Shown one piece after another: positions 1 to 64,000 of a stretch of DNA of 64,000 nucleotides (position 1 is the stretch's first letter; each line of letters begins with the position of its first letter). Source of the stretch: Haliotis cracherodii (lineage: Eukaryota); contig NW_027266308.1 of NCBI RefSeq assembly GCF_022045235.1, positions 58,900,001-58,964,000 on the forward strand, written 5' to 3'. Under the pieces are notes generated by a model. The model searched no databases, was not told where the DNA came from, and was given only the letters and a program-made list of their open reading frames with translations. Both the position numbers and the translations under genes were made by a program.

Positions 1-2322
1 GGCGAATATTTACATTTCGTCACTGCTTGTAATGTGGTGAGTGTCTTGATTTCGGCCCTGCATGCAATGTGGCAAGTGTCTACATTTCGGCTCTGTATGC
101 AATGTGGCGAGTGTCTACATTTCGGCACTGCATGCAATGTGGCGAGTGTCTACATTTCGGCACTGCATGTAATGTGGCGAGCGTCTACATTTCGGCACTG
201 CATGCAATGTGGCGAGTGTCTACATTTCGGCACTGCATGCAATGTGGCGAGTGTCTACATTTCGGCACTGCATGCAATGTGGTGAGTGTCTACATTTCGG
301 CCCTGCATGCAATGTGGCGAGTGACTACATTTCGGCCCTGCATGCAATGTGGCGAGAGGCTGACATTTCGACACTGCATGCAAAGTGGCGAGTGTCTACA
401 TTTCGGCTCTGTATGCAATGTGCTGAGTGTCTACATTTCGGCACTGCATGCAATGTGGTGAGTGTCTACATTTCGGCCCTGCATACAACGTGGGGAGTGT
501 CTACATTTCGGCACTGCATGCAATGAGGCGAGTATCTACATTTCGGCTCTGCATGCAATGTGGTGAGTGTCTACATTTCGGCACTGCATACAACGTGGCG
601 AGTGTCTACATTTCGGCACTGCATGCAATGAGGCGAGTATCTACATTTTGGCCCTGCATGCAATGTGGCGAGTGTCTACATTTCGGCCCTGCATGCAATG
701 TGGCGAGTGGCGACATTTCGGCACTGCATGCAAAGTGGCGAGTGTCTATATTTCGGCTCTGTATGCAATGTGGTGAGTGTCTACATTTCGGCACTGCATG
801 CAATGTGGTGAGTGTCTACATTTCGGCTGGGCGTGCAGTGTGGTGAGTGTCTACATTTCGGCACTGCATGCAATGTGGCGAGTGTCTACATTTCGGCTCT
901 GCATGCAATGTGGCGGGTGGCGACATTTTGGCTCTGCATACAAAGTGGCGAGTGTCTACATTTCGGCACTGCATGCAATGTGGTGAGTGTCTACATTTCG
1001 GCCCTGCATGCAATGTGGCAAGTGTCTACATTTCGGCTCTGCATGCAATGTGGCGGGTGGCGACATTTTGGCTCTGCATGCAATGGGGCGAGTGTCTACA
1101 TTTCGGCACTGCATGCAATGTGGCTGGTGGCGACATTTCAGCACTGCATGCAGTGTGGTGAGTGTCTACATTTCGGCCCTGCATGCAATGTGGCGAGTGA
1201 CTACATTTCGGCCCTGCATGCAATGTGGCGAGAGGCTGACATTTCGACACTGCATGCAAAGTGGCGAGTGTCTACATTTCGGCTCTGTATGCAATGTGCT
1301 GAGTGTCTACATTTCGGCACTGCATGCAATGTGGTGAGTGTCTACATTTCGGCCCTGCATACAACGTGGGGAGTGTCTACATTTCGGCACTGCATGCAAT
1401 GAGGCGAGTATCTACATTTCGGCTCTGCATGCAATGTGGTGAGTGTCTACATTTCGGCACTGCATACAACGTGGCGAGTGTCTACATTTCGGCACTGCAT
1501 GCAATGAGGCGAGTATCTACATTTTGGCCCTGCATGCAATGTGGCGAGTGTTTACATTTCGGCCCTGCATGCAATGTGGCGAGTGGCGACATTTCGGCAC
1601 TGCATGCAAAGTGGCGAGTGTCTATATTTCGGCTCTGTATGCAATGTGGTGAGTGTCTACATTTCGGCACTGCATGCAATGTGGTGAGTGTCTACATTTC
1701 GGCTGGGCGTGCAGTGTGGTGAGTGTCTACATTTCGGCACTGCATGCAATGTGGCGAGTGTCTACATTTCGGCTCTGCATGCAATGTGGCGGGTGGCGAC
1801 ATTTTGGCTCTGCATACAAAGTGGCGAGTGTCTACATTTCGGCACTGCATGCAATGTGGTGAGTGTCTACATTTCGGCCCTGCATGCAATGTGGCAAGTG
1901 TCTACATTTCGGCTCTGCATGCAATGTGGCGGGTGGCGACATTTTGGCTCTGCATGCAATGGGGCGAGTGTCTACATTTCGGCACTGCATGCAATGTGGC
2001 TGGTGGCGACATTTCAGCACTGCATGCAGTGTGGCGAGTGTCTACATTTCGGCTCTGCATGCAATGTGGTGAGTGTCTACATTTCGGAACTGCATGCAGT
2101 GTGGTGAGAGTCATTTCGGCCCTGCTTGCAATGTGGTGAGTGTCTACATATCGGCACTGGATGCAATGTTGCGAGTGTCTACATGTCGGTCCTGCATGCA
2201 ATGTGGCGAGTGTCGACATTTCGGCCCTGCATGCAATGTGGCGTGTGTCTACATTTCTGCCCTGCATGCAATGTGGCGAGTGTCTACATTTCGGCTCTGC
2301 ATGCAATGTGGTGAGCGTCTAC
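1..2322. repeat. 35-bp minisatellite array (about 66 units, runs off the window start)
   Basis: Consensus CTGCATGCAATGTGGCGAGTGTCTACATTTCGGCA repeated continuously; contains an 876-bp higher-order duplication. Confidence 0.97.
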
Positions 2323-2607
2323 GTGCCCTGTCGTACTCGTCTTTGTGGATAAAAAGAATACAACAGGATGAAACCCTCCAAATATAGAATAAGCATTATT
2401 TTCCTGCCGGTTGTCAGATATGATCTAGGGCCTCTTTTAGTAGATGACGGATTGACAAGGTTAAAACCATTTATAGAAAACTACTTCTTTAATTTGCTGT
2501 AATGGCCACGTTTCGGTACAGACCCTTAAATGTCGCTGTTGCACAAAATATATACGTCCTTATCCACAAAATATGTCAACTTTGTAAGAAAAATATTGCC
2601 ATAACCA

Positions 2608-2716
2608 GTCACGTGGAAAACCAACAAAAGGTATAAAGGGGGATCATTTCGATATCCTTGCATCCCGCACTTCTCCCGCAACTGTGTCCGATCTGATCAA
2701 TAGTGAAATTGTAAGT
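2608..2716 (+). promoter_or_regulatory. Putative promoter and non-coding exon 1 of GN gene 1
   Basis: GTCACGTGG 2608-2616, TATAAA 2632-2637, GTAAGT donor at 2711. The same layout is in copy 2 (TATAAA 12331, donor 12409) and copy 3 (TATAAA 19419, donor 19498). Confidence 0.6.
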
Positions 2717-2911
2717 AGAGTTTTAACATGTTCAACCATTAGTATATCTTCGTAAACCATTAGTAAATCTTAGTGGAGCATTAGCAAATCTTAGTAAAGC
2801 ATTAGTAAATCTTGCATTATTTTACGCTAACCATACGCACTGACAGTGTTATCAGTTGAACAGGACATGCTCAGCCCTCGTGCTGCCCTCACTGTTAGTA
2901 GGCGATGATTA

Positions 2912-3125
2912 GAGAGTGAATGAGTGAGTTTGGTTTAACGCGTGTCTTAGTGTGGGAGGAAAGTAATGCAGGTCTCAGATGTTTAGCACTTTGGTGAAAC
3001 CGAAGAGCATGGGTATGGTGCTGACAAACCTAGAAACATAATCGGTGCGAACTGGTATTCGAAACCACAATCATAGGTTTCTGTTGTGCCCAAGGGACTT
3101 CGCTCAGTACAGCGAATTGCGAATA
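2912..3125 (-). mobile_element. SINE-like family D fragment
   Basis: Reverse-complement match to 9658-9944, including the (ACTC)n tail. Duplicated at about 12610-12815 and 19696-19905. Confidence 0.75.
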
Positions 3126-3166
3126 ATCCATAAGCCAATCTTACCAATCTGCATTGACAGTGGGCA

Positions 3167-3500
3167 TCCTCCGTGGATGGAGCGTCCGGTGGGAGATCGG
3201 AAGGTCGGTAGTTCGATCCCTTGAGCGGGTCTTACCCAAGAAAGATGGTACTTGTTAAAAGATGGTAGTGGAAGTTAACCTGCCTGGCCCTCGTCATTCA
3301 GGGGAAAAAAATGACTGGTCATCTCGGAATCAGTATACCGTGACTGAGTTGGGTAGTCCATCTGAAAATGCAGCATGGTATCTCAGTGGGCTAGAACTAT
3401 AACACCAGCATTAGTCCGGATTATCACAAGCACACCACACCCTTCCACACACGCACACGTGCATGCACATCGCTTTATAAGTGCAATAAGCTTGAACGCG
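3167..3500 (+). mobile_element. tRNA-derived SINE family A (degenerate)
   Basis: B box GTTCGATCCC, core AAAAGATGGTA...CCTGCCTGGC, GCATGGTATCTCAGTGGGCTAG and a CA-rich tail; similar to 45094-45336. Confidence 0.75.
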
Positions 3501-3725
3501 ACGCCTCACTGAGACTGACTTATATCATTATGGATTTCAATTTCTTTAATAAGTCTTCCCATGCAAAGTAACGAATTGTCGCATAGCAAGAAAAAAGAAG
3601 TCAAAGCAATGATTCCAGATTGTAGATATCTATGAATATGTCAGGTCCGTGTTTTGGAACTCATGTCTGAGAGATGCGAGTACGGGGATACTTCAAATAG
3701 CAGTGTCTGTGTTTACTGTTATAAG

Positions 3726-3876
3726 GAGCGGTGGGGTAGTCTTGTGGTTAAAGCGTACGCCGAAGGCCTGGGTTTGATTCCCCACTTGGGTACAATATGT
3801 GAAGCCTGTTTCTGGTGTCCCCCGCCTTGATATTGCTGGAATATTTCTAAAAGCAGCGAAAAACCATACTCACTTA
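3726..3876 (+). mobile_element. Short tRNA-derived SINE family C
   Basis: GGTGGGGTAGTCTTGTGGTTAAAGCG head, B-box-like GGTTTGATTCCC, tail GATATTGCTGGAATATT...ACTCACT. Other copies at about 13337, 20517, 37560, 42458, 44196, 45887 (+) and 46508-46606, 51050-51205 (-). Confidence 0.8.
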
Positions 3877-4099
3877 CTGTCATAAACTAGAATGCAGGAA
3901 GAAGGAATCTAATTATACGTGATTAAATGTAAACGTTGTCTTAAATATAATTCGTTCATGTTGTTTGTCACTTGTTTGTTAATTAAATCATTGCAATGAG
4001 AGGTAATGAGGGTTTGATGGCAAGTCTTAACAAGATTTGATCAGCACATGAATGACATTGAAGAGTCTTTCTTACTTCACAGCTATTTGAACAGCAGAC

Positions 4100-7000
4100 A
4101 TGAAGTTCGCCGTATTTCTCCTTGTCTTGGCATGTGTTTGCGCTGTCGCCTTCAGCGCTCCTCATAAAAGGAGGTGCAAAGGCAAAGGTGAGAACGGCAA
4201 CGGCAATGGTAACGGCGAGAAAGGCAATGGAGAATGTGACGAAGGGAAGAATGATGACATAAAAGATGACTCGAACGACAACGGTAACGGCAATGGCAAA
4301 GGAAAAGACAACGGTAAAGGCAATGACAACGGTAACGGCAATGGCAAAGGCAACGGTAACGACGATGGCATTGGCAACGGCAACGGTAACGGCAATGGCA
4401 ACGGTAAAGACAACGGTAACGGCAATGGCAACGATAACGGCAATGGCAACGGTAAAGACAACGGTAACGGCAATGGCAACGGTAAAGACAACGGTAACGG
4501 TAAAGAAAACGGTAAAGATTACGGTATCGGCAATAGCAACGGCAACCGTAACGACGATGGCATTGGCAATGGCAATGGTAACGGCAATGACAACGGTAAA
4601 GACAACGGTAACGGCAATGGCAACGGCAACGGTAACGACGATGGCATTGGCAATGGCAACGGTAACGACGATGGCAACGGTAACGGTAACGGCAATGGCA
4701 AGGGTAAAGACAACGGTAACGGCAATGGCAACGGCAACGGTAACGACGATGGATTTGGCAATGGCAACGGTAACGGCAATGACAACGGTAAAGACAACGG
4801 TAACGGCAATGGCAACGGTAAAGACAACGGTAACGGCAATGGCAACGGCAACGGTAACGACGATGGATTTGGCAATGGCAACGGTAACGGCAATGACAAC
4901 GGTAAAGACAACGGTAACGGCAATGGAAACGGTAAAGACAACAGTAACGGCAATGGCAACGGCAACGGTAACGACGATGGCATTGGCAATGGCAACGGTA
5001 ACGACGAAGGCAACGGCAACGGTAACGGCAATGGCAACGGTAAAGACAACGGTAACGGCAATGGCAACGGTAACGAAGATGGCATTGGCAATGGCAACGG
5101 TAACGGCAATGACAACGGTAAAGACAACGGTAACGGCAATGACAACGGTAAAGACAACAGTAACGGCAATGGCAACGGCAACGGTAACGACGATGTCATT
5201 GGCAATGGCAACGGTAACGACGATGGCAACGGCAACGGTAACGGCAATATCAACGGTAAAGACAACGGTAAAGGCAATGGCAACGGTAAAGACAACGGTA
5301 ACGGCAATGGCAACGGTAAAGACAACGGTAACGACGATGGCATTGGCAATGGCAACGGTAAAGGCAATGACAACGGTAAAGACAACGGCAACGGCAATGG
5401 CAACGGTAAAGACAACGGTAACGGCAATGGCAACGGCAACGGTAACGACGATGGCATTGGCAATGGCAATGGTAACGGCAATGACAACGGTAAAGACAAC
5501 GGTAACGGCAATGGCAACGGTAAAGACAACGGTAACGGCAATGGCAACGGCAACGGTAACGACGATGGCATTGGCAATGGCAATGGTAACGACGATGGCA
5601 ACGGCATTGGTAACGGCAATGGCAACGGTAAAGACAACGGTTACGGCAATGGCAACGGCAACGGTAACGACGATGGATTTGGCAATGGCAACGGTAACGG
5701 CAATGACAACAGTAAAGACAACGGTAACGGCAATGGCAAGGGTAAAGACAACGGTAACGGCAATGGCAACGGCAACGGTAACGACGATGAATTTGGCAAT
5801 GGCAACGGTAACGGCAATGACAACGGTAAAGACAACGGTAACGGCAATGGCAACGGCAACGGTAACGACGATGGATTTGGCAATGGCAACGGTAACGGCA
5901 ATGACAACGGTAAAGACAACGGTAACGGCAATGACAACGGTAAAGACAACGGTAACGGCAATGGCAACAGTAAAGACAACGGTAACGGCAATGGCAACGG
6001 CAACGGTAACGACGATGGATTTGGCAATGGCAACGGTAACGGCAATGACAACGGTAAAGACAACGGTAACGGCAATGGCAACGGTAAAGACAACGGTAAC
6101 GGCAATGGCAACGGCAACGGTAACGACGACGGCATTGGCAATGGCAACGGTAACGGCAATGACAACGGTAAAGACAACGGTAACGGCAATGGCAACGGTA
6201 AAGACAACGGTAACGGCAATGGCAACGGCAACGGTAACGACGATGGATTTGGCAATGGCAACGGTAACGACGATGGCAACGGCAACGGTAACGGCAATGG
6301 CAACGGTAAAGACAACGGTAACGGCAATGGCAACGGCAACGGTAACGACGATGGATTTGGCAATGGCAACGGTAACGGCAATGACAACAGTAAAGACAAC
6401 GGTAACGGCAATGGCAACGGTAAAGACAACGGTAACGGCAACGGCAACGGCAACGGTAACGACGATGGATTTGGCAATGGCAACGGTAACGGCAATGACA
6501 ACGGTAAAGACAACGGTAACGGCAATGGCAACGGTAAAGACAACGGTAACGGCAATGGCAACGGTAACGACGATGGATTTGGCAATGGCAACGGTAACGG
6601 CAATGACAACGGTAAAGACAACGGTAACGGCAATGGCAACGGTAAAGACAACGGTAACGGCAATGGCAACGGCAACGGTAACGACGATGGATTTGGCAAT
6701 GGCAACGGTAACGGCAATGACAACGGTAAAGACAACGGTAACGGCAATGGCAACGGTAAAGACAACGGTAACGGCAATGGCAACGGCAACGGTAACGACG
6801 ATGGATTTGGCAATGGCAACGGTAACGGCAATGACAACGGTAAAGACAACGGTAACGGCAATGGCAACGGCAACGGTAACGACGATGGCATTGGCAATGG
6901 CAACGGTAACGGCAATGACAACGGTAAAGACAACGGTAACGGCAATGGCAACGGTAAAGACAACGGTAACGGCAATGGCAACGGCAACGGTAACGACGAT

Positions 7001-7729
7001 GGATTTGGCAATGGCAACGGTAACGGCAATGACAATGGTAAAGACAACGGTAACGGCAATGGCAACGGTAAAGACAACGGTAACGGCAATGGCAACGGCA
7101 ACGGTAACGACGATGGATTTGGCAATGGCAACGGTTACGGCAATGACAACGGTAAAGACAACGGTAACGGCAATGGCAACGGTAAAGACAACGGTAACGG
7201 CAACGGCAACGGTAACGACGATGGATTTGGCAATGGCAACGGTAACGGCAATGACAACGGTAAAGACAACGGTAACGGCAATGGCAACGGCAACGGTAAC
7301 GACGATGGCATTGGCAATGGCAACGGTAACGGCAATGACAACGGTAAAGGCAATGGCAACGGTAATGGCAACAGTAAAGACAACGGTAACGGCAATGGCA
7401 ACGGTAAAGACAACGGTTACGGCAATGGCAACGGCAACGGTAACGACGATGGCATTGGCAATGGCAACAGTAACGACGATGGCAATGGCAATGGCAACGG
7501 TAAAGACAACGGTAACGGCAATGGGAACGGTAACGGCAATGGTAACGACAATGGCAATGACAACGGTAACGGCAATAGCAAAGGTAAAGCCTATGGTAAC
7601 GGCAATGGCAACGGTAAAGGCAACGGCAACGGTAACGACGATGGCAATGGCAATGGCAACGGTAACGGTAACGGTGACGACAACGGTAATGGCAATGGCA
7701 ACGGCAACGGTAACGGCAACGTTAACTGA
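4100..7729 (+). CDS. Secreted Gly-Asn-repeat protein, long form (1209 aa); candidate shell/extracellular matrix protein
   Basis: Intact ORF. Signal peptide MKFAVFLLVLACVCAVAFSA, basic KRR, two Cys, then about 1150 aa of GN/DN/GK/DD/GF dyads. Acceptor TTCACAG at 4082, 3'UTR intron 7767-8481, AATAAA 8534. GN repeats are known from molluscan nacrein/N66 and N14/pearlin, but no carbonic anhydrase domain is present here. Confidence 0.93.
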   Translation: MKFAVFLLVLACVCAVAFSAPHKRRCKGKGENGNGNGNGEKGNGECDEGKNDDIKDDSNDNGNGNGKGKDNGKGNDNGNGNGKGNGNDDGIGNGNGNGNGNGKDNGNGNGNDNGNGNGKDNGNGNGNGKDNGNGKENGKDYGIGNSNGNRNDDGIGNGNGNGNDNGKDNGNGNGNGNGNDDGIGNGNGNDDGNGNGNGNGKGKDNGNGNGNGNGNDDGFGNGNGNGNDNGKDNGNGNGNGKDNGNGNGNGNGNDDGFGNGNGNGNDNGKDNGNGNGNGKDNSNGNGNGNGNDDGIGNGNGNDEGNGNGNGNGNGKDNGNGNGNGNEDGIGNGNGNGNDNGKDNGNGNDNGKDNSNGNGNGNGNDDVIGNGNGNDDGNGNGNGNINGKDNGKGNGNGKDNGNGNGNGKDNGNDDGIGNGNGKGNDNGKDNGNGNGNGKDNGNGNGNGNGNDDGIGNGNGNGNDNGKDNGNGNGNGKDNGNGNGNGNGNDDGIGNGNGNDDGNGIGNGNGNGKDNGYGNGNGNGNDDGFGNGNGNGNDNSKDNGNGNGKGKDNGNGNGNGNGNDDEFGNGNGNGNDNGKDNGNGNGNGNGNDDGFGNGNGNGNDNGKDNGNGNDNGKDNGNGNGNSKDNGNGNGNGNGNDDGFGNGNGNGNDNGKDNGNGNGNGKDNGNGNGNGNGNDDGIGNGNGNGNDNGKDNGNGNGNGKDNGNGNGNGNGNDDGFGNGNGNDDGNGNGNGNGNGKDNGNGNGNGNGNDDGFGNGNGNGNDNSKDNGNGNGNGKDNGNGNGNGNGNDDGFGNGNGNGNDNGKDNGNGNGNGKDNGNGNGNGNDDGFGNGNGNGNDNGKDNGNGNGNGKDNGNGNGNGNGNDDGFGNGNGNGNDNGKDNGNGNGNGKDNGNGNGNGNGNDDGFGNGNGNGNDNGKDNGNGNGNGNGNDDGIGNGNGNGNDNGKDNGNGNGNGKDNGNGNGNGNGNDDGFGNGNGNGNDNGKDNGNGNGNGKDNGNGNGNGNGNDDGFGNGNGYGNDNGKDNGNGNGNGKDNGNGNGNGNDDGFGNGNGNGNDNGKDNGNGNGNGNGNDDGIGNGNGNGNDNGKGNGNGNGNSKDNGNGNGNGKDNGYGNGNGNGNDDGIGNGNSNDDGNGNGNGKDNGNGNGNGNGNGNDNGNDNGNGNSKGKAYGNGNGNGKGNGNGNDDGNGNGNGNGNGDDNGNGNGNGNGNGNVN

Positions 7730-8481
7730 GGTCGAACAAATACTCTTCCAGAGCATCTTTCTACATGTAAGTTTCTACATGTAAATGTGACATACCCTTT
7801 GAGTTAACTGTTTTTGTTCGACGAACCTTTTCCATAAACTTGAATTTATATTTCCTACCTTTGAAATGACATGCCGGCAAAGCAGCAATTTATATTTAAA
7901 TAGCATGGATGCATTGAACACATGCACAATTCACGCCAGAGGGTATATGGGCAACATTGCTTCTTGTCATGTCGGTTCGAAAGGCTAAATTGTACTGGTA
8001 CATGTGATGGTACAAAGTGGTCAGAGCATGTACCATTATGCAATCAGTATCCATTATCCATTATCTCAACTCCTATACCTGTTGGGGATGTTGCAAACAT
8101 AACGGACTGACTAGTCCTCAATGAAAATTGAGCCTAAAAAACTTTTTTGCAACAATGTATTTTTTGTCAACAGTCAGAAGCATAATTCTATTTTTCAAAC
8201 ATATTCTGGGTTAATTTCCCCTCCCCTTCCCCCATTAAATGGTTAATTAAATCATGTAATCAGCAAATATGCAGCCCTATCACGGTGGCCTGTGAGCAAT
8301 CGAGTCTGTGCAACCGGGGTCCATAGAATGAAGGCTTAACGGTTTACCATGACGAGAATATCAGCTATATTTTGGGGTTAGAAATCTTACCCTTATACCA
8401 CCACACATCCATTGTGGTCCTCAGATCCGTACTGATGATGTACAGCCGGATAACGTACTAAACGTATGCTTTTACTTTCAG

Positions 8482-8560
8482 GTGAAGCAGTTTCCCATCG
8501 AGCGTAATCAAGAATGAACGTCCTGCAATCTTGAATAAATACTTTTCCCCATCTTTCAAT
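8482..8560 (+). terminator. Terminal non-coding exon with polyadenylation signal, GN gene 1
   Basis: TTTTACTTTCAG acceptor ending 8481; AATAAA 8534-8539. Conserved in copy 2 (14904, 14957) and copy 3 (22056, 22109). Confidence 0.65.
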
Positions 8561-9657
8561 CTTTGTCGACAATCTTTTTGTTGTTAATTATTGAGAGCTA
8601 TGACACTTAATAGATGTTTGACGATAGGTCCGGCCATTAAATGATATTCTGAGAAATTATTATGGCAATATCTTCATCATTTTGTCAGATAAGCATAGCT
8701 GAGATCGGTGTTAAACAAAAAAACCAAAAAAAACCAAAAAGGACAAGGATAGTTGAAGGTTCGTTGATTTCTGAGAGATTTTCTAACATGGGTTAAGGTG
8801 GAAGATCACAATCAATTGTTTGTGGAGTAAATTATTTAGATCCGGGCTCTCGACGAAAGTGAAAGTTTTAAACCGTAACACTCGCATTGCAATGAGCTGC
8901 CACACGCCACACAGTGTCCTCTAAAAAACCAATCGGAGAGTAAATGCCTTGGCTGGAGGTCATACTGGTCAGTTATCAGCTTTAGATGTCCAGTGGTATT
9001 ATAACCGCAGGTCTAAATCAATACCACTGACATCATTTCTCCCCCTCTGTGGGGGAACGGTTGGCCAGGTCGTCTAAGGTTTGTCAGTACCATACCAATA
9101 CTCATGGGTTTCATCAAAGTGGTAATTTAAATCGTCTGAGGCCTGTATCACTTATACCGTTATATAAACGGCATACTGTTAAACGCGGCGTTAAATCCAT
9201 TCACTCACTTACGCAATTCAAACACAACCTGATACATTAAATACACGTCTATCTGTAATAGTAATCGGGCATGTCCACCTTGGACATTTGAGAATTCTTT
9301 CAATTGTTGGGGATTCATGGAAGAATAAGCCACAACAAGGCTTTCCCCAACAGTACACGGAAGCTGACAGGGCGTGATGTAACTGCATTAAGCCCAGCTC
9401 ACTCACTCTCCACTTTTGTAGATTTAAGGTTCCCAGTATTAAATGTTGTCACACTTGATAACTTTCAAAGGACTGGCCAGTTGCTATCAGGTCAATCAAT
9501 TTATTTAGTAAAGAGGCATATATATCTTTCATACCGTAAAGCGCATGATAGCAACAGATTATACTCTCATTTAGAAATGGTTTTGTACATTCATGTTGAT
9601 GTGTAGTAGGATACAAATAAGTAAATTTTGCTAAAAAGTGTGAAATCTATTTTCAAG

Positions 9658-9944
9658 AGGGGGCAGGGGTGGCCCCGTCGTCTAAGGCGCCGCAATTCGC
9701 TGTGCAAATTTTCGTCCCTTGGACACACCAGAAACCTATAACTGTGGGTTCGAATCCCGGTTCATCCAGATTATGTTTGAATTCTAGGTTTCTTATCACC
9801 ATACCCGTGCTCGTGGCTTTCACCGAAGTGGTAAACGTCTGAGACCTGCATCACCTCGTGGCTTTCCTCCCACAATAAGCTGATACGTCGTAGTACAAAT
9901 TGAAGTCTGTTCAAAGCGGCGTCAAACTAGGCTCACTCACTCAC
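9658..9944 (+). mobile_element. SINE-like family D, full length (tRNA-Leu-like head, ACTC tail)
   Basis: GGTGGCCCCGTCGTCTAAGGCGCC A-box region, GTGGGTTCGAATCCC B box, GCTTTCCTCCCAC, (ACTC)n tail. Duplicated at about 16372-16658 and 23493-23780. Confidence 0.8.
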
Positions 9945-10400
9945 TTGTCATTTCTGTGTTCTCTGTTATTAACATCGTGGCAAACAATGCCGATCCGATA
10001 AATGTGAGCGCTATGACATGGTCGTCACATTTGCTATTGCCATAAACAAAGCTTTCCTTTTTCCATTGTCGTTATAATATACTCATCTGTGTGTGTTGCC
10101 AGAATTCCAGGAACAAAACGACCTTACTTGATTGTTCTAAGAGTTAGGGTTAATCTTTTGCGACAAGAATGTTTTGCTACATTTGCTAGACGCTACAATC
10201 CATCTCTCCTGGTACGGAGTGTTATGGAGCTTTATATAGAGATCCAGAGCAAAAGTTGATAGTGATATTGTTTTGTTACATCAATCTTTACACTAATAAG
10301 CGCAACTGGATTAGTGAAGTGACGGTATGATCGGGTCTGTTGAAGCGCCTTAAAAGGGCGGTTTATGATCAGGTTTCTCACAACCATTTCTTAATAGCAT

Positions 10401-10596
10401 TTGTTTGTTTGTTTGTTGTTTAACGCCGCACTCAGCAATATTCCAGCTATATGACGGCGGTCTGTAAAATAATCGAGTCTGGTCCAGTGATTGACATCAT
10501 GAGCATCGATCTACGCAATTGGGATCGATGACATGTATCAACCAAGTCAGCGAGCCTGACCACTCGATCCCGTTAGTCGCCTTTTACGACAAGCAT
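10401..10596 (-). mobile_element. SINE-like family B (5' truncated)
   Basis: Matches 57619-57879; (AAAC)n tail. Duplicated at about 17112-17316 and 24195-24400. Confidence 0.85.
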
Positions 10597-11244
10597 TGCC
10601 GCCTAAAGAGATCGCAGTGCCTTGTGCGAATATATCATTAACATGTGCTTATGAATCTATCAAATAGTGATTATACGTGAAGGTGAACGTATGCTGCCCC
10701 ACCGGGAACACCCGTCACTAACACACGCAAAGGCATGTCAATTGTTCACCTAAAAAAAAAATGGTGCACGCCAAAATATAGAATTGCACCAAACATCACA
10801 ATAGCCACTCATGCATCATATTTGGAAATTTCCTCCACATGTTGGTCGTAAAACGTGTTGAAGGCCGCACTGAGGCTTTGCATGTTGTAACCCTGATCAA
10901 ACAACTTTTGAACAAGAACCGAATGACGCTGTATTCATAGAAAGAGCATGCTTGATTGCATGTCAAAAGTTATGAAATGAAGACACCAAAGGCAGGTGCG
11001 GCTGAAATAGTACTCGACATACAGGAAAACATACGTATCATCCCTCGAGGAACATAAGGCCAGTAGAGCCCCTTGGCTCATCCCTTCACAGCGAATTGCG
11101 TCGTCTTTGACTGCATGGTCACTCGTGCCCTCTCATTATAAGTACCGTGGTTTATGTTAATTATTATATTTATCATTATGTTACTTATTATCTGTCATAT
11201 ACTAAAACCATACACATGGTGTGTGTTAGTTTAGCATTATAAAG

Positions 11245-11467
11245 ACCGCCTAGTGAAGCGTCTGCCCGGAGAGCGGAAGGTCAGGGATTCGATCCCGGAC
11301 CGTGTGATACCGAAATACGTTAAACGAAGGTACTTGTTGTTACCCTCCCTTTCGCTCTGCAATAAGGGGCTAAAATAAGGACTGCTCGACTCCGAGTCTG
11401 AGTATGCTGTGTATTCATGTTCAACTACGGCATGGTATCACAGTGTGCTAGCAATATAAACTCGGCA
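11245..11467 (+). mobile_element. SINE family A copy running into an assembly gap
   Basis: CCCGGAGAGCGGAAGGTCAGGGATTCGATCCC head plus GGTACTTGTTGTTACCCT core. Paralogues at about 17971-18300 and 25056-25475 end in (CA)n. Confidence 0.8.
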
Positions 11468-11595
11468 NNNNNNNNNNNNNNNNNNNNNNNNNNNNNNNNN
11501 NNNNNNNNNNNNNNNNNNNNNNNNNNNNNNNNNNNNNNNNNNNNNNNNNNNNNNNNNNNNNNNNNNNNNNNNNNNNNNNNNNNNNNNNNNNNNNN
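11468..11595. other. Assembly gap (N run)
   Basis: 128 N; the position matches the (CA)n tract of the other two duplicates. Confidence 0.99.
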
Positions 11596-11813
11596 TTCTC
11601 CTCACCTAGCTTTAAATGTTAAATGTATGTGCCACTTTTCTTACAAAACAATAACTCATCATATACAAGATTAATGGTATTGTTATGTCGCATATATTCT
11701 CCAACATTGTAACACACGGCCGATCTCTTGTTTATGGCGTGATTCACAAACACAAAAATATAATATTTATGTATCACGATACAAGTGTTTCTGCATCCAT
11801 AAAATTATGTATA

Positions 11814-12119
11814 CTGCATGCAATGTGGTAAGCGTCCACATTTCGGCCCTGCATGCAATATGGCGAGTGGCGACATTTCGGCACTGTATGCAATGTGGCG
11901 AGTGGCGACATTTCGGCACTGCATGCAATGTGGTGAGTGGCGACATTTCGACACTGCATGCAATGTGGTGAGTGTCTACATTTCGGCACTGCATGCAATA
12001 TGGTGAGTTGCGACATTTCGGAACTGCATGCAATATGGTGAGTGTCTACATTTCGGCTCTGCATGCAATGTGGCGAGTGTCTACATTTCGGCCCTGCATG
12101 CAATGTGGTGAGTGTCTAC
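11814..12119. repeat. 35-bp minisatellite, about 9 units
   Basis: Same consensus as 1-2322. Confidence 0.95.
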
Positions 12120-13655
12120 GTTCCCTGTCGTACTCGTCTTTGTGGATAAAAACAATGCAACAGGATGAAACCAAATATATAATTAGCTTTATTTTCTTGC
12201 CGGTTGTCAGAAATGATCTAGGGCACGAGAGGCCTATTTTAGAAGATGACGGATTGACAAAGTTAAAAACATTTGTGGAAAACTACCTCGCCATGCATCA
12301 TAATCAGTCACGTGGAAAACCAACAACAGGTATAAAGGGGGACGTTTCGACATCCTTGCATCCCGCACTTCTCCCGCAACTGTGTCCGATCTGATCTGTA
12401 GTGAAATTGTAAGTACAGTTTTAACATGTTCAACCATTAGTATATCCTCGTAAACCATTAGTAAATCTTAGTTGAGCGTTAGCAAATCTTAGCAAAGCAT
12501 TAGTAAGTCTTGCTATTTTATGCTAACCATACGCACTGACAGTATTGTCAGTTGAACAGGACATGCTCAGCCGAACACGTGTTGCCCTCACTGTTAGTAG
12601 GCGATGATTAGAGAGTGAATGAGTGAGTTAGGTTTAACGCGTGTCTTGGTGTGGGAGGAAAGTGATGCAGGTCTCAGACGTTTACCATTTTGGTGAAACT
12701 GAAGAGCATGGGTATGGTGCTGACAAACCTAGAAACATAATCGGGGCGAACTGGTATTCAAAACCACAATCATAGGTTTCTGATGTGCCCAAGGGACTTC
12801 GCTCACTACAGCGATTTCGGAATTATCCATAAGCCAATCTTGTCTGCATTGACAGTGGGCATCCTCCGTGGTCTAGTGGACGGGGCGTCCGGTGGGAGAT
12901 CGGAAGGTCGGTAGTTCGATCCCTTGGAGTCAACTCGGAGTCAGTATACTGTGACTGAGTTGGGTAGTCCATCTGAAAATGCAGCATGGTATCTCAGTGG
13001 GCTAGAACTATAACACCAGCATTAGTCCGGATTATCACAAACACACCACATCCTTCCACACACGCACACGTGAATGCACATCGCTTTATAAGTGCAATAA
13101 GCTTGAAGGCGACGCATCATTGAGACTGACTTATATCATTATGGATTTCAATTTCTTTAATTAGTCTTCCCATGCAAAGTAACGAAATGTCGCATAGCAA
13201 GAAAAAAGAAGTCAAAGCAATGATTCCAGATTGTAGATATGTATGAATTTGTCAGGTCCGTGTTTTGGAACTCGTGTCTGAGAGATGCGAATACGGGGAT
13301 ACTTCAAATAGTTATGTCTGTGTTTACTGTTATAAGGGGCGGTGGGGTAGTCTTGTGGTTAAAGTGTACGCTCGTCACGCCGAAGGCTTGGGTTCGATTC
13401 CCCACATAGTGACAATATGTGAAGCCTATTTCTGGTGTCCCCCGCCTTGATATTGCTGGAATATTTCTAAAAACGGCGAAAAGCCATAGTCTCATTTACT
13501 GTCACATGTTTACATGTTGTTTGTCACTTGTTTGTCAATTAAATCATGGCAGTGAGAGGTAATGAGGGTTTGATGGCAAGTCTTAACAAGATTTGATCAG
13601 CACATGAATGACATTGAAGAGTCTTTCTTACTTCAGAGCTATTTGAACAGCAGAC

Positions 13656-13970
13656 ATGAAGTTCGCCGTATTTCTCCTTGTCTTGGCATGTGTTTGCGCT
13701 GTCGCCCTAAGCGTTCCTCGTAAAAGGAGGTGCAAAGGCAAAGGTGAGAACGGCAACGGCAATGGCAACGGTGAGAACGGCAACGGCAATGGCAACGGTG
13801 AGAACGGCAATGGCAATGGCTACGGTGAGAACGGCAATGGAGAATGTGACGAAGGGAACAATGATGACAAAACTGATGACCAGAACAAGAACGGTAACGG
13901 CAATGGCAACGGCAACGGTAACGACAACGGTAACGGCAAAGGCAACGGCAATGGCAATGGCGACGCGTAA
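13656..13970 (+). CDS. Secreted Gly-Asn-repeat protein, short form (104 aa)
   Basis: Near-identical signal peptide, RKRR, two Cys, GN repeats; promoter, splice sites and polyA signal retained. Confidence 0.88.
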   Translation: MKFAVFLLVLACVCAVALSVPRKRRCKGKGENGNGNGNGENGNGNGNGENGNGNGYGENGNGECDEGNNDDKTDDQNKNGNGNGNGNGNDNGNGKGNGNGNGDA

Positions 13971-16900
13971 GGGCAACGTTAACTGAGGTCGAACAAATGC
14001 TCTTCCAGCGCATCTTTCTAAATGTAAGTTATATGAATGTGACACACTTTGAGTTAACTGTTTTTTTGTAAGTAAACACGACGAACCTTTTCCATAAACT
14101 TGTTGAATTTATATTTCCTACCTTTGAAATGACATGCCGGCAAAGCAGCAATTTATATTTGAATAAGCATGGATGCATTGAACACATGCACAATTCACGC
14201 CAGAGGGTATATGGGCAACATTGAATTTCCTTCTTGTCATGTCGGTTCGATAGGCTAAATTGTATTGGTACATGTGATGGTACAAAGTGGTCAGAGCATG
14301 TACCATTATGCAATCAGTATCCATTATCCATTATCTCAACTCCTATACGTGTTGGGGATGTTGCAAACATAACGGACTGACCAGTCCTCAATGAAAATTG
14401 AGCCTAAAGAACTTTAAAAAAACAAACCAAACATCCTGCAACAATGTTTTTTTGTCAACAGTCAGAAGCATAATTCAATTCTTTTAAAACATATTCTGGG
14501 ATAATTCTCCCCTCCCCCTCCCCCTTTAAATGGTTCATTAAATCATGTAATAAGCTAATATGAAGCCCTATCACGGTGGTATTTTTTGTCAACAGTCTGA
14601 AGCATAATTCTATTTTTCAAACATATTCTGGGTTAATTCTCACCTCCCCTTCCCCCATAAAATGGTTCATTAAATCATGTAATCAGCAAATATGCAGCCC
14701 TATCACGGTGGCTTGTGAGTAATCGAGTCTGTGCAACCGGGGTCCATAGAATGAAGGCTTAACGGTTTACCATGACGAGAATATCAGCTATATTTTGGGG
14801 TTAGAAATCTTACCCTTATACCACCACACATCCATTGTGGTCCTCAGATCCGTACTGATGATGTACGGGCGTATAACGTACTAAACGTATGCTTTTACTT
14901 TCAGGTGAAGCAGTTTCCCATCGAGCGTAATCATGAATTAATGTCTTGCAATCATGAATAAAAACTTTCCCCTGTCTTTCAAACTTTGTCGACAATCTTT
15001 TTGTTGTTAATTGTTGAGAGCTATGACGCTTAATAGATGTTTGACGATAGGTCCGGCCATTAACTGATATTCTGAGAAATTATTATGGCGATATCTTCAT
15101 CATTTGTCAGATAAGGATAGTTGAGATCGGCGTTAAACAACAAACAAACGAAACAAAAAGGACAAGTTGAAGGTTCGTGGATTCTAAGGGGTTTTCTACA
15201 TTGTTTAAGGTGGAAGATCACAATCAATTGTTTGTAGAGTAAATTATTTAGATCGGGGCTCTCGACGAAAGTGAAAGTTTAAAACCGTAACACTCGGATT
15301 GCAATGAGGTGCCACACGCCACACAGTGTCCTATCAAAAACCAATCGGTCATACTGGTCAGTTATCAGCTTTAGATGTTCAGTGGTATTATAACCGCAGG
15401 TCTAAATCAATACCATTGACATCATTTCTCCCCCTTTGTTGGGGAACGGTTGGCCAGGTCGTCTAAAGTTTGTCAGTACCATACCAATACTCATGGGTTT
15501 AATCAAAGTGGTAATTTAAATCGTCTGAGGCCTGTATTACTTATACCGTGATATAAACGGCATACTGTTCAAAGCGGCGTTAAATCCCTTCACTCACTTA
15601 CGCAATTCAAACCCAACCTGATACATTAAATACACGTCTATCTGTAATAGTTGAAAGTGAAAGTTTAAAACCGTAACACTCGCATTGGAATGAGCTGCCA
15701 CACGCCACACAGTGTCCTATCAAAAACCAATCGGAGAGTAAATGCCTTGGCTGGACGTCATAGTGGTCAGTTATCAGCTTTAGATGTCCAGTGGTATTAT
15801 AACCGCAGGTCTAAATCAATACTATTGGCATTATTTCTCCCCCTTTGTTGGGGAACGGTTGGCCAGGTCGTCTAAAGTTTGTCACTACCATACCAATACT
15901 CATCCATTCACTCACTTACGCAATTCAAACACAACCTGATACATTAAATACACGTCTATCTGTAATAGTAATCGGGCATGTCCACCTTGAGATGGACATT
16001 TAAGAATTCTTTCAATTGTTGGGGATTCATGGAAGAATAAGCCACAACAGGGCTTTCCCCAACATTACACGGAAGCTGACAGGGCGTGATGTAACTGCAT
16101 TAAGCCCAGCTCACTCACTCTCCACTTTTGTAGATTTAAGGTTCCCAGTATTAAATGTTGTCACACATGATAACTTTCAAAGGACTGGCCAGTTGCTATC
16201 AGGTCAATCAGTTTATTTAGTAAAGAGGCATATATATCTTTCATACCGTAAAGCGCATGATAGCAACAGATTATACTCTCATTAAGAAAATGGATTTGTA
16301 CATTCATGTTGATGTGTAGTAGGATACAAATGAGTAAATTTAGCTAAAAAGTGTGTGAAATCTATGTTCAAGAGGGGGCAGGGGTGGCCCCGTCGACTAA
16401 GGCGCCGCAATTCGCTGTGCAGATTTGCGTCCCTTGGACACACCAGAAACCTATGACTGTGGGTTCGAATCACGGTTCGTCCAGATTATGTTTCTAGGTT
16501 TTTCATCGCCATACCCGTGCTCGTGGCTTTCACCGAAGTGGTAAACGTCTGAGACCTGCATCACCTCGTGGCTTTCCTCCCACAATAAGCTGATACGTCG
16601 TAGTACAAATTGAAGTCTGTTCAAAGTGGCTTGAAACTAAACTCACTCACTCACTCACTTGTCATATCTGTGTTCTCTGTTAACATCGTGGCCAACTATG
16701 CTGATCCGATAAATGTGAGCGCTATGACATGGTCGTCACATTTGCTATTGCCGTAACCAAAGCTTTCCCTTTTCCATTGTCGTTATAATATACTCATCTG
16801 TGTGCGTTGCCAGGATTCCAGGAACAAAAAGACCTTCCTTGATTGTTCTAAGAGTTAGGGTTAATCTTTTGCGACAAGAATTTGTTGGTACATTTGCTAG

Positions 16901-18480
16901 ACCCTACAATCCATCTCTCCTGGTACAGAGTGTTATGGAGCTTTATATAGAGATCCAGGGCAAAAGTTGATAGTGATATTGTTTTGTTACATCAATCTTT
17001 ACACTTATAAGCGCAACTGGATTAGTGAAGTGACTGTAGGAGCGGGTCTGTTGAAGCGCCTTAAAAGGGCAGTTTATGATCATGTTTCTCACAATCCTTT
17101 CTTAATCATATTTGTTTGTTTGTTTGTTGTTTAACGCCGCACTCAGCAATATTCCAGCTATATGACGGCGGTCTGTAAAATAATCGAATCTGGACAAGAC
17201 AATCAAGTGATTGACATCATGAGCATCGATCTAAGCAATTGGGATCGATGACATGTATCAACCAAGTCAGCGAGCCTGACCACCCGATCCCGTTAGTCGC
17301 CTTTTACGACAAGCATTGCCGCCTAAAGATATCGCAGTGCCTTGTACGAATATATCATTAACATGTGCTTATGAATCTATCAAATAGTGATTATACGTGA
17401 AGGTGAACGTATGCTGCCCCACCGGGAACACCCGTCACTAACACACGCAAAGGCATGTCAATTGTTCACCTAAAACACACACGGTAATGGTGCACGCCAA
17501 AATATAGAATTGCACCAAACATCACAATAGCCACTCATGCATCATATTTGGAAATTTCCTCCACATGTTGGTCGTAAAACGTGTTGAAGGCCGTACTGAG
17601 GCATTGCATGTTGTAACCCTGATCAAACAACTTTTGAACAAGAACCGAATGACGCTGTATTCATAGAAAGAGCATGCTTGATTGCATGTCAAAAGTTATG
17701 AAATGAAGACACCAAAGGCAGGTGCGGCTGAAATAGTACTCGACATACAGGAAAACATACGTATCATCCCTCGAGGAACATAAGACCAGAAGAGCCCCTT
17801 GGCTCATCCCTTCACAGCGAATTGCGTCGTCTTTGACTGCATGGTCACTCGTGCCCTCTCATTATAAGTACCGTGGTTTATGTTAATTATTATATTTATC
17901 ATTAGGTTACTTACTAACTGTCATATACTAAAACCATACACATGGTGTGTGTAAGTTTAGCATTATAAAGACTGCCTAGTGGAGCGTCTGCCCGGAGAGC
18001 GGAAGGTCTGCAGGGATTCGATCCCGGACCGCGTGATACCGAAATACGTTAAACGAAGGTACTTGTTGTTACCCTCCCTTTCGCTCTGCAATAAGGGGCT
18101 AAAATAAGGACTGCTCGACTTCGAGTCTGAGTATGCTGTGTATTCATGTTCAACTACGGCATGGTATCACAGTGTGCTAGGAATATAAACTCGGCATTAC
18201 TCCGAAATAGTACAAGCACACACACACACCAACACACACACCAACACACACACACACAAGCGACGTGTAACCACATTACTCTTCACCTAGCTTTAAATGT
18301 TAAATGTATGTGCCACTGTTCTTACAAAACAATAACTCATCATATACAAGATTAATGGTATTGTTATGTCGCATATATTCTCCAACATTATAACATGTTT
18401 ATGGCGTGATTCACAAACACAAAAAGATAATATTTATGTATCACGATACAAGTGTTTCTGCATCCGTAAAATTATGTATA

Positions 18481-19207
18481 CTGCATGCAATGTGGTAAAC
18501 GTCTACATGTCGGCCCTGCATGCAATATGGCGAGTGTCTACATTTCGGCACTGCATGCAATGTGGTGAGTGTCTACATTTCGGCCCTGCATGCAATGTGG
18601 TGAGTGTCGACATTTCAGGCACTGCATGCAATGTCATGAGTGTCTACATGTCGGCCCTGCATGCAATATGGTGAGTGGTGACATTTTGGCACTAGATGCA
18701 ATGTGGTGAGTGTCTTCATGTCGGCCCTGCATGCAATATGGTGAGTGGCGACATTTCGGAACTGTATGCAATGTAGTGAGTGTCTACATTTCGACTCTGT
18801 ATGCAATGTGGTGAGTGTCTACATTTCGGCCCTGCATGCAATATGGCGAGTGTCTACATTTCGGCACTGGATGCAATGTGGTGAGTGTCTACATGTCGGC
18901 CCTGCATGCAATATGGTGAGTGGCGACATTTCGGCACTGTATGCAATGTAGTGAGTGTCTACATTTCGACTCTGTATGCAATGTGGTGAGTGTCGACATT
19001 TCGGCCCTGCATGCAATATGGCGAGTGTCTACATTTCGGCACTGGATGCAATGTGGTGAGTGTCTACATGTCGGCCCTGCATGCAATATGGTGAGTGGTG
19101 ACATTTCGGCACTGCATGCAATGTGGTGAGTGTCGACATTTCGGCACTGCATGCAATGTGGAGAGTGTCGACATTACGGCTCTGCATGCAATGTGGTGAG
19201 TGTCTAC
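18481..19207. repeat. 35-bp minisatellite, about 21 units
   Basis: Same consensus as 1-2322. Confidence 0.95.
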
Positions 19208-20887
19208 GTTCCCTGTCGTACTCGTCTTTGTGGATAAAAACAATGCAACAGGATGAAACCAAATATATAATTAGCATTATTTTCTTGCCGGTTGTCAGAA
19301 ATGATCTAGGGCACGAGAGGCCTATTTTAGAAGATGACGGATTGACAAAGTTAAAACCATTTGTGGAAAACTACCTCGCCATGCATCATAATCAGTCACG
19401 TGGAAAACCAACAACAGGTATAAAGGGGGATCATTTCGATATTCTTGCATCCCGCACTACTCCCGCAATTGTGTCCGATCTGATCTATAGTGAAATTGTA
19501 AGTAGTTTTAACATGTTCAACCATTAGTATATCTTCGTAAACCATTAGTAAATCTTAGTTGAGCATTAGCAAATCTTAGTAAAGCATTAGTAAGTCTTGC
19601 TTTTTTATGCTAACCATACGCACTGACAGTGTTATCAGTTGAACAGGACATGCTCAGCCGAACACGTGTTGCCCTCACTGTTAGTAGGCGATGATTAGAG
19701 AGTGAATGAGTGAGTTAGGTTTAACGCGTGTCTTGGTGTGGGAGGAAAGTGATGCAGGTCTCAGAAGTTTACCATTTTGGTGAAACTGAAGAGCATGGGT
19801 ATGGTGCTGACAAACCTAGAAACATAATCGGGGCGAACTGGTATTCAAAACCACAATCATAGGTTTCTGATGTCCCCAAGGGACTTCGCTCACTACAGCG
19901 ATTTCCGAATTATCCATAAGCCAATCTTGTCTGCATTGACAGTGGGCATCCTCCGTGGTCTAGTGGATGGAGCGTCCGGTGGGAGATCGGAAGGTCGGTA
20001 GTTCGATCCCTTGAGCGGGTCTTACCCATGAAAGATGGTACTTGTTAAAAGATGGTAGTTGTAGTTAACCTGCCTGGCCCTCGTCATTCAGGGGAAACAA
20101 TGACAGTGGTCAACTCGGAGTCAGTATACTGTGACTGAGTTGGGTAGTCCATCTGAAAATGCAGCATGGTATCTCAGTGGGCTAGAACTATAACACCAGC
20201 ATTAGTCCGGATTATCACAAGCACACCACACCCTTCCACACACGCACACGTGCATGCACATCGCTTTATAAGTGCAATAAGCTTGAACGCGACGCCTCAT
20301 TGAGACTGACTGATAGCATTATGGATTTCAATGTCTGTAATTAGTCTTCCCATGCAAAGTAACGAAATGTCGCATAGCAAGAAAAAAGAAGTCAATGCAA
20401 TGATTCCAGATTGTAGATATCTATGAATTTATCAGGTCTGTGTTTTGGAACTCTTGTCTGAGAGATGCGAATACGGGGATACTTCAAATAGTGTTGTCTG
20501 TGTTTACTGTTATAAGGGGCGGTGGGGTAGTCTTGTGGTTAAGGCCGAAGGCCTGGGTTCGATTCCCCACATAGGTACAATATGTGAAGCCTATTTCTGG
20601 TGTCCCCCGCCTTGATATTGCTGGAATATTTCTAAAAGCGGCGAAAAGCCATAGTCTCATTTACTGTCATAAAGTAGCATGAAGGATAAAGGAATCTAAT
20701 TATACGTGATTAAATGTAAACGATGTCTTATATATAAGTCGTTCATGTTGTTTGTCACTTGTTTGTCAATTAAATCATGGCAATGAGAGGTAGTGAGGGT
20801 TTGATGGCAAGTCTTAACAAGATTTTTATCAGCACATGAATGACATTGAAGAGTCTTTCTTACTTCACAGCTATTTGAACAGCAGAC

Positions 20888-21256
20888 ATGAGGTTCGCCG
20901 TATTTCTCCTTGTCTTGGCATGCGTTTGCGCTGTCGCCCTAAGCGCTCCTCGTAAAAGGAGGTGCAAAGGCAAAGGTGAGAACGGCAACGGCAATGGCAA
21001 CGGTGAGAACGGCAACGGCAATGGCAAAGGTGAGAACGGCAACGGCAATGGCAAAGGTGAGAACGGCAACGGCAATGGCAACGGTGAGAACGGCAATGGC
21101 AATGGCAACGATGACAACGGCAATGGAGAATGTGACGAAGGGAACAATGATGACAAAGCTGATGACCCGAACAACAACGGTAACGGCAATGGCAACGGCA
21201 ACGGTAACGACAACGGTAACGGCAAAGGCAACGGCAATGGCAATGGCGACGCGTAA
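20888..21256 (+). CDS. Secreted Gly-Asn-repeat protein, short form (122 aa)
   Basis: Signal peptide MRFAVFLLVLACVCAVALSA, RKRR, two Cys flanking five GENGNGNG(N/K) units; gene signals intact. Confidence 0.88.
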   Translation: MRFAVFLLVLACVCAVALSAPRKRRCKGKGENGNGNGNGENGNGNGKGENGNGNGKGENGNGNGNGENGNGNGNDDNGNGECDEGNNDDKADDPNNNGNGNGNGNGNDNGNGKGNGNGNGDA

Positions 21257-24200
21257 CGGCAACGTTAACTGAGGTCGAACAAATGCTCTTCCAGCGCATC
21301 TTTCTAAATGTAAGTCATATGAATGTGACACACTTTGAGTTAACTGTTTTTTTGTAAGTAAACACGACGAACCTTTTCCATAAACTTGTTGAATTTATAT
21401 TTCCTACCTTTGAAATGACATGCTGGCAAAGCAGCAATTTATATTTGAATAAGCATGGATGCATTGAACACATGCACAATTCACACCAGAGGGTATATGG
21501 GCAACATTCCTTCTTGTCATGTCGGTTCGATAGGCTAAATTGTACTGGTACATGTGATGGTACAAAGTGGTCAGAGCATGTACCATTATGCAATCAGTAT
21601 CCATTATCCATTATCTCAACTCCTATACGTGTTGGGGATGTTGCAAACATAATGGACTGACCAGTCCTCAATGAAAATTGAGCCTAAATTTTTTTTAACC
21701 CCCCCCCCCCCAACATCTTGCAACAATGTTTTTTTTGTCAACAGTCTGAAGCATAATTCAATTCTTTTAAAACATATTCTGGGATAATTCTCACCTCCCC
21801 CTCCCCCATTAAATGGTTCATTAAATCATGTAATAAGCTAATATGAAGCCCTATCACGGTGGCGTGTGCGTAATCGAGTCTGTATTACCGGTGGTCGATA
21901 GAATGAAGGCTTAACGGTGTACCATGACGAGAATATCAGTTATATATTGTGGTGAGAAATCCAACCATTATACCACCACACATCCAGTGTGGTCCTCAGA
22001 TCCGTACTGATGATGTACGGGCGTATAACGTACTAAACGTATGCTTTTACTTTCAGGTGAAGCAGTTTCCCAGCGAGCGTAATCATGAATTAATGTCTTG
22101 CAATCTTGAATAAAAACTTTCCCCTATCTTTCAAACTTTGTCGACAATCTTTTTGTTGTTAATTGTTGAGAGCTATGACACTTGATAGATGTTTGACGAT
22201 AGGTCCGGCCATTAACTGATATTCGGAGAAATTATTATGGCGATATCTTCATCATTTGTCAGATAAGGATAGTTGAGATCGGCATTAAACAACAATCAAA
22301 CGAAACAAAAATGACAAGTTGAAGGTTCGTGGATTCTAAGGGGTTTTCTACATTGTTTAAGGTGGAAGATCACAAACAATTGTTTGTAGAGTAAATTATT
22401 TAGATCGGGGCTCTCGACGAAAGTGAAAGTTTAAAACCATAACACTCGCATTGCAATGAGCTGCCACACGCCACACAGTGTCCTATCAAAAACCAATCGG
22501 TCATACTGGTCAGTTATCAGCTTTAGATGTTCAATGGTATTATAACCGCTAAATCAATACCATTGACATCATTTCTCCCCCTTTTTTGTTGGGGAACGGT
22601 TGGCCAGGTCGTCTCAGGTTTGTCAGTACCATACCAATACTCATGGGTTTCATCAAAGTGGTAATTTAAAACGTCTGAGGCCTGTATCACTTATACCGTG
22701 ATATAAACGGCATACTGTTCAAAGCGGCGTTAAATCCATTCACTCACTTACGCAATTCAAACCCAACCTGATACATTAAATACACGTCTATCTGTAATAG
22801 TTGAAAGTGAAAGTTTAAAACGTAACACTCGCATTGGAATGAGCTGCCACACGCCACACAGTGTCCTATCAAAAACCAATCGGTCATACTGGTCAGTTAT
22901 CAGCTTTAGATGTCCATTGGTATAATAACCGCAGGTCTAAATCAATACTATTGACATTATTTCTCCCCCTTTGTTGGGGAACGGTTGGCCAGGTCGTCTA
23001 AAGTTTGTCACTACCATACCAATACTCATCCATTCACTCACTTACGCAATTCAAACACAACCTGATACATTAAATACACGTCTATCTGTAATAGTTATCG
23101 GGTATGTCCACCTTGGACATTTGAGAATTTTTTCAATTGTTGGGGATTCATGGAAGAATAAGCCACAACAGGGCTTTCCCCAACATTACACGGAAGCTCA
23201 CAGGGCGTGATGTAACTGCATTAAGCCCAGCTCACTCACTCTCCACTTTTGTAGATTTAAGGTTCCCAGTATTAAATGTTGTAACACATGATAACTTTCA
23301 AAGGACTGGCCAGTTGCTATCAGGTCAATCTGTTTATTAAGTAAAGAGGCATATATATCTTTCATACCGTAAAGCGCATGCTAGCAACAGATTATACTCT
23401 CATTTAGAAAATGGATTTGTACATTCATGTTGATGTGTAGTAGGATACAAATAAGTAAATTTAGCTAAAAAGAGTGTGAAATCTATTTTCAAGAGGGGGC
23501 AGGGGTGGCCCTGTCGTCTAACGCGCCGCAATTCGCTGTGCAGATTTGCGTCCCCTGGACACATCAGAAACCTATAACTGTGGGTTCGAATCACGGTTCG
23601 CCCAGATTATGTTTCTAGGTTTTTCATCACCATACCCGTGCTCGTGGCTTTCACCGAAGTGGTAAACGTCTGAGACCTGCATTACCTCGTGGCTTTCATC
23701 CCACAATAAGCTGATACGTCGTAGTACAACTGGAAGTCTGTTCAAAGTGGCTTGAAACTAAACTCACTCACTCACTCACTTGTCATTTCTGTGTTCTCTG
23801 TTATTAACATCGTGGCCAACTATGCTGATCCGATAAATGTGAGCGCTATGACATGGTCGTCACATTTGCTATTGCCGTAACCATAGCTTTCCCTTTTCCA
23901 TTGTCGTTATGATATACGTTGCCAGGATTCCAGGAACAAAAAGACCTTCCTTGATTGTTCTAAGAGTTAGGGTTAATCTTTTGCGACAAGAATTTGTTGT
24001 TACATTTGCTAGACCCTACAATCCATCTATCCTGGTACGGAGTGTTATGGAGCTTTATATAGAGATCCAGGGCAAAAGTTGATAGTGATATTGTTTTGTT
24101 ACATCAATCGTTACACTAATAAGCGCAACTGGATTAGTGAAGTGACTGTAGGAGCGGGTCTGTTGAAACGCCTTAAAACCCTTTCTTAATCATATTTGTT

Positions 24201-25290
24201 TGTTTGTTTGTTGTTCAACTCCGCACTCAGCCATTGTCCAGCTATATGACGGCGGTCTGTAAAATAATCGAATCTGGACAAGACAATCATGTGATTGACA
24301 TCATGAGCATCGATCTAAGCAATTGGGATCGATGACATGTATCAACCAAGTCAGCGAGCCTGACCACCCGATCCCGTTAGTCGCCTTTTACGACAAGCAT
24401 TGCAGCCCAAAGAGATCGCAGTGCCTTGTACGAATATATCATTAACATGTGCTTATGAATCTATCAAATAGTGATTATACGTGAAGGTGAACGTATGCTG
24501 CCCCACCGGGAACACCCGTCACTAACACACGCAAAGGCATGTCAGTTTTTCACCTAAAACACACACGGTAAGGGTGCACGCCAAAATATAGAATTGCACC
24601 AAACATCACAATAGCCACTCATGCATCATATTTGGAAATTTCCTCCACATGTTGGTCGTAAAAAGTGTTGAAGGCCGTAATGAGGCATTGAATGTTGTAG
24701 CCCTGATCAAACAACTTTTGAACAAGAGCCACTTGACGCTGTATTCATAGAAAGAGCATGCTTGATTGCATTTCAAAAGTTATAAAATGAAGACACCAAA
24801 GACAGGTGCGGCTGAAATAGTACTCGACATACAGGAAAACATACGTATCATCCCTCGAGGAACATAAGACCAGAAGAGCCCCTTGGCTCATCCCTTCACA
24901 GCGAATTGCGTCGTCTTTGACTGCATGGTCACTCGTGCCCTCTCATTATAAGTACCGTGGTTTATGTTAATTATTATATTTATCATTATGTTACTTATTA
25001 ACTGTCATATACTAAAACCATACACATGGTGTGTGTTAGTTTAGCATTATGAAAACCGCCTAGTGGAGCGTCTGCCCGGAGAGCGGAAGGTCAGGGAATC
25101 GCACCGCGTGATACCGAAATACGTTAAACGAAGGTACTTGTTGTTACCCTCCCTTTCGCTCTGCAATAAGGGGCTAAAATAAGGACTGCTCGACTCCGAG
25201 TCTGAGTATGCTGTGTATTCATGTTCAACTACGGCATGGTATCACAGTGTGCTAGGAATATAAACTCGGCATTACTCCGAAATAGTACAA

Positions 25291-25317
25291 GCACACACAC
25301 ACACTCCAACACACTCC

Positions 25318-25396
<79 letters not shown>
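25291..25396. repeat. (CA)n microsatellite
   Basis: Long CA run in a family A SINE tail. Confidence 0.97.
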
Positions 25397-25399
<3 letters not shown>

Positions 25400-25823
25400 C
25401 ATGCATGTCGCCATGAAATTGCAACGATATCAAACGCGACGTGTAACCCCATTTCTCCTCACCTAGCTTTAAATGTTAAATGTATGTGCCACTGTTCTTA
25501 CAAAACAGTAACACATCATATACAAGATTAATGATATAGTTATGTCGCATATATTCTCCAACATTATAAAACACGGATCTCTTGTTTATGGCGTGATTCA
25601 CAAACACAAAAAGATAATATTTACGTATCACGATACAAGTGTTTCTGCATCCATAAAAGTATGTATACTGCGCAATACATGTCATTCAAACAACTTGTTG
25701 ATCAACCAGCAAACCACGACATGCTCCTGGCAATGGTTATAGTAATTCACATGCATAAAATATGCATATTGAGCGTGACACATCATGGGTAATTATACCG
25801 CGGTTTGTTTATCCTGTCTTTTG

Positions 25824-26010
25824 TGACGTCACGAAGCAGGTTCTGCAAGGCGTGAAAGAGATAAAATATGACATATTGTGTATGATAAATGAGAACTAGG
25901 TCAGGCATGACGTTACACGTGTGTCTATATAATAAGAGAGTGGACGATCATCAGGAAACGTCACCATACAAGAGTATAATATTCGTTAACACCACTGGTC
26001 TGATGTAAGT
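25824..26010 (+). promoter_or_regulatory. Putative promoter and non-coding first exon of Kunitz gene A
   Basis: Perfect CRE TGACGTCA 25824-25831, TATATAA 25926-25932, GTAAGT donor at 26005, acceptor at 26687 just before the ATG. Confidence 0.5.
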
Positions 26011-26354
26011 ATAACAATTGTCATTCTTTGTGCATTTATTACTTCTTAAGTTAATGTCGCACGTGTTATGATTAATACATACAAGGAACAAACATTATTC
26101 CTTACTTTTAACAGGAAGAGAATTAATTGATGCCAACCTCTTTATTATGAGGAACAAAACGTTAGGGAGTATATATTGACTCCTTCATCGGGTGAATAAA
26201 TGCTATGGAGCAGAGAACTGCAACGTGTTGGATACCATTTATCGATTACTAATCACCTGTTAGCGTCAATTAACTGTTGTCATCCCTTCTTAGGTTTCCA
26301 CCTTTGCTATATTATTACTTTTGTTGTTCTTACGAGTACATACATATGTACCAA

Positions 26355-26620
26355 AAGCCGTTGAAAGATGACACTTGTTGTTACCCTGCCTGGCGCTCGG
26401 CATGAAGGGGCTAAAACAAGGAATGGTCGGCTCGGAGTCAGTATACTGTCTGAGTGGGGTAGTCATCTTAAAACTGCGGCATGGTATCTCAGTGGTCTAG
26501 AACTATAAAATCGGCATTTATTCCGGACTGGTACAAGCAGCCACACAATCGCGTGAATGCACCTCACAATAAGTGCAATAATTTTAAACGCGACATTAAA
26601 ACCCATTTCACCCCACCTCA
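26355..26620 (+). mobile_element. SINE family A (5' truncated)
   Basis: ACTTGTTGTTACCCTGCCTGGCGCTCGGCA core and downstream body as in 45094-45336. Confidence 0.8.
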
Positions 26621-26694
26621 ACACAATTGGCCCATAACGATCCAACACATATGACTATTTAATCTGATAACGTTTAATTGTTTTCAGATTCACT

Positions 26695-29600
26695 ATGACA
26701 TCACACGGTATAGTACCGTTTACCATTCTTACGTGTGTCAGCGTTGCTCTGGTGTCTGGCGACGATGCATCAATGACGACAATGCCATCTTCTGTGGACA
26801 CGCCAACCCCAATTCCGAGCATGGACTGGCAAGGTAGATAACAGTAAATGTAGACTTTGATAGGCATTTAGAAGTTGGAAGAACATGAATATATGACGCA
26901 TTTTCATGGATAGCAACTTCCTTTTTTCTTTGTACGACGTTCCAGAGCTACTTTTTGTTCCTTTATCATTCGCTGATGAAGGAGCAAGCAGTAGCTCTAA
27001 AACGTCGTACAAAGAATAAAAGAAGTCGCTATCCATAAAAACGTGGCTTGTATTCAAAAGTAAATATGTTTTTTGTAAAACTTCCAATTCCTACAAACGT
27101 TGTTTCTCCTGTACAATTAAAAATATGTAATCTGTCTGGTAATATTGTTTATCATATAATGGGTAGGTTTCTCGGCAGGATAAACCCAACGGATAAAAAC
27201 GATATCCGTTGGGGTCATATGCGGATAGAGATGCACATATCAAAGGACAAGTATGGACTACTTTCACTGTTTATAAACAAACAAGTCGGCGATCGAGTCA
27301 GAATTAACCATCGGGAATATGGATAAACTACAGGGATAATTGCTATCATTATCAAAAGAACAGTCTAATATACTGACAATCAGTGTCTCACTGTGACGGA
27401 GCTAAGGTATTTTATAAGTTTTGGCAACTTTGGAGATATATAAATTTCGAAAGATTTGCGAGGGCACGAGTCCTAGCCAAGCGGGATCAGTAGCCATATC
27501 TGTGCTTGTAGACCTCTGCGGCTTGAAAAAAGTTGGATTTGGCCGAAATATGTTTGAATTGTTACCTTGTTTCTTTTTGTCGCTGTGTGTACATCTGACT
27601 ACACTTCTTAACGTTATGACAGGACAGATCGACTGTCAACAACATCTGACCGTGGCCGTGACGTCTCATAGACTAGGGTTAGAGTAGCTTCCCTTTGACA
27701 AAGGGCAGTTACTCCAGCTGACAGACCCATGGATTGCCGCGAAATTGTTGTGTTGCGTTTATGTTGCTTCGCCACTGTATAAGAAATAGATTTCAGTTGG
27801 AGCTATATTGGCTACTGTCACTGTCCGACTGACACACCACTTACCCTGTGACGTAATAAGTATTAATGCGCTCATTCCAGGAAAACTCGCAACGTTTCGG
27901 TAATGTTTGTGAGAGAGTGAAAGCGATTTTGAAGTACAGAATTAAAGAGTGACATTATATGATAAAGAGGTTATCACGCTTGTGTGTTTGGGGATGGTAA
28001 ATACAATAAGGCTCGCTAAATACAATTTTTATTCCTAATGCAGGATATTTCCCATCCCCAAACACACTCGCGTGATAACCTCTATTTATTGGCCTGTACT
28101 ATGGATGGAATCGACTGATTTGCTTATTTATATTGTGCCAGGAGATACTAAGTGTTTTCGAACATTCGACTTGATCATTTGTAGTGATGTGTTCTTTCTG
28201 TATATAAGTAATGACTTCAGAACCATTGGCTTTTGGCAGGTCCCCGCCCATTTCGTGGCTTTGGCCGTATATTCCGACCCTTCCGATGCCTGATAGGGTG
28301 TCGGTTTGGCAACGCCCCGTCTGACTGTACGTGTCCACGTCGACCAGAATATACCTGTGCTGTGAGTAGAATGGTAGCTTCTCTCTTTAGCAAATTGAAA
28401 TGTAATTTTAGAATCAAGGTGACATATTTACTCTGAATGCCGTTCTATTTACTTCAGTTTTTATCATTTGCAAGGTGGGGCACAAGTACTGACGTTGTCC
28501 TCTGGGTTTGTTTTGTTGGAATGAAGTATTGTACTGAATGAGGTCGATCTAATGCCAAGTCTTTTTGTTGTTTTTTGTTACATAAGCGGAAAGTCACTAT
28601 ATGGCTGGAAAATTGCCGATGTGACTTTAAATATTAACTCACTCACATAAGCGGAAAGTCGGTGGTTCGATCCCGAGTTGCGTCATACCACACGACGCTA
28701 AGTGCAATAATTTTTTACATTTAAATATGACAACCCCTCTGCAGGAGGTCACGCCAGATGAACGTTCTAATCAGCTCGCTGACATGGCAGTTTTTGATAT
28801 CTCGTTTCAACGAAATCATCCAGAACAACTTATCGGTATTCTGTATTTCATAACCATGCCAAATCTCTGGTGCTCTGCGATTCCGACTACAGTATACTGA
28901 TGTGTTTATGAATCAACATACCATGTGTTCGCTATATAAAGGGAGCACCTGTCACAAACACATGCATATGCAAGTCAATTATTCACCACCTCCCCTAACG
29001 TGACTCCTATTGAGGGTTTATCATATTTTGACTGTTATCAATTAGAACCACAGAGTCCGTTCAGGCAATGGTTTCCTATCGTTTAATGTGTACCCATAAT
29101 GTGTTTCAGCAATTGAAATGTACAGATGACAAGGTGTGTAAGGTGTTGTTTGGCCGATTCCCCCGCTGTGTTAGAGATCAGGCAGGTAAGTCGCACAGCG
29201 TCTCCAAATGATCGTAGTGTAGCAATAGTATTATTCATCACATACTTTTACAAATCTACACTGTTACTGTCGTCTTATTAAAATCTTAATGCAACACGGG
29301 GTCCTGTCATGCAATAGAGATGTTAAAAACCATTTAAATGAAATATAAATATTGCCAATGCAAGAGAATATCCACTCTAGATTATCCTCCGAAACAGATT
29401 CCATTTGGCGTCAAGGGCAAAATAGCTTTGAAAATTATATGAATGGACCACTGGAAGTCAGTGATGACACCAGGTGTTGGCGAAGAGGGTGAGCATCTCC
29501 TGCCCTAACACATTGAACACCGCAAAAAACCTGATCAGGTGCCTGGACACCTCGCCTATATTTCTTAAAAGAATATTTTTCTCTACCTATGATTCCAGAG

Positions 29601-30351
29601 CTTGGACCGGTTTTATCCGGATTGATAGATTGATAAGAATATTATTGAATTTTCAAACTTCATTTATCTGATCTCACAACTGTACGAGACACAATTTCCT
29701 TACCATAAGGCATAACGTACCGTTGCTGTGTAACATATATTTTGCAGGGTTTGTAGGGATTGTTACATGCTGGTATTGTCATTGTTTGTACGTGCTTGTC
29801 ATTCCATTCCCTTTGACAATCCGAGTTAGATTTGGCCTCCTTAACTCATGCGACTAACGGGTTCGGGTGGGCAGGCTCTTGGTTGACGCATGTCATCGCA
29901 TCCCAATTACGTTGATCCATGCTCATGATGTCAATTACTGGATCGTCTGTTGCTATCGCTTCTTGCCGTTTGGTATTTTCTTGAAGATGTTTTGTTATTA
30001 ACTGTAAATTTCTCAGTTAACTTGTCAATGGAGACTCGTTTCGGAAAGCGCCATTTTTGTTATTTGACCAGCGTGCATTCCTTCGCTTCCAACAATTTTC
30101 TCGATGTGAGTAACATAATATTTGACTCGACACAAGAAATAGCCTATTTTTATACATCTGTAGTTTGTGAACTGAGCAAGGACGCAGGGACATGTTCAGA
30201 GCTGGTGCACCGTTTCTACTACAACAAAGCCACCAGAAGGTGCGAGGAGTTCCACTATGGCGGCTGCGGAGGAAACGGAAACAACTTCCGGAACAAGAGG
30301 GCGTGTATGAGAACCTGTAGGAAGAGAGGCGCCTTCTTTAACAGACCTTAA
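26695..30351 (+). CDS. Secreted FOLN + BPTI/Kunitz domain protein A (174 aa, 4 coding exons)
   Basis: Exons 26695-26833, 28240-28361, 29110-29185, 30164-30351; all GT-AG, phases 1-0-1, frame open. MTSHGIVPFTILTCVSVALVSG...GPRPFRGFGRIFRPFRCLIGCRFGNAPSDCTCPRRPEYTCA|QLKCTDDKVCKVLFGRFPRCVRDQA|[52 protein letters not shown]. Kunitz signature FxYGGCxGNxNNF; AATAAA 30510. Confidence 0.88.
27966..28082. mobile_element. Fold-back / MITE-like palindrome
   Basis: About 37-bp arms AGAGGTTATCACGCTTGTGTGTTTGGGGATGGTAAATA and TATTTCCCATCCCCAAACACACTCGCGTGATAACCTCT. Confidence 0.7.
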
Positions 30352-32014
30352 CATTGTAACTGTAGTAAATCCATGCTTTACTTGAATTCCATGTAGACCA
30401 GAGCCGTATTGTCGTATCCACATAAAGTTGATCACACGTCATGCATCATTGCCAAAAATTGAAAAATAACTTGAGTATTGTCTTGAATATTGTCCATCAA
30501 TCGTTTTACAATAAAATGTGTTAATTTGGAATATTTTGTTTTTGAATGCCTCGTGATTAATACGCAGATTCGCCAAGGTATAAATCCTTGAATCGATCTG
30601 TCAGGTACAGGCCCATGGTCATTTACATTGAAACAAACGCTGATCTCAAGCCAAAATGCCCCTTCCTCCCTCTTATTTACGAGGGAATAAGTGAATATAT
30701 AATCTTTCCCACTTATACGAACGCCGACATTTCTGACTGTCAAGCTCTGACATTTGTGCTGTGTCGCCTTAGCTGAGTGATGGCTGGTGATTATTACAGT
30801 GATGTCAGACTCAAGCAAACTTGACAAACAGAATTTAGAGTCAGACTGGTTCTGTCTTGACAATAATCTGCAGTCAAGTATAACTGGAGGTTGATTTATA
30901 GCAAGATTGACCAATGAACAACCGCCTTTTAGCATAGGTCTCTAGCTTATAATATTTATAATATTTTATTTTTCAAACATGTGATGTTTTCCCATAATTA
31001 TTATGATGAATATCAGGATTTTAAAAAGTTGAAATTTACCATGCTCAGGGCATGGCGCGACCAGCCGATTGATAGAACCGGGCCCATTCTAACACCCGTC
31101 CAGGTGAACTTAGGGTCCAAGTGGTGTGTTGGGCAAAGGAACCGGTACCGTCCTCTTGGAACCAGACTACCTTCTTCCACCGACAGAGGGGCGCAACTCA
31201 CGACAAACTGGTTGCCCAAGTTTGTCGCCTCTTTCGACAAGCAGTAAGGTACTCGTACTGGGGACACATTCTACGCCGGGTCCCCACGAGGCAGCACTGA
31301 AAGATATCATTATTATGTTAAAACATTTCTTCGGTTTGACACATGGATTACGTTCTTCTTATTCCGGGTAGGAATATAGATCCCTCACAACCTCTGATTG
31401 TCATATAAATCGCCTAATTGATCGGGCGGTTAGACTCAGTGACTTAGATGACTGCATGTCCAAACTGCGTGGATCGATGCTCTGGATTCTCTGATCCATA
31501 TTATATCATTACACAGAACACCATTTTATATTAGAAATATATGCGCTGAAGAACAAACAAACATTTTCGTTTTCATAAGAAATGTCTGCCAAAATTGCAC
31601 AATTCCAGCAATATCATGAGCAAGCGTCCATGAATCACCATCAATAGGTGATGATACCAGGTGGTCGCGACACGGTGAGCGAATCCTGCCCCACCGGTGG
31701 TACCGCAAATAACTGAAGCAAATGCAGGACTTCAATTGTTCACCTGGAAAAAAAACCCCGAAACGTATGGTGAACGTAAGTTAAAATAGGGAATAACATC
31801 TGACACCATTTATGTCACTGATGCGGTTACAGGAAGCATATGAACATAGCACACGTTGGTAGCATGAAGCGTGGAATGGCAAATAAGGTTGAACACAAAG
31901 AGACGATGGAAAAAACAAGAAGCACGGGAATGGTGGCAGTGAGAAATCGAACGTGTCAGCTAAATGTGGGAGGAAAACCCGAAGTTTTGATGTCTCAGTT
32001 GTTTAACATTTTGG

Positions 32015-32061
32015 GTGAAATAGGGTTTAACGTCGCTTCAAAATTATTGCACTTATATAGC

Positions 32062-32123
<62 letters not shown>

Positions 32124-32379
32124 TGTGTGTCTGTGTGTTGGGGCTGCTTGTACTAGTCCGGAATGTTGCCGATTTATAGTGCTAGCCCACTGAGATACCA
32201 TGCCGAAGTTTAACATGAATATCCCACTCAGACATAGTATAATGATTCCGAGCCGACCAGTCCTTGTTTTAGCCTCTTAATGCCGAGCGCAAGGCAGGGT
32301 AACAACAAGTACCACCTTTCAACGTCTTTTGATATGACGCGGCCGGTCGGACGCTCTTCCACTAGACCAAGGAGGCGGT
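32015..32379 (-). mobile_element. SINE family A with internal (CA)n
   Basis: Reverse complement of the family A head and core; (GT)n at 32065-32135. Confidence 0.85.
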
Positions 32380-33841
32380 CCTGTTGAGACTACAGTCGAC
32401 TGCTAGTATATCATAAGCATGTGTTTCTGAATCACTATGAAATAGTGATGATACCAGATGTTCGCAGAAATGTGAGCGTATCCTGCCCCGGCGGTGGCAC
32501 TCGTCACAAACACATGCAAAGGGAAGTCAATTGTTCAGCTGAAAAAACAGGGAATTGCATAGGACATCACGTTTGTCACGAATTAGTCAAATTTGGAAAT
32601 GTCCCCAAAATGTCTTCCATAAAGCGTTTTGAAAGTTTTACTGAGGCCTTGACTGATGTGACCTTGATCTAACAACTTCTGAGCAAGAGTCGTATGACGC
32701 TCACGAACAACGTATGATGTTTTCAAATGGAGGATTCCAACCCACGATCATAGGATGCTGGCATGTCTAAGGGGCGCAACTCTGCAAATTAATCGCAACG
32801 TCTTAGACGATCTGGCAATCCGTGGCCCCAACCTGCTTGTCTGACAGTATGTGGTGAAACATTTCCTAATATTTTTTGAATGTAGGTGATAAAGCGCCAT
32901 TGGACATGAATTAAAAACTTTGTATGGAATACATTTAGATGAGGTTTCTATGCGAGCCATGCTCTGCATTAACGATTTAGACCTCTTCCACTGGCCCACA
33001 CCCTCAGGAAAGACACCTGCAACCGTTTTAAAAAAAAGTCACTAGTTGACGTAGCCAAGGGCCATTTTATGACGTGAAGGCCGTATATTTATAGGTTTAA
33101 AGTGGCTGTCTACTATCGACACTGCATTCCAAACCGGATTCACACAATGTTGACAATATGCAGCTGTTACGTGCAGTAAGCTTGAGAACTAACCTACCGG
33201 GTAAAATAAAGTATACATTCATGTTTGATGATGGCTAAAAATCAACCAAACAAGAAATGCTCATTCAACGGTGAAGTATTTGATACGGGTATAAAAGTTA
33301 TGTTTTTGGACTGAGAGATTGTAGTGTTTCAGTGGCTGTTTGTAAAAAAATGTTTGGTCAAATTGAATTTCCAAGTTAATGCTTTCGTTTGACAGACAGT
33401 TTAGTTACAGGCTTGAGTATTAGTATGTTTTAAAGACAAATAGTTTTCGATTGATCTACGTAAGTACCCATTCCTCTCCCCTTTACACATATCCCGTATG
33501 GAATTTGGGTTAGAATAGGGCCCCAGAAATTGATGCTGGTCGCAAGAGGCGACTTAATGAATCGGGTGTTCAGGCTCAGTGACTTGGTTTGATGGCATGT
33601 CGTAGTTCCCCGACGACAGGGAACTTTGCTCGACATGTTTAAACTTTTTGCGAACACCTGGTGTCATCACTGTTTTTATTGATTCTTTCATGTGATTTTT
33701 TTCACTATCTCGGCAGATAATCAAAACTGATTATTTTTACATTAATAATTTGTATGGATTGTCGGTTCCAGAGTGGATTATTTGCAGGTCGCCACCATTT
33801 ACAAACAAACAATACATACATCTCACGCGCGCGCACGCACG

Positions 33842-33875
<34 letters not shown>

Positions 33876-34778
33876 ATAAGTACAAAACACAGTTAACTGA
33901 AAGAAATTCAAATACTGTTTGTCAAATTCGAATACTGTTTACTGCAGGGTTTAGATTTCCAGTTTTAATAGACCATCGACAGACGTAGTGTGTAACTAAT
34001 TTAATGTTTTGATCTACTTATAATTATCACTTCCCAAACATTCATGGAAAGACCAATTTTGCTTGCAACTAAACTTTTGAATCAAGGTCAGATCCCACCA
34101 TCACCCAAACACCCAGAATATGAAATATTCTCTCCCTAATCCTTTTGCATTTTGGGTCAAGCTCGTGGGGTTCAGATGGGATTATGGTTTATGCTATGTA
34201 GTTTTATGGCCAGTTCTGTACTGACGTGGGATTTAGTCTTTCGGTGATAAATGTCCATTTTCAAGGCAGACATCTTTGAATGATTCATGCTGGAATTTGT
34301 ATGCTGTAAAAACAGACAACACTTGACACTAATGTAAAGTGAATTTGCCATGTGACTATGTGCCTTCATACGATTCATGTAAGTATTAAGGAAATAAAGT
34401 TACGAGATTGTTTACAACGTCACATAAGTCGGACAGAACAGGGGGAGTGCAACTGTCTACGTTTCCATATCCAGTGAAGTAGCTTATTCACGTTTCCAGG
34501 TATGTACATGTACATGTAGAATGTTCTACGTAGAAAAGTCTTCTTAGATTTCAGATGATATAAATATGCAATAATCAATATAATATGTGAACGACATTTC
34601 TTACAGTTGAACAAGGTGAATATAAATGAATTGCAAGAATAGATGCAACACCGAAACATGTTAAAGTAGTATTTACACAGAAGTCGTATTCCCTTAAGTT
34701 GCATGTATTTATTACACCATTTCAAAGACTAGCAGTATCCATTATACAAACTTCAACTGTTACTTCTTCCTGTAGGTG

Positions 34779-36779
34779 ATGATGAGTAAGATGATGCTTG
34801 TCGTGGCCTTGATCATAACCTGTGCTATATCTCATGGCCATGGTGTGGCTGACACTAATGAAACCACGTCCCAGAGAAGGGCAACTTCCATGGCTTCAGC
34901 TGAAGGTGAGGATACAAAGTTAGCTGGCAATATTTATTATATATATGTTTAGAAGTAGTTATCCTGGATGTATGTAGTATTCACAAGAACGGTCAAGGGT
35001 TTAGTGATCCCAGTATATCAACACTCGTTCTTGAGGGCCGCATTTTGCATAACGGTTCGAATAACAGTCATCTAATATCTGAGACATCTTAGAATAACTA
35101 GCCTTCATGCAACAGGGGTGCAACTGTCTTGGGAGACGTAAATTTCTATTTTTTCATCAGCATAGACAACCACCGTGAAATAGTTTTGAATGTGGTACGT
35201 AGATGACCATTTTCATCACAGATGGCGTCCAGACGTACATGTACTTGATACTTTATAGGGCCTTACGTCCTGGGCTATATGAGAACAATTCGCTGTTTCT
35301 TCATCTGTCGGCGAGGTTTGACGGACACCCGCTGTGATTGTTCCAGGTGTAAGGTAAGATTTAATTGATCGATCGTATTTCATGATTTTGAATATTTCAA
35401 AGAGAGGAAAGCGGAAGTCACAAAATGTTTGGTACAAGACTATTACATTGATACGTATCGTCATTTTAAGGAAATTGCTTAAACACAATTGTACATGTAG
35501 TGCCACGCTGGTGGCTAGATGGATGGATTAGGCTCAACGGGTGTTGGTGATACAACTGATGAGAATGTTTGGCTGTATGACTGAATGCGGATCAGTATTT
35601 CAGTTATATTACGGACCGGTGAAGATCCTGATTAGAATAGGTCTTCAGCAACCCAGGCTTGCCATAAAAGGCGACTGTGCTTGTCATACGAGGCGACTAA
35701 CGAGACCGGGTGGTCAGGCTCGCTGACTGGGTTGATGCATATCATCGTTTCCCAATTCCGTAGATCGATGCTCATGATATCAATCACTGGATCGTCTGGT
35801 CCAGACTCGATTATTTACAGACCACGGTCATATAGCTGGAATATTGCTGAGTGGGGCGTTGAACAACAAACAAACAAAAGTTATAGTAGAGGGAGAAAAT
35901 CCCGACGTAATGAACGTATTATACGCTTACAACTTTAATGAAGCCCATGAGCACAGGTATGGCGCTATAAACCAAGAACCATAATAAGGGAAAACCGGGT
36001 ATTGGAACCCACGATCATAGAATTCTAGCACATCTCAGGTGGCAACCATATTTAGCGATCGGGTCAACAATAACCCATGAAATGCGTTGCAGTCAGATAA
36101 TTTCATATTACTACTTGTACGCTTACATGTCTATCTCGACCTGCACATTAGTGCTTTTGTTTTGAGTGTCTAAAAATGTCACCAGTATGTCAGTATAATA
36201 GATGGAATCGAAAACAATGAAGAATGTGCGCGGAAACGTATGCGTATCTTAAAACAATTACACATTTTCAGACTAAAGTATGCCAAGCAGGTCAGCGGTG
36301 TAAAATGAATGAGGGAAATCCAGTCTGTGTTGCTGATCGCGAAGGTAAGGGGACAGTTATACTTATGCGTCTTTCTGTTTATCAAACACAATTCATCTCA
36401 GATGCGTAATTTGAGGACGATACATGAACGCAAATACATACGAACAGAAAACACCAGCGACGACTTTTTTTTACAAGAATCTAGCCCTACGAGCAACTCA
36501 GCATCTAGAAACACTTATGTCATGAATCTGATTACATGAAAGCATCTTGACGTTTAAACTGTTTGTCATCTCAAATATGATAACCCCTGTCCCGTTTACA
36601 CAGTGTGCCAGTTGACAAGGGAACTTGGACCATGCAGAGCTCTCATGCCGCGATATTTCTACAACCAAGCCACCCGTCGATGCCAGCAGTTCTATTATGG
36701 TGGTTGTCAAGGAAACGGCAACAACTTCAAAACCCGTGGGGACTGTGTTGCTACGTGCAGGAGAAGAGGCGTTGTGTAA
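34779..36779 (+). CDS. Secreted FOLN + BPTI/Kunitz domain protein B (156 aa, 4 coding exons), P1 Arg
   Basis: Exons 34779-34905, 35259-35353, 36272-36344, 36604-36779; GT-AG, phases 1-0-1. MMSKMMLVVALIITCAISHG...GPYVLGYMRTIRCFFICRRGLTDTRCDCSRCK|TKVCQAGQRCKMNEGNPVCVADRE|[58 protein letters not shown]. Canonical six-Cys Kunitz. Confidence 0.9.
35614..35877 (+). mobile_element. SINE-like family B, full length
   Basis: GACCGGTGAAGATCC...GAGGCGACTAA...GCTGGAATATTGCTGAGT...(AAAC)n. Confidence 0.85.
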
Positions 36780-38079
36780 AAGCCATACTGACTTCATATC
36801 AAACAGAAATGAACTTTTGAAATTAGTTCATCCCACTTTGTGAAGCTGTTAATGACGATATAGCGACAATGAAGTTTCATTGGACAAATGGATAATTGAG
36901 GAAAGAAATTAAACACTTCGAATGACGTTACGTTATTGTTGGCGTTGATGTTAACTATGATAAAGTGTGATTTCATAAGATGTGGTAAATAAATTTCAGC
37001 TACCATTATTTGACCAGTTTTGAATGAGCGAGGACATACTGGATTTGTCTTGTAGCATTGGAGTGGTGGAGCGTTGGAGTGTTGGAGTTGTGTGATGAGT
37101 TCCATTGTTTTAGTTTACTTGGTGGACGTTTATAGGGACAAAACACAAGTGTTGTTCGTGTGTTTGAGAACTACCGGGTTTTCTGCTTAATGTCCGATAA
37201 GTTAGAGTTTACGTCACTAGCAGGATATAGTCTTAAAAAAATAGACATGATGGATCATACACTTACTTCATACATATCTGTGGCCCGCCACTCCTAAGGG
37301 GTTGAGTGTTAAGCCAAGGTTAAAGCTGTTGTTAATTGTTCCACAATCGGACCTTTTACATACGCACTGATTCCTGACAACGATAAAAGGTGCATAAAAC
37401 TTACACGGCATTTTATCATCAGTTCAGACGAATGGTAAAAGTGCCATTATCAAAATCCTGCTTGAGAGTGAGTGAGTGAGTTGGGTTTAACGCCACTTTT
37501 CCTGCTTGAGAAGATGATCAAAGCCTGAATCTCATGTTTGTCCAAGGTCCGAGCCTCATTGTAGCCGGGAGTGGTTCGTTATACAAACTAGTTAAATAGT
37601 TAGTGCATTTGTTTGTCACACCGAAATCCCAAATTCCATTCCCCTCATGAGTACACTATGAGAAACCCATTTTTGGTGAAACCCGCCGTGATATTGTCAG
37701 AATATTGCCAAAAGCGGCTGCGTAAAGCAATATTCACTCATCCATGATTCCGCTGCAGAAAAACACATTTACATGTTGGCACTACATTAAGTGAAATTTT
37801 GATGGTGCGGTCAACATTTTTATTAAGTTCTCTTGGTGTCACAATACAAACGATATACTGAGTTCATGTCACGACCTGGCGTCTGTCGTCGTCCATGGTT
37901 TCGTCTGTAAACATCACTACACCTATGAAGCTGAAATTTCACATATTTTTTAACACCAATGATGAGACTTGAATCCGAGTTTAAATATTTAATTTATTTA
38001 TTGTCATTATTCATACATTCATCCATATGTAATGAAATTTGGTATGTAGTAGTGGATAACAATCTGATGTTCTCCGTGT

Positions 38080-38420
38080 TAAAGTCCAGCAAGCTCATTT
38101 TATGGTCAGCCCTCCTTCTATATGATGGCCGTGGTCGTCTTTACAGACGGCGTTATGAACGTTCTGAGGCTGCAGATGTAGTCGTGCATAATCATTCTGT
38201 TGGTGGTTCCATAATGATATGCGGAGGCATTTCTTCGGTAGAATCTCAACCCACAATGCTACAGAGATGATATGAGGTACAGAGGCGCCTTGATCACCAA
38301 GAAACCAAGAAGACAATGCTCACACATACTGTGTAAATGTGGTAAATGTTTTTTTCATTCGATAACAAAGAATACACAGAATGAATTGGCATGCTTGCAC
38401 TCCTGACTTTAGTCTATGAG
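38080..38420 (+). mobile_element. Degenerate Tc1-family transposase relic
   Basis: DGRGRLYRRRYERS...VGGSIMICGGIS, then QEDNAHTY and MNWHACTPDFS. These echo the Tc1 motifs DGRxRVWRR..GGGSVMVWGxIS, QxDNAxxH and WPxxSPDLNPIE in the correct order, with stops and frameshifts. Confidence 0.75.
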
Positions 38421-39474
38421 TATGAGACCATTATGCACCAAAGGGATTAAATTCAAGGATGGTTACACAATACCCTGACTATCTACAATGCAGTAAGTGC
38501 GACAAGAGGTTATGTGAACAAGATACTCTTTGATATGCTCAAATCACTAGACTCTATGCTTACAATTTTCGCGAATACCTGGTGTCATCACTGATTTTCA
38601 ACGATCCATTCATACAGTTGTCACAACCATGCTGCTTTTCACGCCCATGGAATACTTTTGGCAGATAATCGACACTTTGACGTTTTATATAAGTTAAACT
38701 CATATTGACTGTATCGCTTTTGTATTGAATTTGGATTGAAAAAGAGCGTATGGTTTTACTCCGCTTTTACCAAGATTCCAGCAATATCATAGCGGGGGAC
38801 ACAGCACACTTTCAGACATAATGTCTGAGTGTATTTTTGTTATTGGCAATTGTTTTTAGTTTCAGTCCCATATTATATAGGTGACCTTCAACAGTTGCAA
38901 CGTGTGTATAATTTGAAGAATTTGACATTTGTGGTCCTACGCAAATACACAATATAAAAACATTAAATAACATGTGACCGCCCCTTATTATTTATTTAAT
39001 GTTTGCACCATAGCCAGAAGCAAAATTAAGTACTTGTAATTCAGTAAATTCGGAACATGCAAATCCATTACAGAGCGCTTTTAATGCTGACTCACTCACT
39101 ACACCCGGATTTCAGGACCTATAAGATAGCGGATATGCTTATCCTGTTCCCAAACGGTATCTTGGTTGTGCTGGATCAGTATTGTTTTACTTGTACAAGA
39201 TTATTATTGTTATTATCATACAGGTGGAAGAATGTCCTTTTGTGGCGCATTCATTAATATTCAAGTGAGTCCACTCTGACCTGTAAATAATGGCTTCTAA
39301 CAAATAGTAGTTAACAGCTTAAGCAACGAACCACTTACTCAGGACATGACGACCAACAGTAACCTCTCAATAGCCATTCGTCAGCCCCTGTGATACGTTC
39401 TGAGAAACCATACATTCTGACGTACGGTTAAGAGACTAGTATGGTGCGCGTAAGGTTGGCAAACAGGAGGTGCA

Positions 39475-39525
39475 AGGTGAGGTGAGGTGAGGTGAGGTGA
39501 GGTGAGGTGAGGTGAGGTGAGGTGA
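39475..39525. repeat. (GGTGA)n microsatellite (expanded SINE tail)
   Basis: About 10 GGTGA units abutting the 3' end of a family A copy. Confidence 0.95.
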
Positions 39526-39549
39526 AATGGGGTTTAAGCGACATGCATC

Positions 39550-39584
<35 letters not shown>

Positions 39585-39851
39585 CTGCTTGTACTAAGTC
39601 CGGAACGATGCCGATTTATAGTGTTAGCACACTGAGATACCATGCCACAGTTTCACATGAATATCCCACTCAAACACACTATACTAACGCCGATCCGACC
39701 AGTCCTTGTTTTAGCCCCTTAATGCCGAGCGCCAGACAGGGTAACAAGAATAACCATATTTTAACGTCTTTTGGTATGACGCGGCCGGGGTTCGAGCCCC
39801 GGTCCTTCCGCTCTCCGGGCGGATGCTCTACCACTAGACCACGGAGGCGGT
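39522..39851 (-). mobile_element. SINE family A, near full length
   Basis: Reverse complement starts ACCGCCTCCGTGGTCTAGTGGTAGAGCATCCGCCCGGAGAGCGGAAGG...GGCTCGAACCCC. Confidence 0.88.
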
Positions 39852-40414
39852 AGGCAAGTTGAAAAGTTCTCGTGCAGATAGATTTATATACATACCAACA
39901 TGGTAAGTTATTAGCTTTTCTTTTCCGGAACTCAAAATCTATACAAATTTGTTAAGTTTGACAAAACTACAGAAATTTGATACAGTGTTATATGCGAATG
40001 TATTAAAATGGCGATTGCTTGGTTGTTGTTTGACGAATGTCTTTTTCAGACGACATATATTTTGAATACCAACTGATTAACCGTAATTTGTGAGGTGAAC
40101 AATTGACAGTTGACTTGACTTTGCATGTGTTTGTGATACGCTCACCTCTTCGCGAACACATTTTATCATCACTATTTGATGGTGATTCACGGACACATGC
40201 TGATATGTATAATCGCCTCCGCTTTTGGCAGAAATTTGTTATGAATATAGAAAGGGTTTTGTCGCTTTTTTTTCAAATAATTTAATGGTATTTTCAAAAA
40301 TAAACCGAATACAAGGTTATCTGATCATAAAATGTAGATCGGAAACATTGAAATATTGATCGGAATTCGACCAAATTAACTTAATGCAATTTGCTCCTTT
40401 CAGAATCCGTCAGA

Positions 40415-43400
40415 ATGAATATCAAACCGTTTATATTTGTGGTAATTCTGACATGCGCAGTAGTGTGCGTGACGGGTGATGACAAGGAGGAAATAACCAC
40501 AACGGCACCGGTCACAACAGGGAAACCAGGTACAGACTGCACACAGTGGCCTCGCCTTTATTACTTTGATACCACCTAAGTGCATGTACGCGCATATTAT
40601 TCATACTAGTCGAGGCGCAGGCATGTTAGAATAGTCAACTGTAATTTGTATGTCAGAGTGTTTAAGCAAATATTCACAGAGATTACGGTACACGTTACTT
40701 GTCAGACACATGAGGCTGCATATTTCGGAGTTTTCCATCTCTCGCCAGCTCTGAATTTATATTCCTACATGAAATAATAAAACTTTTTCCTATCTGAATT
40801 TTCCCCGCGGCTTTGGAAAATTGTGCCCAGATATTCTACTTACATTGCACACTTACAAGCCCAGGTCACATTAATCTTTCTGTAGCAATATGAATTAAGA
40901 ATTCCTTTCTGAAGCAAAGCGATTCGATCTACGTCATAAATTGATTTGAAGACTGTTACTTAAAATATCAAGGATAAATTACACAATCAGTAAAAAACAG
41001 CTGGTCTTTCTCACCTTTTCAGTTTTTTAAATGTTATTTCGCCCACCAGCTCTTTTGCTAGTAGAGGGTGAGATGACAAACACATAAAAATATTGTGGCC
41101 TTATTATGATGTCGAGCGTCATACCCTAGCTACTTTGGCCTTTTGAGCAAATGTCTTTGATATGGCGAAAGGAAGTTAGCTGTTAAAGATGTCATATATC
41201 TGCCGCGTGAGTCCAAACAATATAAGGCAAATTTATAAAGCAAGTCAAATATCAAACGTTTGTTTGTTCGTCATCATTTGGAAAGCCAAATACATGTGCC
41301 ATTTTTTTAGAACCTCTATTACCCCGAAGGTTAAAGCTGTCGAATGTTTTCTATTGACTTCATCTGAATGACAACCTTTTTCTTTGATCTTTATGCTTTT
41401 AAGTGGTCAACTCTATAATGAATTTGACATTTACAAACGATATCGATGACCTTATAGCTGGACAAGTTCAAATAGAGTCGTAAGGTTTCGAGCGATTGAG
41501 TTTCTGGGCCATTCCAAGGCACATTGGAACAAATGAAAGATTTATAAAATAATTACATAAATGTTCCCTGGACATGCCAGATTTAACTCGTTAAGTAGTA
41601 TAGATGAGGGGGATACTGTGCCACCAATCCGTGAACCAGGTCCAGCCCCTGACAATGCTTCCATGTTTGTCTTAAGCTTTATCAATTATGTGATGTCAAT
41701 TACTGAATTGTCATGATTGGCATCAATATTTATCAAAATGCCATCCTATATCGAGGAAACAATTTATTCTTAATCTCCCACCAGTGCTCTAGGTTTGGTA
41801 AGGAATGCTTGGCGTGCTCGTTGTCTCCCCGGTTCTATGATCTTTTAGACAATGCGGTCCACGTGATCCACATAAACTGATGCGGCAAGCAATTCGCTGT
41901 GCAGAGTTGCGTTCCTTGGTCGCACCAGAAACCTATGATTGTGGGTTCGAGTCCCGGTTCGCCCCGATTATGTTTCTACGTTTGTCAGCACCATACCCGT
42001 GCTCGTTGGTTTCACTGAAGTGGTAAACGTCTAAGACCTACATTACTTCGGGCTTTCCTCCCACATGAAGCTGACACGCCGTGATATAACTGGAATACTG
42101 TAAAAAAGGGCGTTAAAACCAACTCACTCACTCACTCATGATGCGGCAAGACGCTAACCATTACACAACAATTATGAGATGCCACATGCTATCATTTGAA
42201 AATCCATATTACTATGTTGTTATTCTTTAAATAGTTTGGTAAGTACTTACCAAATTGTAATGACAATATTCCTCCTGCGCATACCATTATTTCGGAAATA
42301 TTTATATCTTACAGTTCTGCTAAGTTCTTCGTTCATTTCCTAGGAGACCATACTGAATGTTCTCTTTCCTTTTTCACACATGTAAAGAATCAATTGATAT
42401 CCATGATAAGATACCCTTGCGGTAAGGGAAAATATCTCGAAGCAGCACTGACATATAGGCGGGGTAGCCTGATGGTTCGTCACGCCGATGACCTGGGTTC
42501 GATTCGCAACTTGAATACAATGTGTGAAGCTCATTTCTAGTGTCCCCAGCCATACTGATTCACTTATACGAAGAGGTATTTGTATTTGTCCCACTCGTTT
42601 TTATTGAATTGTTTATGTTACTCCTTGACATTACAGAAATGCATATTACAGCTCCGCCAAGTTACAAGCCAGACACCCGTCCTCAGCTCTTCAGCTGCTA
42701 CTATCTCTGCCAGATCGGGATGGGGAGCTTGTACTGCAGGTGCCCGCAGAGGGTTACATGCAAGGTGCTGTACACTTCTTAATCATCGACATCACATTTT
42801 GCCGTTATGTGAAAGCCTATTTGGGGCGTCATGAAATTGTTACATCTTATGTACTTGGGGTTAATGCAGTTTCATATTGTTCCCTGTACCTACATGTATA
42901 TGTATGTTGTATATCGAACCACTTACGTTCCAGACAAAGAAGTGTTCTGATGGCTACGTATGCAGTGAGGTATACGGACATGCCCGCTGTGCGCCGGATA
43001 CATCAGGTGCGTGGATGTGTCGCTTTCTACCTTTCTGTGTTTTGTCCCCTTAATCGTGCCAGGATCCGCTGTTCCTCGATAATAACCCTTTACCTGTAAG
43101 TACCATAGCCGGGTTCCTCGGATTTCATCAAAGTAATAACTGACATTAACATTTCCTTGTTAGCCATGCATATGTCATATATCACTGCTGCATGCAATTA
43201 ATGGCGCTGTTATGTTAAGTTTATTCAAATTCTGTTGTCACACGCACAACGTTAACACTTGTGTTGACAAGGCACTCACCAGTTACAATAGAATCACATC
43301 CCGAAAGTACTTTACAAGAGCTGATGGTATTTTTAACGTGAACTGGTTTTTGTGTTTCCAGTGCATACTTGCGATATGGTTACAGGCAAAAACATTCTTG

Positions 43401-43641
43401 ACGTGACACCGTACATTGCAATTATTGTGCTATATTCTATGTTTGTGTTATTACAGTGTATAGGCTCCCTAAAGTTAGCGGAAACTGCAAGGCTTACCTG
43501 CCCCGGTACTACTACAATTGCTATTCCCGGAGATGTGAGAGTTTCATCTACGGCGGATGTGGTGGAAACGGAAACAACTTCAAGACGCTCGACGAGTGTA
43601 ACCGACGCTGCAGAATCCGGTACAGAGGGGATGCCTATTGA
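40415..43641 (+). CDS. Secreted FOLN + BPTI/Kunitz domain protein C (about 166 aa, 4 coding exons), P1 Lys, atypical Cys pattern
   Basis: Exons 40415-40529, 42637-42764 (alternative in-frame start 42652), 42934-43006, 43457-43641; phases 1-0-1. [21 protein letters not shown]...[24 protein letters not shown]|[24 protein letters not shown]|[61 protein letters not shown]; AATAAA 43720. Confidence 0.88.
41890..42138 (+). mobile_element. SINE-like family D, 5' truncated, with 12-bp TSD
   Basis: Flanked by TGATGCGGCAAG at 41878-41889 and 42139-42150; (ACTC)n tail. Confidence 0.9.
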
Positions 43642-45093
43642 TGGAGATAGATCGGAGTCGATATTCCCTTTACGTACCATGGCATGGATATGAATGTAGC
43701 TACAATTTGTAAACAATGAAATAAATATCGTTTATCATATTTGCTTTTTCTTGAAATAATACGAATGTATTGAGTTTTCTCTATCGTTTTCACACAATGG
43801 TTGACAATTACAGTCCTTAAAGTCTCTAAGTTGACTTGGTAGACTCGCTGCATGGTACGCGCTCATTCGGCCATCGATTTTGGTTTATGTCAATGCAGGG
43901 ATATGGATCTTCCTTTAAGGAAACCGTGCCAATGACGTTGTAGGATTTACAGCGCAAGTTCTACATTGGCTGCAAATGATAAAGTTTTTCAATAATGAAC
44001 ATACCAGTCTCCTTATTCTTGGCACACCAGCGATGTACCAGGTCGATCCGTAGCTTCCAGAAGTGACATGAAGAAAACTGATATCAAATCAGTGGATGAG
44101 CGTATAACCATAGCTTAAGTGACAATTGTTCTCATGGACGATACAAGTGGACAAATTATGTTACACACTAGCTGTCCGTTAGGCTCCTAGGCCCAGCACG
44201 CCAAAGTCCCGGTTCGATTCCCCACATGATACAATGTGTGAAGCTCATTTCTGGTGTCCCCCGCCGTGATATTGCTGGAATATGGCTAAAAGCGGCGTAA
44301 AACCACACTCACTCCCTATCATGCTGACATTTTCGAGGTGTGGCTATAGGATTCGTATCCAAGCATCTGTTTACGAGGGCGGAGAAGCCCTGTCCTGAAC
44401 AACTTTATACTAATGATGTGTATCTGAACGATTTAGAACATGAACCGCCATGTCGCAACACATGTAACGATAAATCGTCAATGCTAGAGAATAACCAGGC
44501 TTGATTATAAGGAACAGATTCCAATTGGCGTAAGGGCAAATTAGCTGTACAAATTATGTGAATGGACCATTGAAAAATTAGTGATGACACCCGAGGCACC
44601 GACACTTTCAGCTGTGTTAAACATAATCCTCATGCCCCCAGGTAGACATCTGTCCTCGCGTTATTAACGTCAGTGCTTGAGGCGGATTCATAGTCGCATC
44701 GCTGTCACGGAGAAAGGACAGCATTTAAACAAAATGAAAATACATGTATTACTGTGTCTAAGTGACTTCCGGTAGACCCTGACGGATGACAATGGAACAG
44801 ACAGTATGACGCATGTTGCACGTTTCATTCTTGCCTGCATTACATATTAACATGGGAAGTACGTCATCGACTTTTCTGTAGTCACGTTCGTTGATGTCAC
44901 GCGCTATTATATGCCAGAAAAAGATAGGAACCACTGTCGTTGATACATTCACAAACTGCCATAGTATATTGTGTTTTCATTTCTGATAACGGATGATACA
45001 CTTTTATGCATTTTTTTGTTTTGAATGAATATTGAGGTTCTTAATCTTATGCAAAAATGGTCGTTGTCACCTGAATGGTCCTGTTTCCATTAC

Positions 45094-45336
45094 ACCGCCT
45101 CCGTGGTCTTGTGGTAGAGCGCCTGCCCGGAGAGCGGAAGGTCAGGGGTTCGATCCCCGGCCGCGTCATACCAAAAGGCGTAAAAAGATGGTACTTGTTG
45201 TTACCCTGTCTGGCGCTCGGCACTAAGGGACTAAAATAAGGACTGGTCGACACGGAGCCAGTATACTGTGTCTGAGTGGGGTATTCATGTTAAAACTGCG
45301 GCATGGTATCTCAGTGGTCTAGAACTATCAAATCGG
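45094..45336 (+). mobile_element. tRNA-derived SINE family A (core resembles the Meta/MESC type), 3' truncated
   Basis: A box TGGTCTTGTGG, B box GGTTCGATCCC, core GTCATACCAAAAG..AAAGATGGTACTTGTTGTTACCCTGTCTGGCGCTCGGCA. The family name is from recall and needs a Dfam/Repbase check. Confidence 0.85.
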
Positions 45337-45886
45337 ACATGTGGGATATTCTGTCATGTTCTAGTGATACTTGACTGGTCAAGCACTGTGTGGAAAGTGA
45401 TGGAAGCCAGTTAGACTACATAAGTGGAGAGGGTGTGTGCCTGTCTCATCTCATATTTCATCTCCCATTTCGTCTCCCATTACATAAAGACCAGCTTTTG
45501 TGTGAAGATCACTTACCACCTCGGATTCCCAGCCTTGGCCTCGGAAGCGTGATCACTGTTGTGGATCGGTGAATATTATTATCACAAAATTTGTTTTGTA
45601 TGTCATACTGCCATTGATTATTGTACTACCACTCTATTGCATACTGCTATTGTAAATTGTAAATACTGTGCAGGAAACTGTATTGATTTGAAAACCTAGT
45701 TCATTTTGTGAAACAATTGTTTATTGTATACCAATTGTTGTTTGCTTGTTGGTTTCACACTATTTAGTTTTACGTTCAGATTTATCGGTTAACATATTGT
45801 TTCAATCTGGGAATCGACAAATAACAATAGAAATTGAGTCTAGTGGTTTAAAGGAAAACAATGTGATGTGCATGGCTGTGTCGCTT

Positions 45887-46297
45887 AGGGGGGTTGGGTA
45901 GCCTTGTGGTTAAAGCATTCAATCGTCAACCCGAAGGCCCTGGTTCGATTTCGCACATGGTTTGTTTGTTTGTTTGTTTTTTGTTTAACGCCGCACTCAG
46001 CAATATTCCAGCTATATGACGGCGGTCTGTAAATAATCGAGTCGGACCAGACAATCCAGTGATATATATCATGGGATACAATGACATGCATCAACCAAGT
46101 CAACGAGCCTGACCACCCGACCCCGTTAGTCGCCTCCTACGACATGCATAGTCGACTTTTACGGCAAGCATGGGTTGCTGAAGAACTATTCTAACCCGGA
46201 CCTTCACGGGTCGCACATGGTCACATTGTGGGAAGCCCATTGCTGGTGTGCCCCACCGTGACCTGGCTTGACTATTGATAAATGCTCATCGACTCAC
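45887..46297. mobile_element. Nested SINEs: family B (-, about 45962-46212) inserted into family C (+)
   Basis: The family C head is interrupted; TCGCACATGGT is duplicated at 45951-45961 and 46211-46221. Confidence 0.88.
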
Positions 46298-47987
46298 TGA
46301 TACATGCCGCTTTTCGTGAGTTGGAATCTCATCTATTATTATCCTTGGTACGTGCAATGGATAGGTTTATGATGCTTATATCATTCGTCGATACTGAAGT
46401 TTCTTTCTGATACCTGATGTCGTCACTGGTTTCCAGTGATCCATATATTTTTTTATATAGATATTTGGTCTTTTACGCCCAATGGAATTTTTTTCTGCAC
46501 ATAATCGAGAAATGGGCTTCACACAATGTACCCATGTGGGAAACCGAATCAGGACTCTCGGCGTGACGAGCAAACGCTTTAACCACTTGGCTATCCCACC
46601 ACCCCACGTCCTGTAAATCATTGTCAATGACAAATGAAAAATTATATTTGATGAATAAACACTTGACCGTTAACATAATCGGCAAACCTGATTATTTCAT
46701 TGACGAGTTTCCCACAAAGGTCTTCAATGTGATTGATGTTTATGAGGTGTTGTTTGAAGTCGCACTTCCTGCTCGAGGGAAATTTCAACGTCCTGTCGTC
46801 AGTAATTCTGTCTTATAAATGTCGAGCGATACAAACACTAAGGAAAGAAACAACTGTCTCAAGGGAAAACATTCCACTTCCAGATAGTTGCGTGAAAATC
46901 GTGGTCAGGTAAGACATACTGCAGACATTCCAGTGTGCAGGTATGTTCATGCCCTCTCTACTCGATTTATACTGTAAGTAAATGCACTACACTGTTATTC
47001 AAAACACTGAATATACCTTGAGTTGTTTTAATAACAATAGTTTGTAACTTGACACAAACTAAACGTGACAAAGGCGTGAAGACGTTACAGACGGACCACA
47101 CATGGCTTAAAACAGTTGAGCAATTGCAAAATATACCAGCATGATTTTTATCAATGACACAAAATCGGCCGGTATAAAATAATTCGCCAATGAATCATTT
47201 CGTCCATACGCATCAACTTCGGTCAAGCACCTTCACTGTGATTTTGTTTGTGTGAAAGTCTTTGCAAACTAACTGATCAAGTTAGCAGTGGTTTCGATGA
47301 TGCATATACGAAAAGTGGCCTCACCTCCCCACCTATGCTTGTGACGATCCATATATATTTGACTGGCAGTTGGCGTTGTGGACGGAGGACACGTGCTCCA
47401 TATATACAGATGGTGTACAAGATACCGTTACAAGTGACAACGCACCTTTCACCCCCGTAAACAGTGACTCTGCCAGGCTTTAATATTTCACTGGCTCACA
47501 GATCTCCCCATCTGTGTGCACCAGTAGCATGCCAGGTGCCATTCATGGCATCGCTAGAAGATGAAAAAGTTATTTTACCAGCAACCATGTCTACACTGAC
47601 CTTGCATTGATGTAGTATGATGTATCCCCGATGACGTGACAGGACCCCCAGGCTTCGTGTCTCCAACGTGCTGATGTTATATCACTGATACATGCATTGG
47701 ACCAATGCATTAATGTTTGGTGTCTCGTATTATCATGCAATATGTATTGCCAATGACATAAGCAATTAGGCCAGATCTTGATTGAAGAGATAAATACATT
47801 ATGTGTGTTCAGATTTTATCGAGTTTTCGATGTCCGAAAGTTTTATTTTGAAATTTTGGATTTTGAAATGCATGGAGTTGGCATGATGTGAAAAACCCCA
47901 AACTTAATCGCAGTGGTTCTGATAAATATTGATCAGTTAATATTTGATTAAGCCAAAACAAATGACACGTTTGTAAAAACTGATTGT

Positions 47988-48232
47988 GTGAGTGAGTTGG
48001 GTTTGACGCCGCATTGCATTCTTCTTACATCACGGCATGTCAGCTTCGTGGGAGGAAAGCCCGAAGTGATGCCGGTCTCAGACGCTTAACACGTTGGTGA
48101 AATCCACGAGCACGGTTATGGTGCTGACAAACCTGGATACAAACTTAGAACTCGGGCCGAAGCGGCATTCGCACCCACAGTCATAGGTTTCTGGCGTGCC
48201 CAAGGGTCGCAACTCTGTAGAGAGAATTGCAG
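47988..48232 (-). mobile_element. SINE-like family D
   Basis: Reverse-complement similarity to 41890-42138. Confidence 0.8.
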
Positions 48233-50057
48233 CGCAAAATATTAATAAGATACTTATAAAGAAGGGTCGTTATACACTGAGACTAGTCTGAAAGCATACA
48301 CTCCCATTTGTTTTGTTTTACATCTTATGAATAAGCAAACGAAACTCAGCGAAACATGACATAGCCAGGCTTATGATAGAGACCTTTACACCAAGTCTGT
48401 TCGCTGTGATGTTCGTTGTTAAACTATTCAACCAATCATTAAAATGACAAGGCAAGACAGATATGAATGATGGATGTGTTTACCTATGCTGTTGAAGTAA
48501 ACATGGCAATGTACTTGTATCGAAAGGTCAAACGGACAAAGGAATAATCCATGCACAGATATATTGGTAGTGATATATACATACAAACTTGGGGTATATC
48601 TATTCTTTTTTTGTGTGTGCACTTCAGACCATAAATAACGATGATATAGGTAAGTGTTCATTAAAGATGTGGAGTATCAATTAAAGTCAAACAATAAAGA
48701 CCAATAACGCCACACCTTTTCCTCCATTATGTTTTACAGACATGGGCTGAGAGCGGTGTTAAACAACACACAAACATATTCAGTGTATTAATACGCGTTG
48801 AACTTAATTTCCGCATGACGTAATCACGCTGAAGGGGATAATATTTTTTAAAGGTAATTATTTAAAATTTTATTAGCATGATTCCATAATTGCCTGTTTC
48901 AAATTAATAGTACATGAATATGATCAATTTAAATCATCTCAATCAGCATTCCCCAGTGAGTGCTAAAAGGGTGTGTTTAAATATCTGATCCAGGTTATAT
49001 GGCCTATGGAAAAGAGAGGGAGCAGTGACAGGGAGATTGATGGGCTTCGGACGTCCGTACATTCCACTAGTCGCGCCCGGGACTGCACCTCCACCTGGCC
49101 ACACTAGGCACAAAGTTCAGCCGTGAGAGGGCGCCGCTATTTTATGACGTCGATGACGTAACAACCACAATCCTATACCAGTATCGGACATATACGACCT
49201 GTTGGGTGAGTACTGTCCCTTTTTATCGCATGTTCTTAAGCTTTTAAATTTATTTCGAATCGTAATTGAAATTTACATTCTTATACTGTTTATTAAACAT
49301 AAAATGTCCATAGTTTCAACTTTTATCATATAGACAAAATGCTCAGTTATCAAACATTTAATCATTTAAATGAACTGTGGACCAAGGCATATTACACGAA
49401 ATGACTTTAGGTCAGGTTTGGTCTGGTATAACGATTCGTCCGAAATTATATCAAGAACAACCAACTCGGGACACAGTTAAATAACCTTGACCTTCACGCA
49501 AGAAGGCTGTTTTTGGAACACGCTCAGACATTATAGCAAACAAGTTGATTTGAGTGTGAAGAGCAGGTAATTCAAAACACTCATTTAGTTTCGTCTCCTT
49601 TTCTTTTCTTGTGACAAAGATGTGATGACGAATACCGCAATGACATAGACCTTTATATGTCTTGTATGTCACACAACGGCCTTCAATCCATATTTTGTGG
49701 CTTTATTTCGGGAGTATGCAGTGCAAAAGAACGGGTGTATTCAGCATGAATGTCCAAATAAGAAAACCTTGCTTCGTTAACAAAATTGAATAGTGTTGAC
49801 ATGAAATCATCAGGCTTGGGGTTATAATATAGTGGATGTAGAGGAGAGCTGTGCCGGCAGGGATAGAGGTGTTAAGTTATCAATCATCAATAAAGCCCCG
49901 AACACTTCCGGTTCAGATGCTAATGTTTGATACTCCCTATGTGACTGCCAAGGTCAAACAGTCCTTGCTCTGAAAACAACACGAATCTTGTCTACCGGAA
50001 GCAAGTTTTACAACTATAACTGTTTTTGGAAAAGAACTTTGATATTTGTCAATTAAC

Positions 50058-50285
50058 NNNNNNNNNNNNNNNNNNNNNNNNNNNNNNNNNNNNNNNNNNN
50101 NNNNNNNNNNNNNNNNNNNNNNNNNNNNNNNNNNNNNNNNNNNNNNNNNNNNNNNNNNNNNNNNNNNNNNNNNNNNNNNNNNNNNNNNNNNNNNNNNNNN
50201 NNNNNNNNNNNNNNNNNNNNNNNNNNNNNNNNNNNNNNNNNNNNNNNNNNNNNNNNNNNNNNNNNNNNNNNNNNNNNNNNNNNNN
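50058..50285. other. Assembly gap (N run)
   Basis: 228 N. Confidence 0.99.
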
Positions 50286-50700
50286 AAGAATACATTTAGT
50301 TAAATACATGAGCTGCATTAGATTGAACGAAAACTAAACACAAAAAGACCTGAGGGATGGATATTGTAATATTAGTCACGTGGAATAAATGTGACTGATG
50401 GTTATTATTGTTAGAAATAACCCTAAAACTTGTTTGTCATTGTATCAGGTCATGTTTTCCAAGTACACATTTGCTGAGTAGTTCTTTTGTATTGTGATAT
50501 TCAATTTTCAGGAATATTTATATCCAGAAATACCATGCTGTTTATTATTTATATAAGAACATAATGTTTTATGGTCTCACAGATAATGTTAAGATATGGA
50601 GTAAAAAAAGTTTAGAACCTACGTGTAGATCCAGCTTATGAATATGTATCCAATATTGTATTTTTTAGAGTCAACTTTCAATGCCGGATTCACGTTAGAT

Positions 50701-53579
50701 ATGACTGATTACATGATGAAAACACGTACTGCGTTGATTGGGAGCCTCCTGGTGTGTATCCTGGTGGCAGTGGCGAGTCAAGGAGCTGAGGAGCCTTCGA
50801 ATCCAGGTATATCACGAGCTGTAAACGTGCAGCATTGTTTTATTTTCATGCAGAATAAATGACACCTTTATGGATAGAAACTTATTGTATTCTTTGTCAC
50901 GACGTTCCAGAGCTACGTCTTGCTCCTTCAGCAGGTGAATGCTTAGTAAGTGCATTAAATTAGTCATGATATGTTTATACAAGGTGAGATGAATGTAACA
51001 AAGATAACAATATAATGACAACGCCAATGACACAGGATTAATGTACAAAGAATGGTTTAACGTCGCTATTCACAATATTCCTACAATGTCACGGTGGGTG
51101 AACCAGATATAGCTTCGAACAATGTACCCATGTTGAGAATCGAACCCGGGCCTTCGGAGTGACGAGGGAATGTTTTATATGAGCGCTTGGCTACCCACCA
51201 GCCCCTGATTCAGAATGATGGAGTAAAAAGGCATCAGTGGTACACCATGAGCACCAAAGTATTCACGTGAACTCATTCAAACAATCAAAGTCCCTCGATC
51301 AACTGGAGAACAAAATAATAAGATGTCCAGTTGTTACGGTTTCTCATCTCATTGGCCTGTCAATGTCAATTTAAATGATCTTTCAGGATATCTCATAACC
51401 GTATTGCACTGGGAAGAGCACATTGTTTAATGCACCGTTCTCACACTGTTGGGTGAGTGCATAGGTTGCTTGGGACTCAAACTGGTCAGCTGTTGAGTCA
51501 AGCATTACACAAATAGAATATACTTGATTGTAATAGCAGCTGCGTTTGTTTTCGTAAGTCCTGTTTAATAGTCTATTAACGTTCCGTTTCAGGTCTCGCA
51601 ATGTCTGGGCATCCTTCTGCACGTCTGTGTAACCAAATGTGTCGACAGAAGCCAGTTGTGGACAAGTGCCAGTGTTCGTCCAAAGCAGCATTGCCTTCGA
51701 ATCCTTGCCAGGTACTAGAATTTTCATAACATATCTGGAAAAGCACTCGCTGTATTATGCCACAGTACATATTCATTTGTTTCTTTAATATATATAAGTT
51801 TTATTTTCTCTCAAAAAAGGAGATATTTGAAAATAGCAGATGATAACATAAATACAAAGAGGTATCAAATGATGACAATTGATCGATAAGCAAAAAGGAA
51901 GGACTAGGTGCTACACGGGTGTGTACTGTAGGAACGTTTGAGATGACTTGATCAAAATGGGTCATGCTTCCACGATTGGTCAAACATTCATTTGTAGGGC
52001 ATGGCATGGTCCAAATCAATCTTGAGTCTTGTTCACTCCTCTTACAACTCTTAGCCAAGTTCAACCAACGTAACGGGTAACTTTCAACTTCGGCGTACAC
52101 GTCTCCAGATCATGTCCTCGCCATGCTTTATGGGACAAAACACAGGATGCATGACTGGTCATTGCATTCTGGTGAAGGTTTGCTGCTGGAGGTGGCTCGG
52201 TGGACACGAGCGCCATCGTCTTATAAGACAAAAGGTGGACAAGCATGGCGCGCAGACAGCACAACTATTGGCGCCAGTATGTTGTCTCGGTAGAACTGTT
52301 CAGTAGCTCTTCCAGTGGGCGTTCTGGCAGCCATACTGATCCCGCCATCCATAGCGATACAGACCAACCCCAAATCTGCAATATTGACGTTTGCGTGACG
52401 TTCGTTATAACGCCTTCATACACGTACACGCCTATGATAATGTCGAGATCGAAAATTGTAATACTAATTGCTCGAAGCAATTTGAAGACCTTTTTCTGAA
52501 GTGTCAAAATCAAGAAAGACTCCCTACACTGAGGAATTGCATGGTTACGGTTAACTGGGGCGTTATCGTTTCCTTTCGAAACCGTTCTGGCCTCATTTGT
52601 CAAAGCTGATTTGAACACCGATCCTAACATATATATTTCATGACCCTCTATATTTTTGGAGTGTATCTAAACATGATATACGCATACATGTAACCTCATG
52701 CGTAAGTACAAAACGAATATGGTGTGGTATGGATAGATGTAAACTGTCGATTCTTTTCACAGAACAAAAAATGTCGATTTGGGACCCGATGCACCGCCTT
52801 TGGAAGCAGGCCCGTTTGTCTCCCAATGCCGAAAGGTACGATGCCGTTTAAACACAATGTCAAACTCTGAATCTTGATTCAACCAAGTTATTTATGCACT
52901 CACTCATTCATTTTGGGGACGTGTACTGGGGTTTGTGTTATCATTTCTGTGACCCAATAAAGATTCGAGGTAGAACAGGTCTTCAGCAACCAATGCTTGC
53001 CGTATAAGGCGACTAACGGGGTTGGGTGGTTAGGCTCGCTTGGTTGATGCATGTCATCGTATCCAAATTGGGTGGATCGATGCTCATGATGTCAATCACT
53101 GGATTGTCTGATCCAGACTCGATTATTTACAGACCACCGTGATATGGCTGGAATATTGCTGATTGCGGTGTTAAACAACCAACAAAACATAACTTCTGTA
53201 CCTTGTTCAAAATACAACTGTTGCATTTCTACTGTATTTGTCTCGATGTGTTTTCTTCATTTTCCAACTTCTTACATTGATTTACGTCCATTTACTCGTT
53301 ACGGGTTTCTTATGTTACCACATGGCTGCTTAATTCACGTTGGTTATCCATGTGGCTACTGTATATAACATGTGCTTGGGATAACATGAGGACGTCCGTG
53401 TTGCAGCGTGTTTGCTCCCCCAGATGAGAGGTCTGTGCACAGGTACAGTAATCCGCTACTACTTCAACCACCGATCCGGCAACTGCGAACCTTTTGTCTT
53501 CGGAGGCTGCAGCCCTAATGCCAATAACTTCATTAGCATACAGCTATGTCAAAAGATTTGTATGATGATACAAGGCTGA
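50701..53579 (+). CDS. Secreted FOLN + BPTI/Kunitz domain protein D (about 156 aa, 4 coding exons), P1 Thr
   Basis: Exons 50701 (or ATG 50713)-50806, 51593-51711, 52763-52835, 53407-53579; phases 1-0-1. MTDYMMKTRTALIGSLLVCILVAVASQG...RLCNQMCRQKPVVDKCQCSSKAALPSNPCQ|NKKCRFGTRCTAFGSRPVCLPMPK|ACLLPQMRGLCTGTVIRYYFNHRSGNCEPFVFGGCSPNANNFISIQLCQKICMMIQG*. Six-Cys Kunitz. Confidence 0.88.
52951..53185 (+). mobile_element. SINE-like family B
   Basis: GGTCTTCAGCAACCAATGCTTGCCGT..AGGCGACTAACGGG...GCTGGAATATTGCTGA. Confidence 0.85.
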
Positions 53580-53614
53580 AGATGAACCATAAAAGGCACC
53601 TACATTTTAGACAT

Positions 53615-53668
53615 TATCATCGGCATCATCATCGGCATCGTCATCATCATCATCATCATCATCATCAT
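53615..53668. repeat. (CAT)n microsatellite in the presumed 3'UTR of gene D
   Basis: CATCATCAT run about 35 nt after the stop codon. Confidence 0.9.
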
Positions 53669-53863
53669 ATGTTATTTGAACATTGGTGAAGCTCTGGCAA
53701 CATAACACTTTATTTAAGGTCATTCATACAATCACTCATCCTCGATTATCCAGGTATTTATATCAATTTCTATTCTATTGCGATAAATAACCTGGACTAA
53801 TTCGCAACAATATTTGAATCCGAAACGACGCTAAAATAGCAGCACAGTGAAACTAGCTTCTGT

Positions 53864-54085
53864 TGTTTTTTTTGTTCGTTGTAAAACGTCGCACTCGGCA
53901 ATATTCCAGCTATATGACGTGTCTGTAAATAATCCACTCAGGACCAGACAATCCAGTGATTGATATTATGAGCATCCAACTGGGATACGATGACATGCAC
54001 CAACTAAGACAGCGAGCCTGACCACCTCATCCCGTTGGTCTCCTCTTACGGCAAGCATAACCTCCTCTTACAGCAAGCATGGGTT
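53864..54085 (-). mobile_element. SINE-like family B
   Basis: Similar to 57619-57879. Confidence 0.8.
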
Positions 54086-55571
54086 GTGAAAGTGACGTCA
54101 CTTTCGAAAGAAAGCCAACATATTTATCATTTAAGAATTGGGATATAATACACTGTATAATCAAGGACGTTCATCACCGAACTCAACTGTTTTGATCGCG
54201 TTTAATCTAACAATGGGTAGTTATTTTAACTGCAGAGTACCAGAATACCATTTTGACACAGTGCAGTTGTGCCATCGTCTAGAACACGGCACCAAAACAA
54301 TAGACTTCGATACAGTACATCATAAAGGATTGCGAGCATGAAATGAGTGCCTAGAAAGCGAGTGTCTCTTGCTTTCATTAATAAAATGATAAGGTTCTCT
54401 GAAAATGTTTGAGTCAATTTTATGCCTGGATCATTGAGCTAGAAACAATGCCATGAAATTATAGTCAATTATACGACAAAGCATTCGCCCAACACTGCCG
54501 TGTCCCCATCGATAAGGAGGTTCTGTAATCGAAAACAATAGCTTTGAAGCATGCGTATGATAACCGTCCGAAGCTAAAACACCTTTAACGATGGTCCGGT
54601 GACACCGGTGATATACAGAGCTATATCCCTTTGACGTGCCAGAATCCTAGTATAGTAGGTTTGAATCCCGGTTCGCGCTGATTATGTTTCTAGTTTTGTC
54701 AGCACCATACTTCTTGTTGTTTTGACCAAGGTGGTAAACATCCAAAACATTCATCGTTACGGGCTCTTCTCCCACATCAAGCTGTCACGCTCTTAATAAC
54801 TGAAACACTGAAATCATTCGTTTAAAAGAGGATCTGTTTTCAGCTTTTTCTATCCCCGCGAATAGCTGCAAAATTGCTGATACGGATTAAGCAATAATCA
54901 CTCACTCCAGCTTGTATCCAGATGGTGTAATTAATGTCATGGCCGAACTCTAGATAGTAAGTAAGTGCACTAACTGCTAGATGAATCTACACTATACAGT
55001 TGACGTTAGTAGAAAAATATGATAGCGTTTTGACAACTTGAATCAAACTTGAATGGACTGTCAATCGGGCCCGGCAAAGACCCCCTTTAATTGAAACGTT
55101 CTTATTGAAACAAGCGCAGCATTTGACCAGGATCTGCTCGATACCTGATTATGAATTAAGAAGAATGTTAGAGGAGGGTACTATGTTAATATTGGGAAGT
55201 ATCCATTTATATCACAGGGTGTACATATTAGTTTGTAAATAACAGCGATAAACGTCGATTGTACGATTCCGACTATACCAAGAGCTGATATACCAGTAAC
55301 TGAAATACTGCATAAACACAACCCTCCCTTAAACGATTTTTCTCATCCATGGTTTCCTTACAATATAGACGGTTACCTTGACATGTCTTCAGGTATTAGT
55401 GTATATACGTATGTTTATTTATAAAGCAGCCATTTGGAAGCATAAAATTGTTTTGAAAAATGTATCTATGTTCTTATGAAACAACATATTTGTCATTTAA
55501 TAAAACAATAAAATTTATGTTTTAAAATACGCTTGAGAATTATTGTTGTTGTTTTTCATGCTTTGATCTAA

Positions 55572-55582
<11 letters not shown>

Positions 55583-55645
<63 letters not shown>
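55583..55645. repeat. (TA)n microsatellite
   Basis: About 31 TA units. Confidence 0.97.
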
Positions 55646-55648
<3 letters not shown>

Positions 55649-55881
55649 AGTATGATCCAATTGCAGAAGAGTGTGCTCAATACAAAGTGGAGCATAAATA
55701 CAGATTTGGATATACTTTCCTTATATCATTTTGCAACATTTGAAAGAGAATTACTAGAAATGGTTGAACTAACAAGCTAAAAAAAAGAAGCGAGCTCATT
55801 TCCACCTGTCGCCATGGTAAACCCCCAAGCCGAGCAAAAACGAAAGGGTCAAACTTAAAACCATGTTTCATTATGCCTGAT

Positions 55882-56014
55882 NNNNNNNNNNNNNNNNNNN
55901 NNNNNNNNNNNNNNNNNNNNNNNNNNNNNNNNNNNNNNNNNNNNNNNNNNNNNNNNNNNNNNNNNNNNNNNNNNNNNNNNNNNNNNNNNNNNNNNNNNNN
56001 NNNNNNNNNNNNNN
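55882..56014. other. Assembly gap (N run)
   Basis: About 133 N. Confidence 0.99.
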
Positions 56015-57618
56015 TTTTTTTTTCAATTCTTCGTTTTGGTACAAGTTGTAGTACCTCTATCAAGACAATGATCAACGACTGAGTGATTATATAGCTAACT
56101 TAAAGTATATCTTGTACAGAGATTAACAAAAATAAGTCATGATTGGAAGGAAGCTCAGCTGTTGGTTACCAGCATCTGTACCGAAACGTAGTATTGAAGA
56201 ATAAATAAAAGAAGGTGGATTCCATAAGCCTACTGTATCATTATGAATATGTCACACCCTCAGAAGGTTGATGGGTCAGCTGGAATACACTAGTGTCGAA
56301 AAGATCCATAAGTTTATAAAACACCTGTTGTTTGACTTTGAAAAGTATCAAATCACCTGCAACTGAAAAAAGACGATTTCTTGCTTTGTCTTTACGTTAG
56401 ATGTACATGTAGTGAACGGTAGTAGTGACATCAATATGTAGTTTTAACATGCCCCGAAAGCCATTGAAAGTCCACGAAACCCTTGTTTATCATCTGCCGG
56501 GTTCTTGCTGTGTGTGAAGCGGTATATGATCGAGTTCTCTCCCTTATACCATGCGTATTGCCACAAGAAATACAGAATTCATACAACTCTTAGCGACAGG
56601 CCTTGAATCCAATAAGAAAACATTCCATATGTGGATCAAACATGAGCCTCATCGTTTAAAATGCACACCCTGTATATCCATTAATGAAATCATAATATAT
56701 TAACAGATCAAAATTGGGACGGAGGCCTCCAAAGATGCCTTGACGCCATTGTTCTTTGTATTTTATCACCATTAAAAAGTGTTGCAGCCTTTACAATCTG
56801 GAGAAGAGTTATTGAGAGAGCAATATCAAACCACATGCCTCCGTACATTGACAACAAAGAGCAAGTCTTTGATCACATTTAATCACATTGTGCTTGTCCA
56901 TCACTGTCTATTCTTTCTCTTCCAATTCACGTCACAGGGCAAAAAGGTATTTTGTTAATTTCACTTTCCCCTTTTTTGCTGGTCACAGAAGCGGGAGACA
57001 AATCGTTTACTACTGTTACAGCGTAAGAGCAGGATGAGGATATTTCATTAACGGAATATTAATATCAATATCAGCCAATCGACCACCTCTGTCTTTCTCA
57101 TCAGTCAACTGTCACCAGCACATTTCCTTGAACATGGTTTTTACCAAATGCTATACTATGAGCTTCATGTCCACATCGTTAATGAAAATTTTGTGCATTA
57201 CAAAAAACATTTTTTTTCTAAATTATTAACGTCACAATTATCATTGTCACAGTCTTTTGTGTGAATGAGAGGAACGTTTTACTAAAAAATGAAAACTCAT
57301 TCGGGAAAGAATAATAACACATTTCCGTCTGATTCGGATTTCTTCAATGATGGCTTAATTAACGTCATGCTTGCAGGTACTTTAACATGAGTAGGGACAA
57401 AAATCATTAGAATTTTACACAGATGATGAGAGACAAACGTTTTTTAATTCTACCATGGGAATGAACCTCAAATTATTAACAAACCACAAATATTGTCGCG
57501 AGCACTTATAAAAACCCAATTAAATTGAGCGAATGAGAATTGTATTACGGCGTTTTGATAAGTATTTTAATACGGCGTGGTAGTGCTATGTAGGAGGAGA
57601 ATCCGAGGTGATCCAGGT

Positions 57619-57879
57619 TTGTTTGTTTGTTTAATGCCGCACTCAGCAATATTCCAACCATACGACGGCGGTCTGTAAATAATCGAGTCTGGACCAGACA
57701 ATCCAGTGGTTGACATCATGAGCATCGATCCACGCAATTGGGATACGATGACATGCATCAACCAAGTCAGCGGGCCTGACCACCCGATCCCGTTAGTCGC
57801 CTTTGACGACAAGCGTAGTCGCCTTTTACAGCAAGCCTGGGTTGCTGAAGACCTATTCTAACCCGGATCTTCACGGGTC
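57619..57879 (-). mobile_element. SINE-like family B, full length with 13-bp TSD
   Basis: AGGTGATCCAGGT at 57606-57618 and 57880-57892; 5' end GACCCGTGAAGATCC, (AAAC)n tail. Confidence 0.92.
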
Positions 57880-58004
57880 AGGTGATCCAGGTATTAGTAT
57901 ATAACGGATACATGTACGATGCTGACACACCATGGATCAAAGAGCGTATGAAATATAAGCTACAATGTTTCACCGTAACTCTGTGCAAAAGTGGCATAAT
58001 GTTA

Positions 58005-58320
58005 TGTGGTTAATAGACGTTTGCCCGGAGAGGGGAAGGTCGGGGGTTCGACCCCTGGTCGGCTCACACCAAAATACGGTTTTGTTACCCTGTCTGGCGC
58101 CTGGCGTTAATGGGATAAAACCTATACTGGTCGGCACGGAATATGAAAATGTGTCTGAGTGGGGTACCGACGTGAAACTGTGGTATTGTTTCTCAGTGGG
58201 CTAGCAATATAAAATCGCTGAAAGTCTGGACAATTGATAGCAGCCACACACGCGTTCATGTAAATCGTTATAGAAGTTAAATAATCTTTACGTGACACGA
58301 AATATTTCCACCACCCCCAA
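58005..58320 (+). mobile_element. SINE family A (degenerate)
   Basis: GCCCGGAGAGGGGAAGGTCGGGGGTTCGACCCC head and TGTTACCCTGTCTGGCGC core. Confidence 0.75.
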
Positions 58321-58762
58321 CGAGTTGTCAATACGTAAAGTCAAATGCACAGACCTCTGAACCATCATTGTCACATCATTATCACTTAACCAGAAAGATT
58401 CACCTGTGTTTATTTGATCATTGTGTTGATGTTAATAGTCTTGCCAATGACGATAACGTCACTTGCGACGTACGCTTGGCGTACAGAGCGGACATACATG
58501 TATGGCGTTGCTTAATGGGTGCTGCAATTGGAATGGTGTTCTCCTCACTGACGTCATCAAAGGAAGAGAAATTATGTAAAGCGTGTAATCAGATGTACGA
58601 CTTTTGTACGACTGTAGGCGTCTGTAAGCGCCCTGTCACTCAGGGGACAACTTGTGCATCTTACCTGCTGGAGAAAACACAAGCGAGTTTTGTGACTCAC
58701 CGTACAGACTGAAAATACTTAGTTATCGTTTTACTCTCACAAAGAGGAGCTTTTCCACAATT

Positions 58763-59306
58763 ATGAGTGAGTGAGTGAGTTTAACGCCGCTTTTACCAGT
58801 ACTTTAGTTATATTACGGCGTGTCAGCTTAATGTGGGAGGAAAGCCAGTAGTGATGCAGATCTTAGCCGTTTACCACTTCGGTGAAACCCACGAGCATGG
58901 GTATGGTGCTGACTACAAACATATTCGGGGTGAACCGGGATTCGAATCCACAATCATAGGTTTCTGGCATGCCCAAAGGACGCAACTCTGCACAGCGAAT
59001 CGCGGCGCCTTAGACGACTTAGCCATGTGTGTGTGTGTGTCTCTCTCTGTGTGTGTGTGTGTGCGTGTGCGTGTGCGTGTGCGTGTGTGTATTCTGCTTG
59101 TTGTAGTCCGCACTAATGGCGATCTTATAGTGCTAGACCACTGAGATAACATGCTGCAGTATAACTTGAATATCATACCCAGACACAGTACACTGACTCC
59201 ATGCCGACAAGTCCTTGTTTTAACCCCTCAATGTCGAACGCCAGGATCGAACCCTGGACCTTCCGCTCTCCGGGCGGATGTTCTACCACTAGGACACGGA
59301 GGCGGT
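58763..59306 (-). mobile_element. Adjacent SINEs: family D (58763-59024) and family A (59026-59306)
   Basis: Both in reverse orientation, joined through the (CA)-rich tail of the family A copy. Confidence 0.8.
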
Positions 59307-59353
59307 AAAAAATCTTTGAGATACAAAAGATGATCAAAATTAATATAAGGTTA

Positions 59354-59773
59354 AACGCTTTTTTCAGGGCATTTTCATTTGCAGAAGCCCGAGGTTTTCG
59401 ATTAACTGCTGGACGAAGGTGGGCAGTTGAAAAGACAGAGATCTCCTTCAAATGATAATGCCCTGAAAAAAAGCGTTACCGTTATTTTAGCTAAAATGGA
59501 TGAAATTTGTTATCAAATAAAAAGAAACACAAATCTCGGTTTTGAAACATTTACTGCTATCAACACGAATGTCACTGACACACTTTTACAAATATGGAAA
59601 CGTCATAGAACAAACCAAATGACGTCACTTTCCCTACCCTATGACGCCACCTAACAACGGGCGTGATAATGGCCCGTTGTCAAGCAATATGAGGGCATTA
59701 TCAAGTTACAGTGGCCCGCTCATTTCTGATAACGCGCGGGCGGTTTAATGATAATTCAATCCATTTTAGCTAT
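59354..59773. mobile_element. Double fold-back element (two consecutive inverted-repeat pairs)
   Basis: AACGCTTTTTTCAGGGCATTTTCATTTG / CAAATGATAATGCCCTGAAAAAAAGCGTT (59354-59477); TAGCTAAAATGGATGAAATT / AATTCAATCCATTTTAGCTA (about 59488-59772). Confidence 0.65.
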
Positions 59774-60874
59774 AATGAAAAATAATATATGAAAAAGTGA
59801 CAATGTGACAAGCATTCAGAAGGTTGGAAAGCGATACAATACATTTGCTTGGGCATTGACAATGACAACATCTGTGGCACAAGTATTAATTTAACCACTG
59901 ATGGTGATGGATTTGCACCTATTATGTAGAATTATGCCTCGAATTCGTCAGCTGAAACACCGTAATGCTTGATGCAGAACCCACGTCTGTGTTCAATCCC
60001 CAATGCTCTAAGCTACACACTCTCTGAATGGCAAATGAACGTTTGCTAGAAGGGTCTCACCCTGCTGCTTAGGGTGTAAAGAGGGAATTGATCTCCAAAT
60101 ACGCCAGTATTGAGCGCAAATGTGGAGACCAAATTGTCATCATGTGTGGCAGCTTATTGATGAATTGTTCCACGGCTAATAATTCCGATATCGCCTCCAA
60201 TCCCTACCTTGCCACTGAGAGCTGTTGGAATGCCACACAGAGATTTGATAAACGATTAGAGCCATGTAGAGCTTTCTGTCCCTTCAGCTTCAGCGCGACA
60301 CGTCGAGGTGTTCCAAGGGCAACATAAGCCTTTGGTGATACACACAGGTCGAACATCTTTTCTACAGTTAATTTTCGAGATTCTCATTAGATGAGGACTA
60401 ATCACAATCTCTGTACAGGATATCAATAAGAAAATAGACATTTTACGGAAAGATTGCGTCCATACTGTAAGGATCCATAACCTTTATACTTTTATTTTAT
60501 GTTGGTAGAGTTGTGCGTGTGAATTAAAGCTATATTATAAATATATATGATGACTGCAAGCAGCCCGATTCTGAGACTTCTAATGTAATGTAATGTTATG
60601 TAATGTCATGTAATGTAATGATAAATAGTTGCACAACAAACCTTTATTCTGTAACTCTATGTGTTAAGTTTGAAATGCTTAAAGTTGAATTGATTTACTT
60701 ATCTATTGAACCGGTGGAAGCAGCCGTGATATATCTGGGATATTGCTGACAACTTAGTTAAACAGGATTCACTCAAAAGTCACGACACTCCTCAGATCTT
60801 CACGAAGAGAGGTAACATTCGGAGTAAAAGATCTGTTTTCAACAAGATCGCTCCCGGGGCATAGTCCGGGGAAT

Positions 60875-63070
60875 GTCATACTGAATGTTGGATGGTGACT
60901 GGATGATCACACCGGATGTTGGTTGGTGACTTGATGATCGCACCGGATGTTGAATGGTGACTGGATGTCATACTGGATGTTGAATAGTGACTGGATGATC
61001 ACACTGGATGTTGGATGTGACTGGATGTCATACTGGGTGTGGATGGTGAATGGATGTCATACTGGATGTGGATGGTCACTTGATGTCACACTGGATGTTG
61101 GATGGTGACTGTGTGATCATACAGGATGTTGGATGGTGACTGGATGATCAGACTGGATATTGGATGGTGACTGGATGATCACACCGGATGTTGGATGGTG
61201 ACTGGATGATCACACTGACTGATTGTCATACTGGATTTGGGATGGTGAAGAAACCCACGAGCACGGGTATGGTGCTGACAAACCTAGAAACATAATCGGA
61301 GCGAACCGGGATTCGAACCCGCAATCATAGGTTTCTGGCGTGCCCAAGGGCGTGCCCAAGGGACGAATCGCGGCGCCTCAGACGACTGGGTCACCCGTGC
61401 CCCCTCATATTGGATGTTGTATGGTGATTGGATGTTACACTGGATACTGGGTGGTGACTGGATTTGTGATGGTAACTGGAAGTCATACTGGATGTGGATG
61501 GCGACTTGATGTCACACCGGATGTTGGATGGTGACTGTATGGTCACATTGCATGTTGGATGTTGACTTGATGTCAAACTGGATGTTGGATGTTGACTGGA
61601 TGTCATACTGGATGTTGGATAGTAACTGGATGTCATACTTGATTTGGGATGGTGACTGGATGATCACACAAGATGTTTGATGATGACTGAATGGTCATAC
61701 TGGATGTTTGATGACTAGACGCCATACTGGATGTTGGATGGTGAATTGATGTCATACTGGATGTTGGATGGTAACTGAATGTCATACTAGATGTTGGATG
61801 GTAACTGAATGTCATACTGGATGTTGGATGGTGACTGGATGTCACAATTGGTGTTAGATGGTGACTGGATGATCACACTGGATGTTGGATGGTGACTAAA
61901 TGTCATACTGGATTTAATGGCGACTGGATGTCATACTGGAGGTTGGAAGGCGACTGGATGTCATACTGGATTTAATGGTGACTGGATGATCACATGATGG
62001 TCAGTGAATTATAGTAGATGCTGGAACGTGACTGGACGGTCACAATGGAGGTTGGATGGTGACTGGATGTCATACTGGAGAATGGAAGGCGACTGGATGT
62101 GATGCTGGATATTGGATTGTTATCAGATGGCCATAATGGATGTTAGATGGTGACTGAATGGTCATACTAAATGTTGAACGAAGACTGGAACTCATACTGG
62201 ATGTTGGATGGTGACTGTATGTCATACTGGATGTTGGATGGTGACTGAAATGTCATACTGAATGTTGGATGGTGACTGGAGGTCATACTGGATGTTGGAT
62301 GGTGGCTGGATGATCACACTGAATGTTGGATGGTGACTGGATGATCAAACTAGATGTTGGATGATGACTGGATGTCATACTGGAGGTTGGATGGCGACTG
62401 GATGTCATACTGGATGTTGGCTGGTGACTGGAATATCATAATGGATGTTGGATGGTGACTGGATGTCATACTTGATGTTGGATGTTGACTGGATGTCATA
62501 CTGAATGTTGGATGGTGACTGGATGTCATACTGGATGTTGGGTGGTGACTGGATGTCATACTGGATGTGGATGGTGACTGGATGTCATACTGGATGTTGA
62601 GTGGTGACTGGATGATCACACCGGATGTTGGATGGTGACTAAATGTCACACTGGATGTTGGATGGTGAGTGAAGTATATACTAGATGTTGGATGGCGACT
62701 GGATGTCATACTGGATGTTAAATAGCTACTGGATGTCAAACTGGATGTGGATGGTGACTGGAATATCATACTGGATGTTGGATGGTGACTGAATGTCATA
62801 CTGGATGTTGGATGGTGAGTGTAACATACTAGATGTTGGATGGCGACTGGATGTCATACTGGATGTTGGATGGTGACTGGAATATCATACTGGATGTTGG
62901 ATGGTGACTGAATGTCACACTTGATGTTGGATGGTGAGTGTAACATACTAGATGTTGGATGGCGACTGGAAGTCACACTGGATGTTAAATAGCGACTGGA
63001 TGTCAAACTGGATGTGGATGGTGACTGGATGGTCCCACTGGATGTCATTATGGATGTTGGATGGTGACTG
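60875..63070. repeat. 30-bp minisatellite, interrupted by a SINE
   Basis: Consensus CTGGATGTTGGATGGTGACTGGATGTCATA with TGGATG sub-repeats. Confidence 0.96.
61248..61405 (-). mobile_element. SINE-like family D 5' part inside the 30-bp satellite
   Basis: GAAACCCACGAGCACGGGTATGGTGCTGACAAACCTAGAAAC...GGATTCGAACCC...GGCGCCTCAGACGAC. Confidence 0.85.
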
Positions 63071-63913
63071 AGTGACGCTTTTAACCACTCATTTGCTTAC
63101 CCCAGATTCGACTATTTACAGCCTAACGTCGATCTAAATGTCCCAGTCCGATGTGATGTCTTCTATATGGTGTAGTGTCAGCATCGGGGTGACTCATGAA
63201 TGATTGTGCCCCGATCTATGACCTGACACTCTTGATTTGCTTTGATACGGTAATGAATGCTCTCGATAATTGATTATAGTTTAAGGAATACAAAATCCCC
63301 GCTCTTAAGAACACTTTGGCTGATGAGTGTGCCTATTCCTTATATTTAGTGTACGATGCCGACAATTTATATTGACAGTCATGCAAACTAAGTAGACACA
63401 CGGCGCTGTTTGGTCGGGTTTGTGGGGTACAATCCGTTTAACGTTGCTTTGGCTACGTGAACTACGACATACATATGTGTGCAGTATTTTGATAATGCGG
63501 TGTCATCCGGTCTAGACATTGCCAATCTCAGTCCATATCATGCCGGTATTCTGTCGTTTTCAATTGACGAATTAAAACCGAGGAACATCGGCTATCAATA
63601 CCAGTCATTTCAAGTTAGGCGGACGGCAGTGATGGGCAGCGATAAGCTATATATCTCGTCAGTGAAGCCTGTCATTGATATATGGCCCCGGACCTCTCCA
63701 CACAAAATTACATCTATTTCCATACCTACCCTGGGCACGTTTCAATACCACGTTGATAAGAACTGAACGATCTAATCGGAAAGTCTATTTTGGTTTTCCT
63801 ATCTTTTTACAATAGATGGAACAAACGGGGATGCATGACATAATCAGTCAGCTTGCCTGTGTGCAGAATAACATTTGTGAATAAGACTAATGTCTTTTTT
63901 TTGCAAATGCTCG

Positions 63914-63987
63914 CGGTTCCGCACAAACCTCCACATCAGTTGTGATGTGTCGGTTCCGCACAAACCTCCACATCAGTTGTGATGTGT
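63914..63987. repeat. 37-bp direct repeat x2
   Basis: CGGTTCCGCACAAACCTCCACATCAGTTGTGATGTGT twice. Confidence 0.9.
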
Positions 63988-64000
63988 CCGAGCCCAGAGG

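What the first reader, a model, noticed from the sequence alone, without database searches (positions are those of the whole stretch)
4100..7729. Stand-alone 1209-aa (Gly-Asn) polymer in strict dipeptide register with a 38-aa super-repeat
Seen: after about residue 60 the chain is almost wholly GN/DN/GK/DD/G(F/I) dyads. The recurring unit is DDGFGNGNGNGNDNGKDNGNGNGNGKDNGNGNGNGNGN (114 nt, e.g. 4745 to 4859). Length variants keep the 6-nt register, with no stop in 3.6 kb and no enzyme domain. Inference: alternating beta-strand or solenoid structure with periodic DD/K charges and one Phe/Ile, a possible mineral template or fibre. It is far longer than the GN tracts I know.
Basis: partly seen in the sequence, partly recalled or inferred. 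Interest (0 to 1): 0.7.

Follow-up and report, generated by a model that had tools for sequence, protein, structure and literature searches.

The report
Giant abalone glycine-asparagine polymer protein
An abalone genome holds a tandem family of genes, spliced in related species, for likely secreted proteins made almost only of glycine and asparagine; one copy has grown to 1,209 residues, and the family likely acts as a flexible shell-matrix polymer that would turn more acidic with time, though its tissue and mineral role are untested.

Summary
The ORF is real (1,209 aa; G 37%, N 37%, D 13%, K 6%). It is one of four recent tandem copies of an abalone gene; two encode 104- and 122-aa siblings and one has a broken start. 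It has a signal-peptide-like start, a TATA box and two UTR introns, which RNA-type contigs of two related organisms join. No homologue was found in any protein search.

The 'strict register' is weak evidence for a beta-structure. Slippage of a 6-nt repeat preserves it, 3 of 6 frames are stop-free, the siblings break it every 9 residues, and AlphaFold gives no confident fold.

Best reading: a secreted, disordered Gly/Asn/Asp polymer that works like the NG domains of nacrein/N66 and the [GN]n nacre proteins of Haliotis. Its 370 Asn-Gly sites would deamidate and raise its negative charge.

Boldest reading: the short siblings are the abalone AP8 nacre proteins, whose size and composition I recall from a paper I could not read.

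Not shown: tissue, presence in shell, transcription of the long copy itself, array length in other animals. New variant of a known kind; interest 0.45.

The parts
11..2322 (.). 35-bp minisatellite (66 copies) upstream of the promoter; arrays of the same unit precede the sibling genes at 11813-12116 and 18480-19207
   Evidence: TRF; blastn of flanks
2632..2637 (+). TATAAA box, conserved in all four copies
   Evidence: sequence; function inferred
2652..2710 (+). non-coding exon 1 (5' end approximate)
   Evidence: contig depth jumps in bin 2652-2714 in X8 and X13; joint 2710>4083
2711..4082 (+). intron 1 (GT..AG, 1,372 nt) in the 5' UTR; a minor alternative donor near 3203
   Evidence: joined in X8, X13, X15; alternative joint in X8, X14; splice motifs
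4100..7729 (+). single-exon CDS of the 1,209-aa Gly/Asn/Asp protein
4100..4156 (+). likely signal peptide (about residues 1-19)
   Evidence: mean hydropathy 2.45 over residues 2-19; no SignalP run was available
4157..4276 (+). family leader: basic KRR motif (possible convertase site), two Cys, acidic patch
   Evidence: shared with the siblings at 89% over residues 1-45; cleavage inferred
4277..7726 (+). coding tandem array: 6-nt words within 30-nt subunits within 114-nt units; most uniform in the centre and 3' half, frayed at both ends
   Evidence: its GKDNGNGN DNA word occurs only here in the genome, 36 of 36 matches
7767..8481 (+). intron 2 (GT..AG, 715 nt), 37 nt after the stop codon
   Evidence: joint 7766>8482 in X8, and 7763>8483 with 4 other letters in X15; splice motifs
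8482..8559 (+). non-coding exon 3 with AATAAA at 8534 and poly(A) after 8559
   Evidence: poly(A) loose end in X15; sequence
13656..13970 (+). sibling gene, 104 aa, 9-residue GENGNGNGN units; mature mass 8.4 kDa, or 7.6 kDa if cut after the basic motif
20888..21256 (+). sibling gene, 122 aa; mature mass 9.9 or 9.2 kDa

Best explanation
This is the repeat-expanded member of a four-copy tandem gene family in an abalone, encoding a likely secreted, likely disordered Gly/Asn/Asp polymer that likely serves in the shell matrix as a calcium-carbonate-modulating chain. SHOWN: the ORF, its siblings, and the exon-intron structure used in related organisms. INFERRED steps: (1) the unit 'minisatellite - promoter - three exons' duplicated recently; (2) in one copy an even-length 30-nt/114-nt unit was amplified by slippage and unequal crossing-over, which by itself keeps the dipeptide register; (3) the protein is secreted and possibly trimmed after KRR, and its two Cys may link chains; (4) outside the cell it is a flexible polyanion (computed charge about -92 at pH 8) whose periodic DD/KD patches bind Ca2+ and crystal edges, as proposed for NG domains; (5) its 370 Asn-Gly sites would deamidate spontaneously to Asp/isoAsp-Gly and push the charge towards -460, so it would mature into an (Asx-Gly)n polyanion.
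For: Real gene family: GT..AG joints for both introns and a poly(A) end in RNA-type contigs of organisms C and D. Junction contig depth was 4,604 (X8) and 29,367 (X13) against about 220-290 for most unique intron contigs; X14 showed far less, which hints at sample-restricted expression. Coding frame: of 14 distinct changes among the 13 full units, 10 fall on third codon positions and 7 are silent, against 20-27% silent expected (p 0.011-0.052); the two other open frames have 2 of 14 silent. Recent duplication: flanks 85-97% identical among copies. Host is Haliotis: a gene on contig C9 matches H. laevigata CLC_4/CLC_5, and the Kunitz exon in ORF 30028-30351 matches an H. laevigata entry. Analogy: CLC_4 and CLC_5 carry GN tandem repeats and are major nacre proteins (PMC6003135 passages). 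Has-CL10Contig2 has a [GN]n repeat and is restricted to the nacre-forming mantle (PMC4944945 passage). The NG domain of nacrein/N66 is described as a regulator of calcification (PMC6599672 passages). Fast Asn-Gly deamidation is recalled textbook chemistry, not from a call.
Against: No tissue label was available for any run, so mantle expression is not shown. Family strings were absent from all 27 supplement files of the H. laevigata shell proteome (DNGNGNGNGK and NGNGK 0 hits in 27 of 27; leader strings in 24 of 27, where the one FAVFLL hit is in unrelated translated text). That weighs against a shell role, though only moderately: the species differs, deamidation was not among the variable modifications, and every tryptic peptide of 7 or more residues contains NG. 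Transcription of the long copy is not shown: no RNA holder of organism A was listed, and the siblings and the C9 gene can account for most array-tail bins. The selection test is small; the linked F/I change counts twice, and one reverse frame, which has stops, scores similarly. The closest downstream Kunitz match comes from the hemolymph/tentacle database file, not the mantle set, so the neighbourhood gives no shell clue.
Confidence: 0.5

Rival explanations
1. The family is a secreted gel or glue protein of a non-mineral tissue (foot mucus, egg jelly, periostracum, larval operculum), with the same disordered polyanion chemistry.
For: Same gene-level evidence. No peptide in the H. laevigata shell proteome supplements. 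Tissue unknown.
Against: The abalone GN-repeat proteins with tissue data in the papers read are nacre or nacre-mantle proteins. The proteome blank has a technical explanation.
Confidence: 0.22
2. One reading: the long copy folds or stacks as an in-register beta-strand, solenoid or cross-beta fibre, with Gly/Asp on one face and Asn/Lys/Phe on the other, and the register is under selection.
For: Near-perfect parity over about 1,180 residues; from residue 29 on, all 15 Phe, 15 of 17 Ile and all 5 Tyr lie on the Asn side. Silk-like Gly-X alternation and Asn ladders are known structural motifs (recalled).
Against: No 3-nt periodicity exists to generate odd-length slips, so parity needs no selection. 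The siblings break parity. Net charge is about -92. AlphaFold pLDDT 36 and 40. PDB sequence search gave only low-complexity matches, best E 0.0015.
Confidence: 0.15
3. The short copies are the working genes, and the long copy is a tolerated runaway expansion that is weakly expressed, variable between animals or decaying.
For: A fourth copy has already lost its start frame. The array is young and homogeneous. Long-copy RNA is not demonstrated.
Against: The long copy keeps the TATA box, both splice pairs and AATAAA. Changes in the array lean silent. An independent DNA run (X5) holds its specific tail (7619-7719, 0 differences) and array-like words at much higher summed depth than unique contigs (782-4,274 vs 18-34; not a copy number).
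Confidence: 0.11
4. The array length is an assembly artefact.
For: No read spanning the array was seen; the only raw-read run gave 7 partial reads.
Against: Units carry distinct variants and the longest exact internal repeat is 224 nt. There is no N in the gene.
Confidence: 0.02

Closest known systems
Haliotis laevigata CLC_4/Tri_11338 and CLC_5/Tri_57798 (ML7A11/DGRP-like nacre proteins) and H. asinina Has-CL10Contig2 (PMC6003135, PMC4944945; passages and supplement excerpts seen)
   Same: Abalone, low-complexity, [GN]n tracts with Asp; CLC_4 is annotated with a signal peptide.
   Different: There GN is one block among poly-Asp, Gly/Ala or Gly/Ser blocks. Their orthologue in this genome is a separate gene on contig C9, whose 676-aa main open frame gives no alignment to this leader. 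Here the whole mature chain is GN polymer.
Nacrein / N66 (NG-repeat domain inside an alpha carbonic anhydrase) and pearlin/N14 (PMC6599672 and PMC6003135 passages)
   Same: Gly-Asn repeat domain described as regulating calcification, with longer repeats proposed to interact more strongly with Ca2+.
   Different: No carbonic anhydrase or other domain here. The repeat is stand-alone and about 1,150 residues long.
AP8 proteins of abalone nacre (Fu et al. 2005, doi 10.1021/bm049314v; paper not held; citation and secondary passages seen)
   Same: Acidic, about 8 kDa (title and passages). Recalled, not verified: variants of 8.7 and 7.8 kDa with about 35% Asx and 40% Gly, and no published sequence. 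The 104-aa sibling gives 8.4 or 7.6 kDa, Asx 40-43%, Gly 33-35%.
   Different: The composition match is approximate and rests on recall. Fragments of the CLC_4/CLC_5 protein are an equally good source. The long copy is 112 kDa.

Membership tests
Nacrein/N66 | alpha carbonic anhydrase domain around the NG repeat | tested here: not met
   0 Pfam families at E<=0.1; no room in the sequence
Nacrein/N66 | Gly-Asn / Gly-X-Asn repeat domain | tested here: met
   352 GN dyads in register after residue 61
Haliotis CLC_4/CLC_5 (DGRP-like) | sequence homology outside the GN tract; poly-Asp and Gly/Ala blocks | tested here: not met
   no BLASTP alignment of the leader to the C9 orthologue's main open frame, which lacks its first exon(s); blocks absent
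Repetitive low-complexity shell matrix proteins (functional class) | signal peptide | tested here: met
   hydropathy and pattern only; no dedicated predictor
Repetitive low-complexity shell matrix proteins (functional class) | repetitive low-complexity chain without a stable fold | tested here: met
   composition; pLDDT 36 and 40 from single-sequence models, weak support for disorder
Repetitive low-complexity shell matrix proteins (functional class) | mantle expression | not testable with these tools
   runs are coded and carry no tissue
Repetitive low-complexity shell matrix proteins (functional class) | peptides in shell matrix | tested here: inconclusive
   0 hits in the H. laevigata supplements; other species, deamidation not searched
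AP8 | mass about 8 kDa, Asx/Gly-dominated | tested here: inconclusive
   104-aa sibling 7.6-8.6 kDa, Asx 39-43%, Gly 32-35%, compared with recalled values; long copy does not fit
AP8 | identity with the purified nacre protein (peptide sequence) | not testable with these tools
   no AP8 sequence seen in searches; primary paper not held
beta-solenoid / cross-beta repeat protein | confident beta-repeat fold | tested here: inconclusive
   no confident model; single-sequence folding cannot exclude it

The most novel reading that the evidence does not exclude
This cluster encodes the abalone AP8 nacre proteins (the short copies) and a giant version of them. They are made as Asn-rich (Asn-Gly)n chains and become strong (Asp-Gly)n calcium-binding polyanions by spontaneous deamidation after secretion, a built-in chemical timer for nacre growth that also hides them from standard proteomics.
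Probability: 0.15. Interest if true: 0.8.

Novelty: new variant of a known kind. Interest (0 to 1): 0.45.

Why it matters
Acidic Asx/Gly-rich shell fractions have long been measured by amino-acid analysis, which cannot tell Asn from Asp (PMC11583211 passage for coral skeletons). This locus supplies a family with no homologue in the searches run, apparently abundant in some samples of related species, with that composition in both 8-10 kDa and 112 kDa sizes. It makes two questions directly testable by re-searching existing shell spectra with deamidation allowed: what AP8 is, and whether NG repeats gain their acidity after secretion. It is also a clean example of a tenfold size jump between near-identical sibling genes.

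Tried and rejected
Homologue searches found nothing: 104-aa sibling (7,989 candidates scored, none E<=0.001), leader against longer proteins (89 candidates, none E<=1), leader region against 57-182 aa proteins (7 candidates, none), phmmer of the leader over 1.84 billion representatives (0 hits), exact look-up (0 of 3), Pfam (0 of 3 family proteins). The ESM Atlas gave no answer.

Literature: a GNGNGNGN full-text search listed 6 of 7 papers, none on molluscs. Has-tsfgr1, Has-vm1 and Has-vm2 were considered and rejected from their descriptions (GGYGLGL repeats, 319-aa novel, proline-rich). Family motifs were absent from the 7 supplements of PMC4944945. AP8 composition was not found in searches; four papers were not held. 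A deamidation/Asn-Gly/shell search listed 10 papers, seen as listing only, none on this idea by title. BioRxiv supplements and subscription papers could hold the family.

Reads: no RNA holder was listed for organism A (no evidence either way). Raw-read run X18 laid only 7 partial reads and was uninformative. Using array-tail depth as proof of a long transcript was rejected.

Structure: fold searches were skipped because both models were low-confidence; no complex prediction was run. The stop-free antisense (1,257 aa) and +1 (1,172 aa) ORFs were rejected as by-products of the repeat.

Full report
Observation. The ORF at 4100-7729 is as described: 1,209 aa, 37% Gly, 37% Asn, 13% Asp, 6% Lys. Parity is near-perfect from residue 29: 446 of 451 Gly at odd positions, 443 of 447 Asn at even. 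All 27 internal anchor-to-anchor units have even length and 13 are 38 aa. The DNA is hierarchical: 6-nt words, a 30-nt subunit, a 114-nt unit. Pfam finds nothing.

How much the open frame and register mean. Three of six frames have no stop across the array, so length alone does not show coding. The GN frame is supported in other ways. It begins with a hydrophobic signal-like stretch. Among 14 distinct changes between the 13 full units, 10 are third-position and 7 silent (p 0.011-0.052 depending on transition weight), whereas the other two open frames show 2 of 14 silent. This test is small, one linked change counts twice, and a reverse frame with stops scores alike. The register needs no selection: self-identity is 0.66 at period 6 and 0.20 at period 3, so slips come in multiples of 6 nt. 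The short siblings use a 9-residue unit and flip parity each time.

The gene is one of four tandem copies on contig C45: siblings of 104 aa (13656-13970) and 122 aa (20888-21256), and a frameshifted copy 16.4 kb before the window. Flanks are 85-97% identical, so the duplications are recent. The GKDNGNGN word occurs only in the long copy, 36 of 36 genome matches. The gene model is TATA 2632, exon 1 to 2710, intron 2711-4082, exon 2 holding the whole CDS, intron 7767-8481, and exon 3 to a poly(A) site at 8559. Contigs of runs guessed as RNA from organisms C and D join both introns. The first junction has depth 4,604 in X8, 29,367 in X13 and 389 in X15, and is absent from the listed rows for X14. 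The tool warns that contig depth is a poor measure of expression, so 'abundant and sample-restricted' is a hint only. These runs show that the family is transcribed in relatives, not that the long copy is: the siblings and the C9 gene can cover most array-tail bins.

Host. A gene on contig C9 matches H. laevigata CLC_4 and CLC_5, and a Kunitz exon inside the window matches an H. laevigata entry. The animal is an abalone. An earlier scan note on this genome says the same (e1-9861485). The scan's index held no note on this family.

Is the array real? The longest exact internal repeat is 224 nt, units carry private variants, and non-standard words cluster at the ends, with 10 of 67 in the last block against 0-4 of about 67 in the five blocks before it. 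That is the pattern of an evolving array rather than a copied block. Independent DNA run X5 holds the copy-specific tail with 0 differences over 7619-7719, and array-like words at summed depth 782-4,274 against 18-34 for unique contigs (not a copy number). No spanning read was seen.

Mechanism. The mature chain is about 112 kDa with computed charge about -92 at pH 8, no N-glycosylation sequon, and two Cys near the N-terminus behind a KRR motif. AlphaFold gave pLDDT 36 for three units and 40 for the N-terminal part, and the PDB search gave only low-complexity matches. I read it as a flexible polyanion. GN tracts in abalone occur in major nacre proteins and in a nacre-mantle gene (PMC6003135, PMC4944945; passages), and the NG domain of nacrein/N66 is described as modulating calcification (PMC6599672; passages). 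A shell-matrix role is therefore the best bet (0.5). Asn-Gly is the fastest-deamidating dipeptide in flexible chains (recalled). With 370 such sites, full conversion would take the charge to about -460. That this happens to some degree outside the cell is expected chemistry; that it is used as a timer is inference.

Against. No family peptide or leader string appears in the H. laevigata shell proteome supplements. That study is of another species, did not list deamidation among its variable modifications, and every tryptic peptide of this family contains NG, so the blank weighs only moderately. Tissue is unknown.

Comparison. It works like the NG domains of nacrein/N66/pearlin and the Haliotis [GN]n nacre proteins, but it is a member of neither: there is no enzyme domain and the leader does not align to the C9 orthologue. 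Five homology or identity searches and Pfam found no relative. The 104-aa sibling computes to 8.4 kDa, or 7.6 kDa after the basic motif, with Asx 40-43% and Gly 33-35%. This is near my recollection of AP8 (8.7 and 7.8 kDa, about 35% Asx and 40% Gly). The primary paper was not held and secondary passages confirm only that AP8 proteins are acidic, about 8 kDa and crystal-modifying. Fragments of CLC_4/5 could explain AP8 equally well, so I put the link with the deamidation timer at 0.15.

Verdict. A real gene of an apparently undescribed abalone family, a new variant of a known kind (GN-repeat matrix proteins). The extreme length is a recent expansion, and the register is not evidence of a special fold. 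Interest 0.45, or 0.8 if the AP8 and deamidation reading holds.

Noticed in passing
G000:C45 about 58883620-58883900 (L004, L009), 16.4 kb before the window: Fourth family copy with an 8-nt deletion in the signal-peptide region that shifts the frame, and a deletion removing the intron 2 donor; likely a pseudogene.
   Followed up: partly
window about 30160-30350, 36600-36780, 43450-43640 (+), and 5.4 kb before the window: Four Kunitz-domain exons with basic tails. The ones near 30250 and -5380 are near-identical, and one matches H. laevigata comp361360.
   Followed up: partly
L018:5617-7644 (-) (G000:C9): One 676-aa open frame carries sequence matching both H. laevigata CLC_4/Tri_11338 and CLC_5/Tri_57798, which Mann et al. 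list as two proteins; they are probably one gene.
   Followed up: partly
L020 about 4200-5325 (-) (G000:C56): A separate 376-codon open frame with GNNGNGN and NGNVNGT repeats; another Gly/Asn-rich candidate gene.
   Followed up: no
window 11-2322: The 35-bp minisatellite contains an 876-bp block duplication with 482 identical bases; an array of this unit sits upstream of all three in-window promoters.
   Followed up: no
window 2974-3203: A dispersed repeat inside intron 1 supplies an alternative exon spliced to 4083 in runs X8 and X14.
   Followed up: no
window 13630-13640: The 104-aa sibling has a C>G change at the intron 1 acceptor that creates an AG two bases upstream, in the UTR.
   Followed up: no
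window 60876-63045: Degenerate 30/31/61-bp tandem array with strong strand skew.
   Followed up: no
73 kb and 39 kb before the window (G000:C45): Two actin-like exons, recognised by eye from the translations.
   Followed up: no

What the first reader, a model, noticed from the sequence alone, without database searches (positions are those of the whole stretch)
26695..53579. Hidden four-gene family: signal peptide / CxxxC-x8-CxC / FOLN / Kunitz
Seen: four co-oriented genes with the same 4 coding exons and intron phases (1-0-1), with exon 3 of 73-76 nt. Cysteine spacing is kept despite strongly diverged sequence. The FOLN-like pattern C-x4-C-x5-C-x8/9-C spans the exon 2/3 junction. Known: in follistatin, SPARC and agrin, FOLN is followed by a Kazal domain. 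Here it is followed by a Kunitz domain and preceded by an extra 4-Cys module. I do not recognise this small three-module architecture as a described family (inference of novelty).
Basis: partly seen in the sequence, partly recalled or inferred. Interest (0 to 1): 0.85.

Follow-up and report, generated by a model that had tools for sequence, protein, structure and literature searches.

The report
Abalone Kunitz inhibitor gene cluster
Four neighbouring black-abalone genes each encode a small secreted protein made of an abalone-specific eight-cysteine module followed by one Kunitz protease-inhibitor domain; the genes are real and partly annotated already, and only the unnamed front module is new.

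Summary
The window is Haliotis cracherodii chromosome C45:58,900,001-58,964,000. It carries four co-oriented genes, each with four coding exons, GT..AG introns in phases 1-0-1 and an exon 3 of 76/73/73/73 nt. Each encodes a signal peptide, a Thr/Pro-rich linker, an 8-Cys module (C-x3-C-x8-C-x-C-x2-10-C-x4-C-x5-C-x8/9-C) and one Kunitz domain (Pfam 68-72 bits).

The assembly gap (50058-50285) lies 427 nt upstream of gene 4's start codon and touches no coding exon.

The family is not hidden. RefSeq annotates gene 1 in this genome, and that protein is identical to my model from residue 36. Orthologues in H. rufescens, H. asinina and H. rubra show the same joins for genes 1-3, under ad-hoc names such as "eppin-like".

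A fifth copy, partial and decayed, sits 5 kb upstream of the window.

The FOLN label is only partly supported. The Cys spacing fits, and weak Foldseek rows are mostly follistatin-domain proteins. Pfam finds no FOLN, WAP, EB or EGF, HMMER finds no relatives outside Haliotis, and the AlphaFold models are poor.

Most likely these are secreted canonical serine-protease inhibitors that have diverged in P1 (Ser, Arg, Lys, Thr). I rate it a new variant of a known kind, of moderate-to-low interest.

The parts
25907..26003 (+). g1 upstream 5' exon with an in-frame ATG, used by the RefSeq 209-aa model; probably 5' UTR
   Evidence: The first 32 of the 35 extra N-terminal residues of P0135 map here. The donor is GT at 26004 and the acceptor AG ends at 26687.
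26695..26833 (+). g1 exon 1: signal peptide and Thr/Pro-rich linker; ends in phase 1
   Evidence: P0135 from residue 36 is identical to the model.
28240..28361 (+). g1 exon 2: C-x3-C-x8-C-x-C-x7-C; ends in phase 0
   Evidence: the same join is in P0135, P0004 and P0005.
29110..29185 (+). g1 exon 3 (76 nt): C-x5-C-x9-C hairpin part; ends in phase 1
   Evidence: The H. laevigata transcript comp361360 crosses the e3/e4 join.
30164..30351 (+). g1 exon 4: Kunitz domain, P1 Ser, stop codon
   Evidence: Pfam PF00014, 71.8 bits.
34779..34905 (+). g2 exon 1: signal peptide and linker
   Evidence: orthologue P0138.
35259..35353 (+). g2 exon 2: C-x3-C-x8-C-x-C-x2-C
   Evidence: same join in P0138 and in the second unit of P0137.
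36272..36344 (+). g2 exon 3 (73 nt): C-x5-C-x8-C
36604..36779 (+). g2 exon 4: Kunitz domain, P1 Arg
   Evidence: Pfam PF00014, 71.3 bits.
40415..40529 (+). g3 exon 1: signal peptide and linker
   Evidence: third unit of P0137.
42652..42764 (+). g3 exon 2: C-x3-C-x8-C-x-C-x5-C. A second possible in-phase acceptor lies about 20 nt downstream; the H. rubra model fits the upstream one.
42934..43006 (+). g3 exon 3 (73 nt): C-x5-C-x8-C
43457..43641 (+). g3 exon 4: Kunitz domain, P1 Lys; Cys1 replaced by Tyr, with an extra Cys in YYNCYS
   Evidence: Pfam PF00014, 68.4 bits; compared with the H. rubra unit.
50058..50285 (.). Assembly gap, upstream of g4 and outside all coding exons
   Evidence: The g4 ATG is at 50713.
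50713..50806 (+). g4 exon 1: signal peptide. In-frame upstream ATGs exist from 50638.
   Evidence: No orthologue was retrieved.
51593..51711 (+). g4 exon 2: C-x3-C-x8-C-x-C-x10-C
52763..52835 (+). g4 exon 3 (73 nt): C-x5-C-x8-C
53407..53579 (+). g4 exon 4: Kunitz domain, P1 Thr
   Evidence: Pfam PF00014, 68.1 bits.

Best explanation
This is a tandem array of four intact paralogous genes in Haliotis cracherodii, plus one decayed partial copy just upstream of the window. Each gene encodes a small secreted two-part protein.

The C-terminal part is a canonical Kunitz/BPTI domain. It most likely works as a standard-mechanism (Laskowski) inhibitor, with the residue after the second Cys (P1) entering the S1 pocket of a serine protease. 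P1 differs between paralogues (g1 Ser, g2 Arg, g3 Lys, g4 Thr) and is conserved between orthologues. The array therefore looks like a set of inhibitors split by target. g2 and g3 should inhibit trypsin-like enzymes; g1 and g4 have other targets or weaker activity.

The N-terminal part is an 8-Cys module, so far seen only in Haliotis. Among orthologues it is conserved about as well as the Kunitz domain. It probably consists of a short helix carrying C-x3-C pinned to a C-x-C strand, followed by a two-disulfide beta-hairpin with the Cys spacing of the FOLN/EGF-like hairpin of follistatin domains. Its role is inferred only: a binding or anchoring head, or a second interaction surface.

The module (exons 2+3) is bounded by phase-1 introns on both sides, and a phase-1 intron also precedes the terminal Kunitz exon. 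That fits assembly by exon shuffling, followed by tandem duplication before the Haliotis species split.

Shown: the gene structures, the Kunitz identity, the conservation and the annotation in relatives. Inferred: secretion, inhibitory activity, target classes, disulfide pairing and the fold of the module.
For: - Gene models have canonical splice sites and identical phases.
- All four exon 4 translations hit Pfam Kunitz at E about 1e-19 to 1e-20.
- The genome is H. cracherodii: the C45 length of 70,628,833 equals the contig length recorded for H. cracherodii RefSeq proteins.
- P0135 (XP_071080915.1) from residue 36 is identical to my g1 model.
- Orthologues with the same joins: P0004 and P0134 (H. 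rufescens), P0005 and P0138 (H. asinina), and P0137 (H. rubra, a read-through model of g1+g2+g3 in the same order).
- N-module identity between species is 64-93%, against 73-97% for the Kunitz part. Paralogues share little beyond the Cys: 3-29% identity at non-Cys positions.
- P1 is conserved within orthologue sets.
- An H. laevigata transcript from a hemolymph/tentacle library crosses the g1 e3/e4 junction.
- Both AlphaFold models (g2-type and g1-type) place a helix over C-x3-C and a hairpin over the last three Cys.
- 12 of the best 17 Foldseek rows are follistatin-domain proteins. Their short matches cover 25-26 columns at rmsd 1.3-1.5 A.
Against: - The g4 joins rest on sequence logic alone.
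- There is no biochemical evidence for inhibition. P1 Ser with P1' Glu (g1) and P1 Thr (g4) are unusual for strong inhibitors.
- The structure models are poor (mean pLDDT 53; N-module 58-70). All fold matches are non-significant (Foldseek E >= 0.39; VIA-align found no Z >= 2).
- Pfam finds no FOLN or EGF.
- Signal peptides were judged by eye, not with a predictor. The RefSeq 209-aa model of g1 starts at an upstream ATG that would bury the signal peptide.
Confidence: 0.7

Rival explanations
1. Shell-matrix or extrapallial proteins. The family would act in biomineralisation, protecting the matrix from proteolysis or binding it through the N-module, rather than in general protease control.
For: Kunitz and WAP inhibitors are established abalone shell-matrix components (PMC2989941; PMC6003135). 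One peptide of the H. laevigata g1 orthologue (DAGTCSEMVHR) appears in a nacre MaxQuant table. The array lies next to three secreted Gly-Asn low-complexity genes of the kind common among shell proteins.
Against: The identification rests on a single peptide (PEP 0.003, about 0.0003% of signal). The entry is absent from the paper's tables of accepted nacre and prismatic proteins (one search found it only in files 1, 10 and 20). It sits in the same list as histones. The transcript came from a hemolymph/tentacle library, not from mantle. The known shell Kunitz protein KCP has two Kunitz domains and is a different protein.
Confidence: 0.15
2. Non-inhibitory effectors. At least g1 and g4 would use the Kunitz fold as an ion-channel blocker or toxin-like ligand. 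Alternatively the helix-plus-CxC part would act as a defensin-like antimicrobial head in hemolymph immunity.
For: P1 Ser and Thr are non-canonical. RefSeq's automatic names for truncated isoforms are 'kappaPI-actitoxin-like'. C-x3-C ... C-x-C is the cystine-stabilised-helix motif of many toxins and defensins (established knowledge). The transcript was found in a hemolymph/tentacle library.
Against: The automatic names only reflect best BLAST hits to Kunitz domains. No homology to any toxin or defensin was detected for the N-module. Abalones are grazers with no venom apparatus.
Confidence: 0.1
3. Annotation artefact or dying genes. The shared pattern would be a relic, and some members would be pseudogenes that are not expressed.
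For: A fifth copy (C45:58892032-58894942) lacks exon 1. It has lost the exon 3 acceptor (CAG to CGG) and carries a short in-frame deletion that removes Cys 8. g3 has lost Kunitz Cys1. g4 has no retrieved orthologue.
Against: All four genes have intact ORFs, canonical splice sites and an even Cys count. The N-module is conserved across species that diverged long ago. RefSeq models exist in four species. Only the exons keep collinear similarity between paralogues.
Confidence: 0.05

Closest known systems
Eppin (SPINLW1) and other WAP + Kunitz two-domain inhibitors
   Same: A small secreted protein with an N-terminal 8-Cys (four-disulfide) module followed by one C-terminal Kunitz domain. RefSeq calls the H. 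rufescens orthologue 'eppin-like' and the H. asinina g2 orthologue 'WAP four-disulfide core domain protein 6A-like'.
   Different: The N-module is not a WAP domain. Pfam WAP gives no hit at E<=10, there is no CC doublet, and the Cys spacing differs. A genuine WAP+Kunitz gene exists elsewhere in this genome (L017) and looks different.
Follistatin (FS) domains of follistatin, FSTL1/3, SPARC, hevin, agrin and WFIKKN: a FOLN hairpin plus a Kazal domain
   Same: A two-disulfide hairpin with spacing C-x4-C-x5-C-x8/9-C lies directly in front of a small disulfide-rich domain of a protease-inhibitor type. The weak Foldseek rows are dominated by these proteins. The Atlas nearest cluster carries TILa/FOLN.
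   Different: The following domain is Kunitz, not Kazal. The FOLN-terminal C-x-C that bridges to the Kazal part is missing. An extra C-x3-C-x8-C-x-C unit precedes the hairpin. Pfam FOLN is not matched, and every similarity score is below significance.
KCP (BPTI/Kunitz domain-containing shell-matrix protein) of Haliotis asinina and H. laevigata, and the Pinctada KCPs
   Same: Secreted molluscan Kunitz proteins, in the same genus. RefSeq names the H. asinina g1 orthologue after the Pinctada protein ('BPTI/Kunitz domain-containing protein 4-like').
   Different: KCP has two consecutive Kunitz domains and no 8-Cys N-module, and it is a major shell protein. The present family has one Kunitz domain and at most a trace, unaccepted shell identification.
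EB module + Kunitz proteins of nematodes (Pfam PF01683; recalled from the Pfam description, not tested beyond hmmscan)
   Same: An 8-Cys module of unknown function that is reported to accompany Kunitz domains.
   Different: No PF01683 hit at E<=10 on any full-length family member.

Membership tests
Kunitz_BPTI (PF00014) | Profile HMM score above the curated cut-off | tested here: met
   68.1-71.8 bits against a cut-off of 21 for all four exon 4 translations. 70-72 bits for P0004, P0005, P0135 and P0138.
Kunitz_BPTI (PF00014) | Six Cys in the spacing C-x8-C-x15-C-x7-C-x12-C-x3-C | tested here: met
   Met in g1, g2 and g4. In g3, Cys1 is Tyr and an extra Cys lies between Cys2 and Cys3. The H. 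rubra orthologue keeps the canonical six.
Kunitz_BPTI (PF00014) | Inhibits serine proteases through the P1 loop | not testable with these tools
   P1 is Ser, Arg, Lys and Thr, read from the alignment to the BPTI spacing. Activity needs an enzyme assay.
FOLN (PF09289, follistatin/osteonectin-like EGF domain) | Profile HMM match | tested here: not met
   No FOLN hit at E<=10 on P0004, P0005, P0135, P0137 or P0138. HMMER's filters may hide very weak hits.
FOLN (PF09289) | Cys spacing C-x4-C-x5-C-x8/9-C | tested here: met
   Present in all four genes across the exon 2/3 junction.
FOLN (PF09289) | Terminal C-x-C, followed by a Kazal-like part | tested here: not met
   After the fourth hairpin Cys come V-R, V-A, A-P or L-P. 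The next Cys is the first Cys of the Kunitz domain, and no Kazal domain is present.
FOLN (PF09289) | EGF-like beta-hairpin fold | tested here: inconclusive
   Both models show a hairpin over Cys 6-8, at pLDDT 58-70 only. Foldseek matches to Fs1, SPARC and hevin cover 25-26 columns at rmsd 1.3-1.5 A, with E of 2-5. VIA-align found no Z>=2.
WAP four-disulfide core (PF00095; 'eppin-like') | Profile HMM match and the CC doublet signature | tested here: not met
   No WAP hit at E<=10. No CC doublet occurs in any N-module.
EB module (PF01683) / Lustrin_cystein (PF14625) | Profile HMM match | tested here: not met
   No hit at E<=10.
Cystine-stabilised helix motif (C-x3-C paired with C-x-C) | Motif present, with C-x3-C in a helix | tested here: inconclusive
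   The motif is present in all four genes with an invariant x8 spacer. A helix is predicted over C-x3-C in both models, at low confidence. Disulfide pairing is not known.

The most novel reading that the evidence does not exclude
The 8-Cys region is a previously undescribed, abalone-restricted disulfide-rich domain. A cystine-stabilised helix would be fused to a FOLN-type hairpin, and exon shuffling would have coupled this unit to a Kunitz domain in place of the usual Kazal domain. That would make a convergent 'follistatin-domain-like' inhibitor architecture, with the front module giving each paralogue its own binding partner.
Probability: 0.3. Interest if true: 0.5.

Novelty: new variant of a known kind. 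Interest (0 to 1): 0.33.

Why it matters
Kunitz inhibitors are among the most often recruited secreted domains in molluscs, in shell matrix, immunity and venoms. A lineage-specific cysteine-rich module attached to them, kept for the whole history of the genus and split into paralogues with different P1 residues, would be a tidy case of exon shuffling followed by subfunctionalisation.

It also shows that RefSeq's automatic names for these proteins ('eppin-like', 'WAP ... 6A-like', 'actitoxin-like') are misleading, because the N-module is none of those.

The practical value is modest. The family offers candidate protease regulators for abalone hemolymph, mucus or shell biology, in an endangered species affected by disease. 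It does not open a long-standing question.

Tried and rejected
- **Exon 2 alone against Pfam:** nothing found.
- **Word-indexed search with the N-module of P0004:** only H. rufescens proteins.
- **phmmer of P0013** (signal peptide + N-module, no Kunitz) against 1.84 billion representatives: only the H. asinina orthologue and a low-complexity hit.
- **phmmer of P0013 against PDB sequences:** one spurious hit, E 1.2.
- **Profile search with P0004 plus the Kunitz exons of g2-g4,** intended to fetch orthologues of g2-g4: the list was swamped by multi-Kunitz proteins and gave no g4 orthologue. It did reveal the species.
- **MAFFT of exon fragments against P0013 or P0004:** exons 2 and 3 were misaligned, so no fragment-based profile was built.
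- **AlphaFold2, two jobs:** mean pLDDT 53 in both.
- **VIA-align wide search:** no Z>=2.
- **ESM Atlas:** 0.75 for both modules, below any useful threshold.
- **Other N-module + Kunitz genes in G000:** none found beyond this cluster at the loci inspected.
- **Literature searches for the RefSeq names and for abalone Kunitz proteins:** no description of this family.
- **Motif search for g2 and g3 in the H. laevigata supplements:** nothing found.
- **Spliced models:** I did not send joined spliced models to any search tool. Exons were searched by reference, and full-length work used database proteins returned by the tools. Exons were joined only inside local scripts, for translation and pairwise comparison.


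Full report
**What is there.** I translated the + strand of the four spans and read the splice sites directly. This gives four co-oriented genes, each with four coding exons.

- g1: 26695-26833, 28240-28361, 29110-29185, 30164-30351.
- g2: 34779-34905, 35259-35353, 36272-36344, 36604-36779.
- g3: 40415-40529, 42652-42764, 42934-43006, 43457-43641.
- g4: 50713-50806, 51593-51711, 52763-52835, 53407-53579.

Every intron is GT..AG and the phases are 1-0-1 in all four. Exon 3 is 76, 73, 73 and 73 nt. The products are 174, 156, 161 and 152 aa.

Each product starts with a hydrophobic signal-like N-terminus (judged by eye), followed by a Thr/Pro/Ser-rich linker. Next comes an 8-Cys region with spacing C-x3-C-x8-C-x-C-x(2,5,7,10)-C-x4-C-x5-C-x(8,9)-C, and then a Kunitz domain. 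The fifth Cys is the penultimate residue encoded by exon 2 and Cys 6-8 lie in exon 3.

Pfam calls Kunitz_BPTI on all four exon 4 translations at 68-72 bits, against a cut-off of 21.

**The gap.** The N run 50058-50285 lies in the 7-kb spacer between g3's stop and g4's start, with 427 nt between the gap and the g4 ATG. No coding exon touches it, so continuity and frame across it do not affect the four models.

g1 has a separate 5' exon about 690 nt upstream of its ATG exon (see below). A comparable g4 5' exon or promoter could therefore lie in or beside the gap.

**More than chance.** A six-frame scan of 144 kb around the window found the C-x3-C-x8-C-x-C motif seven times. Five of these lie 1.3-2.4 kb upstream of a Kunitz exon on the same strand.

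Between paralogues, collinear DNA similarity survives only in the Kunitz exon. Everything else that matches is dispersed repeat. Protein identity between paralogues is 35-53% in the Kunitz exon. In exons 2 and 3 it is only 3-29% outside the cysteines.

**Whose genome, and what is already annotated.** The genome search places the window at G000:C45:58,900,001-58,964,000 on a contig of 70,628,833 bases. That is exactly the contig length recorded for RefSeq proteins of Haliotis cracherodii.

I queried the stop-free ORF 29950-30348, scoring only its Kunitz part. This returned 'eppin-like' of H. rufescens (P0004, 174 aa) and 'BPTI/Kunitz domain-containing protein 4-like' of H. asinina (P0005, 174 aa).

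Their 90% clusters hold several further proteins:
- XP_071080915.1 of H. cracherodii (P0135, 209 aa, 'uncharacterized protein').
- A 157-aa H. asinina protein named 'WAP four-disulfide core domain protein 6A-like' (P0138), which is the g2 orthologue.
- A 509-aa H. rubra model (P0137), which is a read-through of the g1, g2 and g3 orthologues in that order.

P0135 from residue 36 is letter-for-letter my g1 model. P0138 and the units of P0137 show the same exon joins as my g2 and g3 models, including the upstream acceptor for g3 exon 2.

The family is therefore not hidden. It is annotated under a scatter of best-hit names, and nobody appears to have named or described it. I retrieved no g4 orthologue.

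**Transcript and peptide evidence.** I therefore have no reads for this genome.

There is indirect evidence. The H. laevigata hemolymph/tentacle transcript database, in the supplements of PMC6003135, contains comp361360_c0_seq1. Its reading frame runs ...RFPRCVKDKS-VCELTKDAGTC... and so crosses the g1 exon 3/exon 4 junction exactly as modelled.

One peptide of it (DAGTCSEMVHR) appears in a nacre MaxQuant table. It is a single peptide with PEP 0.003 and about 0.0003% of signal. It is not in the paper's tables of accepted proteins. I treat it as a hint only.

**Extra anatomy.**
- RefSeq's 209-aa g1 model adds 35 residues. The first 32 are encoded by an upstream exon at 25907-26003, with a GT donor at 26004 and an acceptor ending at 26687; the last three come from the start of the ATG exon. 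This in-frame ATG would bury the signal peptide. H. rufescens has both the 209-aa and 174-aa forms, so I take the exon as 5' UTR.
- A fifth copy lies 5 kb before the window (C45:58892032-58894942). It is 92-95% identical to g1, in introns as well as exons, from 16 nt before exon 2 to beyond exon 4. It has no exon 1, its exon 3 acceptor is CGG instead of CAG, and a short in-frame deletion removes Cys 8. It is a recent partial duplicate in decay.
- In g3 of this species the first Kunitz Cys is Tyr and a new Cys appears in YYNCYS. The H. rubra orthologue has the canonical six Cys. The Cys count stays even, so a re-routed disulfide is possible.

**What the N-module is.** Pfam at E<=10 on full-length g1, g2 and g1+g2+g3 proteins gives Kunitz only. 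It finds no FOLN, EGF, WAP, EB, Lustrin_cystein or TIL.

P0013 is a natural intron-3-retention model of H. rufescens, consisting of signal peptide plus N-module without Kunitz. It allowed clean searches:
- phmmer against 1.84 billion cluster representatives found only the H. asinina orthologue and one low-complexity hit.
- phmmer against PDB sequences found nothing real.
- The word-indexed search found only H. rufescens proteins.

Within Haliotis the module is conserved about as well as the Kunitz domain (64-93% against 73-97%). It is a constrained domain, not a spacer.

Two AlphaFold2 runs, on g2-type P0138 and g1-type P0013 with 8-row alignments, gave a mean pLDDT of only 53. Both place a helix over C-x3-C and a beta-hairpin over the last three Cys.

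VIA-align against 48,161 chains gave no Z>=2. Foldseek gave no row below E 0.39. Even so, 12 of its best 17 rows are follistatin-domain proteins: follistatin, FSTL1, FSTL3, SPARC/BM-40, hevin and WFIKKN2. The short matches cover 25-26 columns at rmsd 1.3-1.5 A and about 30-36% identity.

The ESM Atlas nearest cluster for both the g1 and g2 modules is the same TILa/FOLN cluster. The score of 0.75 is one that shuffled sequences often reach.

My reading is that the second half is plausibly a FOLN/EGF-type two-disulfide hairpin, roughly 60% likely. It lacks the C-x-C that ends a FOLN domain and bridges it to Kazal, and it fails the family's HMM, so I do not file it as FOLN.

The first half carries the classic cystine-stabilised-helix motif, C-x3-C with C-x-C. 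Pairing and fold remain to be shown.

**How it most likely works.** The Kunitz domains align to the BPTI spacing. The residue after Cys2 is Ser (g1), Arg (g2), Lys (g3) and Thr (g4). Each is the same in the available orthologues.

From established knowledge of canonical inhibitors, Arg or Lys at P1 predicts tight inhibition of trypsin-like serine proteases. Ser and Thr predict other targets, weak inhibition or a non-inhibitory use of the fold. The array therefore looks like a set of secreted inhibitors that subfunctionalised by reactive site after tandem duplication. That duplication predates the split of the H. asinina/H. rubra and North Pacific lineages.

The N-module (exons 2+3) is flanked by phase-1 introns, and a phase-1 intron also precedes the terminal Kunitz exon. 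This is the arrangement expected for modules assembled by exon shuffling.

The role of the N-module is inference only. It could be an anchoring or partner-binding head, or a second interaction surface. A shell-matrix role and a toxin/defensin-like role are kept as rivals.

**Comparison and novelty.** In layout the proteins resemble eppin-type WAP+Kunitz inhibitors, with an 8-Cys module followed by Kunitz. They also resemble follistatin domains, where a FOLN hairpin is followed by a small domain of inhibitor type.

Tests for the WAP, FOLN and EB families were done and were not met. The Kunitz membership test was met.

The finding is a new variant of a known kind: Kunitz inhibitors with a lineage-restricted, unnamed cysteine-rich N-module. 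The claim that the architecture has no name stands as far as I could search. InterPro architecture search and SMART were not available here.

**Limits.**
- There is no RNA evidence from this species.
- g4 has no orthologue support.
- The structure models are poor.

Noticed in passing
window 4100-7726 (+), 13656-13967 (+), 20888-21253 (+): Three secreted Gly-Asn-rich ORFs with near-identical signal peptides (M[KR]FAVFLLVLACVCAVA...). One is a 1209-aa (Gly-Asn) polymer and two are short (104 and 122 aa). They form a tandem array directly upstream of the Kunitz cluster and look like low-complexity secretory or shell-type proteins. The first is already noted by the scan as s1-823332.
   Followed up: partly
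window 1-2322, also about 11.97-12.4 kb and 18.5-19.5 kb: A tandem satellite with a roughly 35-bp register. Its self-matches are 87-95% identical, and pieces recur about 7 kb apart, in step with the Gly-Asn gene copies. This suggests a segmental triplication of about 7 kb.
   Followed up: partly
G000:C45:58892032-58894942 (L010 2032-4942), 5 kb upstream of the window: A partial duplicate of g1 covering exons 2-4 and their introns, 92-95% identical. It has no exon 1, has lost the exon 3 acceptor (CAG to CGG), and carries a short in-frame deletion that removes the eighth Cys. It is probably a young pseudogene.
   Followed up: yes
window 43457-43641 (g3 exon 4): In H. cracherodii the first Kunitz Cys is Tyr and a new Cys appears in YYNCYS. 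The H. rubra orthologue keeps the canonical six-Cys pattern. A relocated disulfide is possible.
   Followed up: partly
window 25907-26003: An upstream g1 exon with an in-frame ATG, used by RefSeq XP_071080915.1 (209 aa). It would place 35 residues in front of the signal peptide, so the start codon is probably mis-chosen.
   Followed up: partly
window 26349-26547 and at least 11 other places in the window, on both strands: A dispersed repeat of about 200 bp (SINE-like), 76-88% identical between copies. It lies in introns and spacers of the cluster.
   Followed up: no
L017 (G000:C5:3011001-3021000), minus strand, about 1935-4637: A genuine WAP-type exon and a Kunitz exon lie on the same strand, 2.5 kb apart. 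This looks like a true eppin-type gene and differs from the family in the window.
   Followed up: no
G000 contig C45: Kunitz exons are strongly concentrated on this chromosome, with clusters near 4.8, 8.5, 34.7, 36.5, 48.0, 54.4, 55.9 and 58.9 Mb. 52 of 66 hits to a Kunitz query lie on C45.
   Followed up: no
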